From contig OY969559.1 of NCBI GenBank assembly GCA_963701075.1, positions 896,001 through 960,000 on the forward strand: 64,000 nt of DNA. Direction: 5' to 3'. Below, one piece after another: positions 1 to 64,000 of this stretch. The notes under the pieces were generated by a model. That model made no database searches, had not been told where the DNA came from, and saw only the letters and a program-made list of their open reading frames with translations. The number at the start of each line of letters is the position of its first letter. The first letter of the stretch is position 1. The translations under genes and the position numbers were made by a program. The DNA comes from an uncultured Nitrososphaerota archaeon (GTDB taxonomy: Archaea; Thermoproteota; Nitrososphaeria; Nitrososphaerales; Nitrosopumilaceae).

Positions 1-338
1 TCCATCATATGATATAGATCCTTCATCATCGGTTCTAGAATTTATTTCAATTAGTGGAGCACCTGCATTAGTACTTGCAGGCTCTTCATTTTTGTTGGCA
101 CGCAGATATGGTTCAATACTTTGCGGTTCTCTTATCATTGCTGGAGGAGTTGTAACATTAATTGGAATGGGCTATGTCAATACCATGATACCTATGATAG
201 ACTCCTGCATATGTGGTTCCACAACTTTCACTTACTCCAATTATATTTATGGGCGTATCAATACCTGTCATGATAACTGGCGGTCTTTTATTTCGCTTGA
301 AGCCTAGACCGAAAAGAGATTACGTTTTTGACGGATAA
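1..338 (+). CDS. Partial (5'-truncated) multi-pass membrane protein with an apparent +1 error at 199-203
   Basis: Open frame from the window start with hydrophobic segments. Removing one A from AG[A]CT (199-203) continues into a further TM helix (..PIIFMGVSIPVMITGGLLFRLKPRPKRDYVFDG*), stop at 336-338. Confidence 0.65.
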
Positions 339-766
339 TCAAATCTCATTGAATTAGAATGTAACTTGAATCCTAATTTTTTGTAAAAAGGAATAAGATC
401 ATCTGTACAATCAAGAATGGTTTTGTAACAACCTTGTTTTTGCGCATATTCCAATAAAGAATGTACTATTTTTTGACCAACCCCTCTTCCTTGGAATTCT
501 TTTGCAACCACGACATCTTCGATGTGACCAACCTTCCCTCCGTTATGGATGAATTTTTGTTCAATTATGATGCTTGCCGCACCTATGATTTTTGAATCCA
601 TTACTGCAACGTATATTGTCTCATTTGGATTTTCAGAAATCTTATCAAATATGGCCTGGGCTTTTCTTGGACTCATATCGCTTGTACTCCTAAGCGAATC
701 AAGCGAATACAGAAATCCATTGAAGAGATCTTTTTTCTGGAGCTTGCGTATCTTAATTTCGGTCAT
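320..766 (-). CDS. GNAT acetyltransferase, glucosamine-6-phosphate N-acetyltransferase (GNA1)-like
   Basis: EQKFIHNGGKVGHIEDVVV..QGRGVG..GCYKTILDC..FYKKLGF is typical of the GNA1 family. Confidence 0.85.
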   Translation of the reverse strand: MTEIKIRKLQKKDLFNGFLYSLDSLRSTSDMSPRKAQAIFDKISENPNETIYVAVMDSKIIGAASIIIEQKFIHNGGKVGHIEDVVVAKEFQGRGVGQKIVHSLLEYAQKQGCYKTILDCTDDLIPFYKKLGFKLHSNSMRFDYPSKT

Positions 767-775
767 GTTTAAGAC

Positions 776-1477
776 TTAGATCTGGCCAAGCCTTTCCAAA
801 TAATGCTGATATGCGCGTCGATAGGAAGCCTTGTCGCCTATGTCGATAAACCCATTCTTAATCGAATATCCGTTTACCCTGTTCTTCTTAGCCAACGCAC
901 TACGAATAACAAGGTCCATCCCATATGGCTTGCCTTCTGGAATTAACTCGAAAATTCCAGGCTCCATGACATAACATCCTATGTTGATATTGCCTTTCAC
1001 CTCGGGCTTTTCTTGCCATGTCTTGACCCTGCTGGTCTTGTCCATTTCTATGAATCCATATGGAATCTTGGTCTTGTATTCGGACAACCCCATAGTCACA
1101 AAGGATTTTTTCTTTTTATGATAATTAATCATATTTTTCAAACTAAATTCAAAAATTGAATCTCCGTATACGCAAACAAAAGTATCATCAATAAATTCTT
1201 GTGCAGTTTTTAATTGTCCTGCTGTTGCCAGAGGTCTATTTGCAACTGCGTACTCTATTTTTACACCAAATCTGCTCCCGTCTTCAAAATAATCTTCTAT
1301 TGTTCTTCTCAAATAACTTACACATAAGACAAATGAATCGACGCCGTTGTTCTTTATCCATTCAATCAAATGCTCTAAGAGTGGTTTGTCTCCAAGTGGA
1401 AGCATAGCTTTTGGCAGAAATGTAGTGTAAGGTTGAAGTCTTGTTCCAAGTCCACCAGCTAAGATTACAGCCTTCAT
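776..1477 (-). CDS. Sugar-phosphate nucleotidyltransferase (NTP_transferase family)
   Basis: N-terminal MKAVILAGGLGTRL..PKAMLP signature, plus GD and DIG motifs. Confidence 0.9.
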   Translation of the reverse strand: MKAVILAGGLGTRLQPYTTFLPKAMLPLGDKPLLEHLIEWIKNNGVDSFVLCVSYLRRTIEDYFEDGSRFGVKIEYAVANRPLATAGQLKTAQEFIDDTFVCVYGDSIFEFSLKNMINYHKKKKSFVTMGLSEYKTKIPYGFIEMDKTSRVKTWQEKPEVKGNINIGCYVMEPGIFELIPEGKPYGMDLVIRSALAKKNRVNGYSIKNGFIDIGDKASYRRAYQHYLERLGQI

Positions 1478-1525
1478 GAGATGTAGTCTAAGAATGTAGT
1501 ATTTATTTTGAAGGATAAAGATATT

Positions 1526-2827
1526 CTACCTAATCTTGACAAGCTTTGTCAAGACATCTTTTGGAGTTTTGCCAAATAGCAAGATCATCGGCTCTTTTCC
1601 AACATCTCCTCTATGATATATGATATCTGGAGGGTTCTTGAGTTTCTCAATTGCGCTCTTTATCCCCCACGATATAGTTTTTCCTTCAGTAACCTTGGTA
1701 TCATGTGATTCCAGAACTCTATCATAATATGCGACGCAAAGTCTCTTTGCAATAGCTTTTTTGATTGTCTTGTTGTCATATTTGATGTTAACAGCAGATC
1801 TTATCGAGGGGAACTTTCTTGTCACCTCTAGGACTGCATTGGCCACATGTTTTGAGCCTCCGTACTTGAGTATACCTGTCACCGTAACAAATTCTCCTGT
1901 TTTGACTATACGTCCTTCAAGTCCTAGTATGTGGAAAATGGATTCTGGACAAGGCTTGGAAAACACAAAATTTGTCTGCACTTCTGGTATGTGACCGTAA
2001 ATTCCTTTGATGTTAACAAATTGATTGATTGCTATGGAAAGATCATCTTCTATTATGTCAGCATTTTTTTGTCTTGCAATAGCTAGGCCTTTTCCAACTC
2101 TTGTCGAATTCTTGATGGATTCAAATGAAATCTTTTGTGCAAGACTTGCAGATTCAGACAAGCCCTTTCCTTTGGCTATATTCACACAAAGTGCGGCAGA
2201 AAATACGCATCCTCCGCCATGACTTTCTCGCTGAAGCCTTTTTTGAGAAAACATGTGAAATTTCTTGTTTTCAAGTAAGAGGTCAGTTACCTTATCGTCT
2301 TGCATATGTCCGCCTTTTATTATGACATTTTTTGCACCCATGGAATTTATCTTATGGGCTACTTTTTTTGCATCACTCCAGGACTTTATTTTCATACCTG
2401 TGATCCTCTCTGCTTCTGGCACATTTGGAGTTATGACATATGAGAGAGGTATGAGCAATTTCTTAAAATCAGAAAAAGCGTTAGCCAGAAGAAGCATCCC
2501 TCCAGTTGTTGATTCAAAAATAGGATCAAGCACGATGGGCATCTTTAGATTTTTCAATTCAGAATGAATTGTTTTTATGGTTTTTTTATCATAGACCATT
2601 CCTATCTTTATTGCATCAATCTTGAAATCTGAAAGAACTGATCTTATCTGACTCTTGATGATTTCAGATGAAGCAGGTTCTGACTTGAAAAACTTTGAAG
2701 AGTTTTGGCTTGTTAATGCAGTAATTACACCGAGTCCGTATGCTCCAAGAGATGTGAATGTCTTTATATCTCCTTGAATGCCTGCGCCAGAAGATGGATC
2801 AGAGCCTGCTATAGACAATACATTCAT
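1526..2827 (-). CDS. thiD: Bifunctional HMP/HMP-P kinase + ThiN-type thiamine-phosphate synthase (ThiDN)
   Basis: IAGSDPSSGAGIQGDIKT, TPNVPEA and HGGGC motifs; C-terminal ThiN domain (IPEVQTN..GGSKHVA..GDVGKEPM). Confidence 0.9.
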   Translation of the reverse strand: MNVLSIAGSDPSSGAGIQGDIKTFTSLGAYGLGVITALTSQNSSKFFKSEPASSEIIKSQIRSVLSDFKIDAIKIGMVYDKKTIKTIHSELKNLKMPIVLDPIFESTTGGMLLLANAFSDFKKLLIPLSYVITPNVPEAERITGMKIKSWSDAKKVAHKINSMGAKNVIIKGGHMQDDKVTDLLLENKKFHMFSQKRLQRESHGGGCVFSAALCVNIAKGKGLSESASLAQKISFESIKNSTRVGKGLAIARQKNADIIEDDLSIAINQFVNIKGIYGHIPEVQTNFVFSKPCPESIFHILGLEGRIVKTGEFVTVTGILKYGGSKHVANAVLEVTRKFPSIRSAVNIKYDNKTIKKAIAKRLCVAYYDRVLESHDTKVTEGKTISWGIKSAIEKLKNPPDIIYHRGDVGKEPMILLFGKTPKDVLTKLVKIR

Positions 2828-2882
2828 GACATTACCATAGGAAACTCACGTTTAAATTCAATCGATTGGTAAAAAAGGTAAA

Positions 2883-4220
2883 TTGGGAACACAAATGAGC
2901 GCGGCCCGTAGGGGCATTGCCACCGAAGAAATGAAAACAGTGGCAAAAGACGAAGATGTAACTCTAGACTGGCTCATTTCAAAAATGGCAACAGGCTCGA
3001 TTATAATTCCACACAACAACGTCAGACCACAAAAGATTCACGTGGTAGGAATTGGCAAGGGAATGAAAACAAAGGTCAACGTCAACATTGGTAATTCTAC
3101 TCTGAATCAGAATCTGGATGAAGAAGTAAAAAAGGCTAAAGTTGCTGTAAAATATCACTCAGACACTATAATGGATCTAAGTGATGGTGGGGATGTAGGT
3201 CTTTTCAGAAGGACTCTGCTTGAGGCAGCTCCTATAACATTTGGTACAGTTCCAGTATACGAGGCTTACAATTATGGTGTTGAAAAACACAAGAATCCAC
3301 TTGATATAACTGAAGACGACTATCTCAATGCATTTGAACGTAACATAAAAGATGGAGTTGATTATACTACAATACATTCTGGTATTACAAAAGATATAGC
3401 AAAAAGAATTTTGGCAGTAAAAAGACACGGCGGAATAGTAAGCAAGGGAGGAACTATCACGGCCGCATGGATGCTAAAGTATGACAAGGAAAATCCATAC
3501 TATGAGCACTTTGATTATCTAATAGAGCTGGCAAGACAATATGATGTTACTTTTAGCTTGGGCGATGCTCTAAGGCCAGGTTCCATACTTGATTCGCATG
3601 ATGAATTGCAGGTTCAGGAGATGATTAACATATCAAGGCTAACAAAAAGAGCTCATGAAAAAGATGTACAGGTGATGGTGGAAGGACCTGGACATGTACC
3701 ACTAAATGAAGTTGCTGCAAATGTTAGACTAGCAAAATCTCTGATTGGCGATGTACCGTATTATGTATTGGGACCGCTTGTAACTGATGTAGCATCAGGC
3801 CATGATCATATTGCCAGTGCAATAGGTGCTGCAATATCTGCAAGTGAAGGGGTAGACTTGCTGTGTTATCTAACTCCGGCAGAACACTTGGCTTTACCAA
3901 ATGCTGACGAAGTAAAGGCAGGGTTGATTGCATATAGAATTGCCGCGCATGCTGCAGACCTTGTCAAATTGCGAGACAAGGCAATCAAGTGGGATATGGA
4001 AATGACAGAGGCAAGACGAACTCTCAACTGGGAAAAACAGATTGCATTATCAATTGATCCTGAAGAGGCAGCACGGATACATGCAAGAACAGGTCAACTC
4101 AAGGGAAATACTGTACCCTGTACAATGTGTGGGGGAGCGTGTGTCTACATAATGCTTCCACAACAGAGATACACCAAATCAGATGAAGTAACAGAAGAAA
4201 AACTACAACAAGTCAGCTAG
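2883..4220 (+). CDS. thiC: Phosphomethylpyrimidine synthase
   Basis: TKVNVNIG, IMDLS, GTVPVY, SLGDALRPG, MVEGPGH and C-terminal CTMCGGAC; TTG start. Confidence 0.97.
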   Translation: MGTQMSAARRGIATEEMKTVAKDEDVTLDWLISKMATGSIIIPHNNVRPQKIHVVGIGKGMKTKVNVNIGNSTLNQNLDEEVKKAKVAVKYHSDTIMDLSDGGDVGLFRRTLLEAAPITFGTVPVYEAYNYGVEKHKNPLDITEDDYLNAFERNIKDGVDYTTIHSGITKDIAKRILAVKRHGGIVSKGGTITAAWMLKYDKENPYYEHFDYLIELARQYDVTFSLGDALRPGSILDSHDELQVQEMINISRLTKRAHEKDVQVMVEGPGHVPLNEVAANVRLAKSLIGDVPYYVLGPLVTDVASGHDHIASAIGAAISASEGVDLLCYLTPAEHLALPNADEVKAGLIAYRIAAHAADLVKLRDKAIKWDMEMTEARRTLNWEKQIALSIDPEEAARIHARTGQLKGNTVPCTMCGGACVYIMLPQQRYTKSDEVTEEKLQQVS

Positions 4221-4608
4221 AACCTTGTCAAGGCTTGGAACTGTTTGATATTGTGTTAATTCTAAAGGACTTATCCATCTGTATTCTTGATTCTCCCAAT
4301 TAAGAGTAATTGTAGGATCTTGTACAGAAAACAAGAAGGGGAAGATCAACCACTCGTGGTTTGCATATTGAGGGGAATCTACACGAATTTGTTGTGCAGA
4401 TTTAAGAAGACTAATGTTATTTTCTGTTATGCCTACTTCCTCCAATATTTCCCTTTTCAGCTCTGTAGATTGGCTCTTCACTGCCTTCTATTATTCCAGA
4501 TACTCCTGCCCAAAGGCCTTTCATTGACTTTACTTTTTCGCTTCGCTTTAAGATGAGATACTTGTCGTTATGAACTAGAAAGGAAGTGACGATTTTTGTG
4601 GATTTCAA
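4203..4608 (-). CDS. NUDIX hydrolase (one extra base at 4458)
   Basis: Two ORF pieces join into G..E..E...RAKREILEEVG (Nudix box) and LNWENQEYRWI when the C at 4458 (next to AGCT) is removed; 405 nt, in frame. Confidence 0.85.
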
Positions 4609-5463
4609 CTATTTTTCAACAGCATTTACCATGGATACTAATTTTTTGTATGCGTCATCCATGTCAACATTCTTTGCAAGTCGCTCTTTTGCACTACTGA
4701 TATACTTGAGAATCTCTTCAGTCCTGTTTTCCTGAATCAAAATAAGCATCCTGCCTATGTCCTTCCAGAACTCTTCAGCATATCTTCTAATTTCTGGATT
4801 TGAGATTATTGTCTCAATGAGTTCTGGAGATTCTGTCATTATTCCAGCAGTTAGAAGCTTTTGTGCCTTGAACGTGGTACCTGCCATCTTTTCAACTAGT
4901 GTAAAGTTCTCCTCCTTTGCAAGTATGTTAGCAAGTGTCAAGTTGACTAAGTGAGTCATACCTAAGATTATTGCAATTTTTTTGTCATGCTCTGTCGCAT
5001 CTATCTGAACAAAATTTGCTTCAGGAAATAATGATTTTGCCACCAAAAGCTCTTTTTTTGCATCACGAATTGGAATGGAGATTATGTTCTGTCCCTTTAG
5101 CTTCTTTGTTCCGGGCCCAAACATGGGATGAATACAAATTGGACTTACCTTATCTGGAATTTTTGATAGTGCAGCTGCAGTTTTTAGCTTGAGTGAAGAA
5201 ACGTCAATAAGGAAAGATTCTCTTTTCATCTCTTTTGCAATCAGTCTTATAGTTTCTGGAGTGCGCTTGACTGGAATGCAAAGAATAACATAATCTGCAG
5301 GTAATATTGCGCCAACAAGGGATTGTGCCTTTGTAACTGCTTTATTTTGGATCTCTTTTTCGGCATCAAAACCAATTACCTCAAAACCCTTCTCAAGAAA
5401 GTACTTTGTGAACCATTTGCCTATTTGTCCTTCTGCACCAATTATGGCTATTTTCTTCTTCAT
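4609..5463 (-). CDS. tyrA: Prephenate dehydrogenase
   Basis: IIGAEGQIG Rossmann motif, DVSSLK, HPMFGP, EHD; lies in the aromatic amino-acid operon. Confidence 0.9.
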   Translation of the reverse strand: MKKKIAIIGAEGQIGKWFTKYFLEKGFEVIGFDAEKEIQNKAVTKAQSLVGAILPADYVILCIPVKRTPETIRLIAKEMKRESFLIDVSSLKLKTAAALSKIPDKVSPICIHPMFGPGTKKLKGQNIISIPIRDAKKELLVAKSLFPEANFVQIDATEHDKKIAIILGMTHLVNLTLANILAKEENFTLVEKMAGTTFKAQKLLTAGIMTESPELIETIISNPEIRRYAEEFWKDIGRMLILIQENRTEEILKYISSAKERLAKNVDMDDAYKKLVSMVNAVEK

Positions 5464-6830
5464 TTTTCTGTCCTCATCACTTCTTCTATTATCTTCATTC
5501 CTTGGTTAAGTGTTTCTTCTGGCTGACAAGCAGATATTCTGACAAATTCTTGGTAATTTCCAAATCCTTCACCAGGTGCTATCGCAACGCCATAATCTAA
5601 AAGCTTGTTTGTAAACTCAACAGAGTCAAAATGTGGCTTTTTCACCTTGGCAAAGAGGTACATTGCGCCATCTGGCTCCACAAACTCAATTTCCATACTC
5701 TTTGCCTTTTTTATCACAGCTTCTAGTCTAGTTTTGATGGTTTTAGTATTATCGGTAGTGTCAGCCTCGAGTGCTTTCATGGCTACATATTGAATTGGTT
5801 CTGATACGTTTGTCATAGCCAACGCCTGTAGCTTTGCCATCTGGTCTATTATCTCAGGACTTGATACGGCATATCCTATTCTAAATCCAGTCATTGCATG
5901 AGATTTGGAGAAAGACTGGGTCACAATTGATTTGCTGTACTTGTAGGAAAGAACACTCTTCCAATTTTTGAATGCATATGAAGAATAAATCTCATCACTT
6001 AACACATAGAGGTTGTTTTTTATTGAAATATTCATTATTTGGTCTAGTAATTTTTCTGATAGTATTTTCCCGGTGGGGTTGTTTGGATAGTTTAGCACTA
6101 TCATCTTTGTATTTTGGTTGATTGCGTTTTCAATCTCTTCTATCTTGGGCTCCCATCTATTTTCTAGGCTTGTGTGAATGGTTCTGACCTTGACCCCTGA
6201 ATTTAGAGCATTGTCTCTGTATGCCGGCCATGCTGGCTCTATTATTATTATCTCGTTTCCAGGATTTAGCAGAGTAGAGATTGCAAGAAAGACTGAAAAT
6301 CTCGCACCAGGTGAGACAAGAATATTTTGTGAATCTGTCTTGATGCCAAATGTCTTGGTAACATAGCTTGCAAGAGCTTCTCGAAACTCCGTCATTCCTT
6401 TTGAATCTCCATACTTTGTGTATCCCTTATCATAGACCTGGGAAAGGGCACTATTGACTATCTTTGGTGGGAAAAAGTCTGGCTCGCCTACCTCCATGTG
6501 AATTATTTTTTTTCCTTGTTTCTCTAGTGTCTTTGCCTTCAAGAATACTGAAAGATGAGTTTGCTTGTTTGTTGATTGTATCTTGACAGATTCATTTAAC
6601 AGAAAATTTAGCATTGTCAAACCCGTTTTCTCATCAAGACCAATCTCTCTACATAATGACTGAACCTTGGTTCGAAGCTGACTTTCTCTTTCTTCATTGG
6701 TTATGCCTAGTCCCAGATTATTCTTGAGGTTGCCAATTTCTTTTGCCGTGTCATTTCTTTCCCTTAATAATTTCAGCATATCAAATGTTATCTTGTCCAT
6801 CTTGTCGCGCAGCTTGTCAATATCTGACAT
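5460..6830 (-). CDS. Chorismate mutase (AroQ-type) fused to a class I/II aminotransferase
   Basis: N-terminal IDKLRDKMDKI..RNDTAKEIGNLK..ERE (CM_2); C-terminal NYPNNPTG, SDEIY and SFSKSHAMTGFRIGY (PLP lysine). Confidence 0.9.
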   Translation of the reverse strand: MSDIDKLRDKMDKITFDMLKLLRERNDTAKEIGNLKNNLGLGITNEERESQLRTKVQSLCREIGLDEKTGLTMLNFLLNESVKIQSTNKQTHLSVFLKAKTLEKQGKKIIHMEVGEPDFFPPKIVNSALSQVYDKGYTKYGDSKGMTEFREALASYVTKTFGIKTDSQNILVSPGARFSVFLAISTLLNPGNEIIIIEPAWPAYRDNALNSGVKVRTIHTSLENRWEPKIEEIENAINQNTKMIVLNYPNNPTGKILSEKLLDQIMNISIKNNLYVLSDEIYSSYAFKNWKSVLSYKYSKSIVTQSFSKSHAMTGFRIGYAVSSPEIIDQMAKLQALAMTNVSEPIQYVAMKALEADTTDNTKTIKTRLEAVIKKAKSMEIEFVEPDGAMYLFAKVKKPHFDSVEFTNKLLDYGVAIAPGEGFGNYQEFVRISACQPEETLNQGMKIIEEVMRTEK

Positions 6831-6833
6831 TTC

Positions 6834-7931
6834 TTATCGAATCACTGGTGAAATGAAGCCTGCTCTTAATGCATGATCAACAAGTATCACTGAGACCAGA
6901 GAATCAACTACAGGCGGCGCTCTTGGGACTACGCATGGGTCATGTCTGCCTTGAACTATTAGAGATACTGACTTTTTTGTCTTGACATCTACGGTATGTT
7001 GCTTTTTTGCAATGGATGATGCAGGCTTGAAAGCAACTCGAAGCACTAACGGCATTCCAGTGGATATTCCTCCTAGTATACCTCCAGCATTATTTGTTCT
7101 AGTTACAATCTTTCCATTCTTTGTTATGAATTCGTCATTGTTCTCAGAACCATGCAGAGTTGAACCGTAAAAACCTGAGCCAAATTCCACTCCCTTGACA
7201 GCAGGAATTGAAAATAACGCCTTGCTAAGATCTGATTCTAGGGAACCAAAGATTGGCTCACCAAGACCTACTGGAAGATTTGTAGTGATAGATTCGATAA
7301 TTCCTCCCACAGAATCCCCACTTCGCTTTGCTGCAAGTATGGCAGCTCGCATCTTTTCTGCTATTTTTGGATCTGGGCATCTTACTTCATTGTTGTAAAT
7401 GAAGTTCTTCATCTTTGGCACAACTTGGTTATTCAGCTTTATCTTGCCTACTTGACAAGTGTAAGAATAAGTGTCGACTCCAATAGTCTGAGAAAGCAAT
7501 TTCTTTGCAATGGCTCCTGCCATTACAAACGTAGCAGTAAGCCTACCAGAAAATCTGCCTCCTCCTCTATAATCATTGAATCCGTTATACTTTATGTATG
7601 CTGGATAGTCAGAATGGCCAGGTCTTGGTCTCAACGTTAAATTTTCATAATCGCGAGAACGTTGGTCTTGATTCCAAATTACCATTGTAATTGGATCTCC
7701 AGTAGTGTATCCACGAAATACACCTGAGAGAATTTCCACCTTATCCTCTTCTTTTCTTTGAGTTGTTATGACTGATTGACCTGGCTTGCGCAAATCAAGC
7801 ATCTTTTGAATGTCCTTTTCCTCAAGTTCCAAACCTGCTGGACAACCATCTACGACAGCTCCTATGCATCTGCCATGACTCTCGCCAAAACTGGTAAAGA
7901 CATAGCGCTGGCCAATCGAACTTGAAGACAT
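6834..7931 (-). CDS. aroC: Chorismate synthase
   Basis: FGESHG, RPGHSD, RGGGRFSGR and GRHDPC motifs; start moved to MSSSSIG at 7931. Confidence 0.97.
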   Translation of the reverse strand: MSSSSIGQRYVFTSFGESHGRCIGAVVDGCPAGLELEEKDIQKMLDLRKPGQSVITTQRKEEDKVEILSGVFRGYTTGDPITMVIWNQDQRSRDYENLTLRPRPGHSDYPAYIKYNGFNDYRGGGRFSGRLTATFVMAGAIAKKLLSQTIGVDTYSYTCQVGKIKLNNQVVPKMKNFIYNNEVRCPDPKIAEKMRAAILAAKRSGDSVGGIIESITTNLPVGLGEPIFGSLESDLSKALFSIPAVKGVEFGSGFYGSTLHGSENNDEFITKNGKIVTRTNNAGGILGGISTGMPLVLRVAFKPASSIAKKQHTVDVKTKKSVSLIVQGRHDPCVVPRAPPVVDSLVSVILVDHALRAGFISPVIR

Positions 7932-8037
7932 GATGAAATTTTCATTTGGATGCTTATAATCCTTATAGGGATCAGTGATTTTCAACAAAATTCTGACCCA
8001 TACAATCAAAAATTAGATAATTGGTTAACATGTTACT

Positions 8038-8826
8038 ATGAAAATACGTAGTGCGCAGGAAAGCGACAAGGATGTCGTCTTGGAATTCTGCAAAGACACA
8101 TTCCAGTGGGGTGACTATATTGCCGATGTCTGGGACAAATGGAAGTCAAAAGGGGGCTTGTATGTATTGGAGGAAAATAATTTAGTTGTTGGCGTATACC
8201 ATGTGGTTTCTTTTAAAAAAGAAGCATGGATTGAGGGAATGAGAGTGCATCCACAATATAGAAAAAAAGGATTTGGTACTGACATGTTAACTCATGCAGA
8301 ATCTGTCATACCAAACAAGGTAATTCGATTGATAATTGAAAGTGAGAATCATCCATCAATAAGACTTGCCGAATCAATGGGATATAACATAGAAGAAAAA
8401 TGGAGACTATATTCAATGGTTCCAGCAAAACAAGAATCAAGTGCAATAATGGCAACACCGTCATTCCAACTAGATGGTATAATTGAATCGTCAACATATG
8501 CCAATTCATGGAAATGGTTGCCACTAGATGCAGAAGAAGTCAAAAATCTCATAGAACAAAATAGAGTCATAATATCTATCAAAGACGGAAAAACACTAGC
8601 TGCCGGAATATGGAATCAGTCAAATGAATTTCCTCATGTATTCCAATTTGTATTTGTAAGCGGAACAAATGAAGGCATGTCAGATATTCTAAAATATGTT
8701 CAGAACAAGGCACACGATCTAAACTCAGAGAGGATCCAAGTCTTTATACAAGAAAAAATTTCGCCGGAGGTAAATTTTTTGGACAAGAGATTGTTATTTT
8801 ATTTAATGAAAAAAGAATTGCATTAG
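8038..8826 (+). CDS. GNAT family N-acetyltransferase
   Basis: WIEGMRVHPQYRKKGFG and N..SIRLAESMGY GNAT motifs. Confidence 0.8.
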   Translation: MKIRSAQESDKDVVLEFCKDTFQWGDYIADVWDKWKSKGGLYVLEENNLVVGVYHVVSFKKEAWIEGMRVHPQYRKKGFGTDMLTHAESVIPNKVIRLIIESENHPSIRLAESMGYNIEEKWRLYSMVPAKQESSAIMATPSFQLDGIIESSTYANSWKWLPLDAEEVKNLIEQNRVIISIKDGKTLAAGIWNQSNEFPHVFQFVFVSGTNEGMSDILKYVQNKAHDLNSERIQVFIQEKISPEVNFLDKRLLFYLMKKELH

Positions 8827-8860
8827 AAAAATCTATAATGCTTGAACCAAAGATAAACTC

Positions 8861-9268
8861 ATGAATTATTGGCTTGTAAAACAAGAACCGACCACGTATA
8901 ATTATGACCTACTGGAAAAAGAAAAAAAGACTGTCTGGGACGGAGTTCACAACAACTTGGCATTAAAGCACATTCGTGCAATGAAAAAAGGAGACAGGGC
9001 ATTTTTTTACCATACGGGAGATGAGAGACAGGCTGTCGGTATACTGGAGATTACAAGTAATCCGTACCCAAATCCAAAAGAAGATGATAAGAGGTTTGTA
9101 GTAATGGACGTAAAACCAGTCTCAAGATTGAAAAGGCCAGTGACTCTTGAAGAGATAAAAAAAGATGTCAAGTTCAAAAACTGGGAATTGATAAGAATCT
9201 CAAGACTATCTGTGATGCCAGTCCCAAAACAACTCTGGGACGAGATTGTGAAAAAGTCAAACAAATGA
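8861..9268 (+). CDS. EVE domain protein
   Basis: MNYWLVKQEP..WDGVHN..MKKGD.AFFYH..RLSVMPV, the classic EVE signature. Confidence 0.92.
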   Translation: MNYWLVKQEPTTYNYDLLEKEKKTVWDGVHNNLALKHIRAMKKGDRAFFYHTGDERQAVGILEITSNPYPNPKEDDKRFVVMDVKPVSRLKRPVTLEEIKKDVKFKNWELIRISRLSVMPVPKQLWDEIVKKSNK

Positions 9269-10532
9269 CTATGTTGAAATCTTGGCCCCTATCTTGTTCA
9301 TTTCCTTGATAAAATCAGGATAGGAGACATCTACGGATTCTGGGTCTGTTACAGTACAGTTACCTACAACCATTCCTGCAATACAAAATGCCATAAACAA
9401 CCTGTGATCGTCTGCAGAGTCAAGCTCAGCACCATTGAGGGACTTTGGTGCCTCTAGAATCAATCCGTCCTCTTTTTCTGTGATGCCAATGCCAATCTTT
9501 GACAGCTCTTTTGCTAAAATGGAAATTCTGTCGGTCTCTTTGAACCTAGCATGCCTTACATTGTAAATCTCAATTGGATTTGACGTTCGAAGTGCCAAGA
9601 TAGCCATTGGCGGAAGCAAGTCTGGAGTATTTGAGAGATCAAACCTTCCTCCTGTAAGCTTGGACGGTGCCTTGACCCTTACTGTATCACCTATGGATAC
9701 ATCAACGCCCATCTTTTTCAGGTGCGATATCATTTCTTTGTCCCCTTGTGGCAAATCTCCAATCGGAGCAGAAACTATCATGTCATCTCCTACTAGTACC
9801 GCAGCAGAAAGAAGAAGTGCCATACTGGAAAAATCCGCAGGTACTGTGAAATCTGTTGGCTTGTAGTCCTGTTTTGGTATGTTGTATTTCTTGTAAGGAG
9901 ATATGGTATTTACGTTGACGCCAAATTTTTGCATGATTGCAATAGTTGCATCAAGATATGGCTTTGAAACCAGATCACCTTCAATTTCTAAGGTAATACC
10001 TTTCTCAGTTTTAGGAGCAGCAATCAAAAGTGCAGAAATAAACTGACTTGAAACAGAGCCAGCTATGGAGGTACTACCACCACGAATCTTTCCCTTTACG
10101 GTAATGGGCGGAGTCCCATTAGTTGATGTACACTTTGCATCAAGTTTCTCAAGAGCGTCAAGAAGCGGTTGCATGGGTCTCTTCCTGAGACTAGCATCTC
10201 CTGTAAGCGTAATCCTGACATCAACAAGAGAAGCTATGGCTGCAGATATCCTAATTGTTGTACCAGAGTTTGATGCATCTATCTCCGATCCTGTCGTGGA
10301 TATGCTACCAGTACTTTCAACGTTGACAGTAGAACCGCTGGTTGATATCTTGGAACCGAAGACCTTGCAGGCATTTATGGTTGCAATGGTATCTCGAGAA
10401 AGCAACACATTTCTAATTGTGCTATTTCCCTTTGCAAGAGATGCCAAAAAGATAGCACGATGTGTATAGACTCTTGTTGGGAGGACATGATATCGTGCCA
10501 GATAATTTTGATTTTTCAACCTTACATTTCAT
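9269..10532 (-). CDS. aroA: EPSP synthase (one extra base at ~10470)
   Basis: NSGTTIR, LRKRPM, SSQFISALL, RFKETDR and DDHR motifs. The true N-terminus MKCKVEKSKLSGTISCPPNKSYTHR is restored by removing one base at AG[A]CT 10468-10472. Confidence 0.93.
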
Positions 10533-11376
10533 GGACTTCAGCCTTTTGGTTGGTGACAGGAGAAACTATTACAGTTCCATCAAGCGAGGAAAATACCTTC
10601 TTTACCAGTAAAATCTTGTCATTTTTTGCAATTGCTGCAATAGAAGGACCATTTCCTGAAACAGATGCCCCCAGTGCACCGCTCTCCATTAACTCTGTCA
10701 AGATCTTCGGGTCAGAACCAAGTATGGTGGAAGTGGCAAGACCATTGAGTGTCATTGCATTCCAGTAATCTGATTTATTTGCCAAATCCCATGCTTGAGA
10801 GAACACATTTTGCAAAATTTTCAATTTTTTTACATTTCCTCTTTTACGAGACTTTGGAATGAATATCACTGCAGATAGATCTTCTGGTGCCTTTTCGGCT
10901 TTTATTATTTTGATGTCTGTGTTGTCAGTTACAACAAATCCTCCGAAGTAACATCCGCACGCATCATCAAATGCCCCTGTAATACTCACTTTTGATTGGA
11001 TTGAAGCTTGTACCCCATCTCTTAAGATTTCTATATCAGTTGCTTTTGGTTTGAAAAGTTTGGCACACGCAAGTGAAATTACAGAAGATATGGCGCTAGA
11101 GCTTTTCAGACCATATCCTGCCGGTATCTCTGTTTTGACAGATATTCTAAGCCTATTTTTTTCCAGTTCAGATTTTGGCACTGATGTTTCCACAACGGCT
11201 CTTATCAGACGTGAGCTAAGGCTTGATTCTCTGTTCTCAAAAATTATTCCCCTTCCCGACTCTGTCACAATTGTAGCTTCAATTCTAAGCGATATGCCAA
11301 GTGTTGCACCCTTGCCAGTTGCAATGGCATTTACTATTGAGACTGCACCGTGCATACTTGCTCTTACTTGGGCCAT
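10522..11376 (-). CDS. aroK: Archaeal shikimate kinase (GHMP family)
   Basis: GAVSIVNAIATGKG, IPAGYGLKSSSA, ITGAFDDA and SGNGPS motifs. Confidence 0.93.
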   Translation of the reverse strand: MAQVRASMHGAVSIVNAIATGKGATLGISLRIEATIVTESGRGIIFENRESSLSSRLIRAVVETSVPKSELEKNRLRISVKTEIPAGYGLKSSSAISSVISLACAKLFKPKATDIEILRDGVQASIQSKVSITGAFDDACGCYFGGFVVTDNTDIKIIKAEKAPEDLSAVIFIPKSRKRGNVKKLKILQNVFSQAWDLANKSDYWNAMTLNGLATSTILGSDPKILTELMESGALGASVSGNGPSIAAIAKNDKILLVKKVFSSLDGTVIVSPVTNQKAEVHEM

Positions 11377-11377
11377 T

Positions 11378-12199
11378 CTAAAATCTCCCAAGCAGTGTCA
11401 ATTTCATTGCTTCGTATGGGGCCGGTTGACCGGTCCAAATCTCAAAAGATTTCATTGCTTGAGCAAGGAGCATTTCCCAACCATATATGATCGTCGCCCT
11501 TTGTTCTTTTGACTGCTGAATTAATGGTGTTTCTACAGGCATGTACACAATATCGTAAACTATGGAATCTTTGGTGATGTTTTTTGTTGATATGGGACAA
11601 CCTACTCCCTTAAGACCGACCGAAGTTGCGTTCACAATAAACCTGAAATTTGCAGCCATCTCTCCGGCTCTTGCCAGATCCACATATTCAGATTCTAAAC
11701 CAAGTTGTTTTGCAAAGTTCACCATTTCTTCTGCCCTTTCCCGTGTCCTGTTTGTAATGGTTATCTTACGAACCTTCTCCTTTGCAAATCCTACAATGAC
11801 GGCCCTAGCAGCTCCACCTGCACCAATTAACAATACATCACAGCCTTTGCAGTCGATCTTCCTTTTTCTTATCGGATCTAGAAAACCATCTACATCCGTA
11901 TTGTATCCCTTTAGGTAACCATTAGTGTTGACTACGGTATTTGTTGCTCCTACCGTCTTGCATTGGTCATCAGCTTCGTCAAGTAATTTCATCATGTCTA
12001 CTTTGTGAGGTATAGTGACGTTGAAACCTGCAATACCTATCTTTTTTAGATCTTTAATGCCATCCTCAAGTTCGCCCTTTGGAATCCTGTATGCTATGTA
12101 AGTACAATCCAACTTTAGAAATGCAAATGCGGGGTTGTGAAGTGCAGGTGATAATGAATGATCAATGGGATCGCCTATGACCGCATAAGTTTTTGTCAT
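11378..12199 (-). CDS. aroE: Shikimate dehydrogenase
   Basis: GDPIDHSLSP, NVTIPHK, NTDVDG, GAGGAARA, DIVY.P.ET motifs. Confidence 0.96.
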   Translation of the reverse strand: MTKTYAVIGDPIDHSLSPALHNPAFAFLKLDCTYIAYRIPKGELEDGIKDLKKIGIAGFNVTIPHKVDMMKLLDEADDQCKTVGATNTVVNTNGYLKGYNTDVDGFLDPIRKRKIDCKGCDVLLIGAGGAARAVIVGFAKEKVRKITITNRTRERAEEMVNFAKQLGLESEYVDLARAGEMAANFRFIVNATSVGLKGVGCPISTKNITKDSIVYDIVYMPVETPLIQQSKEQRATIIYGWEMLLAQAMKSFEIWTGQPAPYEAMKLTLLGRF

Positions 12200-12263
12200 T
12201 GAAAACTAATTTCCTTGCATCATGATTTAAGGTATTAGGAATGGTTCGGCAAACTATTGATAC

Positions 12264-12548
12264 TCAAACGCCATAGCTGTTTGTTCTGGAATAAAACTTC
12301 TTTAATTTGGAGCCGCATTTTGGGCAGCTGTCCTGCTGATGAATTGTGGCACAGTCAAGACATACGAAATTAGCCTCCTTATTTTTTGGTGTCCTGTATT
12401 GGTATATTATGATGTATGCTAGTGCAACTATCCATACAAGTATCAATAATGGAATTAGATGAAAGATTCCAAGAACTGCTGTTACTGCAACAGCTAGTAT
12501 GATGACATTTCTTGGAACATTGTTCAAAAACTGACCCATTTTCTTCAT
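12264..12548 (-). CDS. Small membrane protein with a C-terminal zinc ribbon
   Basis: Two hydrophobic helices followed by CLDC..CPKCG. Confidence 0.7.
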   Translation of the reverse strand: MKKMGQFLNNVPRNVIILAVAVTAVLGIFHLIPLLILVWIVALAYIIIYQYRTPKNKEANFVCLDCATIHQQDSCPKCGSKLKKFYSRTNSYGV

Positions 12549-12650
12549 ATTGTAGTAGTTTATCTTTTATAATAAGGCTGGGTAGAGGGCGGTTTTTCTT
12601 ATGAGACAATAAGAGATTAGTTAATTAATACAAAAGGAACTTTATGATGT

Positions 12651-12875
12651 ATGAAATCCGACGATTTTAGAGACATTGTAGAGGAGTGCGGCAAGATACT
12701 TGACGAGAACGTGAACATACTTTCTGATATGGAGTTTGAAATTGATTCTGAGAAAGAAGACGTTGTAAAACCCATGATGACAAAAAACGAACTTGTTGAT
12801 ATGGCTCACGATGTAGCGGAATCTGTCAGAATAAAAAAAGCCGAGTCTTCGTTTGTTCGAAGACATTTTGACTAG
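12651..12875 (+). CDS. Hypothetical acidic protein
   Basis: 74-aa ORF with an AT-rich promoter-like upstream region; no recognised motif. Confidence 0.55.
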   Translation: MKSDDFRDIVEECGKILDENVNILSDMEFEIDSEKEDVVKPMMTKNELVDMAHDVAESVRIKKAESSFVRRHFD

Positions 12876-12921
12876 TCTTTAGTATCTAGTTAGGCCATGA
12901 GAGGTTTCTCTTGCAACCTGC

Positions 12922-13596
12922 TTACTTTTGCAATCTAAATATTGACGCCATTTCATCAAGACTAAATTGTCCTGGGGCTACTGGTTTTCCAAGGGATACA
13001 TATGTGAATGGACTTCCAAGTCTTGTACATAGAATCCTGGACATTCTGCCATAGTCACCCATTGCAAAAGCGATCAGATTTGATCTACGCGGCATTCCTT
13101 TGTATAAGTTAAGAATCCTGAATGTGTCATTAATCGTTCTTGCTGTAGTTACAACCTTGATATTTTTTGAAAATCTTGACATTTTCTTTACCATTGATCT
13201 TAACAACTTCTCACTTGGAGTTTTTGAGAAATCATGCCATGATGCTAACATGTTTACTCTTGTTCTTTTGAGGTATTGGTATAGGCTTTTGTTTTTTCTC
13301 AATGTGTTGTATTCCACATCAAGAAGATACGGGTTGAATTCTGCAATCAATTTTAGTATGGAAATTCTCTCCGTCTCGGTGCCAGCAAACTTACCGCCTT
13401 CTGATTTAGGTCTAAGAGTACAGATACATCTTCCCAGGTATGGCTTTACTACATTTAGACAATAAGGAATTTGAGTTGGGTTCAAAAAATCCAATCTTAG
13501 TTCAGCATAGTCTGATTTGCTTAGTGACTTCCTCAAGTTGGTTACGAGCTTTGCTACGCTACGCACGCCAATTGATACGCAAGTTTTATTGGCCAT
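12922..13596 (-). CDS. aroD: Type I 3-dehydroquinate dehydratase
   Basis: ELRLD, T.R...EGG, S.HDF..TP, AMG..G..SR and APGQ motifs. Confidence 0.95.
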   Translation of the reverse strand: MANKTCVSIGVRSVAKLVTNLRKSLSKSDYAELRLDFLNPTQIPYCLNVVKPYLGRCICTLRPKSEGGKFAGTETERISILKLIAEFNPYLLDVEYNTLRKNKSLYQYLKRTRVNMLASWHDFSKTPSEKLLRSMVKKMSRFSKNIKVVTTARTINDTFRILNLYKGMPRRSNLIAFAMGDYGRMSRILCTRLGSPFTYVSLGKPVAPGQFSLDEMASIFRLQK

Positions 13597-13620
13597 TATT
13601 AGTCTGATGTTTTACTTGGT

Positions 13621-13923
13621 TTAGCCTGACTTGGTTTGGTTTGCTGGTGTGCATGCTTCCCACTGCTTCAATGAGGAGCATTCGCCTGGATTGCGTTGTG
13701 CATTAGATATTGCTTGGCTCATTGCTGACCATTGGTGTGGTGTGCAGAGCTGATCTCCACATATGTTTTGGCCACCCGTGAATCTGTCAGTCTTATGAGC
13801 ATCTTCTTGGTATGAAAAGTCTCTTGGTGTCAATGCGCTGGCAGATGGTACGACCATTACCCAGATCATCACGGACAACAATGCTACTGCAGCCAGTCCA
13901 AATCGTAGTTTTTGATTTAGCAT
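13621..13923 (-). CDS. Secreted hypothetical protein (4 Cys)
   Basis: Signal peptide ending ASA; ICGDQLC motif. Confidence 0.65.
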   Translation of the reverse strand: MLNQKLRFGLAAVALLSVMIWVMVVPSASALTPRDFSYQEDAHKTDRFTGGQNICGDQLCTPHQWSAMSQAISNAQRNPGECSSLKQWEACTPANQTKSG

Positions 13924-14088
13924 CTAGGATCTTGTATATTCTACTGATATATTTACATTAGCATACAATCATACTTGATTATAATATCAATGTCATTATC
14001 ATTCCGGATCGTTTTTTCTCGACAAATAGGTAGTTCTCGAACAAACATTACAGAAACTTTTATGAAACGACCAAGATATGAAAATCAC

Positions 14089-14385
14089 ATGAGCACAGAG
14101 AATAGATCGGAAGCAAAAGACACAGTCTTCATCGGAAAAAAGCCTTTGATGGCATATGTGACATCGGCGCTCATACAGCTTGCTAACCGCCCAAAAATAT
14201 CGATAAAGGCCAGAGGGCTTAGCATAGGTAGAGCTGTCGACGTGGCACAAATAGTTGCTAGGAGGACAGACGGTTCCGGATACTCTATAGGGGAAATCAA
14301 AATAGGATCTGAACAGCTCGAGTCAAATGACGGAAGGCCAAGAAACGTATCCACTATAGAAATTGAAGTCAAGAAAAATGCATAA
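14089..14385 (+). CDS. albA: Alba DNA/RNA-binding protein
   Basis: VFIGKKPLMAYV..IKARGLSIGRAVDVA..NVSTIEI; start MSTEN at 14089. Confidence 0.93.
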   Translation: MSTENRSEAKDTVFIGKKPLMAYVTSALIQLANRPKISIKARGLSIGRAVDVAQIVARRTDGSGYSIGEIKIGSEQLESNDGRPRNVSTIEIEVKKNA

Positions 14386-14511
14386 GACTGCCTAAAACAT
14401 GTAAATCGTGGAAAACATGTTTTAGCTGATTTTCTTTGATTTCTACTATGTAACTAGTTGATACTCAGATCTTCTTACAAATATTAAATATCAAACTACT
14501 TTAGGAAGGTA

Positions 14512-15378
14512 GTGTGGAAACCAAACTCCATCATAGTTTCTGATTCAAGAGATCTTTCCCAAATTGGAAAAAATGCCGTGTCCCTCACTGTAACGTCTCC
14601 ACCATACCATAACGCCATAAACTATGATGAACATCAGACAAGTCAAAAATGGTATAGGGGAACTGTTGGAGTATCAATTGAGAACTGGCTTGAAGAAATG
14701 AAACAAGTGTTCTCACAGGTTTATCAAGTAACCAAACCAGGAGGTTATTGTTGCATTGTTATAGGAAATGAAATCATAGAAGGAAAAATCAAACTACCTT
14801 TACCAGCCCTATTGTCAATTGAACTGACAAAAAATGATGTTGGCTGGAAGTTCTTTGAAGAGATAATTTGGAACAAGGTGACTGGCGGCAAAAAGAGGTT
14901 CCGTGTAACAGTACAACATCCGTATCCGACCTACTATTATCCTAATATCATGCATGAACAGATTATCATACTGCGAAAGGAACCGTTCCACAACGTCAAG
15001 GATAAGAAAAGTAGACTTAGAATCGATAATATCATGAAAAAGGAGATGGCAAACTCGGTATGGCATATTGCCCCTGTACCGCCAAGTTACAGAAAGTTCC
15101 ATCCAGCAGCTTTTCCAGAAGAGATTCCGTATAGGTTGATTCAACTTTACAGTAACGTGGGTGATTTAGTCTTGGACCCATTTACAGGGAGTGGCCAAAC
15201 CCCCAAGATGGCTAGGTTTCTGAAGCGAAGGTACATAGGAGTTGACAAGTCAGAGAAATATGTCAAGATTGCAACAAAGAGAGTCATGGAACCGCCACTA
15301 CTTCGCGGCTTGCAGTTAGTACCTAACTGGAAATTCCCAGAACAGCTTATTCTTGATAGCTCTAATCTGAGATCGTAA
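14512..15378 (+). CDS. Orphan beta-class N4-cytosine/N6-adenine DNA methyltransferase
   Basis: Motif IV TSPPY precedes motif I LDPFTGSG, with HPAAFP between them; no adjacent restriction endonuclease. Confidence 0.9.
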   Translation: MWKPNSIIVSDSRDLSQIGKNAVSLTVTSPPYHNAINYDEHQTSQKWYRGTVGVSIENWLEEMKQVFSQVYQVTKPGGYCCIVIGNEIIEGKIKLPLPALLSIELTKNDVGWKFFEEIIWNKVTGGKKRFRVTVQHPYPTYYYPNIMHEQIIILRKEPFHNVKDKKSRLRIDNIMKKEMANSVWHIAPVPPSYRKFHPAAFPEEIPYRLIQLYSNVGDLVLDPFTGSGQTPKMARFLKRRYIGVDKSEKYVKIATKRVMEPPLLRGLQLVPNWKFPEQLILDSSNLRS

Positions 15379-15409
15379 AGGTTATCTATCAAGGATCGTC
15401 AATCATGCC

Positions 15410-15613
15410 ATGGTAACTACAAACAGCAAGTCGTATTTTCGAGAGGTAGAAAAAAGCCATAGAAACTACACTTCTGCACTAAAGAGGGCCGGATCAAGAC
15501 AATCCGTAATGAATCTTTATTGGAAACACAAGCGTCAACATGAGGCCCTCCTGAAAAAACATCTCAGAGAAGAGATGGCTGAAATAGTTCAAATAAAAAA
15601 GAAATTCAAATAA
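15410..15613 (+). CDS. Small basic hypothetical protein
   Basis: 67-aa Lys/Arg/His-rich helical ORF followed by a T-rich terminator-like tract. Confidence 0.6.
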   Translation: MVTTNSKSYFREVEKSHRNYTSALKRAGSRQSVMNLYWKHKRQHEALLKKHLREEMAEIVQIKKKFK

Positions 15614-15646
15614 CTTCTTCTTTTTCTTTAATGATAATTAATTCCC

Positions 15647-15943
15647 TTAACTGTTACTGGAAGAATTGTACCACATCTTTACTACACTGATGTCAGATCC
15701 GCTTTCATTTGGTTTAGAAATTTTTAGTTTGTTCTCCTTGTGTTGCTGCATGTTCACGTGACTCTCCACTTCCTTTTCATCTATTTCTTGTGAACATATG
15801 TTACAGCGAAGATTCAATGTATACTGGGAAGAAAATTCACTATAATAATGTGATGAACATTTGGAATTTCTATGAAAATTCTCGTATGTGTCCATGATTG
15901 ATTCCAAAGATTGGAATTTGATGACCTGTTGAAAGAGTATCAA
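15647..15943 (-). CDS. Small C2H2-like zinc-finger protein (true start probably downstream)
   Basis: CNIC..SHVNMQQH pattern in the 3' half. Confidence 0.5.
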   Translation of the reverse strand: MILFQQVIKFQSLESIMDTYENFHRNSKCSSHYYSEFSSQYTLNLRCNICSQEIDEKEVESHVNMQQHKENKLKISKPNESGSDISVVKMWYNSSSNS

Positions 15944-16133
15944 AACAAAGTTTGTAAATAATGATCAAATGATGATCCAAAATTGAATTTATTGCATCGA
16001 AATTAAATTTCAAAATAATGACATGTATTGAAAAAACGGCGATGATCGCAGCAAATTGTAACGATGTGATTTTCTAGAAATTTTAGAGCGCTAATGTTAT
16101 ATCCATGCTGTTTTATTGATATTGATAATTGAT

Positions 16134-16199
16134 TGTCAAGGGGGCATGAAACTGTTTCTCACGCGAAACGGGGAGTAAAGCGTGAAGCCCCGCTTGACA
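16134..16199 (+). ncRNA. Candidate structured ncRNA or cis element
   Basis: GC-rich island in an AT-rich intergenic region. Outer stem TGTCAAG-GGGGC/GCCCC-G-CTTGACA, inner hairpin CTGTTTC/GAAACGG; its loop TCACGC is complementary to GCGTGA (16180-16185). TATA-like TTTTATT at 16111. Strand is inferred. Confidence 0.5.
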
Positions 16200-16348
16200 T
16201 TTCGGCTTTATCGGTCTAACATATTTAGATTTGTTTATAATTGACATGCTGTCATGCGTAAACTAGGTATTTTTTGTTTTTTTCAAGGCAGGCACATCTG
16301 TAATCTTATGAAAAATAATACCTTGATAAAATATTTCAAACTAATATT

Positions 16349-17404
16349 TTATTTCTCAATGATGTATTCATCATCTACTTCCATGCCAAAATGTCTCCCA
16401 GTGGCTGGTTTGGCATATGCAAGTACAACATCTCCTCTTTTGAGATGTGTTACGGATACTAGATGACCATTTGGACGGACAAATCGAATCGTCTCTGCAT
16501 TCTGGGCAATTATGCCTCCTACCTCATCATCAATCTGAGCTTTTATCATTAACATGGGCCTACTTTCTATTTTTGAGCGGCCAACAGTAGCTCTTCTAGC
16601 CCTGCCATGCGAATCAGTTACTAGTACTTCAGACCCTGTTTCAAGCTCTGAGAGATACTTGGTGGTTCCATCTGGTGCTAATGTATAGCAATGGACAGCT
16701 CCGGCATTGACCCTAAATGGCCGAGGAGATGTAAAAGAAGAGCCTACAGACTCGTTATGAACTAAAAACAAAAAATTTGACCTGCTTCCTATCAGCATTC
16801 CCTCTCCACGACCAAGCATAGAAGCTGTATCAACACAAACGCGCTCGCCATTTCCGACCTCTTTTATTTCAAGAATTTTTGCTGGCTTGAGGTCAAAGTT
16901 TTTTGTTCCCAGGTATACCAGTGTCTCCTTTACTTCATTTAGAGAACTTGTAGAGAATATGACCCCGTCCACACCTATCTCTAGTATGGAGAACATCTTT
17001 CGTACCTCTTCAGGCGAATTGGCAATAGCAAATATCTTTGTGTGGATTTTGTGAAGTTTTGCGATAATGTTCTCAAGAGGAATTATCTTCCAGTCTTTTA
17101 CTTCTACTATCACAAAGTCAAGCCCTCTCTTTGCAAACTGTAGTATCTTTTCAATGTCTGCATTTGATAACACCTTGAACTTCATTCCTACTTTTCTTCC
17201 CTTGATTTTGGTCACCTTATCCACTATGATATAATCTGCATTCTGTGATGCATAAATCGTTGTAAGTTTTGTCTTCAATCCCTTGAGGGCTGAAGGGTCT
17301 ACATTGACAATTTTGATGCCTTCTTTTTCTATCTCGGTTAAAAATTTGACAAGCTGGCCCCTGGATACCTTGGGGGCTATGATGAATTCTCTATTTTTTG
17401 TCAA
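16349..17404 (-). CDS. aroB: 3-dehydroquinate synthase II (archaeal AroB')
   Basis: WKIIPLEN, GERVCVDT, RPFRVNAGAVH, QNAETIR and GRHFG motifs. Confidence 0.95.
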   Translation of the reverse strand: MTKNREFIIAPKVSRGQLVKFLTEIEKEGIKIVNVDPSALKGLKTKLTTIYASQNADYIIVDKVTKIKGRKVGMKFKVLSNADIEKILQFAKRGLDFVIVEVKDWKIIPLENIIAKLHKIHTKIFAIANSPEEVRKMFSILEIGVDGVIFSTSSLNEVKETLVYLGTKNFDLKPAKILEIKEVGNGERVCVDTASMLGRGEGMLIGSRSNFLFLVHNESVGSSFTSPRPFRVNAGAVHCYTLAPDGTTKYLSELETGSEVLVTDSHGRARRATVGRSKIESRPMLMIKAQIDDEVGGIIAQNAETIRFVRPNGHLVSVTHLKRGDVVLAYAKPATGRHFGMEVDDEYIIEK

Positions 17405-18179
17405 GGTACTTTGCAGCTTCCTTTGCCGATTCCTTTCTAAATATTATTGCAGCAAGAGCATGAGTCATCTTGGCTGGGTTGGCATGCTCAAATATGTTTC
17501 TGCCATATGTTACTCCTTTGGCACCGGCCTGCATTGCTTCTTCTGTCATTTGCAAAACATCCTTGTCTGTTTTTGCTTTTGGTCCACCAGCAATTACCAC
17601 TGGAACCGGGGTGCTCTTTACTATCTTAGAAAATGAATCTACGTCTCCAGTATACAACGTTTTGACAATATCGGCACCACATTCTGCGCCAATTCTTGCT
17701 ACATGCCCAACTATGGTTGGGTCATGAGGATTCTTTATGTTCTCTCCTCTTGGATACATCATTGCAAGTAATGGCATACTCCACTTGTGGCAATCATCTG
17801 CAATTGTGCCAAGCTGTTCTAGCATCTCAGGTTCTTCCTTTCCTCCGATGTTGATATGTAAAGATACGCCATCAGCTCCAAGACGCAATGCTTCTTGAAC
17901 TGAGCCAGTAAGCATCTTTCTGTTTGGAGACATGGAAAGAGAAGTACTTGCAGAATAATGAACTATCAATCCAATTTTAGTTGGCTTGGGTAAATTCTTG
18001 AAAATTCCCTTGTTGATTATAACAGAGGTAAGGCCAAAATTCTGACATGTGTAGATTAAGGGATATGGATCCTCGATTCCCTTTAGAGGACCATTGGATA
18101 TTCCATGATCCATTGGGATACACAACATCTTGCCGTTTCGTAGTATGCGATTCATTCGAATCTGAAAACCACTAACCAT
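17391..18179 (-). CDS. 2-amino-3,7-dideoxy-D-threo-hept-6-ulosonate synthase (archaeal AroA', DhnA-type aldolase)
   Basis: PMDHG, MYPRG, GADIVKT, AGGPK and GRNIF motifs; adjacent to aroB'. Confidence 0.93.
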   Translation of the reverse strand: MVSGFQIRMNRILRNGKMLCIPMDHGISNGPLKGIEDPYPLIYTCQNFGLTSVIINKGIFKNLPKPTKIGLIVHYSASTSLSMSPNRKMLTGSVQEALRLGADGVSLHINIGGKEEPEMLEQLGTIADDCHKWSMPLLAMMYPRGENIKNPHDPTIVGHVARIGAECGADIVKTLYTGDVDSFSKIVKSTPVPVVIAGGPKAKTDKDVLQMTEEAMQAGAKGVTYGRNIFEHANPAKMTHALAAIIFRKESAKEAAKYLDKK

Positions 18180-18353
18180 TGGAATTAATCCTTGGTGTGC
18201 CCTACTTAAAAATAGTGGGGCAAAGATGGAATGCTTCCATTTGGCCGATATGAAAGATTACAATGAAAATTACATGCTGGGAGTGTTATAGACAAGTCTC
18301 ATTTCAAGTAAAAATTAATGAAAAAATTTGGATTTCTTAGAAAAAAGATAAAA

Positions 18354-18627
18354 TCACGTTGTATCTTTTGCTGTATTTTTTGCCGCATCTTTGTTTTTTT
18401 TCTTTGATTTGTAGATTCTCCATCCGACATATCCGCCTCCGCCTACTATTGCAGCTATGATCACATCTCGAATAATCAGCTCCACGGTGGAATCCATGAT
18501 GTCCTCCCTGTCCTGTCATATTGGTTGAGCTTGTGTTTGACTGATCTGTTTGTGCATATACAAGCAAGACGGGTACACTTGTTGCAAGTAACAAAAATGC
18601 TGTCAGGCTATATGAAAGCAATCTCAT
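18354..18627 (-). CDS. Exported or membrane-anchored His-rich small protein (one extra base at 18477)
   Basis: Signal peptide, then GQGGHHGFHRG. Removing C18477 (before AGCT) gives TM AIIRDVIIAAIVGGGGYVGW and a basic tail, 90 aa. Confidence 0.7.
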
Positions 18628-18647
18628 GTGAGAACTTTTTAAAGATT

Positions 18648-18695
18648 ATAATAAAACAATTGTCAAACTATGTTAGTGAACATTGTTATTGACTT
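18648..18695 (-). promoter_or_regulatory. Shared-architecture promoter site A
   Basis: Minus strand: aagtcaatAACA a TGTTcactAACA t agtttgacaatt gTTTTATTATA, ending ~20 nt before the ATG at 18627. Confidence 0.7.
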
Positions 18696-18830
18696 AAAAC
18701 TGGCAGATTCTATCGTCTAGGTGAAAAATTGCAAAGGATGTATTGTACAAGTCTGACTTTTAATTCGTATCACATCTCATGATTTTAGCTTTCAAACGAT
18801 TAAATACAATAGGGAAAGATCAAAAATCAA

Positions 18831-19949
18831 TTGAGCCAACTAACTCAACAACTTCATCATTCTGAGATAGGTGATATTTTAGAAAATTCTGTTGCTGGAA
18901 AAAGACCTGGCTATGATGAATGTTTGAGACTTTTGGACTCTGATGATGTTCATCTAATGGGTCTTGTAGGTGGACACCTTACAAGAAAAAAATTTGGAAA
19001 AAAAGCCTCATTTGTAAACAATATGATTCTCAATTACACCAATGTGTGTATAACTGATTGCAAGTTTTGTGCGTTTTACAGGCCACCGGGACACGACGAG
19101 TCTTATACTGTGTCATTAGAACAGGTTGAATCAAGATTAAAGGCAGCATGGGATATGTTTGGCATTACACAGGTGATGTTTCAGGGCGGACATAATCCAA
19201 AGCTTAGAATCGAGTACTATGAAGACGCGTTTAGACTTATTCGCAAAAAATTTCCCAAAGTGGGAGTTCATGCCCTTTCAGCGTCTGAAATTGACATGAT
19301 ATCAAAGGTAGAACACACAAGCACCAAGGAGGTACTTGCAAGACTGAAAGAAGCGGGCCTTCAATCAGTACCTGGTGCCGGAGCAGAAATTCTAGTTGAT
19401 AGTGTAAAGCAAGTGATAAGCCCCAAGAAGATCTCAAGTGATACGTGGCTTAGAATAATGGAAGAAGCTCACAGCATGGATATTCCCGCATCTGCTACAA
19501 TGATGTATGGTCATGTTGAAACAAAAAAAGAAATTGCGGAACACTTTGTAAAGATTGGAAAACTCCAAGAAAAGACTGGTGGATTTATGGCATTTATTCC
19601 GTGGAGCTTTGAGCCAAACAATACACTCATGCAAAAAGAAGAGACGGTCAAGTATGCCGCAGGAGGAACCGAGCTACTAAAGATGATTGCCATATCAAGA
19701 ATAATGTATGATGGACTCATACCCCACATCCAGTCATCATGGCTCACAAACGGTATAGCTATGGCCCAGATGGCATTACAGTATGGTGCAGATGACTTTG
19801 GAGGAACACTGCTTGGAGAGGAAGTGGTATCATGTACCGGTGCAAGGTCTACAGAACTTACAGCGCCTAAAATCATTGATGCCGTAAAACAAATTGGATA
19901 TCAAGTGGAAGAACGCGATAACTTTTACAATATTGTAAAAACGTACTAA
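18831..19949 (+). CDS. mqnC: Radical SAM protein, cyclic dehypoxanthine futalosine synthase (MqnC/CofH family)
   Basis: NYTNVCITDCKFCAF, QGGHNP, PGAGAEIL, TMMYGH and GADDFGGT motifs; next to ubiD. Confidence 0.8.
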   Translation: MSQLTQQLHHSEIGDILENSVAGKRPGYDECLRLLDSDDVHLMGLVGGHLTRKKFGKKASFVNNMILNYTNVCITDCKFCAFYRPPGHDESYTVSLEQVESRLKAAWDMFGITQVMFQGGHNPKLRIEYYEDAFRLIRKKFPKVGVHALSASEIDMISKVEHTSTKEVLARLKEAGLQSVPGAGAEILVDSVKQVISPKKISSDTWLRIMEEAHSMDIPASATMMYGHVETKKEIAEHFVKIGKLQEKTGGFMAFIPWSFEPNNTLMQKEETVKYAAGGTELLKMIAISRIMYDGLIPHIQSSWLTNGIAMAQMALQYGADDFGGTLLGEEVVSCTGARSTELTAPKIIDAVKQIGYQVEERDNFYNIVKTY

Positions 19950-21433
19950 ATCCCATAACTGGACCACTTGGAATCAACGAGTTTCTTGGTATCTTCATCT
20001 GATTTTACAAGTTCCTGAATTTCTCTTTGGTATCCTTCTTCCTTTGTTTTCTGTGTAGCGTCAATTCCAAGTTTTGAGCCCAGATTGACCAGTGGTGATG
20101 CTGGGTCAAGAGTATCAGTAGGGGTGTTGTTAACTATGGTAACATCTCTTGCCGCATCTGCACGAGTTGTAACTGCCCATATTACATCATTCATGTCGTG
20201 TACGTTGACGTCCTCGTCGACTACGACAAAAATTTTTGTTAGTGCAAGCTGGCCCATTCCCCACAAGCCCATCATGACTTTTTTTGCCTGTCCTGGGTAT
20301 CGTTTCTTGATTGATATTATTGCCATCCCTTGGAACCATCCTGCAGCAGGCATTGAAAAATCAACTACCTCTGGATGAAACATTCTGATGAGTGGAAGAA
20401 ATGAGCGCTCTATTACTTTTCCAATGAAAGCATCTTCTAAGATTGGTTTTCCGACTATGGTAGTTAGGTAGATTGGTTTTTGTCTTCTCATAATTCCAGT
20501 TAATGTAAACACTGGATATGGTTCAGGCGGCGTGTAGTATCCAGTGTGATCACCAAATGGACCTTCCATTCTGATATCTGAAGGGTCCACATATCCCTCA
20601 AGTATCATCTCTGCATTTGCAGGTACTTCGAGATCAACTGTTCTACATTTTACAGTCTTGATTCCTGTCTTTCTTGTGATTCCTGCAAAGACATACTTGT
20701 CAAGTCCTTCTGGCACTGGTGCAACGGCAGAAAAAACTGTAGCAGGGTCTGCACCGATTATTACCGCTACCTCTATCTTGCTACCCGAATCTTTTTTGAT
20801 ATCATAATGATGTGCTCCACGTTTGTGCTTTTGCCAGTGCATGAGAGCATGAGTCTTGTCTAAAACCTGCATCCTGTATACCCCAAGATTTCTAACTCCT
20901 GTCTCGGGATGTTTTGTGGCAGCAAGACCAAACGTAATGAACCTTCCTGCATCCTTTGGCCATGTCTTCAAGATTGGAATTTTTTCAAATGACGGCAAGT
21001 CTTCAAACACTTCTGTTACAGGGCCACTCTTTTGTAATTTCGGTGCAATGTCCGTTATCTTTGAAAGCTCTGGAAGTTTTCGTAGTTTATCAAAAATTCC
21101 ACTTGGAACTTCCATGCGAGTCATATCAACAATCCTCTGACCAATTTCCGTGAAATCAGAACTCTCTAATCCAATTTCTAATCGCTTCATGGAACCAAAA
21201 GCATTTCCTAAAACTGGCATGTCATAATTTTTTACATTTTCAAAAAGGACTGCGGGACCATTTGAATACATGACGCGACTTAGAATTTCTGAAATCTCAA
21301 GATTGGCGTCAACCTGCGTCTTTACTCTTTTTAGCTCACCTGCTTTTTCGAGCTTGTCTACAAACTCGGAAAGCTCCTCAATTGGCACAACGTCTATTGA
21401 ATATGTATCTGGTATAAGCTTAACTGGATTCAT
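19946..21433 (-). CDS. ubiD: UbiD-family (menaquinone biosynthesis) decarboxylase
   Basis: NLGVYRMQ, EGPFGDHTGYY, VVDEDV, DTLDPAS and KLGIDAT motifs. Confidence 0.92.
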   Translation of the reverse strand: MNPVKLIPDTYSIDVVPIEELSEFVDKLEKAGELKRVKTQVDANLEISEILSRVMYSNGPAVLFENVKNYDMPVLGNAFGSMKRLEIGLESSDFTEIGQRIVDMTRMEVPSGIFDKLRKLPELSKITDIAPKLQKSGPVTEVFEDLPSFEKIPILKTWPKDAGRFITFGLAATKHPETGVRNLGVYRMQVLDKTHALMHWQKHKRGAHHYDIKKDSGSKIEVAVIIGADPATVFSAVAPVPEGLDKYVFAGITRKTGIKTVKCRTVDLEVPANAEMILEGYVDPSDIRMEGPFGDHTGYYTPPEPYPVFTLTGIMRRQKPIYLTTIVGKPILEDAFIGKVIERSFLPLIRMFHPEVVDFSMPAAGWFQGMAIISIKKRYPGQAKKVMMGLWGMGQLALTKIFVVVDEDVNVHDMNDVIWAVTTRADAARDVTIVNNTPTDTLDPASPLVNLGSKLGIDATQKTKEEGYQREIQELVKSDEDTKKLVDSKWSSYGI

Positions 21434-21496
21434 ACTGAGAAACAGGAAAGGGTTTTAACAAAAGAACTTTAATATCCTCTAAGGGAATGGCATAAG

Positions 21497-21727
21497 TTGT
21501 CCGGCCAAAAATGCTCCGTCTGTGGCGGCGGTGGGAAGATTGTTCTTTTAGATACTCAATGTTCTTTTTGCAACGGAACTGGGGAATATAGCAGAACTGC
21601 AGACAGTTACATGAAGTCGCATATTTGTCAATGCATCTTTTTGGACAGGATAACATGTCCACTTTGTGGAAAGAAATGTCATCACGACACTCCAAACAAA
21701 CCAAAAATTTTGATAGGTCCAGTCTAG
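21497..21727 (+). CDS. Small Cys/His-rich zinc-finger protein
   Basis: CSVCGGGG and CSFCNGTG (DnaJ-like CxxCxGxG), plus HICQC..CPLCGKKCHH. Confidence 0.75.
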   Translation: MSGQKCSVCGGGGKIVLLDTQCSFCNGTGEYSRTADSYMKSHICQCIFLDRITCPLCGKKCHHDTPNKPKILIGPV

Positions 21728-22101
21728 ATAATAGGTGGCAATTCGTTTTTCTTGTCGTGACCGCCAGATCCAAACCTGCAGTAAAAACATTGGTCTGATT
21801 GCATGTACTTTAGCTGTTCAACCTTTATCGCTCCAATTTTTAGCGCAATCTTGGTGAGGATCCTGTACTTGAGCGGCATTGCGGGAATCACCTCTTTTAG
21901 ATAAACGCGATAATGGTCAGGACAGAACTTTAACGTAATACTGCTTGATTCCTTGGAGGTCTCGCTTACCGTCTTGGCTACGTTGATCTGCTCCCTTATG
22001 TATTCATGCTTTGGGCAAGGGCAATCCTTTCCCCCTGGGTGCTTGTATGCAGGCGTGTTTTTCCAGTCAAATTCGGGATATTCCTTCTCAAAATCGTCCA
22101 A
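21724..22101 (-). CDS. Hypothetical Cys-containing protein
   Basis: 125-aa ORF with CPCPKH, FCPDH and CFYC. Confidence 0.7.
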   Translation of the reverse strand: MDDFEKEYPEFDWKNTPAYKHPGGKDCPCPKHEYIREQINVAKTVSETSKESSSITLKFCPDHYRVYLKEVIPAMPLKYRILTKIALKIGAIKVEQLKYMQSDQCFYCRFGSGGHDKKNELPPII

Positions 22102-22199
22102 TGGCTTAAAATCGGCCTTTAGTCATATAAAACTTCTATAAATACTAGAATTACACGTGATCAAAATCTAAATAAACTACTTTACCAGAAAGCAAATAC

Positions 22200-23333
22200 A
22201 TGTCAAAAGAATCTAAACCAAAAAAAACACGTTCTACTAAAAAAGTTTCAGAGGGCGAATCTCATCATACAGCGGAACTTGAAGCAAAAATAGCAGAGCT
22301 TGAGGCCAAGCTTACTAATTTATCTTCACAGGTAAAGCCAGCAGAGGCAAAACATACTCACACGGCACCTCCGCCAAAACCATCCTCTTCACGCGGTACA
22401 TTGCCTGCTGGATTTAACGCACCACCACCAACTCCCAAGGAGACTCCAAAACCAGAACCGGCAAAACCAAGACCTGCTGCTTCAGGTCCAACACATGGTA
22501 CATTACCAGCTGGTTTCAAAGCACCACCTCCACCAACACCAAAGGAGGAGCCAAGGGCAACACCATCATCTGAATCAACATACTCAGGTGACGTATCACC
22601 AACATATGCTAAATTAAGCTCCACAGGTTACACTGGAAACAAGTATTTTGCAACAAGACCTAGATTGTCGTATCATCCTGCAAACAAACAGTTTACAGGA
22701 TCAGGATCAAAAACTACTACAACCACTACAACTACTGCACCGCCACCTCCACCACCGCCAGCTCCCGAACCAGCACCAAAACCATCATCTTCACGCGGTA
22801 CATTGCCTGCTGGAACGGTAGAATCAGAAAAGAAATCGATGTGGAGGTCAAAGGGTTCAGAATATGAGAATTATGTTTCAGAGGAAGAGACTCGTAAAGC
22901 GCCTCCACCTCCACCAAAACCATCATCTTCACGCGGTACATTGCCTGCTGGATTTAACGCACCACCACCAACTCCCAAGGAGACTCCAAAACCAGAACCG
23001 GCAAAACCAAGACCTGCTGCTTCAGGTCCAACACATGGTACATTACCAGCTGGTTTCAAAGCACCACCTCCACCAACACCAAAGGAGGAGCCAAGGGCAA
23101 CACCATCATCTGAATCAACATACTCAGGTGACGTATCACCAACATATGCTAAATTAAGCTCCACAGGTTACACTGGAAACAAGTATTTTGCAACAAGACC
23201 TAGATTGTCGTATCATCCTGCAAACAAACAGTTTACAGGATCAGGATCAAAAACTACTGCAGCGCCACCAGCGCCAGAGCCGGCAAAACCAAAAACTCTA
23301 CGCGGTACACTGCCAGCAGGTTTTAAGCCTTAA
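22200..23333 (+). CDS. Pro/Thr-rich low-complexity protein with a short N-terminal coiled coil and repeated (R/H)GTLPAG motifs
   Basis: 377-aa ORF; ELEAKIAELEAKL coiled coil; six GTLPAG motifs; internal duplication. Confidence 0.8.
   Translation: MSKESKPKKTRSTKKVSEGESHHTAELEAKIAELEAKLTNLSSQVKPAEAKHTHTAPPPKPSSSRGTLPAGFNAPPPTPKETPKPEPAKPRPAASGPTHGTLPAGFKAPPPPTPKEEPRATPSSESTYSGDVSPTYAKLSSTGYTGNKYFATRPRLSYHPANKQFTGSGSKTTTTTTTTAPPPPPPPAPEPAPKPSSSRGTLPAGTVESEKKSMWRSKGSEYENYVSEEETRKAPPPPPKPSSSRGTLPAGFNAPPPTPKETPKPEPAKPRPAASGPTHGTLPAGFKAPPPPTPKEEPRATPSSESTYSGDVSPTYAKLSSTGYTGNKYFATRPRLSYHPANKQFTGSGSKTTAAPPAPEPAKPKTLRGTLPAGFKP
22386..23258 (+). repeat. Exact 333-bp direct repeat (22386-22718 = 22926-23258, offset 540)
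   Basis: Line-by-line nucleotide identity, including synonymous sites. Confidence 0.95.
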
Positions 23334-23781
23334 AGGCTTCTAGTACTTCTTGTGAGTGTCCTGCAGGTTTTACTTTTTCAAAAACCCTAAAAATTTTTCC
23401 TTTTTCATCTACTAGGAAAGTTGTTCTGTTTACTCCCATGTACTCACGTCCCATGAACTGTTTCTTTCCCCAGACGCCAAATTTCTTTGCCACATCTTTG
23501 TCTGTATCAGCAAGCAAGATGAATGGAACACTCATCTTCTCACCAAACTTTTTGTGAGACTCTTCATCGTCAGGGCTTATCCCGACTATCTCAATTCCGG
23601 CACTCTTGAATTTCTTGTAATCGCGAGCAAATTCTGCAGCCTCTGTCGTACATCCAGGCGTGAAATCTTTTGGGTAAAAGTAGACAACATATTTTTTTCC
23701 CTTAAAGTCTGCTTTTTTGAGAATCTTTCCCTCTGCATCCTTTAACGCAAAATCCGGAACTTGTTCTCCTTCAGCTAACAT
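23323..23781 (-). CDS. bcp: Peroxiredoxin Bcp/PrxQ
   Basis: YFYPKDFTPGCTTEA motif and RTTFLVD. Confidence 0.95.
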   Translation of the reverse strand: MLAEGEQVPDFALKDAEGKILKKADFKGKKYVVYFYPKDFTPGCTTEAAEFARDYKKFKSAGIEIVGISPDDEESHKKFGEKMSVPFILLADTDKDVAKKFGVWGKKQFMGREYMGVNRTTFLVDEKGKIFRVFEKVKPAGHSQEVLEAFKA

Positions 23782-23871
23782 GGTATCAAAAATAACGAAT
23801 CCCTAATTATTTTTTGTCAAGTGATTTCGAATGTTTTATATGGTATGCGCCTTAGGTGAAATTTCAGTAAT

Positions 23872-24582
23872 ATGGTAAATCCACGTGCATGGCTTGCTGA
23901 AGCAATTGGAACATACTGCTTGGTCTTCTTTGGACCTGTTGCCATTGGGCTTGCGGCAGTTGCATATGGAACTGGGCTATCAATTCAAGCAATAGTGATG
24001 ATAGCACTTGCACATGGAGCCGCAATAGGCCTCATGGTTTACGCGTTTGGACACGTATCTGGGGGGCACTTTAACCCGGCTGTTACTATTTCCATGTTGG
24101 TAACAAAACGAATCAACGTCAAAGACGGCATGGTGTATATAATTTTCCAACTTATTGGTGCAATAGTTGCTGCTGCCTCTTACAAGGCTATTTTACCTGA
24201 TATTGGCGCGAGGGTAAACTATGGAACTCAGGCTGGGCCAAGTGCATTACTTCATAACAGTGTCTCGTCTGGATTTGCAGTAGAAACAATTCTCACATTC
24301 TTCCTTGTAACAGTGATTTTCATGACTGCAGTGCACAAAAAAGCTCCCGCTGGAATGTATGGTCTTGCAATAGGCGGGATGATATTTTTGATACACTTGA
24401 TTGGAGTGCCACTAACGGGAGCAAGTGTCAACCCTGCAAGAACATTTGGACCTGCGCTAATCTCTGGATACTGGAACTATGACTGGATGTATTGGGCAGC
24501 TCCCATTACTGGTGCAATAATTGCAGGATTGATAATGAACTATGTCTTTACCAAAAAGGCAGAACAAGAAGAAATAGCGTAG
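23872..24582 (+). CDS. MIP-family aquaporin
   Basis: SGGHFNPAVT and GASVNPART (two NPA motifs); six TM helices. Confidence 0.95.
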   Translation: MVNPRAWLAEAIGTYCLVFFGPVAIGLAAVAYGTGLSIQAIVMIALAHGAAIGLMVYAFGHVSGGHFNPAVTISMLVTKRINVKDGMVYIIFQLIGAIVAAASYKAILPDIGARVNYGTQAGPSALLHNSVSSGFAVETILTFFLVTVIFMTAVHKKAPAGMYGLAIGGMIFLIHLIGVPLTGASVNPARTFGPALISGYWNYDWMYWAAPITGAIIAGLIMNYVFTKKAEQEEIA

Positions 24583-24633
24583 TTTTTCTATTTATTTGAA
24601 ATGTATTATAACGGGTCAACTGAAAGTTTCTTT

Positions 24634-24708
24634 GGACCCGTTGCACAGCTTGGATAGTGCGCGAGCTTGCGGAGCTTGAGGTCGGGGGTTCGAGTCCCCT
24701 CGGGTCCG
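24634..24708 (+). tRNA. tRNA-Arg(GCG)
   Basis: Acceptor GGACCCG/CGGGTCC, anticodon arm CGAGC-TTGCGGA-GCTTG, T arm GGGGG-TTCGAGT-CCCCT; no encoded CCA; TATA at ~24605. Confidence 0.95.
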
Positions 24709-25353
24709 TTGTATCTGTTATCAGGAGCCCTGCTTATTTTTGATGACAATCTTGCCATTTGGAAGGGGATTTTGGTAGAATACCTAAAGATTCATGCACT
24801 ATGAATTGAAAAGAACCTAAAACCTATCTGGCTTTATCAATAATTTCTATTTCTTCTTTGTGATTGTTTAATGGAATCATAATTAAATGCATGAATTAAT
24901 TTCGTGCAATTTCATTCATAATCGTAATTAATTCATCTGGAAACTTCTGGTTAGAGTCTAATTTCAATAACACCATATTCATTAAGATATCTTTGCTAAT
25001 TGAACTCTTAAAGAATTCTCGTCCTATGTCAGATAAGAGAATTTTTGGATCAACATAAGATAACCAACAGTTATCCCAAACATGCATCACATCTTTTTCT
25101 AATGAAGTGATTTTTGTATCTAATTCGCTTAGTAATTTCTCAGTTCTTTGCCTTCTCACATTATAATAATTTTTTATCTCATCTATTGCCTTTTGACCAT
25201 CTGGCAATTTTGGTTGAGGAGGATTTAGTTTTGCGTTTTCTTCAAAAAGGAATTTGTCTAAAACTGTTTGTTGCACATATTTCATAGAGATTTTTTTTAC
25301 GGCTTCAATAAAATCACTGTGTGATTTAATCTCATTTTTTCCTATTGTACTAT

Positions 25354-26227
25354 CAACTCATCCTAAAACCCTCCAATACATCATTATTCCAGTAATGTTA
25401 AGAAATGCCAGATAATTTTCTGCAATTCTCTCATATCTGATTCTAATTCTGTGGAATCCACATTTGAGCCATGCAAAGAATCTCTCCACCACGTATCTTG
25501 TCCTGTTGTAATTACTCTGACTTTTCTTATTGTTGTTATTTTTGAAATTTCTGGATGGAATGCAGTCCCTGATGTTTCTATTCTTTAGATACTCTCTAAT
25601 CTTTTTTGCATCATAACCCTTGTCTGCATATACAGCTACGATCTGTTCTATGGAATCATCATCAAGATATTCAGAGATGTTTTCCATCACATCGATGAGC
25701 TTTGTTGAATCATGCTCATTTGCAGGACCAATAATTATTGATACTGGAAGTGAATTGCAATCTACTGCAACATGTATTTTCGTGCCTGATATTCTTTTGA
25801 ATCCGTCGTATCCTGTCACATCTCCCCTTTTTTGGCTGCAACAGTTGACGAATCAACCGATACCTTTTGCAGCTGTATCTTCCCTGAATGGTGTGCTGAT
25901 TTTATTGCATCAGATAAGATATTTTGCCAGATTCCTTTTTGCTGCCATTTCTGCAATCTGAGATGAGCAGTTGATTTTGAGCCGTATCTTTTTGGCATCT
26001 CCTCCCACCTGCAGCCGGTAACCAGAATAAACATGATTCCATTTATTGTGGTACGGTCATCACACCTTGGTCTGCCTGTTCTGGCAGGCGATGGAAGGTG
26101 TTTTTGTATTGTTTCCCATTGTTTGTCTGAGATTTCTTGGAATTTCATGGAATCAGTGTGATTATTCCATCTGATAGATCCAGTGATCGTCAAAAATTTA
26201 CTAAATGATCAGTTTTAGGATGAGTTG
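25354..26227 (-). mobile_element. IS5-family insertion sequence, 874 bp
   Basis: Perfect 16-bp terminal IRs CAACTCATCCTAAAAC (25354-25369) and GTTTTAGGATGAGTTG (26212-26227); 3-bp target duplication TAT (25351-53, 26228-30). Confidence 0.95.
25358..26148 (-). CDS. IS5-family transposase in two overlapping ORFs (probable programmed -1 frameshift)
   Basis: OrfA ISDKQW..GRPR.DDR..TGCRW..VDSS; slippery AAAAAAG at ~25827-25833; OrfB GTKIHVAVD..ADKGYD..RYVVERFFAWL (DDE). Confidence 0.9.
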
Positions 26228-27693
26228 TATATATTTCGAAAAGAACTGGAGAATCTAGTATGAAATTTTCAATTTCTCGTCTAGACCAGAAAAATATCTT
26301 GTTCGGTGCTTTCTTCATCATAGTTTCAATTTCAGCATCAGAAAAAAAATCACGATCTTTAATCATTGCCACTCTTCCAAGATTAGAAATTATTTCAAGT
26401 ATTTCAGGTGTCATATGAGAACCACCATTAAAAACTTCAAATTTGATGTTTGAATTATCGATACGAATTTTTGATAGAATTTCTTTATCTGTTGATCCTT
26501 CTACAAAAACTGTTTTATCATATGCGATAAAATTGAATTTTGATGAACCAAGTTTTTCATAAAGTAATAATTTATCGACCTCGTCTTTTATGTTAATTAA
26601 TTGATTATCATCCTGTTTCCTTAGGTGAAATAACGATTCATCAGGAGTTAAAGAAATTATTTCTGACGAATGAGTTGTCATGAAAACCTGATTTCCAGTT
26701 TTCGTCATCTCTTGAAGGTAATGAAATGCGGCTTTTTGTGAACTGGGATGTAAATGTAATTCTGGTTCATCGAAAAGAATTATTGAATGGGACATTTTTA
26801 GAGTATGTAAAGTAAAATATGTCATTAAAATTTCTCTTTCGCCTGAACTTAGCGAATCTAGATCTAAAGTACCATCTTCATTTTTTACAAAGATCTCTCC
26901 AATAACTCCACGCTTGAATTTTACAATTATTTCTCTTCCAATCAATTTTTTAATTAGTTCTACTATCTCAGGAAAACGCTTATCCGCACTTTCTATAAGA
27001 CGATCATCTGCATATATGCTAAGAATGGTTTGTTTTAGACGAACAAACTTGTTTTGTGGATTAAGACCCAGTCTAGAAGATAAAAAAAACTCATTGTTTT
27101 GTTGACCTACTTCTAGTTGTGCTTTGCCTTCTTGGTAATTTCTATAAGCTGAAATGTACTCAATGATGGTGTTTTCGCTACCTTCTTGAGGTATTTTGAA
27201 TATTTGATTACATGCAATTGATTGAAAATTTTTCCAACTCCCATGATCGTATTCTATGCCAATTGTAGCTTTTTTATCTTCGCCGATGATCTTCTTCTCG
27301 TGTTCAGTAGTTGGTGTAATTTCTAGCATAATTTTTGCTTTCTCTTCACCATTTCTGATCATGTTGTTCACATAGTCAGGATTATCACTCAATTGTGATT
27401 CTTGACGGTGATACGGATATAATCTTGATTTAACAAATCGAATTGCTTCTAGAATGGATGTTTTGCCAACTCCATTAGGACCAGCAATTATTATGAGATT
27501 TGGAATATCTTTTAAATTTAATTTCTTAATTGATTTAAAATTTTCAATTTCAATCCCAGTTATTTTCATATAAACATAACAAAATCAGTCCAAGATAAAT
27601 CAATTTATCATGCTTTCAAGCGTGTTTTATTTTTGGTAGTAGTTTAAAGAATAATGAATTTAACAAATATATCTACTAATATCTTTCAGATTT

Positions 27694-27996
27694 TTACCCT
27701 TTAGAGTCATCCGTGATCTCTCTTATGCTTCCACTTCCAATCTTTATTTTAGGATACACCGCCATTCCTTCCACATATTCTTCCTTTTGATCATCATAGT
27801 AATTAAAACGCCCAGCGTCAGGAAAGTCTCGTAAAAGTTCTATTGTTAATATTTTTTCTCTGTTCGGCGCCTGCGTTATTTCATGAGTATGTGCATATAC
27901 CTCAACTGTTTTTTTGATACGTGGCTCAAACCATTTACCTAAAACCAGTTTTACATAATACTCTTCTGCCACTTCATACGTTATAATTAAAATCAT
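27694..27996 (-). CDS. Hypothetical protein
   Basis: 100-aa ORF in the island; no recognised motif. Confidence 0.55.
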   Translation of the reverse strand: MILIITYEVAEEYYVKLVLGKWFEPRIKKTVEVYAHTHEITQAPNREKILTIELLRDFPDAGRFNYYDDQKEEYVEGMAVYPKIKIGSGSIREITDDSKG

Positions 27997-28057
27997 AATT
28001 AAGAATTTCCAACAAATCCTAAATTACGTATTACCAGTCTGAAAGTGAACTTTAAGA

Positions 28058-28660
28058 CTATTTTGATGAAATTCTTATTTTTGTTCTTGCTAAACTTTTT
28101 TCAAATTCTTCAATAAGCGGGCGAATCTTAATGCCATTATGATAATAAATGGATAATAGTTTTTTAAATTCTTTTTCATTTTTACAAAATACTATTTTAT
28201 CAATAATGTAAGTTGAGTTTATAGTAAGGTTCTCTATTTCTTTAAATTTTTTACCCATTTCAGGATCAGCATAGTAAAAGCGTAAAGTTGAGAGAAACCG
28301 CGAGCTAAAACTATAATGAGCGTATAGTTGTTTTTTATATTCTTTGTATTCTTCAGACATTTTTTCATATGGAAAATCTTTCTCATCTTTTGGAAGAATT
28401 ATGTCATCATCTATGGGTGGTATAATATTTGATGAATTCCAATTCACATATGTAGTAAATATCATGTCATAAAACATGTCATTAAGATTTGCAGAGGATT
28501 TAGGCCCTCTCTCATAATCTGAAAGAATTTCTCTCTTAATGTTGTTGATCTCTTTTCTTTTTTGCCAATTGCTGGCAGTTAATCCAGTAGTCACACAAGC
28601 TCCTAACACGGGAATTGAAACTAAAATTATATCTTTAGCAAGACCATAATCAAAATCCAT
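28058..28660 (-). CDS. Hypothetical protein with one N-terminal TM helix
   Basis: IILVSIPVLGACVTTGL TM followed by a charged helical domain; AT-rich. Confidence 0.65.
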   Translation of the reverse strand: MDFDYGLAKDIILVSIPVLGACVTTGLTASNWQKRKEINNIKREILSDYERGPKSSANLNDMFYDMIFTTYVNWNSSNIIPPIDDDIILPKDEKDFPYEKMSEEYKEYKKQLYAHYSFSSRFLSTLRFYYADPEMGKKFKEIENLTINSTYIIDKIVFCKNEKEFKKLLSIYYHNGIKIRPLIEEFEKSLARTKIRISSK

Positions 28661-28810
28661 TGTTATGGTATTCTACCGCCTTTAGATATGATAAACTCTC
28701 GTATCAGTTTTATCCGGTACAATAATTATTTAAGGATGATCCAAATAGTTTATGTGCGGAATGTACTGTACAATACTAAAAGCATATTTACAGTAACCAT
28801 TAAACCACAT

Positions 28811-29044
28811 ATGTTGAATGACTATGAAAGACTGTCAATCACAAAGTGCCCGATGTGTGGTAGCCCGCATGAATACAATTTAACGATTGAGTATTCTCCG
28901 GTTTTTCAGCTATTAACAGTTATACCTAATACATCCAAAAAGAAATTTGAAGTTTATTTGACATGTCCTGTTAAAGACTCTACCTTCAAAGCAGTAATAG
29001 AATTAGATACTTCCGGTAAAAGTATATCTGGGGTGCATGAATAA
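28811..29044 (+). CDS. Small putative zinc-binding protein
   Basis: CPMCGSPH..CPV; its stop abuts the next ATG (TAAATG). Confidence 0.6.
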   Translation: MLNDYERLSITKCPMCGSPHEYNLTIEYSPVFQLLTVIPNTSKKKFEVYLTCPVKDSTFKAVIELDTSGKSISGVHE

Positions 29045-29536
29045 ATGGCCGAAAAAAAGGAAGAAGAGAAACACATTGAAGTTGATTCAACATCGCCTTT
29101 AACCCCTCACGAAAAAGCTTTACTTGCATTTGGTACCACTGCCTTAACTCAATCAGTTGATGCTCTGAAAGACTTTGCTAAAATAATGATCACATTACTT
29201 TCCGGTCTATTCGCAAGTTATTTTGCAATCTTAAAATTTTTAGGAGTATCAAGTACTGCAGACGTAAAGGCTCAAATCGTTAATTTAACAATGTTTCCGC
29301 CATTGCTTTTCATATTTAGCATAATAGTATTTGTATTGGCATTACTTCCAATGGAAGGTAAGGTGTCTCTAGATCTTCCTAAAAGCATAGAGAATTTCAG
29401 AAATACTTTGCTGAAATGGAAGAAAATAGAAGTTGCCATAGGAGTTTCCTTGTTTATAATTGGGATGTTTGTCATGATGGAAATATTCCTAATTTTATTA
29501 GTCTTAGAATCCGCAATCGTTTCTACTTGTTTATGA
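29045..29536 (+). CDS. Three-TM membrane protein
   Basis: Three hydrophobic segments; translationally coupled to the upstream gene. Confidence 0.65.
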   Translation: MAEKKEEEKHIEVDSTSPLTPHEKALLAFGTTALTQSVDALKDFAKIMITLLSGLFASYFAILKFLGVSSTADVKAQIVNLTMFPPLLFIFSIIVFVLALLPMEGKVSLDLPKSIENFRNTLLKWKKIEVAIGVSLFIIGMFVMMEIFLILLVLESAIVSTCL

Positions 29537-29774
29537 ATTAGTTAGGTTATGAAAATAAAAAATTAAGGAATGGAGTTTTGTAGCTACTCCGATTAGCTTA
29601 CTGCACACTTTCTGTTAAATTATTTTCACAAAATTTCTTGGGCTCGTGATTACTGTTATCAAGAGAACCCTCGGACTCGCATCCATAAATTCAAATCATG
29701 ATCGAGTCTTACAGTTTTTGAATTTCATGATATGAAAAGTATGATCCACAGAAAGTGAGTTATGAAATTTATTT

Positions 29775-31880
29775 TTACTTTCTGTTTATGCGATTTAGAA
29801 CAGATTCTTTAGCTTTTAACGCATAAACATCCTTTGGATTTATCTCAAGTACCTTATCAAAGCATGATGTAGCTTCCTCATATTTACTCAGATTGTATAG
29901 TGCAAGACCTTTGTTGTATAATGCACTGACATCCTTTGGACATTTCTCCAGTACATTGTCAAACCATGTTATTGCCCCTTCATATTTACGCAGACTGTAA
30001 AGTGCAGTACCTTTGTTAAATAACGCATTAACAAAATTTGGATCTACCTTTAGCACCTTGTCATAGTATGTTATCGCTTCCTCATATCTTCCCAGATAGC
30101 CAAGTGCGAGACCTTTGTTGTTTAATGCACTGACATAATTTGGATCTACTTCAAGTGCCTTGTCAAACCATGTTATCGCTTCCTCATATCTGCCCCGATT
30201 TTTAAGGTCAATACCTTTGTTGTTTAATGCACTGACATAATTTGGATCTACCTTTAGCACCTTGTCATAGTATGTTATCGCTTCCTCATTTCTGCCCAAG
30301 TTTTCAAGTGCAAGACCTTTGTTGTTTAACGCTTTAACATAATTTGGATCTACCTTTAGCACCTTGTCATAGTATGTTATCGCTTCCTCATTTCTGCCCA
30401 GGTTTTCAAGTGCATTACCTTTGTTGTGTAATGCACTGACATAATTTGGATCTACTTCAAGTGCCTTGTCAAACCATGTTATCGCTTCCTCATTTCTGCC
30501 CAGGTTTTTAAGGTTAACACCTCTGTTGTTTAACGCATAAACATCCTTTGGATTTATCTCAAGTACCTTATCAAAGCATGATGTAGCTTCCTCATATTTA
30601 CTCAGATTGTATAGTGCAAGACCTTTGTTGTTTAACGCTTTAACATAATTTGGATCTATCTCCAGTACCTTGTCATAGTATGTTATCGCTTCCTCATATC
30701 TTCCCAGATAGCCAAGTGCAAGACCTTTGTTGTGTAATGCACTGACATAATTTGGATCTACTTCAAGTGCCTTGTCAAACCATGTTATCGCTTCCTCATT
30801 TCTGCCTAGGTTTTCAAGTGCAAGACCTTTGTTGTGTAATGCACTGACATAATTTGGATCTACTTCAAGTGCCTTGTCAAACCATGTTATCGCTTCCTCA
30901 TTTCTGCCCAAGTTTTCAAGTGCATTACCTCTGTTGTTTAATGCGTTAACATCCCTTGAATCTATCTCCAGTACCTTGTCAAACCATGTTATCGCTTCCT
31001 CATTTCTGCCCAGATAGCCAAGGGCATTACCCTTGTTGTGGAATGTTTTAACATAATTTGGATCTACCTTTAGCACCTTGTCATAGTATGTTATCGCTTC
31101 CTCGTATTTACCCCGATTGTATAATGCATTACCTTTGTTGTTTAACGCTTTAACATATTTTGGATCTATCTCCAGTACCTTGTCATAGTATGTTATCGCT
31201 TCCTCATTTCTGCCCAGGTTTTCAAGTGCAAGACCTTTGTTGTATAATGCTTTAACATCTTTTGGATCCACTTTGAGAATTTGATCATAATATTCTAATG
31301 CTTTTTCATAATTGCTACTATAATAGAAACCACTAGCTTCTCGTAAAAGAAAGTCTTTTGAAATATTGATTGATTCACAATGTCTTTCTAATTCTGTCCT
31401 CATATTTTCAATTTCCTTGCTGCGAGCTTCATCTATCTTATGGACAGTTTGACCAAACTGCCCCATTTCATTTTTCAAGTAGTCAAGCTTGAAATCTACA
31501 AGAGCATTATTTGTAACAATAATTTCCCGAATTGTCTCAAGCATGATTTCTTTGGCGGTGATTTGTTTCGGATCAGTTACATCTACCAAAATGGCATCCA
31601 ACTTGGTTGCAATTTTGTCATAGTGTTTCTCACCTCTACTTTGTATGTCTTTGAAGTAGCTTAGAACATGCTCTGCCTTTTGCTGTGGTGGCAAATCAGA
31701 AGGATAACTACTGTAGATGCTTGTTGCTATTGGACCAAAAAAAGGCAGATTAGAAAGCATCGCTGTAAGGACTCGATCCAGTGCAGGATAATCATTTTTG
31801 AAAGTAGCGATATTCTCTGCTATCGTTTTATTCAGCTCGTTTATTTTTTCGTTAAATTCATGCCACGAGGGAAGACGCAT
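29775..31880 (-). CDS. TPR protein (~15 tandem 34-aa repeats) with a ~170-aa unknown N-terminal domain
   Basis: Repeats of V.AL.NKG.AL..LGR.EEAIT..DK.L..DP.Y with 102-bp DNA periodicity. Confidence 0.95.
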   Translation of the reverse strand: MRLPSWHEFNEKINELNKTIAENIATFKNDYPALDRVLTAMLSNLPFFGPIATSIYSSYPSDLPPQQKAEHVLSYFKDIQSRGEKHYDKIATKLDAILVDVTDPKQITAKEIMLETIREIIVTNNALVDFKLDYLKNEMGQFGQTVHKIDEARSKEIENMRTELERHCESINISKDFLLREASGFYYSSNYEKALEYYDQILKVDPKDVKALYNKGLALENLGRNEEAITYYDKVLEIDPKYVKALNNKGNALYNRGKYEEAITYYDKVLKVDPNYVKTFHNKGNALGYLGRNEEAITWFDKVLEIDSRDVNALNNRGNALENLGRNEEAITWFDKALEVDPNYVSALHNKGLALENLGRNEEAITWFDKALEVDPNYVSALHNKGLALGYLGRYEEAITYYDKVLEIDPNYVKALNNKGLALYNLSKYEEATSCFDKVLEINPKDVYALNNRGVNLKNLGRNEEAITWFDKALEVDPNYVSALHNKGNALENLGRNEEAITYYDKVLKVDPNYVKALNNKGLALENLGRNEEAITYYDKVLKVDPNYVSALNNKGIDLKNRGRYEEAITWFDKALEVDPNYVSALNNKGLALGYLGRYEEAITYYDKVLKVDPNFVNALFNKGTALYSLRKYEGAITWFDNVLEKCPKDVSALYNKGLALYNLSKYEEATSCFDKVLEINPKDVYALKAKESVLNRINRK

Positions 31881-32087
31881 TCAATCTACATTTCACTTTA
31901 AATTAATAAAGATTGTATGTTCATAAACTACACTGAAATAACAACAAGATATTTCAGGATTCCAACAAACCGTGATATAACAAGCCTTACAGGACCCAAA
32001 CTTTCAATGGGTTCGGACTTGTGAGAACTACCCATTGACTCAAAGTCGTGGTATCTGCAAAGAAACGAGACGTTACTATGTTGTTTT

Positions 32088-32207
32088 TTATTTATCGTTC
32101 AAATCTTTGGATTTGCCTTCGGCAATTAGGCAATCATGACACAGTCTTGGTTTTAAGGTAGCCAACTCTTTATGCTTTTTGCAGCGTTTGCAAATTTCTT
32201 TCAACAT
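32088..32207 (-). CDS. 39-aa zinc-finger microprotein (not in the ORF track)
   Basis: MLKEICKRCKKHKELATLKPRLCHDCLIAEGKSKDLNDK*, two CxxC motifs. Confidence 0.55.
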   Translation of the reverse strand: MLKEICKRCKKHKELATLKPRLCHDCLIAEGKSKDLNDK

Positions 32208-32350
32208 GCATCTACCTTGTTCATGATAAACTATTGAGCTTTCAATAAAATAAAGTTATTTGGATTTCTTTTCACTGCGAGTAAGGTCCTTCTTTTCAGA
32301 CTTGATAATATCATTTCTACTTTAAATCTTGGCTCAACGTACTAGTCTCT

Positions 32351-32659
32351 ATGAGTTTGCGCATAATAACATCGCTTAAGAGAAATGGCACAGAAATTGT
32401 TGGAGTTGGAATAACTGAATTTGGCAAGAATACATATCTTGATTTGAAAGATGTATACGAGAATCAGGTTAGAATTTTTGATGAAATAAAACAGGGTAAA
32501 CGGGACAAATCTGAAAAGCCGATTTACGTTCTCTGGATGGACGAAGAATTTGGATATCATCTTATGCATGTGGATAAAAAAGACGGAAAATATGAGCTGC
32601 GCTCAAGAACAGGAAACATAGATAAATTATTGAGCGACCTTCCTGATTACAAAGAATAG
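32351..32659 (+). CDS. Hypothetical protein
   Basis: 102-aa ORF with a TATA-like element ~25 nt upstream; ends LLSDLPDY. Confidence 0.6.
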   Translation: MSLRIITSLKRNGTEIVGVGITEFGKNTYLDLKDVYENQVRIFDEIKQGKRDKSEKPIYVLWMDEEFGYHLMHVDKKDGKYELRSRTGNIDKLLSDLPDYKE

Positions 32660-32671
32660 AGGGTATAAAAA

Positions 32672-32791
32672 ATGGCAAAATCCAAAACACAAAGAAATCA
32701 AAAATATGCTAACCGAGAGAAAGCCCTGACCAAGAGAAAGTTTTCAAAGCGTTTACTTGGAAGACAAAATAAAAAATCGAGAACCAGATAG
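32672..32791 (+). CDS. 39-aa highly basic microprotein
   Basis: MAKSKTQRNQKYANREKALTKRKFSKRLLGRQNKKSRTR*, closely spaced between neighbouring ORFs. Confidence 0.5.
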   Translation: MAKSKTQRNQKYANREKALTKRKFSKRLLGRQNKKSRTR

Positions 32792-32794
32792 GCC

Positions 32795-32911
32795 ATGACA
32801 GAACTATCAAAACTACGGGCTTGCATATTCTGCGGTTTGGTATTTTATCCAGTGGATTCTATAATAACCTGTACTAAATGTGGCAGGTCAACAGAAAAAT
32901 TACATAGATAA
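32795..32911 (+). CDS. 38-aa zinc-ribbon microprotein
   Basis: MTELSKLRACIFCGLVFYPVDSIITCTKCGRSTEKLHR*. Confidence 0.55.
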   Translation: MTELSKLRACIFCGLVFYPVDSIITCTKCGRSTEKLHR

Positions 32912-33006
32912 CACCAGAACTCGTACATGATGACAAATTGAGTTTTTACTGCCACTTTAGCTGTCTTAAGTAGTATCGTAACATGTGAATCTCAGAGATA
33001 AAAAGA

Positions 33007-33165
33007 ATGAAGAATTTTTTCAAGGCCCTGTGGAAATCCAAACCAGAGGAATCTAAAGAAAAACGCCAGACAGAGCAGGAAGAAATGAAAGAAGAGGCGC
33101 ACGAGCTAGAGCAAGTCGAGCAAGATGCGCAGGAAGATGTTAGAGAAACAGAAGATGAAGAATGA
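33007..33165 (+). CDS. 52-aa acidic microprotein
   Basis: MKNFFKALWKSKPEESKEK..EDVRETEDEE*; amphipathic N-terminus and a Glu-rich tail. Confidence 0.55.
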   Translation: MKNFFKALWKSKPEESKEKRQTEQEEMKEEAHELEQVEQDAQEDVRETEDEE

Positions 33166-33248
33166 CTATTCTACAATAACATCAAAAAGCTTACCTGATA
33201 TCAGGTGTTAATAATTTCATGGAAAGAGACCATTTTTGGAGGCAAAAC

Positions 33249-33326
33249 ATGTGCTCTGATTGTAAAAGAATAAAATGTAAAGAGGGATGCAACTGCGATT
33301 GTCATTTTGACAAGAGTAGATTATGA
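33249..33326 (+). CDS. 25-aa Cys-rich (metallothionein-like) microprotein
   Basis: MCSDCKRIKCKEGCNCDCHFDKSRL*, 6 Cys + 1 His. Confidence 0.45.
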   Translation: MCSDCKRIKCKEGCNCDCHFDKSRL

Positions 33327-33390
33327 CATACTTGGCCAGCTCTGGTATAACTTGTTAAATTTTTAAAATAGAATCAATGGTATGGTCTAC

Positions 33391-33633
33391 TCAAGTAACT
33401 TTAGGTATAACAGGTTGCTTCTTGACTTTGTCTATTGCTTCTTTTATGATCCCTTTTAGCTCTTCACGTGTCATACTTTCTACATTTCTGCCTAGACTCT
33501 CCTCGATCTGGCAAGTTAGTTCCTTCTTGATATCACTGAAAATCTTTTGTTGGAGGTTATAATCTACTATCCCAGTCTCTCGGACAGTTTGGCTAAAGAC
33601 TTGCTCTATTACATCCCATGCAATTTCTTCCAT
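33391..33633 (-). CDS. Hypothetical protein
   Basis: 80-aa helical ORF downstream of the Lrp-like gene. Confidence 0.55.
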   Translation of the reverse strand: MEEIAWDVIEQVFSQTVRETGIVDYNLQQKIFSDIKKELTCQIEESLGRNVESMTREELKGIIKEAIDKVKKQPVIPKVT

Positions 33634-33648
33634 AACTAATCCTTGTAC

Positions 33649-33948
33649 CTACGCCACACATGCCGATGTCAGGTTCATGACAGAGAGAACCACATTCATA
33701 TGCAATATCTCATTGTTTATCAATTCTCTTAGTTCGGACTCGGTCATATTTTCCAGCTTGACAAGTATGTCATATTTCCCATGTGTTCGCAGGATCTCCT
33801 TTACCGATTTGAGAGTTTGGAGTTTTCTTATTACAAGTGTCTCCTTTCCTGGCTGGCAGCTAATGAATGCAAATGTTGGACAGATTTTATCGTCCTGAAT
33901 TTTTTTATCACGTTTTGCATCAAATTGAGCTTGCATCTCTTGTGTCAT
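33649..33948 (-). CDS. Stand-alone Lrp/AsnC ligand-binding (RAM) domain protein
   Basis: AFISCQPGKE..VKEILRTHGKYDILVKLE pattern. Confidence 0.8.
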   Translation of the reverse strand: MTQEMQAQFDAKRDKKIQDDKICPTFAFISCQPGKETLVIRKLQTLKSVKEILRTHGKYDILVKLENMTESELRELINNEILHMNVVLSVMNLTSACVA

Positions 33949-34157
33949 GTTATAATTCCTCTGATTCTATTACGTCCTAATCTCTAATAAAGCGGCGTAA
34001 TATGTCATTTGTAGCTGCAAAAAAGTATAACTCTCCTATTTTGGTAGTATTTCCTTAAGTGGTACTATCACATATACTATAGTTGAACAAAATACAAGAA
34101 AGTAAGAATCACTACAAAATTGGAAAACAACTAGTAGGAAAAATTCGATTCTCTCCT

Positions 34158-34307
34158 ATGGTAAATGTACTTGAAGTGATAAAACCATCAGTATGGAAAA
34201 AAGAGGTACATGCTTCATTTAAGAAAGTCATCGCATTTGACCTTCTGTTTATGGTACTTGGTGGATTTATTGGGGCTGGAATCGTCACTGCAGTTCTATT
34301 GAAATAG
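34158..34307 (+). CDS. 49-aa single-TM microprotein (paralog of 56050-56199)
   Basis: MVNVLEVIKPSVWKKEVHASFKKVIAFDLLFMVLGGFIGAGIVTAVLLK*, followed by a T-tract. Confidence 0.7.
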   Translation: MVNVLEVIKPSVWKKEVHASFKKVIAFDLLFMVLGGFIGAGIVTAVLLK

Positions 34308-34588
34308 AACTCTTCTTTTTTGTTGAAATTTGATTTAGCGAAATTTACGGGACGGAATTTTTGGATTCAGATCTGCAAGACTCGAACTTTCTCCAAACCT
34401 TGAAATTTAACAGCTATTAACAAATGTACAATAAATTAATACAAAATCAAAAATGGGGTAGACGCGCTAAAACTGTTTTGGTGCAAACCTTATGAATTTA
34501 GTTAAATCTGTTTTAGCAGAATTTACAGGCATCACACAGTCACCTTCTAGTAGAAAATCTAAAATCTTTGCAAAAGATAGAAAATAGA

Positions 34589-35341
34589 ATGAAAGGAAAA
34601 AAAGGGCTTGTAGTAGGCATTGCAAATGAACATTCCATAGCGTGGGGGTGCGCTCATGCTCTCCATCAAGCGGGAGCGGAGCTGGCCGTTACGTATCTAG
34701 ACGAAAAAACAAAAGACTACGTGGCACCCCTTGCTGAAATCGTAGGTGCCGAGATTTTCGCTCCTTTAGACATCACAAATGAATCTCATCTCGTGGCTCT
34801 AGTAGACGAGATCAAGAGCCGGTGGGGCCATCTTGATTTCCTTTTGCACTCGATCGTTTATGCCCCAAGATTAGATCTTCATGGCCGGGTGGTAGATTCA
34901 TCCCGTGAGGGTTTCTTGAATGCGATGGATATTTCATGTCACTCTCTGATCCGGCTTGCCAAGGCGGCCGAGCCGCTGATGAATGGTGGTGCGATTTTGA
35001 CGATGAGTTATTACGGGTCTGAAAAAGTTATTCCACATTATGGTATCATGGGTCCAGTCAAGGCTGCCCTTGAGGCCACGATGCGTTACCTTGCAGTCGA
35101 GCTGGGACCGAAGAATATCCGCGTCAATGCGCTGTCGCCAGGGCCTGTCAAGACACGTGCTGCCTCCGGTTTGACTGATTTTGACAGGCTGATGGAAATG
35201 GTTGCAAGCGCCTCCCCGTTGCACGATTTTGTGACGCTTGAACAGATCGGTCAAGCATCGGTCTTTCTGATGTCTGACAATGCGAAAAACATTACGGGAC
35301 AAATTATTTACGTTGACAACGGCTACCACGTTAAGGGGTAA
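34589..35341 (+). CDS. fabI: Bacterial-type enoyl-ACP reductase
   Basis: GIANEHSIAWG, Y..MGPVKAALE, RVNALSPGPVKTRAASG and ITGQ..YVD.G motifs; visibly GC-richer than its flanks. Confidence 0.9.
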   Translation: MKGKKGLVVGIANEHSIAWGCAHALHQAGAELAVTYLDEKTKDYVAPLAEIVGAEIFAPLDITNESHLVALVDEIKSRWGHLDFLLHSIVYAPRLDLHGRVVDSSREGFLNAMDISCHSLIRLAKAAEPLMNGGAILTMSYYGSEKVIPHYGIMGPVKAALEATMRYLAVELGPKNIRVNALSPGPVKTRAASGLTDFDRLMEMVASASPLHDFVTLEQIGQASVFLMSDNAKNITGQIIYVDNGYHVKG

Positions 35342-35544
35342 AGCAGCCCCATAAACAATTTTGATTACATCTTCCCTTGGGACATCAAATTAAGATTAGA
35401 TTATTATGCAAAAGCGGGCTCACAAATACGACCCAAATGGTACTCTAGTCCACCCAGGCCCGCTTTATCGTGTCATACCCGTAGCGTGCATATCACTGTC
35501 AATAATTAAATACAATTGAAGCCTTCAAAGTATCTAGACTGAAA

Positions 35545-36600
35545 ATGACGATTAAAGTTCATGGATATGCAGCACAGCAAGCAAAAGCATCTCTTGGCCC
35601 GTACTCTTTTGAGAGACGTGAGCCTTCTGATCATGATGTTGTGATTGATATTGGATACTGCGGAATATGCCACACAGACATACACCAAGTAGGTGATGAG
35701 TGGGGAGGATCAAAGTTCCCAATGGTTCCAGGACACGAGATAACAGGTATTGTCTCACAAGTTGGACCTAAAGTGACTCGATACAAGACAGGCGACAGGG
35801 TAGGTGTAGGATGTTTTGTCAACTCTTGCCGCAAATGTGAGCCTTGTCGTAAAAACCTTGAACAGTATTGTACAGAAGGAATGACTACAACTTACAATGG
35901 AACAGAAAAAGATGGCACTCCAACTCAGGGAGGGTATTCTAACAAAATAGTGGTAGATGAAAACTATGTACTCTCAATTCCTGACAATCTTCCTCTAGAC
36001 AAGGCAGCGCCGCTTTTGTGTGCAGGTGTCACGCTTTATTCTCCCCTGATGCATTGGAAGGCAGGCCCTGGAAAAAAAGTTGCCATAATAGGTCTTGGCG
36101 GTATAGGTCACATGGGCGTAAAACTTGCACATGCACTTGGTGCCGAAGTTACTGTGCTCAGTCATTCGCTTAAAAAACAAGAAGACGGCAAAAAACTGGG
36201 AGCAGATTATTTCTATGCCACTTCCGATCCTAAAACCTTTGAGAAACTCAAAGGATATTTTGATCTGATGATAAACACAGTTTCAGCCGAGCTTGACTGG
36301 AACAAATACTTGGATCTTCTTACTCTTGACGGTGCAATGGTCGTGGTTGGAATTCCAGAGAAGGAAACGCCGGTTGGTTCCTACTCTCTAGTTGCTGGTC
36401 GTCGTAGCCTTGCAGGCTCTCTCATAGGAGGCATCAAAGAGACACAAGAGATGCTTGATTTTTGCAGCAAAAACAACATCGCAAGCGAGATCGAAATTGT
36501 CCCGATTCAGAAAGTCAATGACGCCTACAAGCGGATACTCAATAGCGATGTTCGATACAGGTTTGTTATAGATATAAAATCGCTTGAACAAAACAGATAG
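35545..36600 (+). CDS. Zn-dependent NADP alcohol/aldehyde dehydrogenase (CAD/YahK-like)
   Basis: CGICHTD, PGHE, structural CRKCEPC..C, GLGGIG and DVRYRFVID motifs. Confidence 0.93.
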
Positions 36601-36897
36601 TTCTATAAAATACATTTTTAGTTAGATTAAATTAAAAAAATAATGTCTCTATGGTTATTTGCAAATGATAAACATAGAGGGAGCGATAATATTGTTTAGT
36701 CTATAAAGTTGGGCTAGGATCTGTAATCGCTCGGAGGTAAGCTCTGACACTCGTTTTCTGGTAGTGGTATGATTGGCTTTAAAGATTGGATTCAAATTAT
36801 TATAGCCGCAGATCAATTATAATTTAACATCTTTAACGGTATTTTCTTTCACCAGCTATCTATGTGGTGATATGGTATCTATGATATTACCTAGTAT

Positions 36898-36932
36898 GGT
36901 ATTGCTATGCTACTAGGTAGTAAATTACTACC
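36898..36932. promoter_or_regulatory. Putative HxlR-family operators upstream of pirin
   Basis: GGTA-N9-TACT (36898-36914) and GGTAGTAAATTACTACC (36916-36932), immediately before TTTAAAA. Confidence 0.55.
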
Positions 36933-36964
36933 ACATTTAAAAGGGCGGCTGCCTATATGTATTC

Positions 36965-37690
36965 ATGATACAAACAATCAGGGCAAACGAACATCACAAA
37001 AGCGAGATGGATTGGCTCTCTACCTATTACCATTTCTCATTTGCAGATTACTTTGACCCAAAGAAAATGAATTATGGACCGCTTCGTGTCTTCAACGATG
37101 ACACCATACAACCAGGAGAAGGATTCGATCTACACCCACACAGGGATATGGAGATTGTAACATACGTAATTGACGGGGAACTAGAGCACGAAGACAGTCG
37201 CGGCAACCAGGGGGTAATCAAGCCAGGTGAGATTCAGGTAATGACTGCAGGATCTGGTATAATGCATGCAGAACGCAACCATTCAAAAGAAAAACCATTA
37301 CATCTTTTGCAAATGTGGGTTATTCCAGATAAAAAAGAACTAGCCCCATCATGGCAACAAAAGGGATACTCTAAAGAACAGAGACTGGACAAGCTGTTGC
37401 AAGTTGTTTCGCCGCTTGGTTTAAACTCAAATGGCGCACTAACCATGCATCAAAACGTGTCATTTTATGTCTCAAGTCTAACGCCAGGCGCTGAAATTTC
37501 GCATGAAATACAGCCCGGACGAAAGGCATACGTGTTTGTCATAGAGGGAAAAGTCCAGATCAATGGTACCACTATGCAAACAAAAGATGCCGCAAGAGTG
37601 GAAGATGAACGTAAATTAGCAATTAAATCAGAAAAACAAACCGAACTGATATTGATAGATCTGCCAGAAAAATACGCAGTAAAAACTTAG
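36965..37690 (+). CDS. Pirin family protein (YhhW-like)
   Basis: FSFADYFDP, LRVFNDD, HPHRDMEI, HEDS.GN and MTAGSGIMHAE motifs. Confidence 0.93.
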   Translation: MIQTIRANEHHKSEMDWLSTYYHFSFADYFDPKKMNYGPLRVFNDDTIQPGEGFDLHPHRDMEIVTYVIDGELEHEDSRGNQGVIKPGEIQVMTAGSGIMHAERNHSKEKPLHLLQMWVIPDKKELAPSWQQKGYSKEQRLDKLLQVVSPLGLNSNGALTMHQNVSFYVSSLTPGAEISHEIQPGRKAYVFVIEGKVQINGTTMQTKDAARVEDERKLAIKSEKQTELILIDLPEKYAVKT

Positions 37691-38028
37691 GTCTCTTTTT
37701 TTAATTTTGGCTTCCATTTATTTGCCCATTGGCCCAAATCCTCGAGTATTTCTTCTAGTTCCCTTGCTTGTTTTGTCAAGCTATATTCCACTCTAACTGG
37801 TATCTCTTGGTAAATTTTTTTAATCACAAGCCCATGACCCTCTAATTCTGATAGCCTATCTGATAGTACAGTACTGCTTATCCCAGAAACAAGTCTCTTT
37901 AATTCATTGAAACGAATGGTCTCATTCGTACTTAGATTTCTTAGAATTACCAAAGACCATGTCCTGCCAAGAACATGCCAAATGTCAGAAACATCGCACT
38001 GGACCATCTTTTTGCTCTTTGAATCCAA
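37687..38028 (-). CDS. HxlR/DUF24-family winged-helix regulator with an N-terminal Cys
   Basis: C....VLGRTWSLVIL..RFNEL..GISSTVLSDRL.ELE..P.RVEYSLT. Confidence 0.92.
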   Translation of the reverse strand: MDSKSKKMVQCDVSDIWHVLGRTWSLVILRNLSTNETIRFNELKRLVSGISSTVLSDRLSELEGHGLVIKKIYQEIPVRVEYSLTKQARELEEILEDLGQWANKWKPKLKKET

Positions 38029-38032
38029 CTGT

Positions 38033-38049
38033 GGTATGTTTTACATACC
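38033..38049. promoter_or_regulatory. Palindromic operator GGTATGTTTTACATACC in front of the HxlR gene
   Basis: GGTA-N9-TACC palindrome between the TATA-like TTTAAAA and the start codon. Confidence 0.6.
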
Positions 38050-38150
38050 TAGTTTTAAACACTTACCATGTCTTTTTTAAAAATCCATCTTCAATTTTGG
38101 ATTGATAGTGCTTCTGAAACGCAACACAAATTTAATTTTTCTAAATTAGT

Positions 38151-38198
38151 TCTTCACTAACAATGTTCATTCACAATGTTTCATAATTCTTTATATTG
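38151..38198 (+). promoter_or_regulatory. Shared-architecture promoter site B
   Basis: tcttcactAACA a TGTTcattcACA a tgtttcataatt cTTTATATtg. Confidence 0.65.
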
Positions 38199-38372
38199 TG
38201 TCTAATATATCGAGAGCAACGAATAACACTAAATCAAGTATATTTCAAAAATTGTTTGTAATAATATCTACGGTAGGTTCTATCATAGAAATATCTAATG
38301 ATGAATTTATACAGAGCGTCCAGTACGTGATTAACACTGAACATGGTAAAGATATGATTTCACGTGGTGTTT

Positions 38373-38930
38373 ATGGAAAATAGCAAGTGGGCAACAAGAT
38401 TCATCTGGAGTGCAGTGATCCAGGGAGGATTAGTTACAGCAGCTACGCTAATACTGTTTGTATATGGTTCTGTCTACTTCAAACCTACTCCTGCAACCGT
38501 AATTGCAGCGGGTAGTGCAGGCACATGGCTATTGATTGGATACATGGCATACATTGTCATGATAATAGCTCTTGGCGTAACAGCGCTTTTCTATGACTAT
38601 CTAGAAGTGAGGTTAGGCAGACCGATAACGGGAAAAAAGCGTAGTTTTCTCACCGTGATACATTTGTTGCTAATGAACGTAGGCATAACAGGCTCCACCT
38701 GGTTGCTCATGTATGTGGGATTCGTTGGCGGCGCGGCTATACTGCCTGTCTCTTCAGGTGGTAGAGGCTTGACAGATTTGCAAGCTCACGAGCAAATTCT
38801 TGCTCCATTTCCTCCTGTTATCATAGGATTCATTGTGGCGATCATGATCGGTGTCCTGTCAGGAGGGCTTGCCTACTTGCTGGAGCTAAAGTCCAAGACG
38901 AAATTCTCTGAAAATGATTCAATGAGATAG
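38373..38930 (+). CDS. Four-TM membrane protein
   Basis: Four hydrophobic helices; IHLLLMNVG and QAHE segments. Confidence 0.75.
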   Translation: MENSKWATRFIWSAVIQGGLVTAATLILFVYGSVYFKPTPATVIAAGSAGTWLLIGYMAYIVMIIALGVTALFYDYLEVRLGRPITGKKRSFLTVIHLLLMNVGITGSTWLLMYVGFVGGAAILPVSSGGRGLTDLQAHEQILAPFPPVIIGFIVAIMIGVLSGGLAYLLELKSKTKFSENDSMR

Positions 38931-38992
38931 ATATTCAAGATACAAAATTTTTTGATCTCAAAACCAGTACTGTATAACAGAAAGACAATGAA

Positions 38993-39313
38993 TCATTTCT
39001 TCTTTACTAAAAAGAAGCCTATGATAAATAGTGAAGCGCTGATGAGAAATGATGTTAGGTTGAGTACAAGAAAACCCAATCCTAGGGGTATGGGAACATA
39101 CAACGTTGGAATGCATAACCCATGAATGAAAGTATCGCAGGTAGGGAATCGCTTTGGAATTGTGGTTTCAAGCTCTGCTGATTGACGAGTTATGACGCCG
39201 ACAACATATGGGGATAGGAGCAGAACAAGACCTATGATGGCATTCCTGTCAAACTTTCCTGCCTTTCTTACCAAACTTGTAACCAAAAATTTCAATTTTT
39301 TAATCATTAACAT
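38993..39313 (-). CDS. Small membrane protein
   Basis: Two hydrophobic segments with a Cys pair in the loop. Confidence 0.55.
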   Translation of the reverse strand: MLMIKKLKFLVTSLVRKAGKFDRNAIIGLVLLLSPYVVGVITRQSAELETTIPKRFPTCDTFIHGLCIPTLYVPIPLGLGFLVLNLTSFLISASLFIIGFFLVKKK

Positions 39314-39428
39314 AACCCAGGGTTCTTTGCCTTTTTATTGATATGCTCATCTCCAAACACCTTAAATTCTTCATCTTTTTCTAGCGTTACAACAGTTTGC
39401 CTTGATATGCACCTTGTGAATTCTTCAA

Positions 39429-39719
39429 TCAAAAGTTATCGCTAAAGTTTCTTGTATGTTTGTCGACTTCATCCTGAGGGGATGAATGTCCGTCATTGTC
39501 CTTGTGCTCTGTCTTGTGGCTACGTCTTGCCATTTTTTCCTCGTGCTCCTTTCTAGAGTGATGAAGCCTGTCTGTCTCATGAATAAACTCCATTCCGCAT
39601 TCTGTACACTTGACTATGTCATGATGATGGTCGTGGCGAGCATGACTTATCAGATCCTCCTGCTTTGAAAATTCTGATTTGCATTGCTCACACTTGAACT
39701 TCTTTCCAAAAAACTTCAT
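39429..39719 (-). CDS. Double C2H2 zinc-finger, His-rich protein
   Basis: CEQC..F....L..HARHDH and CTECG..F......HHSRKEH. Confidence 0.8.
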   Translation of the reverse strand: MKFFGKKFKCEQCKSEFSKQEDLISHARHDHHHDIVKCTECGMEFIHETDRLHHSRKEHEEKMARRSHKTEHKDNDGHSSPQDEVDKHTRNFSDNF

Positions 39720-39806
39720 GTTAAATTAACGTCTCATGATGCCGTAAATAAGACTATTGTTGGGCTCTTCTGATGCCTAAAATGTAAAGACGGGAAAATA
39801 GAAAGT

Positions 39807-39854
39807 CCTAATTAAAAATTGTGATACACTGTTAAGCAACATTGTTACCGAAAG
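39807..39854 (-). promoter_or_regulatory. Shared-architecture promoter site C
   Basis: Minus strand: ctttcggtAACA a TGTTgcttAACA g tgtatcacaatt TTTAATTagg. Confidence 0.65.
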
Positions 39855-39939
39855 TATTTTAATTTGTATAAAATTCATTGGTATCCCAATCATTGGTACA
39901 CAAATTTTATATCCTATCATCTCCTAGATAAATCAAGAA

Positions 39940-40866
39940 ATGAACCCTGTCAAATCCACAAACGTGCTAAAACCGCTTGCAATGATGGCAAGCATCGTAA
40001 TATTGCTTACAGTAAGTTTAGCCCCTGCCTTTGCAGACAGCGCAAGCCCCCCACTTGCTCCTACAAACCTAAACGCCATGCCAGTATCTGGAAATCAAAT
40101 TGCCTTGACATGGAATTCTCCAATAAATGCTACTCAAAGCGGAGTCATAGGATATCAGATCCAACGAAATGGAACAATTCTTGTTAACAATACCGAAAGC
40201 GCATTAACAAACTATAATGATACTAGTCTACTTCCAGGTAATGTAGGACAATATCAGGTTGCAGCTTGGAATGCAGTTGGTCTTGGTTTGTTCTCAAATA
40301 ATGCCTCTGCAGCTACTGTTCTATATGCTAGCCCAACAACTCCAGGCCCAACACCCACAAACACAACTTCGACAATCATTGGGGGTAACTGGACAAAGTA
40401 TGTAGTAATACCACATCACAGTCAACACGGAATTCTAGACAACCAAACCTTGTCTCATTTTGACAGGGCGCATACTGGTCAATTCATGTATGGCAAAGAC
40501 AATGGGACATCTATCGAGCAGCAAAATGGCACCTTTTACCGAACTGACAAACCAAGTCCTACTGTGAGCGACTCTCAACATGAATGGAACAAACAGATGG
40601 AGCAGTTCAAGCCCAGTATAAAGCAAGATGAAAACCAATACAAAAACTTGCACACTGGTGCACAGATTTGGCCTAATGTCTCGACAGGTGCGGGTGGTCA
40701 TACCCAAGCGACAAAATCAACCTACAGGAATTTGCACTCAAACTGGATTCAATCTAAAAGCCTTGGAACAAATGGAGTCCCGTTTTCAGGACTGACTCAT
40801 GAAAATAAACTTGAGAACTGGCACAAAATACCGCCAACAGACTGGAAAAAAATACCACAAAACTGA
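39940..40866 (+). CDS. Secreted fibronectin type III domain protein
   Basis: Signal peptide (..APAFA); PLAPTNL..IALTW..GYQIQR..Y.V.A.N FN3 pattern; disordered tail. Confidence 0.8.
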   Translation: MNPVKSTNVLKPLAMMASIVILLTVSLAPAFADSASPPLAPTNLNAMPVSGNQIALTWNSPINATQSGVIGYQIQRNGTILVNNTESALTNYNDTSLLPGNVGQYQVAAWNAVGLGLFSNNASAATVLYASPTTPGPTPTNTTSTIIGGNWTKYVVIPHHSQHGILDNQTLSHFDRAHTGQFMYGKDNGTSIEQQNGTFYRTDKPSPTVSDSQHEWNKQMEQFKPSIKQDENQYKNLHTGAQIWPNVSTGAGGHTQATKSTYRNLHSNWIQSKSLGTNGVPFSGLTHENKLENWHKIPPTDWKKIPQN

Positions 40867-40947
40867 GTCAACAAAACACTAATTGGTCTGAAATTGCAAA
40901 GACAATAACATGCTACTATCTCAAATAAATCGGGTTGCATGTGAAAT

Positions 40948-42003
40948 ATGACAGACCTTTATCGTGTACTGCCAGAGGAGATGGACAAGCTTGTAACAAG
41001 CATAGGACAGCCACGTTATCGTGCAGACCAACTGCTGCACATGATGTACCATGAATTCCCAAAAGACATGTCTGATATGCGTCAAATTCCATCAGAGATG
41101 AGAAAAGCACTATCTTCTGCAGGGTATACAATTGGATCTGCAAATGAAATTCATCGCGTAGTAAGCGAGGATGGACAGACAACAAAACTTCTTCTAAAAC
41201 TCGGTGATGGAACTCTAATTGAGACAGTACTAATGCAGTACCGCAAGGGAAACAGTCATCCAAGATCAACTATCTGTGTATCGACACAGGTTGGCTGCCA
41301 GATGGGCTGCACGTTCTGTGCTACAGGGCAGATGGGCTTTGAGAGGAATCTCAAGGCAGAAGAGATCGTTGCACAGGTATTGCATTTTGCTTCAGTCCTC
41401 CAAGAGCGGGAAGAACACGTCACAAACATCGTCTTCATGGGGATGGGAGAGCCTCTGGCAAATTATGCAGAAACCATTCGAGCAGTCAGACTATTGACAC
41501 ACGCACGCGCATTTGGTCTTGGACAGAGACACATCACCATTTCCACAGTTGGTGTAATGAAAGGAATAGACAGTCTTGCAGAGGAAGACTTGCAGATAGG
41601 GCTTGCAATCTCACTTCATGCCCCAAATGACGAACTGCGAAGAAAATTAGTACCAACTGCAGGACCCCATTCGGTCAAAGATTTGATCACGGCTACAAGA
41701 ACTTATTTCAAAAAGACAGGCAGACGTGTTACGCTAGAATACGCCCTGATAGACGGAGTCAACGATTCGCCAGAAATTGCAACAGAGCTTGCCGCATTAT
41801 TGAAAGGTAACGGGGCTCACGTGAATCTAATACCGGTGAATCCAACCGCTGGCGGTTTCAAACGTCCACGATGGAAACGCATAACAGAATTTGAACATGT
41901 ACTGCGAGAGTCTGATGTGAATTGTACCGTAAGAGTAGAGAAGGGATCTGAGATATCAGCTGCGTGCGGTCAGCTAAGAACTGATGTTGCAAAGAATCTC
42001 TAG
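40948..42003 (+). CDS. rlmN: 23S rRNA/tRNA m2A methyltransferase RlmN (radical SAM)
   Basis: CVSTQVGCQMGCTFC, FMGMGEPL, ISLHAP and C-terminal AACGQL. Confidence 0.9.
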   Translation: MTDLYRVLPEEMDKLVTSIGQPRYRADQLLHMMYHEFPKDMSDMRQIPSEMRKALSSAGYTIGSANEIHRVVSEDGQTTKLLLKLGDGTLIETVLMQYRKGNSHPRSTICVSTQVGCQMGCTFCATGQMGFERNLKAEEIVAQVLHFASVLQEREEHVTNIVFMGMGEPLANYAETIRAVRLLTHARAFGLGQRHITISTVGVMKGIDSLAEEDLQIGLAISLHAPNDELRRKLVPTAGPHSVKDLITATRTYFKKTGRRVTLEYALIDGVNDSPEIATELAALLKGNGAHVNLIPVNPTAGGFKRPRWKRITEFEHVLRESDVNCTVRVEKGSEISAACGQLRTDVAKNL

Positions 42004-42117
42004 ATTGCCATATGCTTTCAAGACACAAAGACTAGACGATGTAACTGCGCTTTGATTTGTCAAAATTGGTACAAATGACATCAATGGGAATTTATTCTCC
42101 TGCATCCAAAACTATCC

Positions 42118-42393
42118 ATGAACAAAGATAGAGGCGTCTGCAAGGGTCTTTGTAAACCCTACAAGGTTAGAAAACCAAGAGACGGGACCAGCCGCTATTT
42201 GTCGGATCAAGTACGATGCCAGATTTGCGGGATTTTCATGACACGGGAGGGATGCCATGACATTGAAGACAAGCCCGCAACCAACGAGACTGTAGGTCTA
42301 TACTGCAACTGCTGTAACTGCATGGTAAGATCAAAACCAAGAAACAAACCTGGCACAAAAGACCATGAAAAAGATTCAGGTTTTGTACGATGA
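42118..42393 (+). CDS. Cys-rich zinc-binding hypothetical protein
   Basis: CKGLC..RY....RCQIC..CNCC..R.KPR. Confidence 0.7.
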   Translation: MNKDRGVCKGLCKPYKVRKPRDGTSRYLSDQVRCQICGIFMTREGCHDIEDKPATNETVGLYCNCCNCMVRSKPRNKPGTKDHEKDSGFVR

Positions 42394-42540
42394 CCAACTA
42401 TTACTATTGTTTGGGGTGTAAGAAAATCATAGTAAGTAAAGACCGTGATTATGGTCCAAGATGTCCAGCTTGTAAAAAACAAGCTAAACAAAGCACAAGT
42501 TAAGGCTGTACTTTACTTAAAATCTCATATTTCACGACTT

Positions 42541-42972
42541 CTATTCTTTCTGTAAAGTTTTTGATTCTTGAAGATTCCAGCAGTTTTTGCAGAGATAGCC
42601 TGTAACACACCATTCTTTTTTTGGACGATGTACAAAAAAACCAAGTTTGGCGTTGCACAGACTGCAATTCTTCTTCAATTCATTGTCTGATTTTTCCCTT
42701 TCATTAAAACAAGATTCACAAAGCCATCCTTTTAGTTCCCATTCTTTTTTTGGCCTCCATAGATTGTATGTTCCAGGCTCTGCCCCGCACAAAACACATT
42801 TGTTGTCATTGGCCTTTTTTTTATCAAAATTTTCTTTCATTAGATCCACATAACAATTTGCACACAGTGGACCTTTGACATTCCAGTCCTTCTTTGGATT
42901 GCTTTTGCGAGAGATGCCCTTTTTACAAACAGTACAAAATTCCTTTTTTTTATTGCTACTGAATAATCCCAC
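42541..42972 (-). CDS. Protein with three tandem zinc-finger repeats
   Basis: 3x CxxC..PKK(D/E)W...G.LCxxC. Confidence 0.75.
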   Translation of the reverse strand: MGLFSSNKKKEFCTVCKKGISRKSNPKKDWNVKGPLCANCYVDLMKENFDKKKANDNKCVLCGAEPGTYNLWRPKKEWELKGWLCESCFNEREKSDNELKKNCSLCNAKLGFFVHRPKKEWCVTGYLCKNCWNLQESKTLQKE

Positions 42973-43029
42973 GGTATTGCACTGATTCCATCTTAAAAAA
43001 AGTTCCCGGTTTTGCGGTATTTTTCCAAT

Positions 43030-43641
43030 ATGGCATCACCGGAATACCTAAAAACAAAGGGACAAGGAAAGAACATCTTGACCATTACAAACCAAAGTAT
43101 CCAAGATCATCCCTGCATATCGTGTCATACAAACTGCTGTAAAGAATATACAATATTTGTTAACGCTCATGATGTTTACAGAATTTCGGTTGGACTTGGG
43201 CTAGATCCAGAGAATTTTCTAGAGATTTATGGCGCAAAGGAAGATGCATGGGGTATACAGATTGAAGAGGGCTTGGTGGATCTTGCCTTGAAGCAAAAGG
43301 ATGACACGTGCACATTTCTGATAAAATTTGAAGACAATTTTCGTTGTGGAATACACGATCTCAAACCTGGTGTATGTAAGTCTTATCCATTTCAACTAAA
43401 AGATGGAAAATTAATCCAGATGGATGATAAACTGTGCCCTGTCGACTGGGATGTAGCAAAAGAATTCGAAACCATGATGACCACTCATCTCAAAAAAGAT
43501 GAAAACGAATGGAAATTCTATTATGATCTTATTTTAGAATGGAATGCCACCAACCCTCATAATCTCCAATTATCCAAATTTCTAAGATTTCTAATTGAAA
43601 GAGTGGCATTATCTATAAATGAAAATTCCAAGAAAAAATAG
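43030..43641 (+). CDS. YkgJ-family cysteine-cluster protein (CxxCxxCC)
   Basis: CISCHTNCC, CTFL..CGIH..KP.VC.SYPF motifs. Confidence 0.82.
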   Translation: MASPEYLKTKGQGKNILTITNQSIQDHPCISCHTNCCKEYTIFVNAHDVYRISVGLGLDPENFLEIYGAKEDAWGIQIEEGLVDLALKQKDDTCTFLIKFEDNFRCGIHDLKPGVCKSYPFQLKDGKLIQMDDKLCPVDWDVAKEFETMMTTHLKKDENEWKFYYDLILEWNATNPHNLQLSKFLRFLIERVALSINENSKKK

Positions 43642-43672
43642 GCTATCTGTTCAAACTGTATCTGAAGAATAA

Positions 43673-44632
43673 TTACTGTTGTTTTGTACCGTCATCTTTT
43701 GGTTTTTCTTTTTGGACTGCTCTTTTAGTGCTCTCAAGATATGCTATGGTAGTTCCCAAGTTTCCAAATCCTATGGAATTGAGCGATTCTGAAGGAACCA
43801 TGACTATGGTAGTGCCTTGTACTTTTATTGACTCGTACAACATATTGGACTGTCTTAATGCAAAGGCAACGGGGTTTTCTGCATATACCTGTGCAGCTTC
43901 TTCAAATTTCTTTGCAACTAGAATTTCTGATTCGCCATATATGACACGTGCATTCTTCTCACGCTCTGCCTGAGCCTGCATTGACATTGCAGATTCTAGT
44001 TCTTGAGGTATGATGACTTGACGAATCTCGACGCCTGTTACTTCGACGCCCCAGTTGCTTGCCTCGCTTTCTATTACTGCCTTGATGCGAGAATTGATAT
44101 CTTCCCTTTTTGAGAGTATGTCCTGGAATACTGAAAAACCTATGTTATTACGAAGTGTAGTCTGAGAAACTTGCTGTATCATTTGGTTAAAGTTTTCTAC
44201 ATTTAGTATTGCATCCTTGGCTCGCTGCTCAATTATTCTATAGCGAAGAATCGCGTCAATGGTTACTGGAACATTGTCCTTTGTAAGCATCCTTTCTGCC
44301 TTGAATTCGCTTACTTTTTCCCTAATATCCACTACGAGAATATTGTCTGCAAAAGGCAATCTTGTCTGTACTCCCGGTCCTACCTGCCTATTGTATTTTC
44401 CAAGACGGAGTATTACCGCTCTTTCATATTGTTTGATTATCATTAGAAACGATGAAGCAATAACTGAGACTCCAATGACCATTGCAAGATATGTTATTAC
44501 ATCATTATGATAGAAAAGACCAATCCCAATACCTATGATTAGAATCAATACTCCTATTATGGCATAAGTGCCAGATCCTTTCTGATTTACTAGCTTGTGT
44601 GCAAAATCGTATGGCATATATCCGCTAGACAA
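43673..44632 (-). CDS. SPFH/band-7 (stomatin-like) protein
   Basis: QYERAVILRLG, LTKDNVPV, TTLR..IG, WGVEV and QAQAERE motifs. Confidence 0.92.
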   Translation of the reverse strand: MSSGYMPYDFAHKLVNQKGSGTYAIIGVLILIIGIGIGLFYHNDVITYLAMVIGVSVIASSFLMIIKQYERAVILRLGKYNRQVGPGVQTRLPFADNILVVDIREKVSEFKAERMLTKDNVPVTIDAILRYRIIEQRAKDAILNVENFNQMIQQVSQTTLRNNIGFSVFQDILSKREDINSRIKAVIESEASNWGVEVTGVEIRQVIIPQELESAMSMQAQAEREKNARVIYGESEILVAKKFEEAAQVYAENPVAFALRQSNMLYESIKVQGTTIVMVPSESLNSIGFGNLGTTIAYLESTKRAVQKEKPKDDGTKQQ

Positions 44633-44687
44633 ATCTCTTTTACCTGATAATTGTAGACATTCCGTCTGATTTAAAGTCCATCTATCT

Positions 44688-44879
44688 TTAGTGTTTTGTC
44701 AGATTAGAATTGGCAGCACCTTGCAATGCATTTTTTATGATTGGGTCTGTCGCGTTTTGAACACTATCTCGAATCTGTACTAGTTTGTCAAAAACGGTGC
44801 CAACCTGTGTATAGTTGAAATATGCAACTAAAAAAACCACGACTGCGCATATTATCACTATTTTGACAATCATTCCCAT
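44688..44879 (-). CDS. Small membrane-anchored hypothetical protein
   Basis: N-terminal TM helix; 63 aa. Confidence 0.55.
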   Translation of the reverse strand: MGMIVKIVIICAVVVFLVAYFNYTQVGTVFDKLVQIRDSVQNATDPIIKNALQGAANSNLTKH

Positions 44880-45061
44880 GGTATCACTCCATTGATTGTT
44901 CTTTTTACTTGTGTGGTAAGAAGGATTAAAGTCCTATGTTAAAATTTTAAATGATATTTTCTGCAGTCAACTGAAACTAGCTCATTTTTAGGTAATTGTA
45001 ACGTCTTTCATTATTTTAATGTGGAAATTAGTGTAAAGTCTTTATTGTTTGTTGTACTATA

Positions 45062-45289
45062 TTGAACCAATTGAAGAGTCTAGGCAAGATCTTTGTTATC
45101 ACAGGTTCAGTCCTTAGTGTAGCTAGTGCACTTGGCTTTCTGCATGTGCTCGTACCACGACATCAGCCATACTTCCAGGGTGCCTATTTCATGCTTGGAA
45201 TACTTATGATCATAGTGGGGACGTATGTGTGGACAAGTACGCACAAGTCAGACGCATTTTGGAACTATGTCAAGCACAATAAAGTCTAA
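45062..45289 (+). CDS. Small two-TM protein
   Basis: Two hydrophobic helices; TATA-like element upstream. Confidence 0.6.
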   Translation: MNQLKSLGKIFVITGSVLSVASALGFLHVLVPRHQPYFQGAYFMLGILMIIVGTYVWTSTHKSDAFWNYVKHNKV

Positions 45290-45341
45290 AACTTCAATGA
45301 TGCTTTTTTAAAACTTGTGGTACAAACCAAAAACAAATTTG

Positions 45342-45389
45342 TTCTGACTTACAATATTAGTGAACAAGGTTCATCATTTCATAAATACT
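45342..45389 (+). promoter_or_regulatory. Shared-architecture promoter site D (upstream of the regulator pair)
   Basis: ttctgacttACA a TaTTagtgAACA a ggttcatcattt cATAAATAct; ATG at 45410. Confidence 0.6.
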
Positions 45390-45409
45390 CTAAACTGGAA
45401 ACTAGTTAC

Positions 45410-45964
45410 ATGATGAAATCGGTCAATGGCTCAAAAAAGACATCGACCATTACATTCAGACTTGACGATGACACAATACACAGACTCCGTGATCTATCCA
45501 AGGTGCAAGAAGTAAGCACAAACACTCTGGTAAATCAAGCATTGAAGAGATTCATTGACTGGGACTTTTATCTTCCAAGATCTGGGTTTGTGATTCTAAG
45601 CAAGCCAGTATTGAAGAAACTATTCGATGGGATGGATGCAAAGTCTGTAGTTGAGATTGCCTCTACGATCGGAAAGGAAGGGATTGAAGACATTGTCTTG
45701 TTTATGCGTGGAAAGGTAGAATTGACTTCATTTATAGCATGGTATGAAATCCTGATGATAAATTCATCAGTACAGATAAGCCATCTTGTTGACAACGGGT
45801 TTCATAACATGGTCCTAAAACATGACTTGGGAAAGAATTGGTCATTATATCAAAAGACCATTCTTGAGCTTATTTTCAAAGAATTGTTCAAAAAGAAGAT
45901 AGAACTAGAGTGCGACAAAAACACCGTAAGGGTAATGTTTACAGATGATGGAATCTCAAGCTGA
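45410..45964 (+). CDS. Putative ribbon-helix-helix regulator with a C-terminal effector-like domain (paralog 1)
   Basis: TITFRLDDD....L.......STNTLVNQAL (RHH pattern) and C-terminal HDLGKNWS. Confidence 0.75.
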   Translation: MMKSVNGSKKTSTITFRLDDDTIHRLRDLSKVQEVSTNTLVNQALKRFIDWDFYLPRSGFVILSKPVLKKLFDGMDAKSVVEIASTIGKEGIEDIVLFMRGKVELTSFIAWYEILMINSSVQISHLVDNGFHNMVLKHDLGKNWSLYQKTILELIFKELFKKKIELECDKNTVRVMFTDDGISS

Positions 45965-46514
45965 GTCTCAGCAATACAGTGAACCAACCGGAACAGTGAC
46001 CTTTAGGATAGATGCACAGATATTAACAAAACTAAAAAAACATGCCATCTACGAGAAATCCACCGTTAACGGATTGGTAAATAAATTGCTTCTGCAAGCA
46101 GTGGAATGGGATATTGTAGCAGCCAAATCAAAATGGATTCCAACCGAAAGAGAACTCATCAAATCAATTTTGGATAAACTAGACGATAAAATGATTATGC
46201 AAGTGGCGCAGGCAGAAGGAAAAAGTATCCCGCGTGACCTGTGTCTCTCAATGCGGGGAAATTATAGTGTGAATGACTGGATTGATATCATAAAGATGAG
46301 ATCAGTCGTGGCTGGCTTTGATCTTACCGAGATAAATGCCGGAAAAATGATGATATTTGTAATGCGTCATGATCTGGGCAAAAAATACTCTCTGCACTGT
46401 AAGGCATTTTATGAACAAGCCTTTGAGTCACTTGAATGCCCTGCAACATTTGAGATATCTGAAAATACTCTAGTATTCAAGATACCAAAGAATAGTCTTC
46501 TTGCAGAGCAATAG
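45945..46514 (+). CDS. Putative ribbon-helix-helix regulator (paralog 2), overlapping the upstream gene
   Basis: TVTFRIDAQ....L.......TVNGLVNKLL and C-terminal HDLGKKYS; clear paralogy with the previous ORF. Confidence 0.75.
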   Translation: MMESQAESQQYSEPTGTVTFRIDAQILTKLKKHAIYEKSTVNGLVNKLLLQAVEWDIVAAKSKWIPTERELIKSILDKLDDKMIMQVAQAEGKSIPRDLCLSMRGNYSVNDWIDIIKMRSVVAGFDLTEINAGKMMIFVMRHDLGKKYSLHCKAFYEQAFESLECPATFEISENTLVFKIPKNSLLAEQ

Positions 46515-46599
46515 CTCCTTCTAACCTCATTTCATCTGTTCTGCCCGCATGTTATGATATGCAAGTGCCAAAGGACAGCGCCTCAAGTGATGAATACAT

Positions 46600-46672
46600 G
46601 GAAACTGTAGGGCTAGGAGAGTCTGGGGAAGGGCACATTTCCCAATAAAATTACATGGCACCTACAGTTTCC
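46600..46672 (-). ncRNA. Candidate hairpin small RNA driven by promoter site E
   Basis: Perfect 12-bp IR GGAAACTGTAGG (46600-46611) / CCTACAGTTTCC (46661-46672) with an inner GGG(G)AA/TTCCC stem; begins ~20-28 nt downstream of the site-E TATA. Confidence 0.45.
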
Positions 46673-46690
46673 AAACAAAAGTAAGTCCAA

Positions 46691-46739
46691 AATTAAATAA
46701 TACTTGTGTACTTTTGTTCATGAACAATGTTTTCTATCC
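46691..46739 (-). promoter_or_regulatory. Shared-architecture promoter site E
   Basis: Minus strand: ggatagaaAACA t TGTTcatgAACA a aagtacacaagt aTTATTTAAtt. Confidence 0.65.
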
Positions 46740-46907
46740 CGATCTGATATTTCATAAATTATACAAAACCTAAAACCATCAAATTGTTATCTTGACAAAA
46801 TGATGAGCGTCATCCTGTTCTGTTTTATCTTGTTAGAAAGAATTTTAGAGTAGAACGTCTTTTTATAGAACATTTTTGAAACGAGATCTGTAAACTAACA
46901 GATTATC

Positions 46908-46955
46908 TTTTCACTAACAATGTTCGTTAACAAAGTGTCACAACTGTTTATTAAT
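46908..46955 (+). promoter_or_regulatory. Shared-architecture promoter site F
   Basis: ttttcactAACA a TGTTcgttAACA a agtgtcacaact gTTTATTAAt; ATG at 46987. Confidence 0.7.
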
Positions 46956-46986
46956 TTCATGCTGTGTTTTGTTTATAATTAATGGC

Positions 46987-47541
46987 ATGAACACAGAAAA
47001 CCAAAAACTGTTTACAATAATGGTAGGAATTGTGTTATTTTCTATCTTAGGTCTGTCTACTGTGTATGCACAGACAGCACCAACGGGTGGTATGGGCGGT
47101 ATGGGTATGTCAGGGTCTGGTTATAGTGGTCAATATGGAAACTCGACATCTCATGGATCGCATAGCGGCTCTTTCTCACATTCGGGTAACTTTACAAGAA
47201 ATGCTGGTGCATATAACATGACTGCACACTCAGGAAATTTCTCCCAAAATGGAGCTGCGTATAACATGACTGGACATAGTAAATATCAAAATATGCCGCC
47301 AGGTACTAATGCTTCTACAGTTCCATCTGGCATTCCTGTGACACCTGTGACTAGTGCTCCTACTGCCAATACTGTGCAGAATGCGCTGCCACCCTTGCAA
47401 CAATTCAGATCAGGCACGCCTGCAAATAAAATATCATGCGAAGAGGGCTTTCAACTAATAATAAAAGCTGAGGATGGTTCTCCAGCATGTGTTAGTTCTG
47501 GAACTTACTCGTTGCTAGTAGAACGTGGCTGGGGCCATTAG
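46987..47541 (+). CDS. Secreted Gly/Met/His-rich protein with a Cys-pair C-terminal domain
   Basis: Signal peptide (..VYAQ), GGMGGMGMSG, HSG repeats, and a PPLQQFRSG..ISC..LIIKAEDGSPACV..LVERGWG tail seen in many thaumarchaeal exported proteins. Confidence 0.8.
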   Translation: MNTENQKLFTIMVGIVLFSILGLSTVYAQTAPTGGMGGMGMSGSGYSGQYGNSTSHGSHSGSFSHSGNFTRNAGAYNMTAHSGNFSQNGAAYNMTGHSKYQNMPPGTNASTVPSGIPVTPVTSAPTANTVQNALPPLQQFRSGTPANKISCEEGFQLIIKAEDGSPACVSSGTYSLLVERGWGH

Positions 47542-47736
47542 ACTAATTGAACAGTTTGTACTTTTAATCTCAGCCACTTGATCTTCAAAAAGATCTATGA
47601 AAAAATAAACAAGAAAACTTGGAATCTACCAACTTGTATTCATATCATATTTTGGATTTGATATACTAAACAAAGTATTCAATACATCAAGTGTAACAAA
47701 TAAAATAAAAATAAAATAAGAAATGCTTCCTAGATT

Positions 47737-48228
47737 TTACTCTTGGAAGTCAGTTGGGGCAACAGTTGTTGTACTATTGCTTGGTTTCTTCCACATTCCC
47801 ATGTGTCCGTGCATCTTTCCATGTCCACCCATGCCGCCTCCGATAAGAGAAGCCAGCGTTAATGGATGTCCTTGTGATGTCTTGAGCACTGCGCCGTTTC
47901 CTGCATCTACTATGACAGAGTAGACGCTCTTGCCGTCTGTTACCTTAAAGGCATAGACAACAGAACCGTGTATGTCTCTGAGACCTCCTGATAGCACTTG
48001 TCCTCCAGTTACCTGACCTGCAGCAGTTGTTGCAGCAGTTGTAAATGAAGTCTTCACACTAGATAGTATCATCTGTGGAAGGTTGATTGAACCCTGTATT
48101 GGTGTTTGACCTGAACCAGTGCTTGTACTCTGTGCATATGCAAGTGAGCCACCTATTGAGGCAATCACTACAACGCCCACAATCATAGCAAGCAGTTTCT
48201 GATGGGTCTTTAGTTCTTGTATGTTCAT
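47737..48228 (-). CDS. Secreted PepSY-domain protein with a Met/His-rich tail
   Basis: Signal peptide (..AYAQ); VY.F.V......VIVDAGNGAVL PepSY pattern; GGGMGGHGKMHGHMGMW. Confidence 0.8.
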   Translation of the reverse strand: MNIQELKTHQKLLAMIVGVVVIASIGGSLAYAQSTSTGSGQTPIQGSINLPQMILSSVKTSFTTAATTAAGQVTGGQVLSGGLRDIHGSVVYAFKVTDGKSVYSVIVDAGNGAVLKTSQGHPLTLASLIGGGMGGHGKMHGHMGMWKKPSNSTTTVAPTDFQE

Positions 48229-48250
48229 TATACCATACCATTGGTCATGC

Positions 48251-48299
48251 AATTTATAATGGGTTGCGATACCTTGTTCGTTAACAAGGTTAGTGATCC
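48251..48299 (-). promoter_or_regulatory. Shared-architecture promoter site G
   Basis: Minus strand: ggatcactAACc t TGTTaacgAACA a ggtatcgcaacc caTTATAAATt; ATG at 48228. Confidence 0.7.
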
Positions 48300-48402
48300 C
48301 TCTCATGAGAGCAAAAGTGTTCTATTCTCTCTCATGTTCTTGTCTCTCTCATATCTTGAAATCTTCTTGGCGTTAAAATATCCCCACCATATCTACTCCT
48401 CC

Positions 48403-48792
48403 ATGGGTGATGCGGATTCATGGTACAAACAAGGCAATGATCTGATGGTACAGGAAAAAAATGAAGATGCTATCTCTGCATACGACAAGGCAATTGAACT
48501 AGATCCCGCTCACACAAGCGCATGGAATAACAAAGGAATAGCAATGTTTAGACTAAAAAGATATGAAGATGCGATTAGTTGCTATGACAAAACAATTGAG
48601 TCTAATCCTAATCATGCTAATGCATGGTACAACAAGGCAAAGGCACTAAGGGGTCTGGGCCAATCTTATCTTGACAAAGCTAATGAGGATCGTGTGGCCG
48701 CTGCAAAATTGATCAACCAATCACTTGGCATATTTGATTCTGCAGACAAATGTTATGCCAAGGGAGAAGTTCTTTCAGGCGAAAAAAAATGA
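48403..48792 (+). CDS. Small TPR protein
   Basis: WYKQG..AISAYDKAIELDP..AWNNKG repeats; start MGDADS at 48403. Confidence 0.85.
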   Translation: MGDADSWYKQGNDLMVQEKNEDAISAYDKAIELDPAHTSAWNNKGIAMFRLKRYEDAISCYDKTIESNPNHANAWYNKAKALRGLGQSYLDKANEDRVAAAKLINQSLGIFDSADKCYAKGEVLSGEKK

Positions 48793-48801
48793 TTTGATAT
48801 T

Positions 48802-49116
48802 TTATTGTCCAACTGCTCTGAAAATAGCATCTCTTATTTCTGTTGATCTCTGAAAAAGTGTCTGTGCTATCTCGTCTATCTCGCCTCCGCTTGGTTTTTT
48901 GCCGGAATGAACTACAAAATAATATGTCTCAAACTTGCCAACTATGGAACCATGTGTGTATCCATAGACGTATTCTGACTCGTCTTTTATCTGAAAAATT
49001 CCGCTAAACTCTGGCAGGCGAAGGTTGGCAATAATACCTGGAATTTTGGCTATTTCTTCGTCTATCATTGTTTTAAGTACAGTTCTGTCTTTTTCTTTGA
49101 GTGCCACATTTGTCAA
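48802..49116 (-). CDS. Hypothetical protein
   Basis: 104-aa ORF with a TTG start. Confidence 0.6.
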   Translation of the reverse strand: MTNVALKEKDRTVLKTMIDEEIAKIPGIIANLRLPEFSGIFQIKDESEYVYGYTHGSIVGKFETYYFVVHSGKKPSGGEIDEIAQTLFQRSTEIRDAIFRAVGQ

Positions 49117-49235
49117 CTAGGTCAGCTCCATAAAAGCGATAACGTCGGGTACAATCATGCACATGCTGGTTGCAACCGATTGCTCTGGTATGCATCAACT
49201 TTTAAAAGACCATATACAAAATAAAAACAACCAAA

Positions 49236-49853
49236 ATGGAAGCTATAATTCTTGGATTCCTGAATTCCATATATCTACAGATCCCAGGTATGGGTCAAAG
49301 CCAACTTGGTAGTGCTAATCCATGGGTGAAAGGGCTTGTTCCGTCCGCATTTGGAATTATCGGTATCGCAATTATGCTAAACCTATTCAATGCAGCAATA
49401 AGGAAAAAAATGGTGGACCAAGACAAGCTAAAAAGATTGATGAGAGAGACAAGGTCGTGGCAGAAAGATAGAATGGCAGCATTCAGGGCAAAGGATCAAG
49501 AAAAGATTGACCAGATCAACAAAAAATCGGCATACATGAACAAGCTGAACATGGAAATCATGCAGCTAAACATGCGACCTATGGCTTTTACGTTTATTCC
49601 GTTCTTGCTTATCTTTTATTTCCTATTACCTCACATGTTCGCATATACCGTTGTCGAATCCCCCATCCCTCTCAATGTGTTTCCAGGCAACTTTTTCCAC
49701 CTTACATGTTCTGCTGATGATGTAAAAAATGAAGCCAAAAGCCACTGTGTACATGCAAACGACATGTATTTCTGGGGGTGGTATTTCCTCTCGTCTATCT
49801 CTATGAGTGGAATCATAATGCGGGTAACCAAGACAACCTCAAACCTTGACTGA
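49236..49853 (+). CDS. EMC3/TMCO1 (DUF106) Oxa1-superfamily membrane insertase
   Basis: TM, coiled coil (VDQDKL..), MRPM..T.IP and WGWYFLSS pattern. Confidence 0.85.
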   Translation: MEAIILGFLNSIYLQIPGMGQSQLGSANPWVKGLVPSAFGIIGIAIMLNLFNAAIRKKMVDQDKLKRLMRETRSWQKDRMAAFRAKDQEKIDQINKKSAYMNKLNMEIMQLNMRPMAFTFIPFLLIFYFLLPHMFAYTVVESPIPLNVFPGNFFHLTCSADDVKNEAKSHCVHANDMYFWGWYFLSSISMSGIIMRVTKTTSNLD

Positions 49854-49952
49854 TCGCAATTTTACTGCATGATCTTCAAAATCAGCTAATTTGTTGAATA
49901 CTAATAACAAAAGCTGATGAATATCTATCACTTTGCAATTAAAGATAACGAT

Positions 49953-50090
49953 ATGAGTAAATTAAGATCTAATTTTGGTGAGACCTTCGCCAGAAGAATA
50001 TTGATTCCTCATTGGTTGGAGATAGCATCGGGTATATTTGTAGGACTGAGCTTGGTTTTTATCTTTGCAGCAAAAATACCAGTAAACTAG
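49953..50090 (+). CDS. 45-aa single-TM microprotein
   Basis: MSKLRSNFGETFARRILIPHWLEIASGIFVGLSLVFIFAAKIPVN*. Confidence 0.45.
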   Translation: MSKLRSNFGETFARRILIPHWLEIASGIFVGLSLVFIFAAKIPVN

Positions 50091-50174
50091 AACTGTTCCG
50101 TCTTTACATCTTAGATGACATCTAAGAGATCTACAAGGAATCCATTAAATGTCAGAGTCTGTAACTCTTGATCA

Positions 50175-50690
50175 TTGAGCCAGAGCGCGTTAAAAGACAA
50201 GATAAAAAGATGGCTAGAGACCGAAGATTTTGCAGTATCTGAGAGGGCTGAAGAAGCCTCTGACTTTCATCTTGTTATTTCTAATCTTCATGGTAAGGGG
50301 ACATTTGCAGACATTGTCAAGCTAAAAAACAAAGATTTCGTCATATTGGGAAGCGCGTTGCAGAACCCTAAGGAATTTTTGCAACTACTCTCTACAATGC
50401 CCGAAAAGGAGAGATCTGATTTTTTTAATCATATTCAAAGAGAGTTGCTAAAGTTTAAGGTTGACCATGAGTTCCACCCAAACAAACTCATGCCAGAACG
50501 CATGATAGTTCGAGATACTGTATACGAAGAGGATATCACAAGGACTGCATTTATGCAATGTCTGAAGAGGGTAAAATTTGCCTCCTTATTTTTACTGTGG
50601 TCAATTGGGCACAAGTTCTCACCTGACTCAATGCAGTCTTCTACACCTCATCCGTCATCGACATCAAGCTCTAGAACGCCTTACGGCTGA
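50175..50690 (+). CDS. Conserved archaeal hypothetical protein (DUF2299-like)
   Basis: IKRWL..E.F..FH...ER..F...QRELL..VYEEDITRTAF pattern. Confidence 0.65.
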   Translation: MSQSALKDKIKRWLETEDFAVSERAEEASDFHLVISNLHGKGTFADIVKLKNKDFVILGSALQNPKEFLQLLSTMPEKERSDFFNHIQRELLKFKVDHEFHPNKLMPERMIVRDTVYEEDITRTAFMQCLKRVKFASLFLLWSIGHKFSPDSMQSSTPHPSSTSSSRTPYG

Positions 50691-50697
50691 TCAGGGT

Positions 50698-50994
50698 TTA
50701 TTTTTCATCGATTCCACAAGTATATTCGCCGTATTTTCCTTCAAGACCTGCTGCCCTAGTAATGTCCGAGGCTGATGAAGGATCATTTTGAATTGTTAGA
50801 CGGCAACCAAAATCTGTCTCAGGATAACCCTTGTTAAGTTTGTCAGTCAGGGAAACAGCGGCATTAACAGACGAGCTTGTTGGATGAGGTTTGTCAAAAA
50901 AGGAATGCCCAATGGTCTCTGGTACCACTATGAGAAGAACAATGCATACTGCGAACATATTAATTGATTTTCTTCGCTTTGAGTCCAAATCCAT
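50698..50994 (-). CDS. Membrane-anchored protein, paralog of 55683-55961
   Basis: N-terminal TM; SSVNAAVSLTDK..C.L...ND..RAAG..G.Y..Y.C. Confidence 0.7.
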   Translation of the reverse strand: MDLDSKRRKSINMFAVCIVLLIVVPETIGHSFFDKPHPTSSSVNAAVSLTDKLNKGYPETDFGCRLTIQNDPSSASDITRAAGLEGKYGEYTCGIDEK

Positions 50995-51056
50995 ACATTG
51001 AAAATTATTTATCATATATTAACTAAAATTATGATTTTCAATTCTTGATACAATAT

Positions 51057-51395
51057 TCACTCTTCACTTGTTTGTCTCTTGATACACTCCTCGTATCTCT
51101 GGCAAGTTTCGCGGTATGATTCTTCTGCAGCCATCACTGCTGCATCTATCTGAACCTTGCTTTCTGCTGCATCATGGAGCTCAAAAAATCCCTTTTCAGC
51201 ATTGTCTTCTAGCACATTTACTATCTCGCTTGCACTGGCAGTAGCTAGTCTTACCAGTCCTGATGCAATCATGTGGTTTTGTGCGCTTGCAAGAGCATTT
51301 GAGAATGCAAAATCGGCATTTTCTTGTTGGTAATATAGCTCGTGAAGTCTCTCGGTAGATTTGACTAAGGCATTGTATTCATCCTCGCAGTACAT
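51057..51395 (-). CDS. Hypothetical helical protein
   Basis: 112-aa Ala/Glu-rich ORF. Confidence 0.55.
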   Translation of the reverse strand: MYCEDEYNALVKSTERLHELYYQQENADFAFSNALASAQNHMIASGLVRLATASASEIVNVLEDNAEKGFFELHDAAESKVQIDAAVMAAEESYRETCQRYEECIKRQTSEE

Positions 51396-51687
51396 GCTGA
51401 ACCAATACCAATAAACCGGCTCTTATCTTTTTGATTCTATAATGCTATGGGCTTCATGGTAGCAGGAAGGATATGCCAAATTTGCTTTTTTTGACTTGAT
51501 GGGTACTGATTTATCAATTTTGTTGTTTAAATAGAAAATTTGTAAGACATGTATGAAATGCCATACGAAGAAATCTACTTTCAAAGGCTAAAGGAAGAAG
51601 ACCCTGAAGAATACGTCAACATAACAAATCAATAAATGTAAAGGAGAAATCCAACGTGGGCGGTTCCATATTTTTACACTTCTTTTG

Positions 51688-52750
51688 CTAGATCTTGCTT
51701 AACGTAATTCTTGTAAAAATTACTAGGGATAAAATGGATGCTGTCAGGGCAAGCAAAGTTGTCGCGCCAAATTCTGGTACAGTACTCTTTGCCATGTTTT
51801 CAGTAGAGTTTGAAATTGAAAATTTTTGTATGCTTGGATGATCATACGACGCATCTGAGACATACACATCTCCAGCAGAATCAACCGCAATACCTGACGG
51901 GGCCCCAAACTGTCCATTGCCTGTACCAAAAGATCCAAATTTTGTAATAAACTGACCAGTACTTGTAAATTTCTCTACCCTGTAGTTTCCAGTATCTGCC
52001 ACATACACATCACCAACCGAATCAACAGCTATGCCCTGGGGTGAATTGAACTGTCCATTGTCTGTACCAGTAGAGCCCCATTTGTCGATAAACTGACCAT
52101 CACTTGTAAATTCCTCAATGCGGTCATTGCTTGTATCTGCCACATACACGTTTCCGGCACTGTCAATTGCTATACCCGTTGGAGAATCAAATTGACCACT
52201 ATCATTTCCAAGTGAGCCCCACTTTGCCATGGCCTGACCGTCATTTGAAAATTTTGCTACCACATTTTTTGTCGGATCAGAAAAATAAATATTGCCAGAA
52301 GGATCTATTGCTATGCGAGCTGGATAATACTGTGTAAGATTAAACTGTTGAATGTAATTGCCAGAGCCGTCAAACTCTTCGATCCTGTTATTTGATTGGT
52401 CTGCCACATACACATTTCCCTGACTGTCAATAGCTATGCTTGTGGGCAAGCTGAACTGACCGCTCCCACTCCCATATGTTCCCCACTTTGCAAGGAATTT
52501 GCCATCATTTGAAAACTTTTCAATTCGATTATTGTTAGTGTCTGTAACATACACATTTCCTGTAGAATCAAGAGTCTATGCTTGCAGGCACGTTTAACAT
52601 GCCATCATAATTTCCAAGCGATCCCCACTCTGTCACAAACGAGTACGTTTCATCTGCAAACGCTAGCGGAAAACTGGCAGAACCTGCATACCATAACACT
52701 ATGGCAAAAATACACGAGAATGTGATTATTGCCACTTTCTTGAACTCCAT
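51688..52750 (-). CDS. Secreted NHL-repeat beta-propeller with a PEFG-CTERM anchor (one extra base at ~52575)
   Basis: Six GQF..P.GIA.DS.GNVYVAD..N.RI repeats and VPEFG+TM. The signal-peptide ORF joins in frame after removing one base at AG[T]CT 52573-52577. Confidence 0.88.
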
Positions 52751-52821
52751 TTTTTCCAAGTTCTGTCTTTTCACTTCCTTATTTAAGATCACCGAGTGAT
52801 CTCAAACATAATTTTGCAGAA

Positions 52822-53310
52822 CTATGGAGTTTTAGTTATTTTACACTGACCTGAGATCCCTTTTATTGCCAGATAGTATGCATAAACCAAAATTGCAATT
52901 GAAACCAGTCTCAGCGGTATCTCATATTGTGTAAGAAACGCGGTGGTGGTATCACCAACTGCTCCAAATGTGGAAGCCATCATAAATCCTATCGAGCCAC
53001 AACTGCATGCCCCGGCACTAGCTCCAATCACAGTTCCAAAAAAACCACTTCCTGATTTTTTCACGCTCTCGCCTAACAAACGAATTCGGTATATGCCAAG
53101 ACTAGTAACAAGACCTGAGAGAGATGCGACTGCAACTATAAGAATAAAGTTTAAAATTTCGCTTTCTGGTACATATAACAAAAATTTTGGCTCAAAGAAA
53201 AGGAACTGTGACATATATGACAAGAAAAGAAACAATCCAACAAAAATACCAATTGCCAGTGTGAGATAGGTACCATTTGAAAAAACTAATCTTAATGCCT
53301 GCTTTTGCAT
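52822..53310 (-). CDS. Membrane protein with an intramembrane CxC motif
   Basis: Four TM helices; GACSCG motif resembling metal-binding transporter helices. Confidence 0.7.
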   Translation of the reverse strand: MQKQALRLVFSNGTYLTLAIGIFVGLFLFLSYMSQFLFFEPKFLLYVPESEILNFILIVAVASLSGLVTSLGIYRIRLLGESVKKSGSGFFGTVIGASAGACSCGSIGFMMASTFGAVGDTTTAFLTQYEIPLRLVSIAILVYAYYLAIKGISGQCKITKTP

Positions 53311-53478
53311 TAAAGTATAATATATTGAGAATTATTTAATCCAACCCATCAAAGTTAATTCATGCAAATTATGATGGGAGTTCTGAGAAATATCTGCCAA
53401 ATCTTAATTCCTTGATCGTAGTGGTTGTAAATGGGTTAAAATATAGACCATCGTTATAGCGACTAGAGAACCCGTAAG

Positions 53479-54066
53479 ATGGCCAAAAAAATAAACAAAG
53501 ACGGAGGCAAAAAGATACCTGACAACAAGGGATCAAAGAACAAGAACAAACTAATTGCAATAGGAATTATTGCTGCAATAGGTGCAGGTGTAGCATATTA
53601 TCTTCACGAGTCAGACAATACTGTCGACACTAACTATGCGGCAATTGACGGAATTCCTTGTGAGACGCAAGAGTACACCACTTTTCATATACATGCACAT
53701 CTTGACGTCTTTGTTAGCGGACAACACGTTACGGTGCCTCAATATATTGGAATAATGAGTAACGAAGATCCAAATAACCCGCAGTTTGTCTGTCTATACT
53801 GGCTTCATACTCATGACAATACTGGCATAATGCACATCGAGTCTCCACAGCAAACAAACTTTACCTTGGTTCAATTTCTTGATATATGGAAAAAGACAAG
53901 CACAGGTGCGCCTCCAGATGGAGAACCCATAATCTTTGTAAACGGACAAGAGGTATCTACAAATCTAGAAAACACAACACTCAATGCGCATGACGAAATA
54001 GCAATCGTATACGGCACTACACCGCCTAACATACCATCATTCTATCAATTTCCAGAAGGCCTCTGA
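53479..54066 (+). CDS. Membrane-anchored His-motif protein
   Basis: N-terminal TM; HIHAHL, LHTHD.TG.MHIE motifs and a Cys pair. Confidence 0.75.
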   Translation: MAKKINKDGGKKIPDNKGSKNKNKLIAIGIIAAIGAGVAYYLHESDNTVDTNYAAIDGIPCETQEYTTFHIHAHLDVFVSGQHVTVPQYIGIMSNEDPNNPQFVCLYWLHTHDNTGIMHIESPQQTNFTLVQFLDIWKKTSTGAPPDGEPIIFVNGQEVSTNLENTTLNAHDEIAIVYGTTPPNIPSFYQFPEGL

Positions 54067-54438
54067 TTTTTAGTTTTATAAAATGGGACTTTAGGAAATC
54101 CTCTCCACTCTATCAAAATAAATTAAATTCAATTTGGGCTTGGTTGAAGAAAATCAAACCTGTTAGATGTTTTTTAATTTTTTCTTGCTTTATCTTTTAG
54201 CCAGTTTTTCAAACCCACATCTGGTACATACAAATTTTTTTCCTATGTCAAAAAGAATTCCGCTACATTTTGAACATTTTTTCATTTTATATCGTTTAAA
54301 CAACCAAAATAAAAAGTATAGAGTCAGATACAGAATTTAGTGCCTAAACCCCTGTCCGTGTTGATTTATCGATGATGGATTAAGACAAAAATAAATACAC
54401 TTTGCATGTAAAAATTCAAACTTTTGTTTTAATAAAAA

Positions 54439-55377
54439 TTATGATGCTTTTCTTATTTTTTTCTGCTTTTGTTTCTTCTTGTTCTTGTAATGCCATAAAA
54501 ATATCATAAAACCTATTACACTTGATGCAATGGTTCCAACCCCAACAACGGGAGCAATGAAGAATTGTCCTATCCAAATACCATTTGCGTCTCCGATCTC
54601 AAGCATACCTCTTTGTCTGGCAAAGACGCTAAACGAGTTATCTATGGTGTATGTTTTTCCCCCCTCATCAGAGTATGTTCCATTTACGTGAATAGTTGCC
54701 TGGGTGGGATCGCCCAATTCCTTTTGTGTCTGTACTACAAATTCAAAGTCAGTGGATTTTCCAGCGTCTAGATCAGTGATATCAAGTGATTTTTGTCCCG
54801 CAAGCTGTACCTCTGAGGAGAATACAGAAAGTTCTATGTTGTGGGCATTGGCGCCCTGATTTGTTATTGCACCCTTGATAGAAAAAGGCTCTCCGGCAAA
54901 TACATCGCTTGGAGCTTGAAGGTCAAGTGCTAGAAAAGGCTTTGATGCAGCAAAGAACTGGGTTGTCTGAGTGACAATATGTTTCACAGGTTGAGGATCA
55001 AAGAAACCCTTGACGAAATAATCAACTTCCACATTTGCAACAAAATTCCCATCAGGTACGCCATCCTTTACCGTGACGTTAAAATTATTTCCAAAGGTGG
55101 AATCCTCTGCTAGTTTGTCAAGATGAAAGCTATTTTGTTGGATTTGAAGTTCGGGGCAGGTTATTGTAACTGTGATATTTGATATCTGATCAGCCATGGC
55201 CTTTACTATGGAAGATAATACAAACTCTTTTCCCTGCATCACTATGTCTGGGTAGTTTAGACTCACTTGGAGATTTGAATCAGTTATGTTATTTTGAACA
55301 GCATATGTTGGAATAAATAGAATAGACAAAAAAATAATTAAAAAACAATAGTTTGAAGACTTGTGTGATATTACCAC
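54439..55377 (-). CDS. Cell-surface Ig-like/CARDB-type protein with a C-terminal TM
   Basis: Signal peptide, two beta-rich domains (GEPFSI..ITNQGANA), C-terminal TM and Lys tail. Confidence 0.7.
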   Translation of the reverse strand: MVISHKSSNYCFLIIFLSILFIPTYAVQNNITDSNLQVSLNYPDIVMQGKEFVLSSIVKAMADQISNITVTITCPELQIQQNSFHLDKLAEDSTFGNNFNVTVKDGVPDGNFVANVEVDYFVKGFFDPQPVKHIVTQTTQFFAASKPFLALDLQAPSDVFAGEPFSIKGAITNQGANAHNIELSVFSSEVQLAGQKSLDITDLDAGKSTDFEFVVQTQKELGDPTQATIHVNGTYSDEGGKTYTIDNSFSVFARQRGMLEIGDANGIWIGQFFIAPVVGVGTIASSVIGFMIFLWHYKNKKKQKQKKIRKAS

Positions 55378-55516
55378 CCTTTTGATATTGATTGTACCGT
55401 GTATTCAAAATTCCTATTTGTGACTAGTTTGATAAATCAAAAAGCGAGATTATCCCTGTATTGCATCCATTTCCTATTTTTTCATACTTTATCTACTTGT
55501 ATCGTTTTAGAAGATC

Positions 55517-55648
55517 ATGAAAGCAAAGTTCAAGACAACATGCTCTGAGTGCAAAGCTGAAATCAGTGTAGGTAATGAAATCTCAAAAACTCCATCCGGA
55601 AAATGGGTTCACAAACACTGTGCTCCAGAATCAGACGAATTGCCATGA
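55517..55648 (+). CDS. 43-aa zinc-finger microprotein
   Basis: MKAKFKTTCSECKAEISVGNEI..GKWVHKHC (CxxC..HxxC). Confidence 0.65.
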   Translation: MKAKFKTTCSECKAEISVGNEISKTPSGKWVHKHCAPESDELP

Positions 55649-55682
55649 GACTATAGTACGCCGATTTGGATCCCGGTAGTTC

Positions 55683-55961
55683 CTAGGTGCAGGAATATAC
55701 TGCATACTGTCCCTGGATTCCAGCTGCCCTACTTACATTTACAGCAGTTGTATCGTTTTTGAGAACCAAATGGCATCGCATATCGTCGTTCACATACATA
55801 CTATGTTGTTTATCAGTTAGTGAAAGAGCGGCATCAACAGAAGAAGTAGGTGAGTGTCTCTGCGTGTCAAAATAAAAATGAGCGACAAGTTCTGGCACCG
55901 CTATCATTAACACAACCAAGATGGCAAACACGTTTATCTGTTTTTTCTGTCTAGTATCCAA
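55683..55961 (-). CDS. Membrane-anchored protein, paralog of 50698-50994
   Basis: N-terminal TM; SSVDAALSLTDK..C.L...ND..RAAG..G.Y..Y.C. Confidence 0.7.
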   Translation of the reverse strand: MDTRQKKQINVFAILVVLMIAVPELVAHFYFDTQRHSPTSSVDAALSLTDKQHSMYVNDDMRCHLVLKNDTTAVNVSRAAGIQGQYAVYSCT

Positions 55962-56049
55962 TCGGTCTCTGATCTAAAATGAACATTATATTAAGATACA
56001 AGATGATTGCGCCTGTTTGTTAATTGTATAGAGAAAAAATTGGTCAATC

Positions 56050-56199
56050 CTACACGTGTAGGATTGCGGCCAGGATTCCTGCTCCGATCATTGCTCCAAG
56101 ACCCAAGAATACTAGGTCAAAAGCAATCACTTTCTTAAACGAGGAATGAACTTGCATTTCCCATACGCTGTGTTTTTTTGATTCAAGTGTATTTTTCAT
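56050..56199 (-). CDS. 49-aa single-TM microprotein (paralog of 34158-34307; not in the ORF track)
   Basis: MKNTLESKKHSVWEMQVHSSFKKVIAFDLVFLGLGAMIGAGILAAILHV*. Confidence 0.7.
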   Translation of the reverse strand: MKNTLESKKHSVWEMQVHSSFKKVIAFDLVFLGLGAMIGAGILAAILHV

Positions 56200-56416
56200 G
56201 CGTTACAATATGGGATACATTAGATAGACTGTAGTCAGCTAGATCTCTTATTTCTAAGCTAGAGTGTTGAAAACATCTCATATGTGCAGGATGGGCATCT
56301 TCATGAGCGTAGAATGCAATGCCTGTGGTTTTCAGAAAGCTTCCGTACACCGCCAAATACAAGAAATTTAGGGGTTCTTGCCCTAACTGTGGAACAGATT
56401 GGCCGAATTGTGATTA

Positions 56417-57007
56417 TTATTTTATTCTCTCAAACTCATTCCAAATCGAGTCTATCCTGTCTCTTAGTATCTTGACATCAATTTTTTCCATAAAATCCCT
56501 TTCAACTCTATATCCTATTGCTTCATTTGTACTATAAGATGGGTCTATGAGGCCGCCCTCAACATGTGGTATGGCACCTGATTTCCACTCTCTCATCTCA
56601 AACAACCATACTGGGTCACCCAAATTTGAAAAATCAATATCGTCATGACCTATGAATAACACATGACATTTGGGAAGATTCTCGTATATCTTTTCATAAG
56701 CAATCATTTGTGCCTTTGAGATGACCATTCTATCATCATGAAATATTTTGAGCTCAAAAATCATAAATCCCCCATGATGTTCAATCAACCAATCAACATC
56801 TGTTCCGCCTGATGTTTTCATACGCCTCGATATCAAATTTCCAAGAATTTCTCTTGTTTTTGCAAACAGGAGGGGATTTGCTATCTTGTGCTTTGGTTCA
56901 TCTAGTTCATCCTTGATATAATTTGTCCTCTGAGAGCTCGGTTCACTGGTCGTCTCTTTGGAATTACACATGATATCTGCAAGACCCGATCTGACATCAG
57001 AAACCAT
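56417..57007 (-). CDS. Hypothetical protein with a possible PD-(D/E)xK nuclease motif
   Basis: TDVDWLIE..IFELK..SKAQ pattern. Confidence 0.55.
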   Translation of the reverse strand: MVSDVRSGLADIMCNSKETTSEPSSQRTNYIKDELDEPKHKIANPLLFAKTREILGNLISRRMKTSGGTDVDWLIEHHGGFMIFELKIFHDDRMVISKAQMIAYEKIYENLPKCHVLFIGHDDIDFSNLGDPVWLFEMREWKSGAIPHVEGGLIDPSYSTNEAIGYRVERDFMEKIDVKILRDRIDSIWNEFERIK

Positions 57008-57194
57008 ATTGGAAATTAAATCCGTCTACCTTATAGATCCACGAAATCAATTTTTGGAAACAAACAGCTGGTAATCAGCATACTTGAGAAAATGAAGGCA
57101 TGTGTTTTGCCTTGATCTCTACACATATTCTAAAAATTTAATGTAGTGCAGTGTATACTTACCAAGATTTATGCTAAATTGACCTAGGATACAC

Positions 57195-57653
57195 GTGGTC
57201 GAAATTAAGGTAAGGTTGCAGATTAACACATCACAAGAAAGAGTATGGGGTATAATATCTAACATTGATAACGACTCATATTTTTGGCGAGGAATTACAT
57301 CTGTCAAAAACATCTCCAGAGATGGAAATGTAATCACTCGTGAAATAGTATTGGGCACAACCAACAAATGCATTCAGAAGTTAGTTATTTATCCAAAAGA
57401 AGAAATTAGCATAAGATGGGTTAAAGGAGTAATAACGGGAACAAAAGCAATCCTACTAACTCCAATAGGACACGCAACACTTCTTGAAGTTCAAATGAAT
57501 TATAAATTTTCAGGCGTAGGTAATCTCGCCTCTAAAAGATTAGCAACTCTTTTTCAAAATGAAGCCGAACTTGCAGTTGAACTGATAAAAGAAAAATCAG
57601 AATGGCATGAGCGTCACATTCCTATGAAGACAAAAAAATCCTGGGCGGTGTAA
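57195..57653 (+). CDS. SRPBCC/START-like (polyketide cyclase) protein
   Basis: I.....ERVW.IIS.ID....FW.G..SV pattern and a C-terminal helix. Confidence 0.7.
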   Translation: MVEIKVRLQINTSQERVWGIISNIDNDSYFWRGITSVKNISRDGNVITREIVLGTTNKCIQKLVIYPKEEISIRWVKGVITGTKAILLTPIGHATLLEVQMNYKFSGVGNLASKRLATLFQNEAELAVELIKEKSEWHERHIPMKTKKSWAV

Positions 57654-57655
57654 TT

Positions 57656-58668
57656 ATGGCAAAAACAAACAAAACTAAACAAGTCTTTCTTGATGATTCC
57701 TATCATGAAAATATGTTGTCCGAAAAAATGGATGAAGTTTTAGATGCAACATCGCCAAAATGTCCCATCTCAGGATGTACAGGGGAACCAATAATCACCG
57801 ATACTTCATCTGGGGAGATAATTTGCGGTTCTTGTGGACGTGTTCTTCTTGAAAAATCCATAGATCCAAATCCTGAGCATATCTCTGATGCATCAGAGTT
57901 TGTCTCAAAGACAAGAACTGGACCGGAACAATCGCTTACCATGTATGATATGGGAATGATGACAGTTATTTCCAATAAAGACGCAATGGGTAATTCGTTG
58001 TCTCAGCTATATGAAAAACACTTTTGGCAGATTGAAGATACTTAACAGCAGAAGTAGGACCGCATCATCTAACAGGACATTGAGATCAGACTCTGCTGCT
58101 TCTTTATTCTCTCAAAACAAAATTGGGGCTTCCTGACTCGACAGCTGAGAATGCTGCATATCTTTACCGTAAAGCTATGCAGAAGAGAATTACAGTAGGG
58201 CGTAGTGCAAAAGGTCTAATGTGTGCCTCTCTTTATCTGGCATGTCGACAGACTACAATCCCTCGTTCTCTTTCTGATGTGTCTCACGCCGCAAATGTAA
58301 GCAAGAAGGAGGTCAGTCGGGCTTGTAGAAATCTAATTGAAAATCTTGAAATGTCTTTGGATCCATGTAATGCCTCCGAATTTGTTACCAAAATAGCAAA
58401 TGAGGCAAATATCAGCGAAAAGACACGAAGGGACGCGTTAAGGACTCTTGCACAGTTGGCTCAAAAAGGAACTTCTGCAGGTAAGAATCCAATGGCACTG
58501 GCTGCTGCAACACTTTACTTGGCATGTCTTCTAAACGGAGAGAAAAAAACACAATCTGAGGTAGCAAAAGCTTCGGGTATAACTGCCGTGACTATAAGAA
58601 ACCGATATTCAGCATTAAAAAAAGAGCTTGGACTTGAGACTAATGAAGACCTAGAAAGCCTAAACTAG
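57656..58668 (+). CDS. tfb: Transcription initiation factor IIB paralog (two extra bases, at 58004 and ~58090)
   Basis: Zn ribbon CPISGC..GEIICGSCG, RTGP, cyclin repeats (GRS, PRSL, GKNP, TIRNRY). Removing two bases gives a 336-aa frame. Confidence 0.9.
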
Positions 58669-58746
58669 GAAAAATTTAGTTTTTGATACTATACCTTGAG
58701 TCTAATGCCAAAAGTATTTTGTAGAATTACTTGTTAAATATTTAAT

Positions 58747-59325
58747 TTAACCAAGAGTTCTGGAGTGTTTCTGAGTATGGGGTCGTTCTCCTGGATATTT
58801 TCTTCTCATGTGCCCAGAAGGTCTTCCGTACAATAATTCAAGAAACCATGCCTCGTGCTCTATCTCTTCTCTTAGTATATCTTTTGCAACATCGTATGTT
58901 GCAGGGTCTTTACCATGTGTCATCTTGCATACTTTGTTCCAGTTTACAATTGCTCCTTGTTCTGCCTTTAGACATTTTTCAAGTATTGCCTTGGTGTCAG
59001 TTGGGTTTGTCGGCAGTTGCAAAAACTCGCATCCTGACATCTTGATAAAGTCTTGAGCATTAATTGGTAAAGTTCCTCCCAATTCATAAATTCTCGAAAG
59101 GCATGATTCAAAGTGACTTAGATCTTCTAACCTTGCATCCTCTATTACTCCTTTCAATCCCTCCCCTTCCATTCCTGTACAGTGAGCTCTGAGATTTGTA
59201 AAATAGTAATAAGCAGTAAACTCAACTGACGCGTTGTAGACTAGTGCGTTGATCAACTCCTTTGTGTTTATGCCATTCTGTTCTAGTATTTTGACACCGA
59301 CAACGTTTAATTCTTTTTTCGTCAC
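58747..59325 (-). CDS. Dps-like (DpsL) ferritin-family protein
   Basis: EFTAYYY, EDARLEDLSH, AEQGAI and EEIEHEAWFLE..PSGH motifs. Confidence 0.88.
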   Translation of the reverse strand: MTKKELNVVGVKILEQNGINTKELINALVYNASVEFTAYYYFTNLRAHCTGMEGEGLKGVIEDARLEDLSHFESCLSRIYELGGTLPINAQDFIKMSGCEFLQLPTNPTDTKAILEKCLKAEQGAIVNWNKVCKMTHGKDPATYDVAKDILREEIEHEAWFLELLYGRPSGHMRRKYPGERPHTQKHSRTLG

Positions 59326-59417
59326 AGATACGATTCAGGCTTGCTGGAAAATATAAAGAGATCGCTTGGGCTTAAGTTTATAATAGTTAGATGACTAATC
59401 ATTAGGTATCTATTGAT

Positions 59418-59894
59418 ATGACAAAATATGATTTTGAATCTAGTGTGGGATTTGTAGTAAACAATACAGCAAAGGCATTTCAAAAAACACTAGATTTCGA
59501 ACTTAGAAGAAACGTGGGAGTAACACTTAGTCAGTGGCGCGTAGTCGCATCCCTAGTACAACAACCAGGTCTGACTCAGAAGGAAATTGCAGACAAAGTG
59601 GGAGTTGAAGGTGCTACACTTGTGCCAATAATTGACAAAATGGAAAAAGAAGGACTACTCAAAAGAAAACCAGACTCAAAGGACAGGCGAGTAAACAGAA
59701 TCTACCTGACCCAAAAAGCAGATTCTTTATGGAATTCAATGACAGAGTGTGCCATTTACATCCGAAAAGTTTCTGCCAAGGATATATCTGAAGACAAACT
59801 TGAAACCACATTGGAGACACTGCGCAAGATATCAAAAAATCTGTCAACATATTTTGAGGCTAACATATCTATGGAAGTTTCAAGGAAAAAATAG
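59418..59894 (+). CDS. MarR-family regulator
   Basis: TLSQWRV..LTQKEIA..IDKMEKEGL..DRRVNRIYLT. Confidence 0.93.
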   Translation: MTKYDFESSVGFVVNNTAKAFQKTLDFELRRNVGVTLSQWRVVASLVQQPGLTQKEIADKVGVEGATLVPIIDKMEKEGLLKRKPDSKDRRVNRIYLTQKADSLWNSMTECAIYIRKVSAKDISEDKLETTLETLRKISKNLSTYFEANISMEVSRKK

Positions 59895-59907
59895 AGGATA
59901 AAATAAA

Positions 59908-61392
59908 ATGGTAATGTCAAAGAATCCGAAAGACGTTTCTTCTGATAAGATATCCTCGCGAGCATGGAAGACTCTCATAATTCTAAGCTTGCTTGCAACA
60001 ATGGCCATGTATGCCGAAACAATGCTTGTACCAGCAATTCCAGACCTGATAAAAGATTTTCATATTTCTTATGGTACATCATCGTGGATCCTAACAACAT
60101 ATCTTCTAGCTGGAGCAATCATGACTCCCATTGCAGGCAAGATGTCCGACATCTATGGAAAGAAAAAGATGCTGCTTGTTATCGTGGTAATTTATACAAT
60201 AGGTGTTTCACTGGGAGGTTTTGTTACAAATATCTATGAGATGCTAACAGTCCGAATAATACAGGGAATTGGAATGTCCATGTTCCCAATAGCTTTTGGA
60301 ATGATCAGGGAACAATTTCCTATAAAAAAACTTGCAATAGGACAGGGAATAATAACTTCAATGTTTGCCGGAGGAGCAGTAATAGGACTAGTTGCAGGAG
60401 GACATTTGATTCAAAACTATGGTTGGCAATCTACTTTCTTCTCAATAATTCCAATTGCGCTTGCACTGATAGTAGTAATCAAGAGGTTCATACATGTAGA
60501 CGAGGTTCATCCTCAATGGAAGATTGAGAACTCCACAGAGCCTAACATCATGCCAAAAAATGGTATTGACATTCAGGGCGCTGTGACTCTGGCTGTATCT
60601 GTAACTGCATTTTTGATGGCCCTAACCTTTGTCGAGACAGGTGACTCGGCAGGATCTTCGACCACTATAGGTCTTGCTGTGATTGGAATTGTTTACATGG
60701 TTCTCTTTGCAATAATTGAAAAGAGATCAAAATACCCGCTAGTAGATCTCAAAATACTTCTCAACAAGACAATACTTCCGTCAAACATACTGATAATGAT
60801 TGTAGGCATGTCGATGTTCATGGTTTTTCAGACTATACCTGTACTGATTCGAAGCCCAGTACCGCTGGGGTTTGGGGCAGATCCAGTGGCTACCACAAAT
60901 GTACAACTCCCATTTGCTCTTGTTCTGCTAATCTTTGGCCCAACTTCTGGTTTTATCATATCAAAGATGGGTTCTACAAAGCCGATAATAGTTGGTAGCA
61001 TAATCAGTGCTGCAGGATTTGCCAGTCTTTTCATGTATCATTCAACAGAGTTTATGATCTCGACAAGTCTTGCAATACTATCTACAGGCCTGTCACTTAC
61101 CAATGTAGGTGCAATGAATGTAATCATGGTTGCAACACCAAAACAAAACGTAGGGGTATCGTTGGGGATGAGCACCTTGATTAGAATAATTGGTGCATCA
61201 GTGGGACCTGCAATGGCTGGAATGTTCATGCAAACTCACAAGACTTCGCTTCCAGGCATAGTTGGCACGTTTCCAACTCCGGATTCTTACAACCTGATAT
61301 TTCTTATTGCTACAATTGTTGCCATAGCATCAATCGGGCTTGCCATATTTTTGAGCAGATCTGTCTCGAAAACTGCAATTCATATCAAATGA
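59908..61392 (+). CDS. MFS transporter (DHA2-like, ~14 TM)
   Basis: GKMSDIYGKKK motif A, RIIQGIG, W...F and PLVDL; in an operon with marR. Confidence 0.92.
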   Translation: MVMSKNPKDVSSDKISSRAWKTLIILSLLATMAMYAETMLVPAIPDLIKDFHISYGTSSWILTTYLLAGAIMTPIAGKMSDIYGKKKMLLVIVVIYTIGVSLGGFVTNIYEMLTVRIIQGIGMSMFPIAFGMIREQFPIKKLAIGQGIITSMFAGGAVIGLVAGGHLIQNYGWQSTFFSIIPIALALIVVIKRFIHVDEVHPQWKIENSTEPNIMPKNGIDIQGAVTLAVSVTAFLMALTFVETGDSAGSSTTIGLAVIGIVYMVLFAIIEKRSKYPLVDLKILLNKTILPSNILIMIVGMSMFMVFQTIPVLIRSPVPLGFGADPVATTNVQLPFALVLLIFGPTSGFIISKMGSTKPIIVGSIISAAGFASLFMYHSTEFMISTSLAILSTGLSLTNVGAMNVIMVATPKQNVGVSLGMSTLIRIIGASVGPAMAGMFMQTHKTSLPGIVGTFPTPDSYNLIFLIATIVAIASIGLAIFLSRSVSKTAIHIK

Positions 61393-61398
61393 AAAGTT

Positions 61399-62220
61399 TT
61401 AGGACTGGCTTGTAACGCCTTGACTCTCAGACTTGGCTTTAAGTAGGCCTAGTTCGTTTTTGACCGTCTCATATTCTACTCTTGTTCGAGCCAGCGCAGT
61501 CTTTACTACTTCCAACTCTTTTTTTGCAGCTTCATACTTTGAATTTAGCGCAGCTGCTACAGCGCCAGCCGCTTCTACAATTTTCCTAGAATCATCCTTT
61601 TTGCCAACTGTGGCAAGTTCTTTTTCTATGAATTCTAATTCATTTTTGGTTATCAGAATCTCTTTTTTCTTTAATTCTTGTTGGGCTTTCAAAGAATCAA
61701 GTTCTGTTTTTGCTTTTTGCACGGCAGTATGTATCTCGCTCATCTCTTTCTTGGCATCATCTATTTCTGACTGGGTTTTTTCAAGTTCTATAGTCTTGCT
61801 TTCTTTTTGAGAATCAATTGAAGCCAACTCGTCCTTTACTTGTTGAATTTGTTGTTTGATCACGTCAACATCCTTTTGATTGTACTGAGATTTTACCATC
61901 TCAAGATCAGATTTAGCTTTTTTAATCTGTTCCATGTATGATTCTCGCTCTGTCCTGTTTGAAGTAATTTCTACTCTTAAGGAATCAAGCTCTTCTTTTA
62001 CAGTCTTGCTTTCTTTTATAATGGCATCAAGTTCTGTTTTTGCATGTTCGATCTCTCTAGCATGTGATTCCAACACGAGAGCATTTTCCTGAATCTCTTT
62101 TTCCAATTGGTTTATCTCATTCTGTAATTGTTCTTTTTGAATCTGCTCTGTGGTCTTTACTTGGATAGTTTCTTTTGCAACTTCTTCTGATTCCTTCTTC
62201 GAGCGACCAAAAAGTCCCAT
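61399..62220 (-). CDS. Long coiled-coil protein
   Basis: Heptad-rich E/K/Q sequence; MGLFGR N-terminus; IVEAAGAVAAAL segment. Confidence 0.75.
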   Translation of the reverse strand: MGLFGRSKKESEEVAKETIQVKTTEQIQKEQLQNEINQLEKEIQENALVLESHAREIEHAKTELDAIIKESKTVKEELDSLRVEITSNRTERESYMEQIKKAKSDLEMVKSQYNQKDVDVIKQQIQQVKDELASIDSQKESKTIELEKTQSEIDDAKKEMSEIHTAVQKAKTELDSLKAQQELKKKEILITKNELEFIEKELATVGKKDDSRKIVEAAGAVAAALNSKYEAAKKELEVVKTALARTRVEYETVKNELGLLKAKSESQGVTSQS

Positions 62221-62289
62221 TAATAGGACTTGTTGTGTATGGTAAGAAAAGTATTCCTCTTTTGCAGTACGACACGACTTGGATAAATG

Positions 62290-62478
62290 CTACTTTTTCT
62301 TCTTCAGGAAGCTTATGTAAAACCCAAATCCGCCAACCACAAATCCAAGTATGATTATGGCCAGACCGCCAATTATGTCGTTTTTGAAATAGTTTGGAGC
62401 AAATATGAAAATGAATATTCCAATTACGATTAGGATCATGCCACTTCCTTTAGGTCTATTGTGTTCGCTGTGTGCCAT
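62290..62478 (-). CDS. Small two-TM protein
   Basis: 62 aa, directly downstream of lysS. Confidence 0.65.
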   Translation of the reverse strand: MAHSEHNRPKGSGMILIVIGIFIFIFAPNYFKNDIIGGLAIIILGFVVGGFGFYISFLKKKK

Positions 62479-62480
62479 GA

Positions 62481-64000
62481 CTATATGTGATCAGAGATTG
62501 CAAGGGCAGCTTTTTCTCTTCCGATATCTAGTATGAATGGGCCTAGCTTTGGTCCTCTGTCCGAAGCCAATATTATTTGATATAAAATCTTGAAAAAGTC
62601 TTTAGGTTGAACTCCGTTGCTTTTTGCAATATTGTATATAGCATTTTGTAGATCTTCAGGCTTGCTTTCTACAGACAAGACATTTGTCAGTTCTACCAAA
62701 GCTTTCTTTGACATGTCGTCTATCTGAATTTCAACTTTTGTTGGCTTGTCAAAGTCATCTGCATAATTTGCTGCCAATGTTATCAACTCATCAATTTCTG
62801 GCGATGATTCTTTTATGGTTCCATATTCCATAAGCTTCTTTGTTACTTTGGAAACTCTGTCCTCTCTGAATATAGTACACAATTGAACCAACAATCTGTA
62901 ATTTACATGTGGTGTAGGATTTTTTGGGGGGTTTAGCAGGTTCACGTATTCATACAGACCTTTTGTCCTGGTTGTCTTGTTCTCATTGTCAAGTTTTATT
63001 TTTTCGAAGTAAATGTTTTCAAGTTCGTGATATTCGTCCATTAATACAGGAATATCATCAAATCCTACTTCACGTGTTCCAGTTATTCGTTTGTACAAAA
63101 GCAAGAGGATTGACTTGGGTGTTCCGTATCTCAACCAAGCCTGTGATGTTACAACATTTCCAAGTGACTTTGATATCTTTTTTCCACCCTTGTCCAAAAA
63201 CATCTCATATCTAACATGGGTAGGATGTTGGAAATTTAGTATCTCGTCTGCCACCCAGTCATTGACCTTGACAGAATCCATGATGTCTTTTCCATACGCT
63301 TCAAATCTGATGTCAAATGCTTGCCATCTTGCTGCAAATTCTACTTTCCATGCAAGCTTTCCCAAATCTTTTGTAATATCTGCGATGCCATCATGCCCGC
63401 ATCCTTCAAGAATTTTGGAACCAATTGTGGTTCCGCTACACTTGTATTTGATCTTCTTTTCATCTGGAAGATATTCATAAGCAATCGCAGTATACAGTCT
63501 TCCACAGTTTGTACAAACAGGAAAATATGGTAGAGTTTCCTGGTATTTTTCTTGTCCTACCAACTCTGCAATTTTTTCTCCAATTTTTTTGCTATTTGTC
63601 AGAATGGTATGGATTTGATCTTTTAGCAAGCCATTTCTGTAAGTGTCAACTCCCCGCTGGAACTTGTACTTGATTCCAAGTTTGTCAAGTCCATCTAAGA
63701 GTAGACTACTCATGTGCAACCCATAAGAATCGTGACATCCAAACGGATCGGGAATAAACGAAACAGGTTTTGCAATGTGCTCTTTTAACCATTCTGGAAA
63801 CCCTTCAGGAATTTTTCTCAGTCCGTCAAGATCATCTGAATAGGCAACAAGCTCTGACTTGAACCCAAAGTTTTCAAGTGCAAGCTTTACACCATATGCC
63901 CTAACTGCATCTCCTAGACTTCCAATGTGAGGAATTCCAGATGCGCCAAGACCGCTCTCGACTCTTATCATGTCAGTGCTTCTTCCAAGAGACCTTTCTC
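62481..64000 (-). CDS. lysS: Class I lysyl-tRNA synthetase (5' end beyond the window)
   Basis: SGIPHIGS (HIGH), KISKSLGN (KMSKS), W.VEFAARW and GPKLG motifs; the frame is open to the window edge. Confidence 0.96.
   Translation of the reverse strand, partial: ERSLGRSTDMIRVESGLGASGIPHIGSLGDAVRAYGVKLALENFGFKSELVAYSDDLDGLRKIPEGFPEWLKEHIAKPVSFIPDPFGCHDSYGLHMSSLLLDGLDKLGIKYKFQRGVDTYRNGLLKDQIHTILTNSKKIGEKIAELVGQEKYQETLPYFPVCTNCGRLYTAIAYEYLPDEKKIKYKCSGTTIGSKILEGCGHDGIADITKDLGKLAWKVEFAARWQAFDIRFEAYGKDIMDSVKVNDWVADEILNFQHPTHVRYEMFLDKGGKKISKSLGNVVTSQAWLRYGTPKSILLLLYKRITGTREVGFDDIPVLMDEYHELENIYFEKIKLDNENKTTRTKGLYEYVNLLNPPKNPTPHVNYRLLVQLCTIFREDRVSKVTKKLMEYGTIKESSPEIDELITLAANYADDFDKPTKVEIQIDDMSKKALVELTNVLSVESKPEDLQNAIYNIAKSNGVQPKDFFKILYQIILASDRGPKLGPFILDIGREKAALAISDHI

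Follow-up and report, generated by a model that had tools for sequence, protein, structure and literature searches.

Seven single-base insertions at AGCT

Within the 64,000-nucleotide stretch analysed here (the window), taken from the AmoA-encoding genome of an uncultured Nitrososphaerota archaeon, six unrelated genes are interrupted by seven one-base insertions, raising the question of whether these genes are truly broken or whether the assembly carries errors with a common, motif-specific cause. The preliminary description of the window had sorted the insertions into two signatures at AGCT and read them as the trace of a host AGCT methylome over intact genes. All seven (7/7) are true features of the window, with the extra letters at the positions listed in Table 1. 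Alignment with a genome of the same genus (G006, 92-95% identical) leaves a one-base gap at each of the seven sites, and none of them lies in a homopolymer (0/7). The intact open reading frames (ORFs) of relatives span all seven sites and match the window as adjoining pieces in different frames, with the junctions falling exactly at the extra bases; together with Pfam matches on the pieces, this bears out the claim that removal of the extra base restores full genes. An AGCT-type extra-base pattern occurs no more than 2 bases away from 2.2% of randomly drawn positions, as compared with 7/7 of the observed sites, so that a chance coincidence is excluded.

Table 1. Positions in the window of the extra bases, the affected genes, the substitution-type errors and the candidate methyltransferase. 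G006, G013 and G001 are genomes of relatives; X1, X2, X3 and X5 are public sequencing runs; HSPs are alignment segments.
Feature	Position	Strand	Evidence and remarks
Spurious A within AGCT (tagActcc)	201	+	Gap in G006; left out in X1, X2, X3; split HSPs with G006 and G013
Membrane-like gene broken at 201	start 109 nt upstream of window, end 332		148 codons in G006 and G013; hydrophobic translation
Spurious C ahead of AGCT (tttCagct, + strand letters)	4458	-	Gap in G006; left out in X1, X2, X3, X5
NUDIX gene broken at 4458	4203-4608	-	133-136 codons in G006, G013, G001; Pfam NUDIX
Spurious A within AGCT (tatagActct)	10470	-	Gap in G006; left out in X1, X2, X3
EPSP synthase (aroA)	9269-10565	-	Loses first ~30 codons via 10470; 431 codons in G006, G013, G001; Pfam EPSP_synthase
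Spurious C ahead of AGCT (aatCagct)	18477	-	Gap in G006; left out in X1, X2, X3, X5
Small secreted His-rich gene broken at 18477	18337-18645	-	96 codons; intact frame in G006 only
Probable spurious T within AGCT (aagagTctat)	52575	-	Gap in G006; split HSPs with G006 and G013
NHL-repeat beta-propeller gene broken at 52575	51688-52801	-	370 codons in G006, 359 in G013; Pfam NHL
Probable spurious C ahead of AGCT (gtctCagcta), first tfb break	58004	+	Gap in G006; split HSPs
Probable spurious A within AGCT (atcagActct), second tfb break	58090	+	Gap in G006; split HSPs
tfb (TFB)	57656-58668	+	In three frames; 351, 339 and 337 codons in relatives; Pfam TFIIB zinc ribbon and TFIIB repeats on pieces
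Substitution-type error	4213..4214		Window TC, reads CT; AGCTAGCT restored; common to X1-X3
Substitution-type error	7696		Window T, reads G; GAGCTC restored; common to X1-X3
Substitution-type error	15087		Window T, reads C; AAGCTA restored; within methylase gene; common to X1-X3
Candidate AGCT N4-cytosine DNA methyltransferase	14512..15378	+	288 aa; PF01555; motif IV TSPPY; motif I FTGSG

The earlier generalization that every clear frameshift sits on AGCT holds for these seven sites but is slightly too strong, because a 38-codon zinc-ribbon gene (intact in G006, G013 and G001) is broken by two deletions, neither of them at AGCT: five bases, amounting to one unit of a TACAC repeat, are gone at 56351, and a single base at 56405. 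The same gene had been put forward as a possible eighth case, with the break at 56338, where the alignment with G006 contains no indel. The two ORFs of an IS5-family transposase (25358-26193; DUF4096 and DDE) are split at a point other than AGCT. A 5-base tandem duplication at 42514, considered as a further frame break, was rejected since it is intergenic: one gene has already ended at its stop codon, and the following gene has not yet begun. A GANTC-type motif was also considered, given that the four AG[A/T]CT sites read GACTC or GAGTC, and was rejected, as the alignments show the middle base to be the inserted one.

Comparison with short-read-type contigs

The proposal that short-read data be mapped to these sites was followed up with Logan contigs (assembled contigs rather than raw reads, depth 6-11) from four public runs, compared with positions 1-20000 of the window. 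X1, X2 and X3 belong to one study, with X1 perhaps derived from the source sample, while X5 comes from a different study. The extra base is absent at all four sites within this stretch (4/4): the X1, X2 and X3 contigs lack exactly one letter at 201, 4458, 10470 and 18477 and have no further indel in the 20 kb, and the contigs of X5, which covers two of these sites (4458 and 18477), show the same single-letter omission at both. X1-X3 also share three substitution events relative to the window (Table 1), each of which restores AGCT, so that all of their shared discrepancies (four indels and three substitution events; 7/7) are located at AGCT. The same 20-kb stretch contains 69 intact AGCT sites, and none of its 61 homopolymers of at least 6 bases is wrong (0/61). 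An AG[T]CT at 18752, which differs from G006, is real sequence, the reads agreeing with the window.

The extra bases at 201, 4458, 10470 and 18477 are thus consensus errors, and the genes concerned are intact. By comparison with relatives, those at 52575, 58004 and 58090 would likewise be consensus errors. The seven insertions are accordingly regarded as assembly errors, rather than mutation or recoding, because they are absent from G006 and, at the four sites within positions 1-20000, from the short-read-type contigs, and because the shared substitutions restore AGCT. That a soil-type sample yielded the genome as one contig of 1.9 Mb suggests a long-read assembly. Its completeness score of 94.96, compared with 99 for other single-contig genomes of the genus, is probably explained by the AGCT errors.

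Genome-wide pattern of AGCT errors

A count of indels by 4-mer context, also suggested in the preliminary description, recovered the same two signatures across the genome. Over 372 kb compared with G006, 40 of the 114 clean single-base insertions fall on AGCT (1.83 expected; p=5e-42), comprising 21 T[C]AGCT, 2 T[G]AGCT, 1 T[A]AGCT, 15 AG[N]CT and 1 other; with a placement tolerance of up to 2 bases, AGCT-type insertions number 47 of 114 (2.6 expected). Repair of 41 single-base indels gains at least 30 codons of ORF, and these comprise 25 AGCT-type insertions, 9 other insertions and 7 deletions, of which 4 touch AGCT and 3 do not. Substitutions and deletions centre on AGCT in addition to insertions. 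Loss of AGCT by substitution relative to G006 shows a small excess (296 against 263) in what is a noisy test, with ratios of 0.94-1.20 for other palindromes.

A reference-free scan, in which a site is counted if two ORFs, each 60 codons or longer, become one once the base is taken out, gave 72 of 864 sites for T[C]AGCT (8.3%) and 128 of 4001 for AG[A/T]CT (3.2%), against 397 of 20000 random positions (2.0%); T[C]AGCA, T[C]AGTT and T[C]ACCT, which served as controls, remained at background (1.1-1.8%). A version of the scan restricted to the window, with a lower threshold of 30 codons, listed 47 candidates that are mostly noise, with those at 13603 and 50637 contradicted by reads or by G006. Overall, the errors touch only about 4-9% of AGCT sites, and context beyond the motif must therefore matter.

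A candidate methyltransferase and the proposed cause

The window encodes a candidate for the enzyme behind such a motif-specific pattern (Table 1). Its product matches PF01555 (N6_N4_Mtase; E=1.2e-40) over profile positions 1-221 of 221, and TSPPY occupies residues 28-32 of the translation, in agreement with SPP[YF]. A motif IV of the SPP[YF] form is typical of enzymes forming N4-methylcytosine (m4C), as opposed to [DN]PP[YF]. The PDB matches include the cytosine-N4 methyltransferases 8s9m and 8s9n, the best match being an unassigned putative methylase (2zie); no NCBIfam model matched above its cut-off, all scores being far below. The genome has no other PF01555 DNA methylase, the second PF01555 match being a THUMP/UPF0020 RNA methylase, and a search of the genome for a PF00145 C5 methylase found none. 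Orthologues with at least 79% identity are present in four genera of the family, and close orthologues were found in some of its genera only. The genome also encodes a D12-class (Dam-like) methylase.

The two pieces of established knowledge invoked in the preliminary description are both found in the literature. In a Nitrosoarchaeum bin, 96% of AGCT sites are reported to carry m4C (PMC6329791), the figure for two marine Thaumarchaeota metagenome-assembled genomes is 82-91% (10.1101/2021.05.08.442635), and M.Nca01I, M.NspBD3I and M.TarMY3I are given as AGCT m4C enzymes (PMC11033074). Systematic, modification-mediated nanopore errors are described in PMC10687267 and PMC11610603, those in the former being mainly mismatches rather than insertions. 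Errors at AGCT sites are in this sense a known kind of artefact.

In the proposed mechanism, the host most likely bears m4C at AGCT, and the orphan SPPY-type methyltransferase of the window would be the enzyme that deposits this mark. The modified base would distort the long-read signal, most plausibly that of a nanopore, and basecalling or polishing would then yield an extra, wrong or missing base at a few percent of sites, the insertions converting TAGCT to T[C]AGCT or AGCT to AG[A/T]CT. The errors would thus fall on AGCT because m4C most likely lies there. Methylation as the cause, m4C as the mark, this enzyme as its writer and nanopore sequencing as the platform are what we infer from the whole, and the view of the errors as an AGCT-methylation footprint has good circumstantial support in their 4-mer specificity, in the centring of substitutions and deletions on the same motif, in the combination of an SPPY-type methylase with the lack of a detected C5 methylase, and in the literature on the clade. 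The combined reading, in which all seven insertions are errors in the consensus of an assembly made from long reads only, the six genes are intact, and AGCT m4C deposited by this enzyme most likely underlies the errors, is held with considerable confidence.

Alternative explanations

The strongest competing account is that the basecaller or polisher is simply weak at (T)AGCT k-mers, base modification being irrelevant. It draws on the presence of a 5' T in 24/24 class I errors and on the low proportion (4-9%) of AGCT sites hit, which together imply a strong k-mer dependence. Against it, three types of error (insertion before the motif, central insertion, and substitution or deletion within it) centre on one palindromic 4-mer, whereas near-cognate 6-mers differing by one base stay at background. 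The motif is moreover the one reported as methylated in the clade, and the genome has an SPPY methylase to match. GATC, the other motif reported for the clade, provides a parallel: it is weakly enriched among all insertions relative to G006 (5 observed, 2.3 expected, p=0.08), and three GA[A]TC insertions, suggestive in themselves, yield an ORF gain on repair in a genome that encodes a D12-class methylase. A k-mer weakness of this kind is accordingly judged unlikely, though it deserves more weight than any other rival.

That the extra bases are real, either as pseudogenising mutations or as a strain variant dominant in the long-read sample, is highly improbable. Logan contigs drop rare variants, and perhaps one run only comes from the source sample, which leaves some room for such a variant; yet wherever the four runs, which represent two studies, cover a site, the extra base is missing, with no alternative contig reported, and essential genes such as aroA and the doubly broken tfb would be inactivated. 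Scaling of the 47 insertions in 372 kb gives ~240 AGCT-linked false insertions in the genome, and such a number, all at one 4-mer, is not known as a mutational pattern. Programmed +1 recoding, with the ribosome or RNA polymerase reading through such signals, could account for the recurrence of the signatures across unrelated genes but is scarcely conceivable, since the extra base is missing from the DNA of the short-read-type contigs and of relatives, and the same signatures occur where its removal restores no ORF (gain of less than 30 codons in 22 of the 47 AGCT-type insertions).

Within the methylation account itself, two more speculative extensions are viewed with scepticism: that the AGCT mark is a bulkier or different modification rather than plain m4C, as the insertion-type signature might indicate, or that methylomes could be read, without a reference, from the error footprints in unpolished public assemblies.

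Implications

The value of these observations is practical rather than biological, and they matter mainly as a warning, because ~100 or more genes of this genome, aroA and tfb among them, are falsely split (an excess of ~55 plus 49 ORF-rejoining sites in the reference-free scan). Before pseudogenes, gene loss, recoding or split genes are claimed in this genome, the sequence needs to be inspected for T[C]AGCT and AG[N]CT. In addition, the footprint predicts, without raw data, AGCT methylation in a soil member of the family, as in marine and freshwater relatives, and directs attention to the candidate gene that may be responsible.

Comparison with known systems

The errors resemble modification-mediated nanopore consensus errors: one short motif is hit recurrently and far above chance, the host encodes a methyltransferase to match, short-read-type data lack the errors, and read depth does not remove them. 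They differ from the mainly mismatch-type errors of PMC10687267 in that the insertion of a single base, as T[C]AGCT or AG[W]CT, dominates and breaks reading frames. As in genuine frameshifts, of which that of the IS5-family transposase may be one, adjoining ORFs lie in different frames. A real pseudogene or a programmed frameshift would carry the extra base in its DNA; here it is missing from short-read-type contigs (four sites) and from G006 (seven sites). The predicted methylase appears to share its PF01555 domain and SPP[YF] motif IV with AGCT-specific enzymes of the M.Nca01I and M.Mma5219II type. The occurrence of one PF01555 SPPY methylase gene and one D12-class methylase gene matches the AGCT and GATC pair reported for the clade. 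The proposed methylation would, in this AmoA-encoding host, concern the same 4-mer as the orphan AGCT m4C systems of Thaumarchaeota (M.Nca01I, M.NspBD3I and M.TarMY3I; PMC6329791, PMC11033074).

Extra bases at AGCT in the window

The genome to which the window belongs, as bases 896001-960000, is a single contig of 1,915,938 bp (G+C of the window 38.7%) and encodes archaeal AmoA, and its host is therefore an ammonia-oxidising archaeon. The seven extra bases named in the preliminary description stand in the window exactly as written there, in two sequence forms (table). Among 30 relatives searched, a draft genome of the same genus (G006) aligns over 46,135 bases of the window, and relative to it the window carries a single additional base at each of the seven sites. 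Two unpublished genomes, G011 and G012, underlie none of the statements made. Across the tfb region, where the two are 92% identical, the base-by-base alignment contains exactly two one-base gaps within the gene, at the extra C 58004 and A 58090. Stop-free frames of G006 and of two further relatives (G013, G001) match the window in contiguous segments that differ in frame, with the junctions at the seven sites; the TFB match, for example, runs through three frames (57611-58036, 58005-58088 and 58093-58665). The unaltered pieces give Pfam matches to NUDIX, EPSP synthase (profile positions 18-417 only) and NHL repeats, and those of tfb to the TFIIB zinc ribbon and TFIIB repeats.

Coordinates of the features discussed (window positions, or positions on G000:C1, the contig of the window's own genome, where so marked)
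Feature	Coordinates	Remarks
AG[A/T]CT sites, window sequence	199-203, 10468-10472, 52573-52577, 58088-58092	membrane-like gene, aroA, NHL gene, tfb
[C]AGCT sites, window sequence	4458, 18477, 58004	NUDIX gene, His-rich gene, tfb
Substitution, TC in window, CT in X1-X3	4213-14	change gives AGCT in AGCTAGCT
Substitution, T in window, G in X1-X3	7696	change gives AGCT in GAGCTC
Substitution, T in window, C in X1-X3	15087	change gives AGCT in AAGCTA
One-base deletions touching AGCT, relative to G006	G000:C1 1162207, 273306, 28739, 1901166	repair gains 85-142 codons
GA[A]TC insertions, relative to G006	G000:C1 1796180, 1410818, 1410219	removal restores 284, 86 and 34 codons
PF01555 DNA methylase	14512-15378	E=1.2e-40
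D12-class Dam-like DNA methylase gene	G000:C1:14478-15212 (-)	directly adjoins amoA
amoA	G000:C1:15456-16004 (-)
Zinc-ribbon gene	56303-56417 (+)	38 aa, CxxC...CxxC, WPES end in relatives
IS4/5-family (IS5-type) transposase, two ORFs	25358-26193	DUF4096 25816-26193, DDE 25358-25819
Region lacking a syntenic counterpart in G006	~24716-35443	~10.7 kb
AAA_15/AAA_21 ATPase	26190-27569
TPR protein	29775-31880	701 aa
TACTT tandem duplication relative to G006	42514-42518	5 bases

Public sequencing runs

Public DNA sequencing runs of two studies were compared with the window. Of the words sampled from window 1-10000, four runs of one study (X1-X4) contain 95-98% and a run of a second study (X5) 52%. 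The loose ends of several contigs carry what we take to be Tn5/Nextera mosaic ends, and the libraries thus look short-read. When Logan contigs, rather than raw reads, of X1, X2, X3 and X5 were compared with window 1-20000, the sole indels were one missing letter at each of positions 201, 4458, 10470 and 18477. The letter is missing at all four places in X1-X3 (word depth 6-11), which are mutually non-independent and of which X1 is possibly the source sample, and at 4458 and 18477 in X5, whose coverage does not extend to the other two. Together with three substitutions (table), all seven discrepancies common to X1-X3 in this 20 kb fall on AGCT. Of 61 homopolymers of at least 6 bases, none is wrong; given the 69 intact AGCT sites in the same stretch, the miscall rate at true AGCT sites is about 9%. 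A difference at 17949, found in X5 only and away from AGCT, looks like a strain variant. At 18752, an AG[T]CT in a non-coding stretch differs from G006, and the read contigs agree with the window; it is therefore a genuine difference in sequence, and as a negative control it is useful in showing that AGNCT need not mean error.

Genome-wide distribution of the errors

For a genome-wide count, 81 loci from G006 contigs C1-C80 were aligned to the genome, and the 92 HSPs with identity of at least 88% over at least 400 columns cover 372,405 genome bases. Relative to G006 these contain 156 insertions and 122 deletions of one base; a requirement of at least 26 matches in 30 flanking positions left 114 and 78 (42 and 44 dropped). 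With the inserted base removed, AGCT lies within 4 bases of the junction in 40 of the 114 insertions, against 1.83 expected (p=5.2e-42), and no other 4-mer at these junctions comes near this excess, save overlapping ones such as GCTA. The 40 comprise 24 T[N]AGCT (inserted base 21 C, 2 G and 1 A, preceded by T in every case), 15 AG[N]CT (7 T, 6 A, 1 G and 1 C) and one other. At some insertions a substitution in G006 caused the aligner to misplace the extra base; allowing placement within 2 bases, 47 of 114 are AGCT-type (2.6 expected), which scales to ~240 genome-wide. Since the errors hit no more than a few percent of AGCT sites, flanking context matters.

For 41 one-base indels, repair adds 30 codons or more to the open frame across the site: 25 AGCT-type insertions, 9 other insertions and 7 deletions. 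Among the 16 outside the AGCT-type insertions are four deletions that take out or abut an AGCT base, and AGCT-linked errors thus comprise deletions besides insertions. GA[A]TC accounts for three of the nine other insertions, suggesting that GATC, the clade's reported m6A motif, is the site of a second, less frequent error signature.

A scan of the whole genome that used no reference, scoring whether two frames of 60 codons or more each become one again once a base is deleted, gave 72/864 (8.3%) for T[C]AGCT and 128/4001 (3.2%) for AG[A/T]CT, against 397/20000 (2.0%) at random positions, 1.1-1.8% for the controls T[C]AGCA, T[C]AGTT and T[C]ACCT, and 1.2-2.9% for the remaining patterns. By arithmetic, the excess is about 55 broken genes for T[C]AGCT and 49 for AG[A/T]CT. 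Compared with G006, the frequency per base is 14% lower for TAGCT and 18% higher for TCAGCT. The genome scores 94.96 for completeness and other single-contig genomes of the genus 99, a shortfall that we infer to be due to broken marker genes.

Breaks away from AGCT

An eighth case, proposed at ~56338 (AAAGCTT), did not hold: there is no indel relative to G006 there, and the conserved zinc-ribbon gene, intact in G006, G013 and G001, is broken in the window at other places: 5 bases are missing at 56351 (one TACAC repeat copy) and one at 56405, changes of which neither is an AGCT insertion. The transposase is likewise split away from AGCT. It lies, with the ATPase and the TPR protein, in the region lacking a syntenic counterpart, whose flanks are joined on G006 contig C212 and which is probably a variable or mobile island. 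The TACTT duplication was rejected as a frame break, since it falls in a 49-base spacer between two minus-strand ORFs.

Candidate methylase

That the errors are tied to a whole palindromic 4-mer, in several forms, points to a cause at the site itself. The genome's one PF01555 DNA methylase, encoded in the window, carries motif IV TSPPY and motif I FTGSG; SPPY is a mark of N4-cytosine enzymes, and the PDB matches of the protein include two cytosine-N4 methyltransferases. A second PF01555 match was rejected as a THUMP/UPF0020 RNA methylase. The genome also holds the Dam-like gene beside amoA and two N6_Mtase-family genes, and a search of it for a C5 methylase (PF00145) found none. Orthologues of the PF01555 DNA methylase with at least 79% identity occur in 11 of 60 other family genomes sampled, in four genera including the window's own, and orthologues with 46-53% identity in about eight further genera. 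Those of G079, G056 and G087 each have one in-frame stop within the match (TGA, TGA and TAA, respectively). Methylation at AGCT, its type, the assignment of this enzyme and the sequencing platform are all inferred.

Comparison with known methylomes and sequencing artefacts

The preliminary description read the frameshifts as a probable footprint of AGCT methylation, in agreement with the best explanation. The pattern is of use mainly in warning users of this genome, and further in predicting, at little cost, its methylome and the gene responsible. The extra bases belong to a known type of artefact, and methylation of the motif concerned is already on record for the clade. Nanopore systematic errors arising from base modification are described, chiefly as mismatches, in PMC10687267, and modification-mediated errors also in PMC11610603 and PMC6591954. 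AGCT m4C together with GATC m6A is reported for Thaumarchaeota in three papers (PMC6329791, 10.1101/2021.05.08.442635, PMC11033074): a Nitrosoarchaeum bin with 96.0% of AGCT sites m4C and an orphan methylase 45.9% identical to M.Mma5219II (PMC6329791), two marine MAGs with AGCT m4C at 82-91% (10.1101/2021.05.08.442635), and M.Nca01I, M.NspBD3I and M.TarMY3I, given as AGCT m4C in a review table (PMC11033074).

Follow-up and report, generated by a model that had tools for sequence, protein, structure and literature searches.

Ptr2, an archaeal activator of the Lrp type, acts at the rb2 and fdxA promoters of Methanocaldococcus jannaschii, where activation has been shown biochemically. It uses two adjacent two-fold symmetric sites just upstream of the BRE and TATA box, at a defined distance from them, of which the proximal one matters most. 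The operator described here, found in a 64,000-nucleotide stretch of an archaeal genome (the window), is arranged in the same way, and a key role for its proximal half is suggested by promoters that carry a single box and keep box 2 only. However, Ptr2 belongs to the Lrp/AsnC family, whereas our candidate regulator is a small winged-helix protein of the Pfam family HTH_45, a name that we also use for its gene; the operator sequences differ as well, activation is inferred in our case, and the promoters here have good TATA boxes.

For ammonia-oxidising archaea, two promoter motifs, TTCSGSMTTTGWACYANT and RATTTAAABATAGATTTAAATAATAAS, have been linked to copper limitation in Nitrososphaera viennensis, where measured changes in expression go with them (Reyes et al. 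2020, PMC7785015). As far as the accessible part of that report goes, they resemble our operator in lying 35-70 nt before start codons, in preceding genes for exported and unknown proteins, and in being conserved in related soil strains, while the present operator has been followed over a much broader comparative range and has a candidate regulator by synteny. RbkR, which controls riboflavin genes, is alike in that a conserved palindrome upstream of co-localised targets was connected with the gene of the regulator, in a reconstruction that spans lineages including Thaumarchaeota; in contrast to the present case, the ligand and the pathway of RbkR are known (PMC5397151). A literature search found no published description of the present operator or its regulon.

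Shared operator sites in the window and the genome

The original prediction was of seven promoters, A to G, sharing a palindrome at a constant distance from a TATA-like element. By string check, all seven sites are present in the window, at the places and on the strands quoted. The core pattern AACANTGTTNNNNAACA occurs exactly in sites A, C, E and F, i.e. four times against 0.02 expected from 100 shuffles, and 12 times with at most one mismatch, against 0.96 expected; B and G carry one mismatch and D carries two. A 32-nt matrix built from the seven sites was used to scan the genome (1,915,938 bp), giving 16 matches of at least 20 bits, where three genomes simulated with a first-order Markov model gave 0, 0 and 0. 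The window has no eighth site of at least 20 bits. With a refined matrix, 19 genome sites score at least 20 bits and one scores 16.4 bits. All 20 lie outside real coding sequence and are oriented towards a TATA box. Long open frames make up ~77% of the genome. Some stop-to-stop frames reach upstream past the true start codon and so take in sites D and G, the duplicate of G and a site at 177383, together with most of site F. Single boxes at the box-2 position mark about six further candidate promoters. The operator is also found in 18/18 genomes of the same genus (Nitrosotalea), with 225 matches where the reversed control gives 65; 12 other genomes of the same draw give 11 matches versus 13 for the control. 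Several further families of the order have the operator too. The shared cis-element is genuine, stands above background and defines a regulon, although not one of seven promoters in one stretch: there are ~20 two-box and ~6 single-box sites genome-wide.

Its consensus is ttCAnTAACAWTGTTCntKAACAAnGTttSRCAATTnTTTWWT, and its geometry was read from 157 distinct sites of this and related genomes. Two 9-bp palindromic boxes (AACAWTGTT), 13 bp apart centre to centre, come first; a CGCAA/CAATT element occupies the BRE position after them, and the TATA box is last. The palindrome first described does exist, but it is longer and more symmetric than was thought, as a second AACAWnGTT box makes it a 22-bp palindrome overall. 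The fixed distance to the TATA-like element is real, since T stands at positions 35 and 36, both outside the matrix, in 98% and 93% of the 157 sites. Counted from the site start, the first ATG mostly comes after 52-67 nt, and it is ~28-31 nt beyond the TATA box, matching the genome-wide TTTWWW peak 28-31 nt before ATG, which suggests that the operator promoters mostly yield leaderless mRNAs.

Site A (18658..18689, minus strand, 39.4 bits) is a 32-nt operator of two boxes and GACAATT, with TATA TTTTATTATAA and an ATG 63 nt from the site start; its target (18337..18627, minus) encodes a secreted protein of 96 aa that combines a signal peptide with a His-rich stretch and matches no Pfam family. 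Site B (38157..38188, plus, 38.8 bits; TATA CTTTATATT), divergent to an HxlR regulator gene (37687-38028, minus), has no start codon at leaderless distance. Its presumed target, a 185-aa four-TM protein without a Pfam family (38373..38930, plus), starts ~150 nt past the transcript start predicted for the site and is found within the genus in G000 and G006 only. At site C (39817..39848, minus, 36.0 bits; TATA TTTTAATTAG) the ATG lies 129 nt from the start of the 32-nt site (133 nt from that of a 40-nt segment), which implies a leader of ~65 nt. The target is a 96-aa zinc-ribbon, His-rich protein (39429..39719, minus) that matches DUF7479 with a score just under the cut-off; its orthologues are present in 17/18 genus genomes, and the operator stands at the gene only in G000 and G006.

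Site D (45348..45379, plus, 26.5 bits) is the weakest, with TTACAATATT then AACAAGGTT, TATA CATAAATA and an ATG 63 nt from the site start, and precedes tandem RHH-like paralogues of 184 and 189 aa (45410..46514, plus). A TGGTACA word occurs 30 nt upstream of it. Site E (46702..46733, minus, 28.8 bits; TATA ATTATTTAAT) is divergent from F and has no credible ORF downstream, and any transcript from it would overlap the second RHH-like gene at its 3' end, in antisense orientation. The region concerned (46500..46672, minus) holds a 12-bp perfect inverted repeat, but the hairpin RNA proposed there is not supported, as the folding energy is not better than that of shuffles (z = -0.65) and no Rfam family matches. 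Site F (46914..46945, plus, 43.5 bits; TATA GTTTATTAAT) is near consensus and precedes the gene of a 184-aa secreted Gly/Met/His-rich protein (46987..47541, plus), in which N-x-S/T sequons are numerous and the C-terminal domain is of the WING-49 type (NCBIfam). Site G (48262..48293, minus, 32.7 bits; TATA CATTATAAAT) serves the gene of a secreted PepSY protein of 163 aa whose tail reads GGMGGHGKMHGHMGMW (47737..48228, minus), a paralogue of the core PepSY gene at genome 1611140-1611631. It is not an independent site: together with its gene it forms a 637-bp, 96.7% identical inverted duplicate of genome 1611033-1611666, the core PepSY unit and promoter. The downstream products had otherwise been named broadly correctly, as His-rich secreted, four-TM, zinc-ribbon His-rich, RHH-like paired, Gly/Met/His-rich and PepSY proteins.

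HTH_45 as candidate reader and the direction of control

Synteny and phyletic pattern point to the product of HTH_45 (genome 1609971-1610276, ~670 kb from the window), a 101-aa winged-helix protein, as the likely reader of the operator. Orthologues of at least 76% identity are present in 17/18 genus genomes. A divergent site of 32-42 bits stands at 17/17 orthologue loci with upstream DNA, one more locus beginning at the gene, and HTH_45 paralogue loci carry none. Among public loci of the Nitrosotalea type, 52/55 with upstream DNA have a site of at least 26 bits at -150 to -90. In loci of the Nitrososphaera/Nitrosopolaris type, the site follows mem182, a 2-TM protein gene, in 9/19, with 0 other matches in 96 kb; order-wide, a site lies within 1 kb of HTH_45 in 18/30 loci, from families f1, f4, f9, f12 and f15. 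Furthermore, mem182, itself conserved, always follows HTH_45, and the latter gene adjoins a site-bearing promoter in most loci. The loci without a nearby site (3/55 and 12/30, respectively) may in some cases be paralogues or have a diverged motif; sites are also present in G003 (78% complete), which has no HTH_45 match, and G023 has a 28-bit palindrome without HTH_45. At the HTH_45 promoter itself, the site is ~35-45 bp from the putative TATA box, unlike the target geometry, and autoregulation is therefore not evident.

An AF2 model of the protein (pLDDT 84) has a helix-wHTH-helix layout, and its best PDB matches are dimeric regulators of the MarR/PadR type, with query-normalised TM of 0.53-0.72 among the matches listed. 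Like SarZ, AbfR, ZitR and LmrR, the protein would be expected to form a dimer, and the operator resembles theirs as a palindrome of ~20 bp. However, its sequence similarity is below the family thresholds (19.4 bits for Pfam MarR, cut-off 24.6; E 0.06 or worse by phmmer against PDB sequences), it is much shorter than MarR proteins, and the box centres are here 13 bp apart with each box palindromic. Sso10a, a chromatin protein of Sulfolobus, is likewise a small archaeal winged helix with a C-terminal helix, but the profile match over the winged-helix part is weak (NCBIfam NF053610, E 3.4e-7, 30.2 bits), far below the cut-off of 60 bits. The C-terminal helix of Sso10a is a long coiled-coil rod, whereas that of HTH_45 is predicted to be short (residues 73-89), and HTH_45 appears to be tied to a specific operator and not to general DNA binding.

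We propose that the shared site is the operator of one transcription factor, placed upstream of the BRE and TATA box, that the HTH_45 protein would bind it as a dimer or as two dimers, and that the bound protein would activate by contacting TBP/TFB. Activation is preferred because the position of the sites is invariant: at ~20 genome sites and at 157 distinct sites the operator lies upstream of the BRE/TATA at one distance, and none of them overlaps the TATA box or the start. Archaeal upstream sites usually mark activation, and steric repressors tolerate varied positions. Activation is thus plausible from geometry, and we infer it with a slight preference over repression. Nevertheless, HTH_45 might act at the same operator as a repressor that blocks TFB/TBP assembly on strong promoters and is released by a ligand, or by a signal through its 2-TM partner. 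MarR/PadR proteins are mostly ligand-released repressors and activator-dependent promoters are often weak, while the core promoters here have good TATA boxes, the regulated ones, in comparison with generic promoters, combine a near-consensus TATA box with A-rich BRE positions, and the third conserved element lies across the BRE. The fold and the TATA boxes make repression a live alternative, yet, set against the single invariant position, one that we consider rather unlikely.

Regulon content and the metal reading

About 670 kb away from the window lies the regulon's conserved core, which comprises the gene of a secreted PepSY protein, DUF6659, an ABC operon (a MacB-type transporter and a 700-aa surface protein) and mem182. 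The cluster order, read in G014, G002, G004 and in part G005, is mem182, HTH_45, then site-PepSY, site-DUF6659 and site-ABC operon. Targets in this lineage include secreted Gly/Met/His-rich, His-rich and large surface proteins and small zinc-ribbon proteins; an APS kinase, a sulfotransferase and a pair of RHH-like regulators are further ones.

The Met/His tracts of such proteins and the copper dependence of ammonia oxidisers had suggested a copper-response programme. The core PepSY protein keeps a Met/His/Gly tail, FGMGxGxMxHGHMGG, which follows the PepSY domain in 4/4 Nitrosotalea orthologues read (three species) and in one f9 genome and which we take to be of a type that periplasmic proteins binding Cu(I)/Cu(II) are known to have; in Nitrosotalea, mem182 also has a Met/His-rich extracellular loop. 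However, in families f4, f12 and f15 the linked target, an acidic protein of ~180 aa, has no Met/His tracts, and there the mem182 loop is nearly absent. Furthermore, no gene for CopA, CopC/D, a multicopper oxidase or plastocyanin was seen behind the operator sites of the genome, nor any canonical metal-homeostasis gene among the site-bearing genes, and the Met residues of the low-complexity proteins fall largely within N-M-T glycosylation sequons. The N. viennensis copper-limitation motif, as far as it is given in the accessible part of the source (PMC7785015), differs from the operator, and the word TGTACCA, which fits that motif, is densely clustered at genome 1.54-1.566 Mb, away from the present sites. 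We therefore regard a copper response as improbable; a metal-responsive envelope programme is possible.

RHH-like proteins and other readings

The RHH-like pair at D stands as a target but not as a universal reader of the site. Each protein joins an RHH-like N-terminus to an alpha/beta C-terminal domain, and this genome contains 14 matches to the family. That this 184-aa family reads AACAWTGTT, one dimer per 9-bp box, with HTH_45 only as a conserved neighbour or target, seems quite improbable to us. A 9-bp palindrome does suit an RHH dimer, as in proteins of the MetJ, Arc and CopG type, and palindromic single boxes, at single-box promoters too, suit it better than a MarR-type dimer, which counts against HTH_45. 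An AACAWTGTT-like box occurs at four close paralogue promoters (D, 829866, 849276 and 1800233), at the box-2 distance from TATA in three and one nucleotide further in 849276; the D orthologues of G006, G013 and G001 keep the site, and expansion of the family coincides exactly with the soil lineages that have many sites. Yet the RHH fold of the N-terminus is suggested by secondary structure, with no Pfam match and no PDB fold match; true D orthologues occur in 3/18 genus genomes versus 18/18 for the motif; subfamily promoters in other species (L043, L045, L046, L214-L219) have no box at that position; and G024 has four family members with 0 pattern matches. The family profile, which detects members in G017, G018, G021 and G031-G035, gives no match in G070, G106, G060, G098 and G047 (94-98% complete), all with HTH_45 and an adjacent 30-34-bit site, and a marginal one of 46 residues in G029, where a strong site adjoins HTH_45. 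Six genomes with site and HTH_45 thus have no full-length member, which argues against the pair as universal reader.

It is very improbable that the site is an extended promoter read by an alternative basal factor (a TFB or TBP paralogue, of which these archaea have several) with no gene-specific regulator. The CGCAA/CAATT element does stand exactly at the BRE position, is conserved across families and is lacking in generic promoters, but the conserved part reaches 34 nt upstream of TATA as a two-fold symmetric double palindrome, an arrangement that suits dimeric regulators but not the way TFB contacts the BRE, and the linkage to HTH_45 would be left unexplained. Chance similarity, or a promoter cassette copied without regulatory meaning, is already contradicted, and has next to no probability, given the excess of exact matches, conserved boxes and TATA with variable spacers, unrelated flanks and downstream genes, and identical architecture in other families of the order, although G duplicates another locus with its gene and the D promoter is homologous to those of the D-pair paralogues.

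Taken together, the seven similar promoters do belong to a larger gene-control network, that of an ammonia-oxidising archaeon from acid soil. We consider it reasonably probable that this network is an envelope regulon of ~20 promoters built on the operator of one transcription factor at a rigid distance from the BRE and TATA box, with HTH_45 as its likely reader. The lineage would have expanded the regulon to ~20 promoters, and the seven sites of the window appear to be mostly recent, lineage-specific recruits. The network mostly controls secreted and cell-surface proteins, and the programme would serve to remodel the envelope of the cell, with a soft metal as a possible signal.

Operator sites and promoter architecture

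The original prediction was that seven intergenic sites (A to G) share one operator, set at a fixed distance from a TATA element. Each of the seven sequences was found at its position and strand in the window, which is G000:C1:896001–960000 of the genome under study (G000, one contig of 1,915,938 bp). Their core pattern, AACANTGTTNNNNAACA, stands well above background, with 4 exact matches against 0.02 expected and, when one mismatch is allowed, 12 against 0.96. A scan of the whole genome with a matrix built from the seven sites recovers strong sites that had not been used to build it (130674-, 435092-, 1609849- and 1621846-, among others), at 40–50 bits. In its 32-nt form the matrix returns 16 matches of at least 20 bits in G000, whereas each of three simulated genomes gives 0. 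One round of refinement yields 19 sites of at least 20 bits and one of 16.4 bits. Long open frames cover about 77% of G000; the sites all lie in non-coding DNA or directly before a start codon, and every one is oriented toward a downstream TATA-like element. Five weaker matches (11–16 bits) fall within coding frames, have no TATA element, and are background. The intergenic regions that bear sites are mostly divergent. In the literature that we searched there is no account of the operator motif (as the string AACAATGTT) or of the function of HTH_45 (PF14947), and PMC11561398 holds nothing relevant on PepSY, MacB, S-layer or regulators.

The anatomy of the operator was derived from 157 distinct sites of at least 26 bits, taken from G000 and all extracted loci, which give the consensus ttCAnTAACAWTGTTCntKAACAAnGTttSRCAATTnTTTWWT. 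Box 1 is the palindrome AACAWTGTT (positions 3–11), and box 2, AACAAnGTt (positions 16–24), lies 13 bp beyond it. Together they form a single 22-bp palindrome, and many sites consequently score on the opposite strand as well. A third conserved element, C28 A29 A30, sits at the BRE position and reads CGCAA across families, while generic G000 promoters show merely a weak A-enrichment there. Although positions 35–36 lie outside the matrix, they are T in 98% and 93% of the 157 sites; hence the spacing between site and TATA is invariant, as had been proposed. In all sites the boxes occupy positions 3–24 and TATA begins at position 34/35, such that neither TATA nor the transcription start, placed here from TATA and the leaderless ATG distance, is overlapped. 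Lying upstream of BRE/TATA and adjoining it, the operator has the placement of an archaeal upstream activating site.

The distance from site start to first ATG is mostly 52–67 nt, which puts the ATG about 28–31 nt after TATA. Over the whole of G000, TTTWWW peaks sharply 28–31 nt before the ATG of long ORFs, and leaderless transcripts thus appear to be common in this organism. Since archaeal TATA elements lie about 26 nt before the transcript start, most mRNAs from operator promoters would be leaderless. The exceptions are B and C, which have longer leaders, and E, which has no credible ORF. A hairpin RNA had been proposed at E; folding downstream of this site gives z = -0.65, so a structured RNA is not supported, and Rfam has no match there. 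A scan of window positions 37000–49500 against Rfam at E values up to 1 produced two chance-level matches, none of them at E or B.

AACAWTGTT occurs 50 times in G000: 12 times in known sites, 24 times in coding DNA and 14 times elsewhere in non-coding DNA. A TATA-like element at the box-2 offset accompanies six of these last 14 but none of the 24 coding boxes, against a background of 10%. The proximal box is able to stand alone, and the six single-box promoters are further candidates for the regulon; downstream of them lie three RHH-like paralogues, of which one is disrupted, as well as genes for two secreted proteins and a gene of unclear nature.

Regulon members and their conservation

Within the window, the operator precedes genes for a secreted His-rich protein of 96 aa (A), a 4-TM protein (B), a His-rich zinc-ribbon protein (C), two tandem RHH-like proteins (D; 45410–46514), a secreted Gly/Met/His-rich protein with a WING-49 domain (F) and a PepSY protein with a Met/His tail (G). 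Targets outside the window include a second PepSY gene (genome 1611140–1611631), an ABC ATPase with a 704-aa surface protein and a MacB/FtsX permease (1605491–1609664), a DUF6659 gene (1621378–1621746), a 250-aa secreted protein rich in Gly/Met/His/Asn, large surface proteins (1250 and 691 aa) that carry MG2 and Big_3_5 domains, and a number of peptides and small zinc-ribbon proteins. An APS kinase (166812–167402) and a 430-aa sulfotransferase (177383–178744) have a variant operator with two AACAAAGTT boxes each (loci L002 and L003), a hint of shared control over sulfation, whose substrates may be envelope glycans. The theme of the regulon is the secretome and the cell envelope, and N-x-S/T sequons are abundant in many of the low-complexity target proteins.

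Both PepSY genes score 24.0 bits with the Pfam profile (PF03413), exactly at its 24-bit cut-off, which they reach; orthologues across species are 46–56% identical. The G unit is an inverted 637-bp duplicate (96.7% identity) of the core PepSY gene with its operator and promoter, window 47702–48335 corresponding to genome 1611033–1611666.

Some neighbouring genes deserve mention. In G000 the MacB/FtsX permease consists of two ORFs (genome 1605491–1606725; 491–955 and 982–1725 of locus L006), one of 247 aa with MacB_PCD and one of 154 aa with FtsX, whereas relatives have a single ORF of 412–414 aa; the split may reflect gene breakage or faulty assembly. Divergent from B (window 36965–38028) are a gene that we take to be pirin-like and an HxlR-type regulator (Pfam E 1.2e-24), the latter starting about 129 bp from the site, a distance similar to that between HTH_45 and its own site. 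Divergent from C is a 308-aa secreted fibronectin-III protein (window 39940–40866), whose start lies 92 bp from the site.

When at most one mismatch is allowed, the core pattern is present in 18 of 18 genomes of the genus, which public relatives identify as Nitrosotalea, with 225 matches versus 65 for the reversed control, a tally that takes in the unpublished G011 and G012 (16 of 16 without them); the excess is small in G007, G008 and G014. The 12 other genomes of the same draw give 11 matches versus 13 for the control. A gene cluster recurs in G014, G002 and G004, where the HTH_45 gene and that of a 2-TM membrane protein (mem182) point one way and three successive site-bearing promoters, those of PepSY, DUF6659 and the ABC operon, point the other. 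The contig of G005 begins within this cluster and the DUF6659 and ABC promoters are visible. In the window, C has orthologues in 17 of the 18 genomes and a site only in G000 and its near-identical relative G006, the B gene is found within the genus only in these same two, and D has orthologues only in G006, G013 and G001, all three of which keep the site. Given that the window's members are poorly conserved as targets and that G is a duplicate, the window is a recently expanded periphery of an older regulon.

Two other sites were seen outside G000. A 37.5-bit site in locus L015 (G005:C13) precedes a 144-aa protein that is universal stress protein-like by eye; G000 has many tblastn matches to this protein, none with an operator site of at least 11 bits. 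In locus L057 (G023:C7, about 62282–62323), a single 28-bit double palindrome of the same type stands between two unrelated genes of G023, a genome of another family with neither HTH_45 nor the RHH-like family.

HTH_45 as the candidate regulator

The HTH_45 protein (genome 1609971–1610276) is the sole DNA-binding gene product of the conserved cluster. It has 101 aa, a TTG start and a conserved N-terminus, MSHEYRDR. It reaches the Pfam HTH_45 profile (PF14947) at 30.2 bits against a cut-off of 25.5 (E 4.4e-7), the match spanning residues 36–112 of the 132-aa open frame L006:4878–5276. An AF2 model (pLDDT 84.2) has a helix-wHTH-helix arrangement, and Foldseek relates it to SarZ, AbfR, MarR, LmrR and ZitR (E 2e-4 to 3e-3; query-normalised TM 0.53–0.72); the protein is thus predicted to have a MarR/PadR-like fold with a C-terminal dimerisation helix. 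By sequence it falls below the Pfam MarR cut-off (19.4 versus 24.6 bits) and that of the Sso10a family, NCBIfam NF053610 (30.2 versus 60 bits), and neither this protein nor the D protein has a significant match among PDB sequences.

HTH_45 orthologues of at least 76% identity are found in 17 of the 18 genus genomes, the exception being G003 (78% complete). A divergent site of 32–42 bits is present at all 17 ortholog loci with upstream DNA, one further locus beginning at the gene itself; nine loci of lower-identity paralogues (L079–L087) have no site. Of the best 80 public loci, 55 are Nitrosotalea-type and include upstream DNA; 52 of these show a site of at least 26 bits at -150 to -90, among them Ca. 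N. devanaterra, with three sites beside the gene (locus L126), and N. bavarica. Nitrososphaera/Nitrosopolaris-type loci are arranged as HTH_45, mem182, site, secreted protein; nine of 19 score at least 15 bits after mem182, with zero other matches in 96 kb, and some of the sites consist of three boxes spaced 13 bp apart. Across the order, in a draw of 150 genomes, a site lies within 1 kb of HTH_45 in 18 of the best 30 loci, from families f1, f4, f9, f12 and f15. In f9, as in Nitrosotalea, the linked target is the PepSY-Met/His protein; families f4, f12 and f15 have an acidic secreted protein of ~180 aa in that role, and G122 (genus g21) has the ABC operon. Being promoter-enriched, kept ahead of orthologues and found together with the gene of the factor, the operator and HTH_45 would constitute a regulon on comparative grounds.

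The RHH-like family of the D proteins is a rival reader of the boxes, several of its paralogues having promoters with one box. It has 14 matches in G000, six of them at 800–874 kb, at most some 100 kb upstream of the window (members include window 45410–46514 and genome 800482–801048, 801858–802355, 829860–830393, 849273–849800, 873991–874518 and others), and occurs in Nitrososphaera-type genomes as well. No Pfam or NCBIfam model matches it. The AF2 model of the D protein has two helices (20–33 and 37–52) after a conserved TxTFRxD stretch; Foldseek finds no natural fold above TM 0.4, only designed proteins and weak H-NOX-like matches, and the C-terminal alpha/beta domain has no natural fold match in the PDB. 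A family profile detects members in G017, G018, G021 and G031–G035 but none in G070, G106, G060, G098 and G047, which are 94–98% complete, and only a marginal 46-residue match in G029; all six of these latter genomes have HTH_45 with an adjoining site of 30–34 bits. Conversely, G024 has four RHH-like members, no HTH_45 and no pattern match. Absent where sites exist and present where the pattern is missing, the family cannot be the general reader. In the G000 lineage it is instead a target, which suggests a regulatory cascade. A second candidate, a 95-aa winged-helix gene with a site in G004, G009 and G015, was dropped because its G000 homologues (1692626–1692910 and 331045–331329) have none.

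Further observations concern these two families. The promoters of RHH-like paralogues also bear TGGTACA/TGTACAAA words (window 45318–45324; genome ~830460; loci L047–L050), which resemble the TGTACCA copper-limitation box. One paralogue (1565614–1566168) lies inside a TGTACCA (copper) island, and the family may link two regulons; in another (1800233–1800810), which follows a promoter with one box, the N-terminal DNA-binding part seems to be disrupted, a stop coming after the TFRFE region. In L019 (G004), L023 (G009) and L028 (G015) the leaderless promoter of the 95-aa gene itself contains a strong site; the G015 copy looks frameshifted.

Mode of action, signal and significance

For HTH_45 as the reader, a dimeric winged-helix protein, or two dimers, would occupy boxes 1 and 2 and, so bound, contact TBP/TFB. 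The operator is two-fold symmetric and invariably upstream, adjoining BRE/TATA. This location, together with zero positional variation, favours activation, while the good quality of the core promoters and the MarR/PadR-like fold point to repression; on balance we lean slightly towards activation.

The HTH_45-mem182 pair is kept even where mem182 has almost no extracellular loop, the conserved parts of this protein being its cytoplasmic N- and C-terminal helices; because of this, we conjecture that the two form a functional couple. An uncontrolled complex prediction with two HTH_45 chains and mem182 lends no support (score 0.00) and is given no weight here. A broader and in our estimate improbable reading is that they are an unrecognised two-protein trans-envelope signalling module of terrestrial ammonia-oxidising archaea, spanning at least five families of the order. 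The membrane protein would sense an extracytoplasmic cue, in Nitrosotalea through its Met/His-rich loop and with the aid of the secreted PepSY-Met/His protein, and would then control the availability of the winged-helix activator; this would dock on the geometry-locked double palindrome and recruit the basal machinery to leaderless promoters serving an envelope and secretome programme. Such a module, if real, would be the functional counterpart in archaea of anti-sigma/ECF-type trans-envelope signalling.

A soft-metal cue for the regulon is possible: the core PepSY protein keeps its Met/His tail across the Nitrosotalea species read, and the mem182 loop of this genus is Met/His-rich. Several observations speak against copper as that metal. 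The motif reported for copper limitation in N. viennensis is TTCSGSMTTTGWACYANT (PMC7785015), and the operator consensus does not match it. TGTACCA words that do match it cluster elsewhere in G000, no canonical copper gene bears an operator site, and Met/His tracts are missing from the targets linked in other families.

Ammonia-oxidising archaea drive nitrification in soils and oceans, and to our knowledge very few transcription-factor regulons have been defined in them, nor are they yet genetically manipulable. A regulon of one factor and its operator is of a known kind; what is new here is a well-delimited member with an uncharacterised regulator family, comprising a precisely defined operator, some 20 target promoters and, as candidate regulator, one specific protein of 101 aa. 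Cultured strains have all three as well, and the question can therefore be tested without genetics. Comparison of species indicates that a small conserved core has recruited many lineage-specific genes. Secreted proteins rich in glycosylation sequons and in Met/His make up most of the targets, alongside an ABC exporter; the regulon may therefore report envelope remodelling or metal handling by acid-soil nitrifiers.
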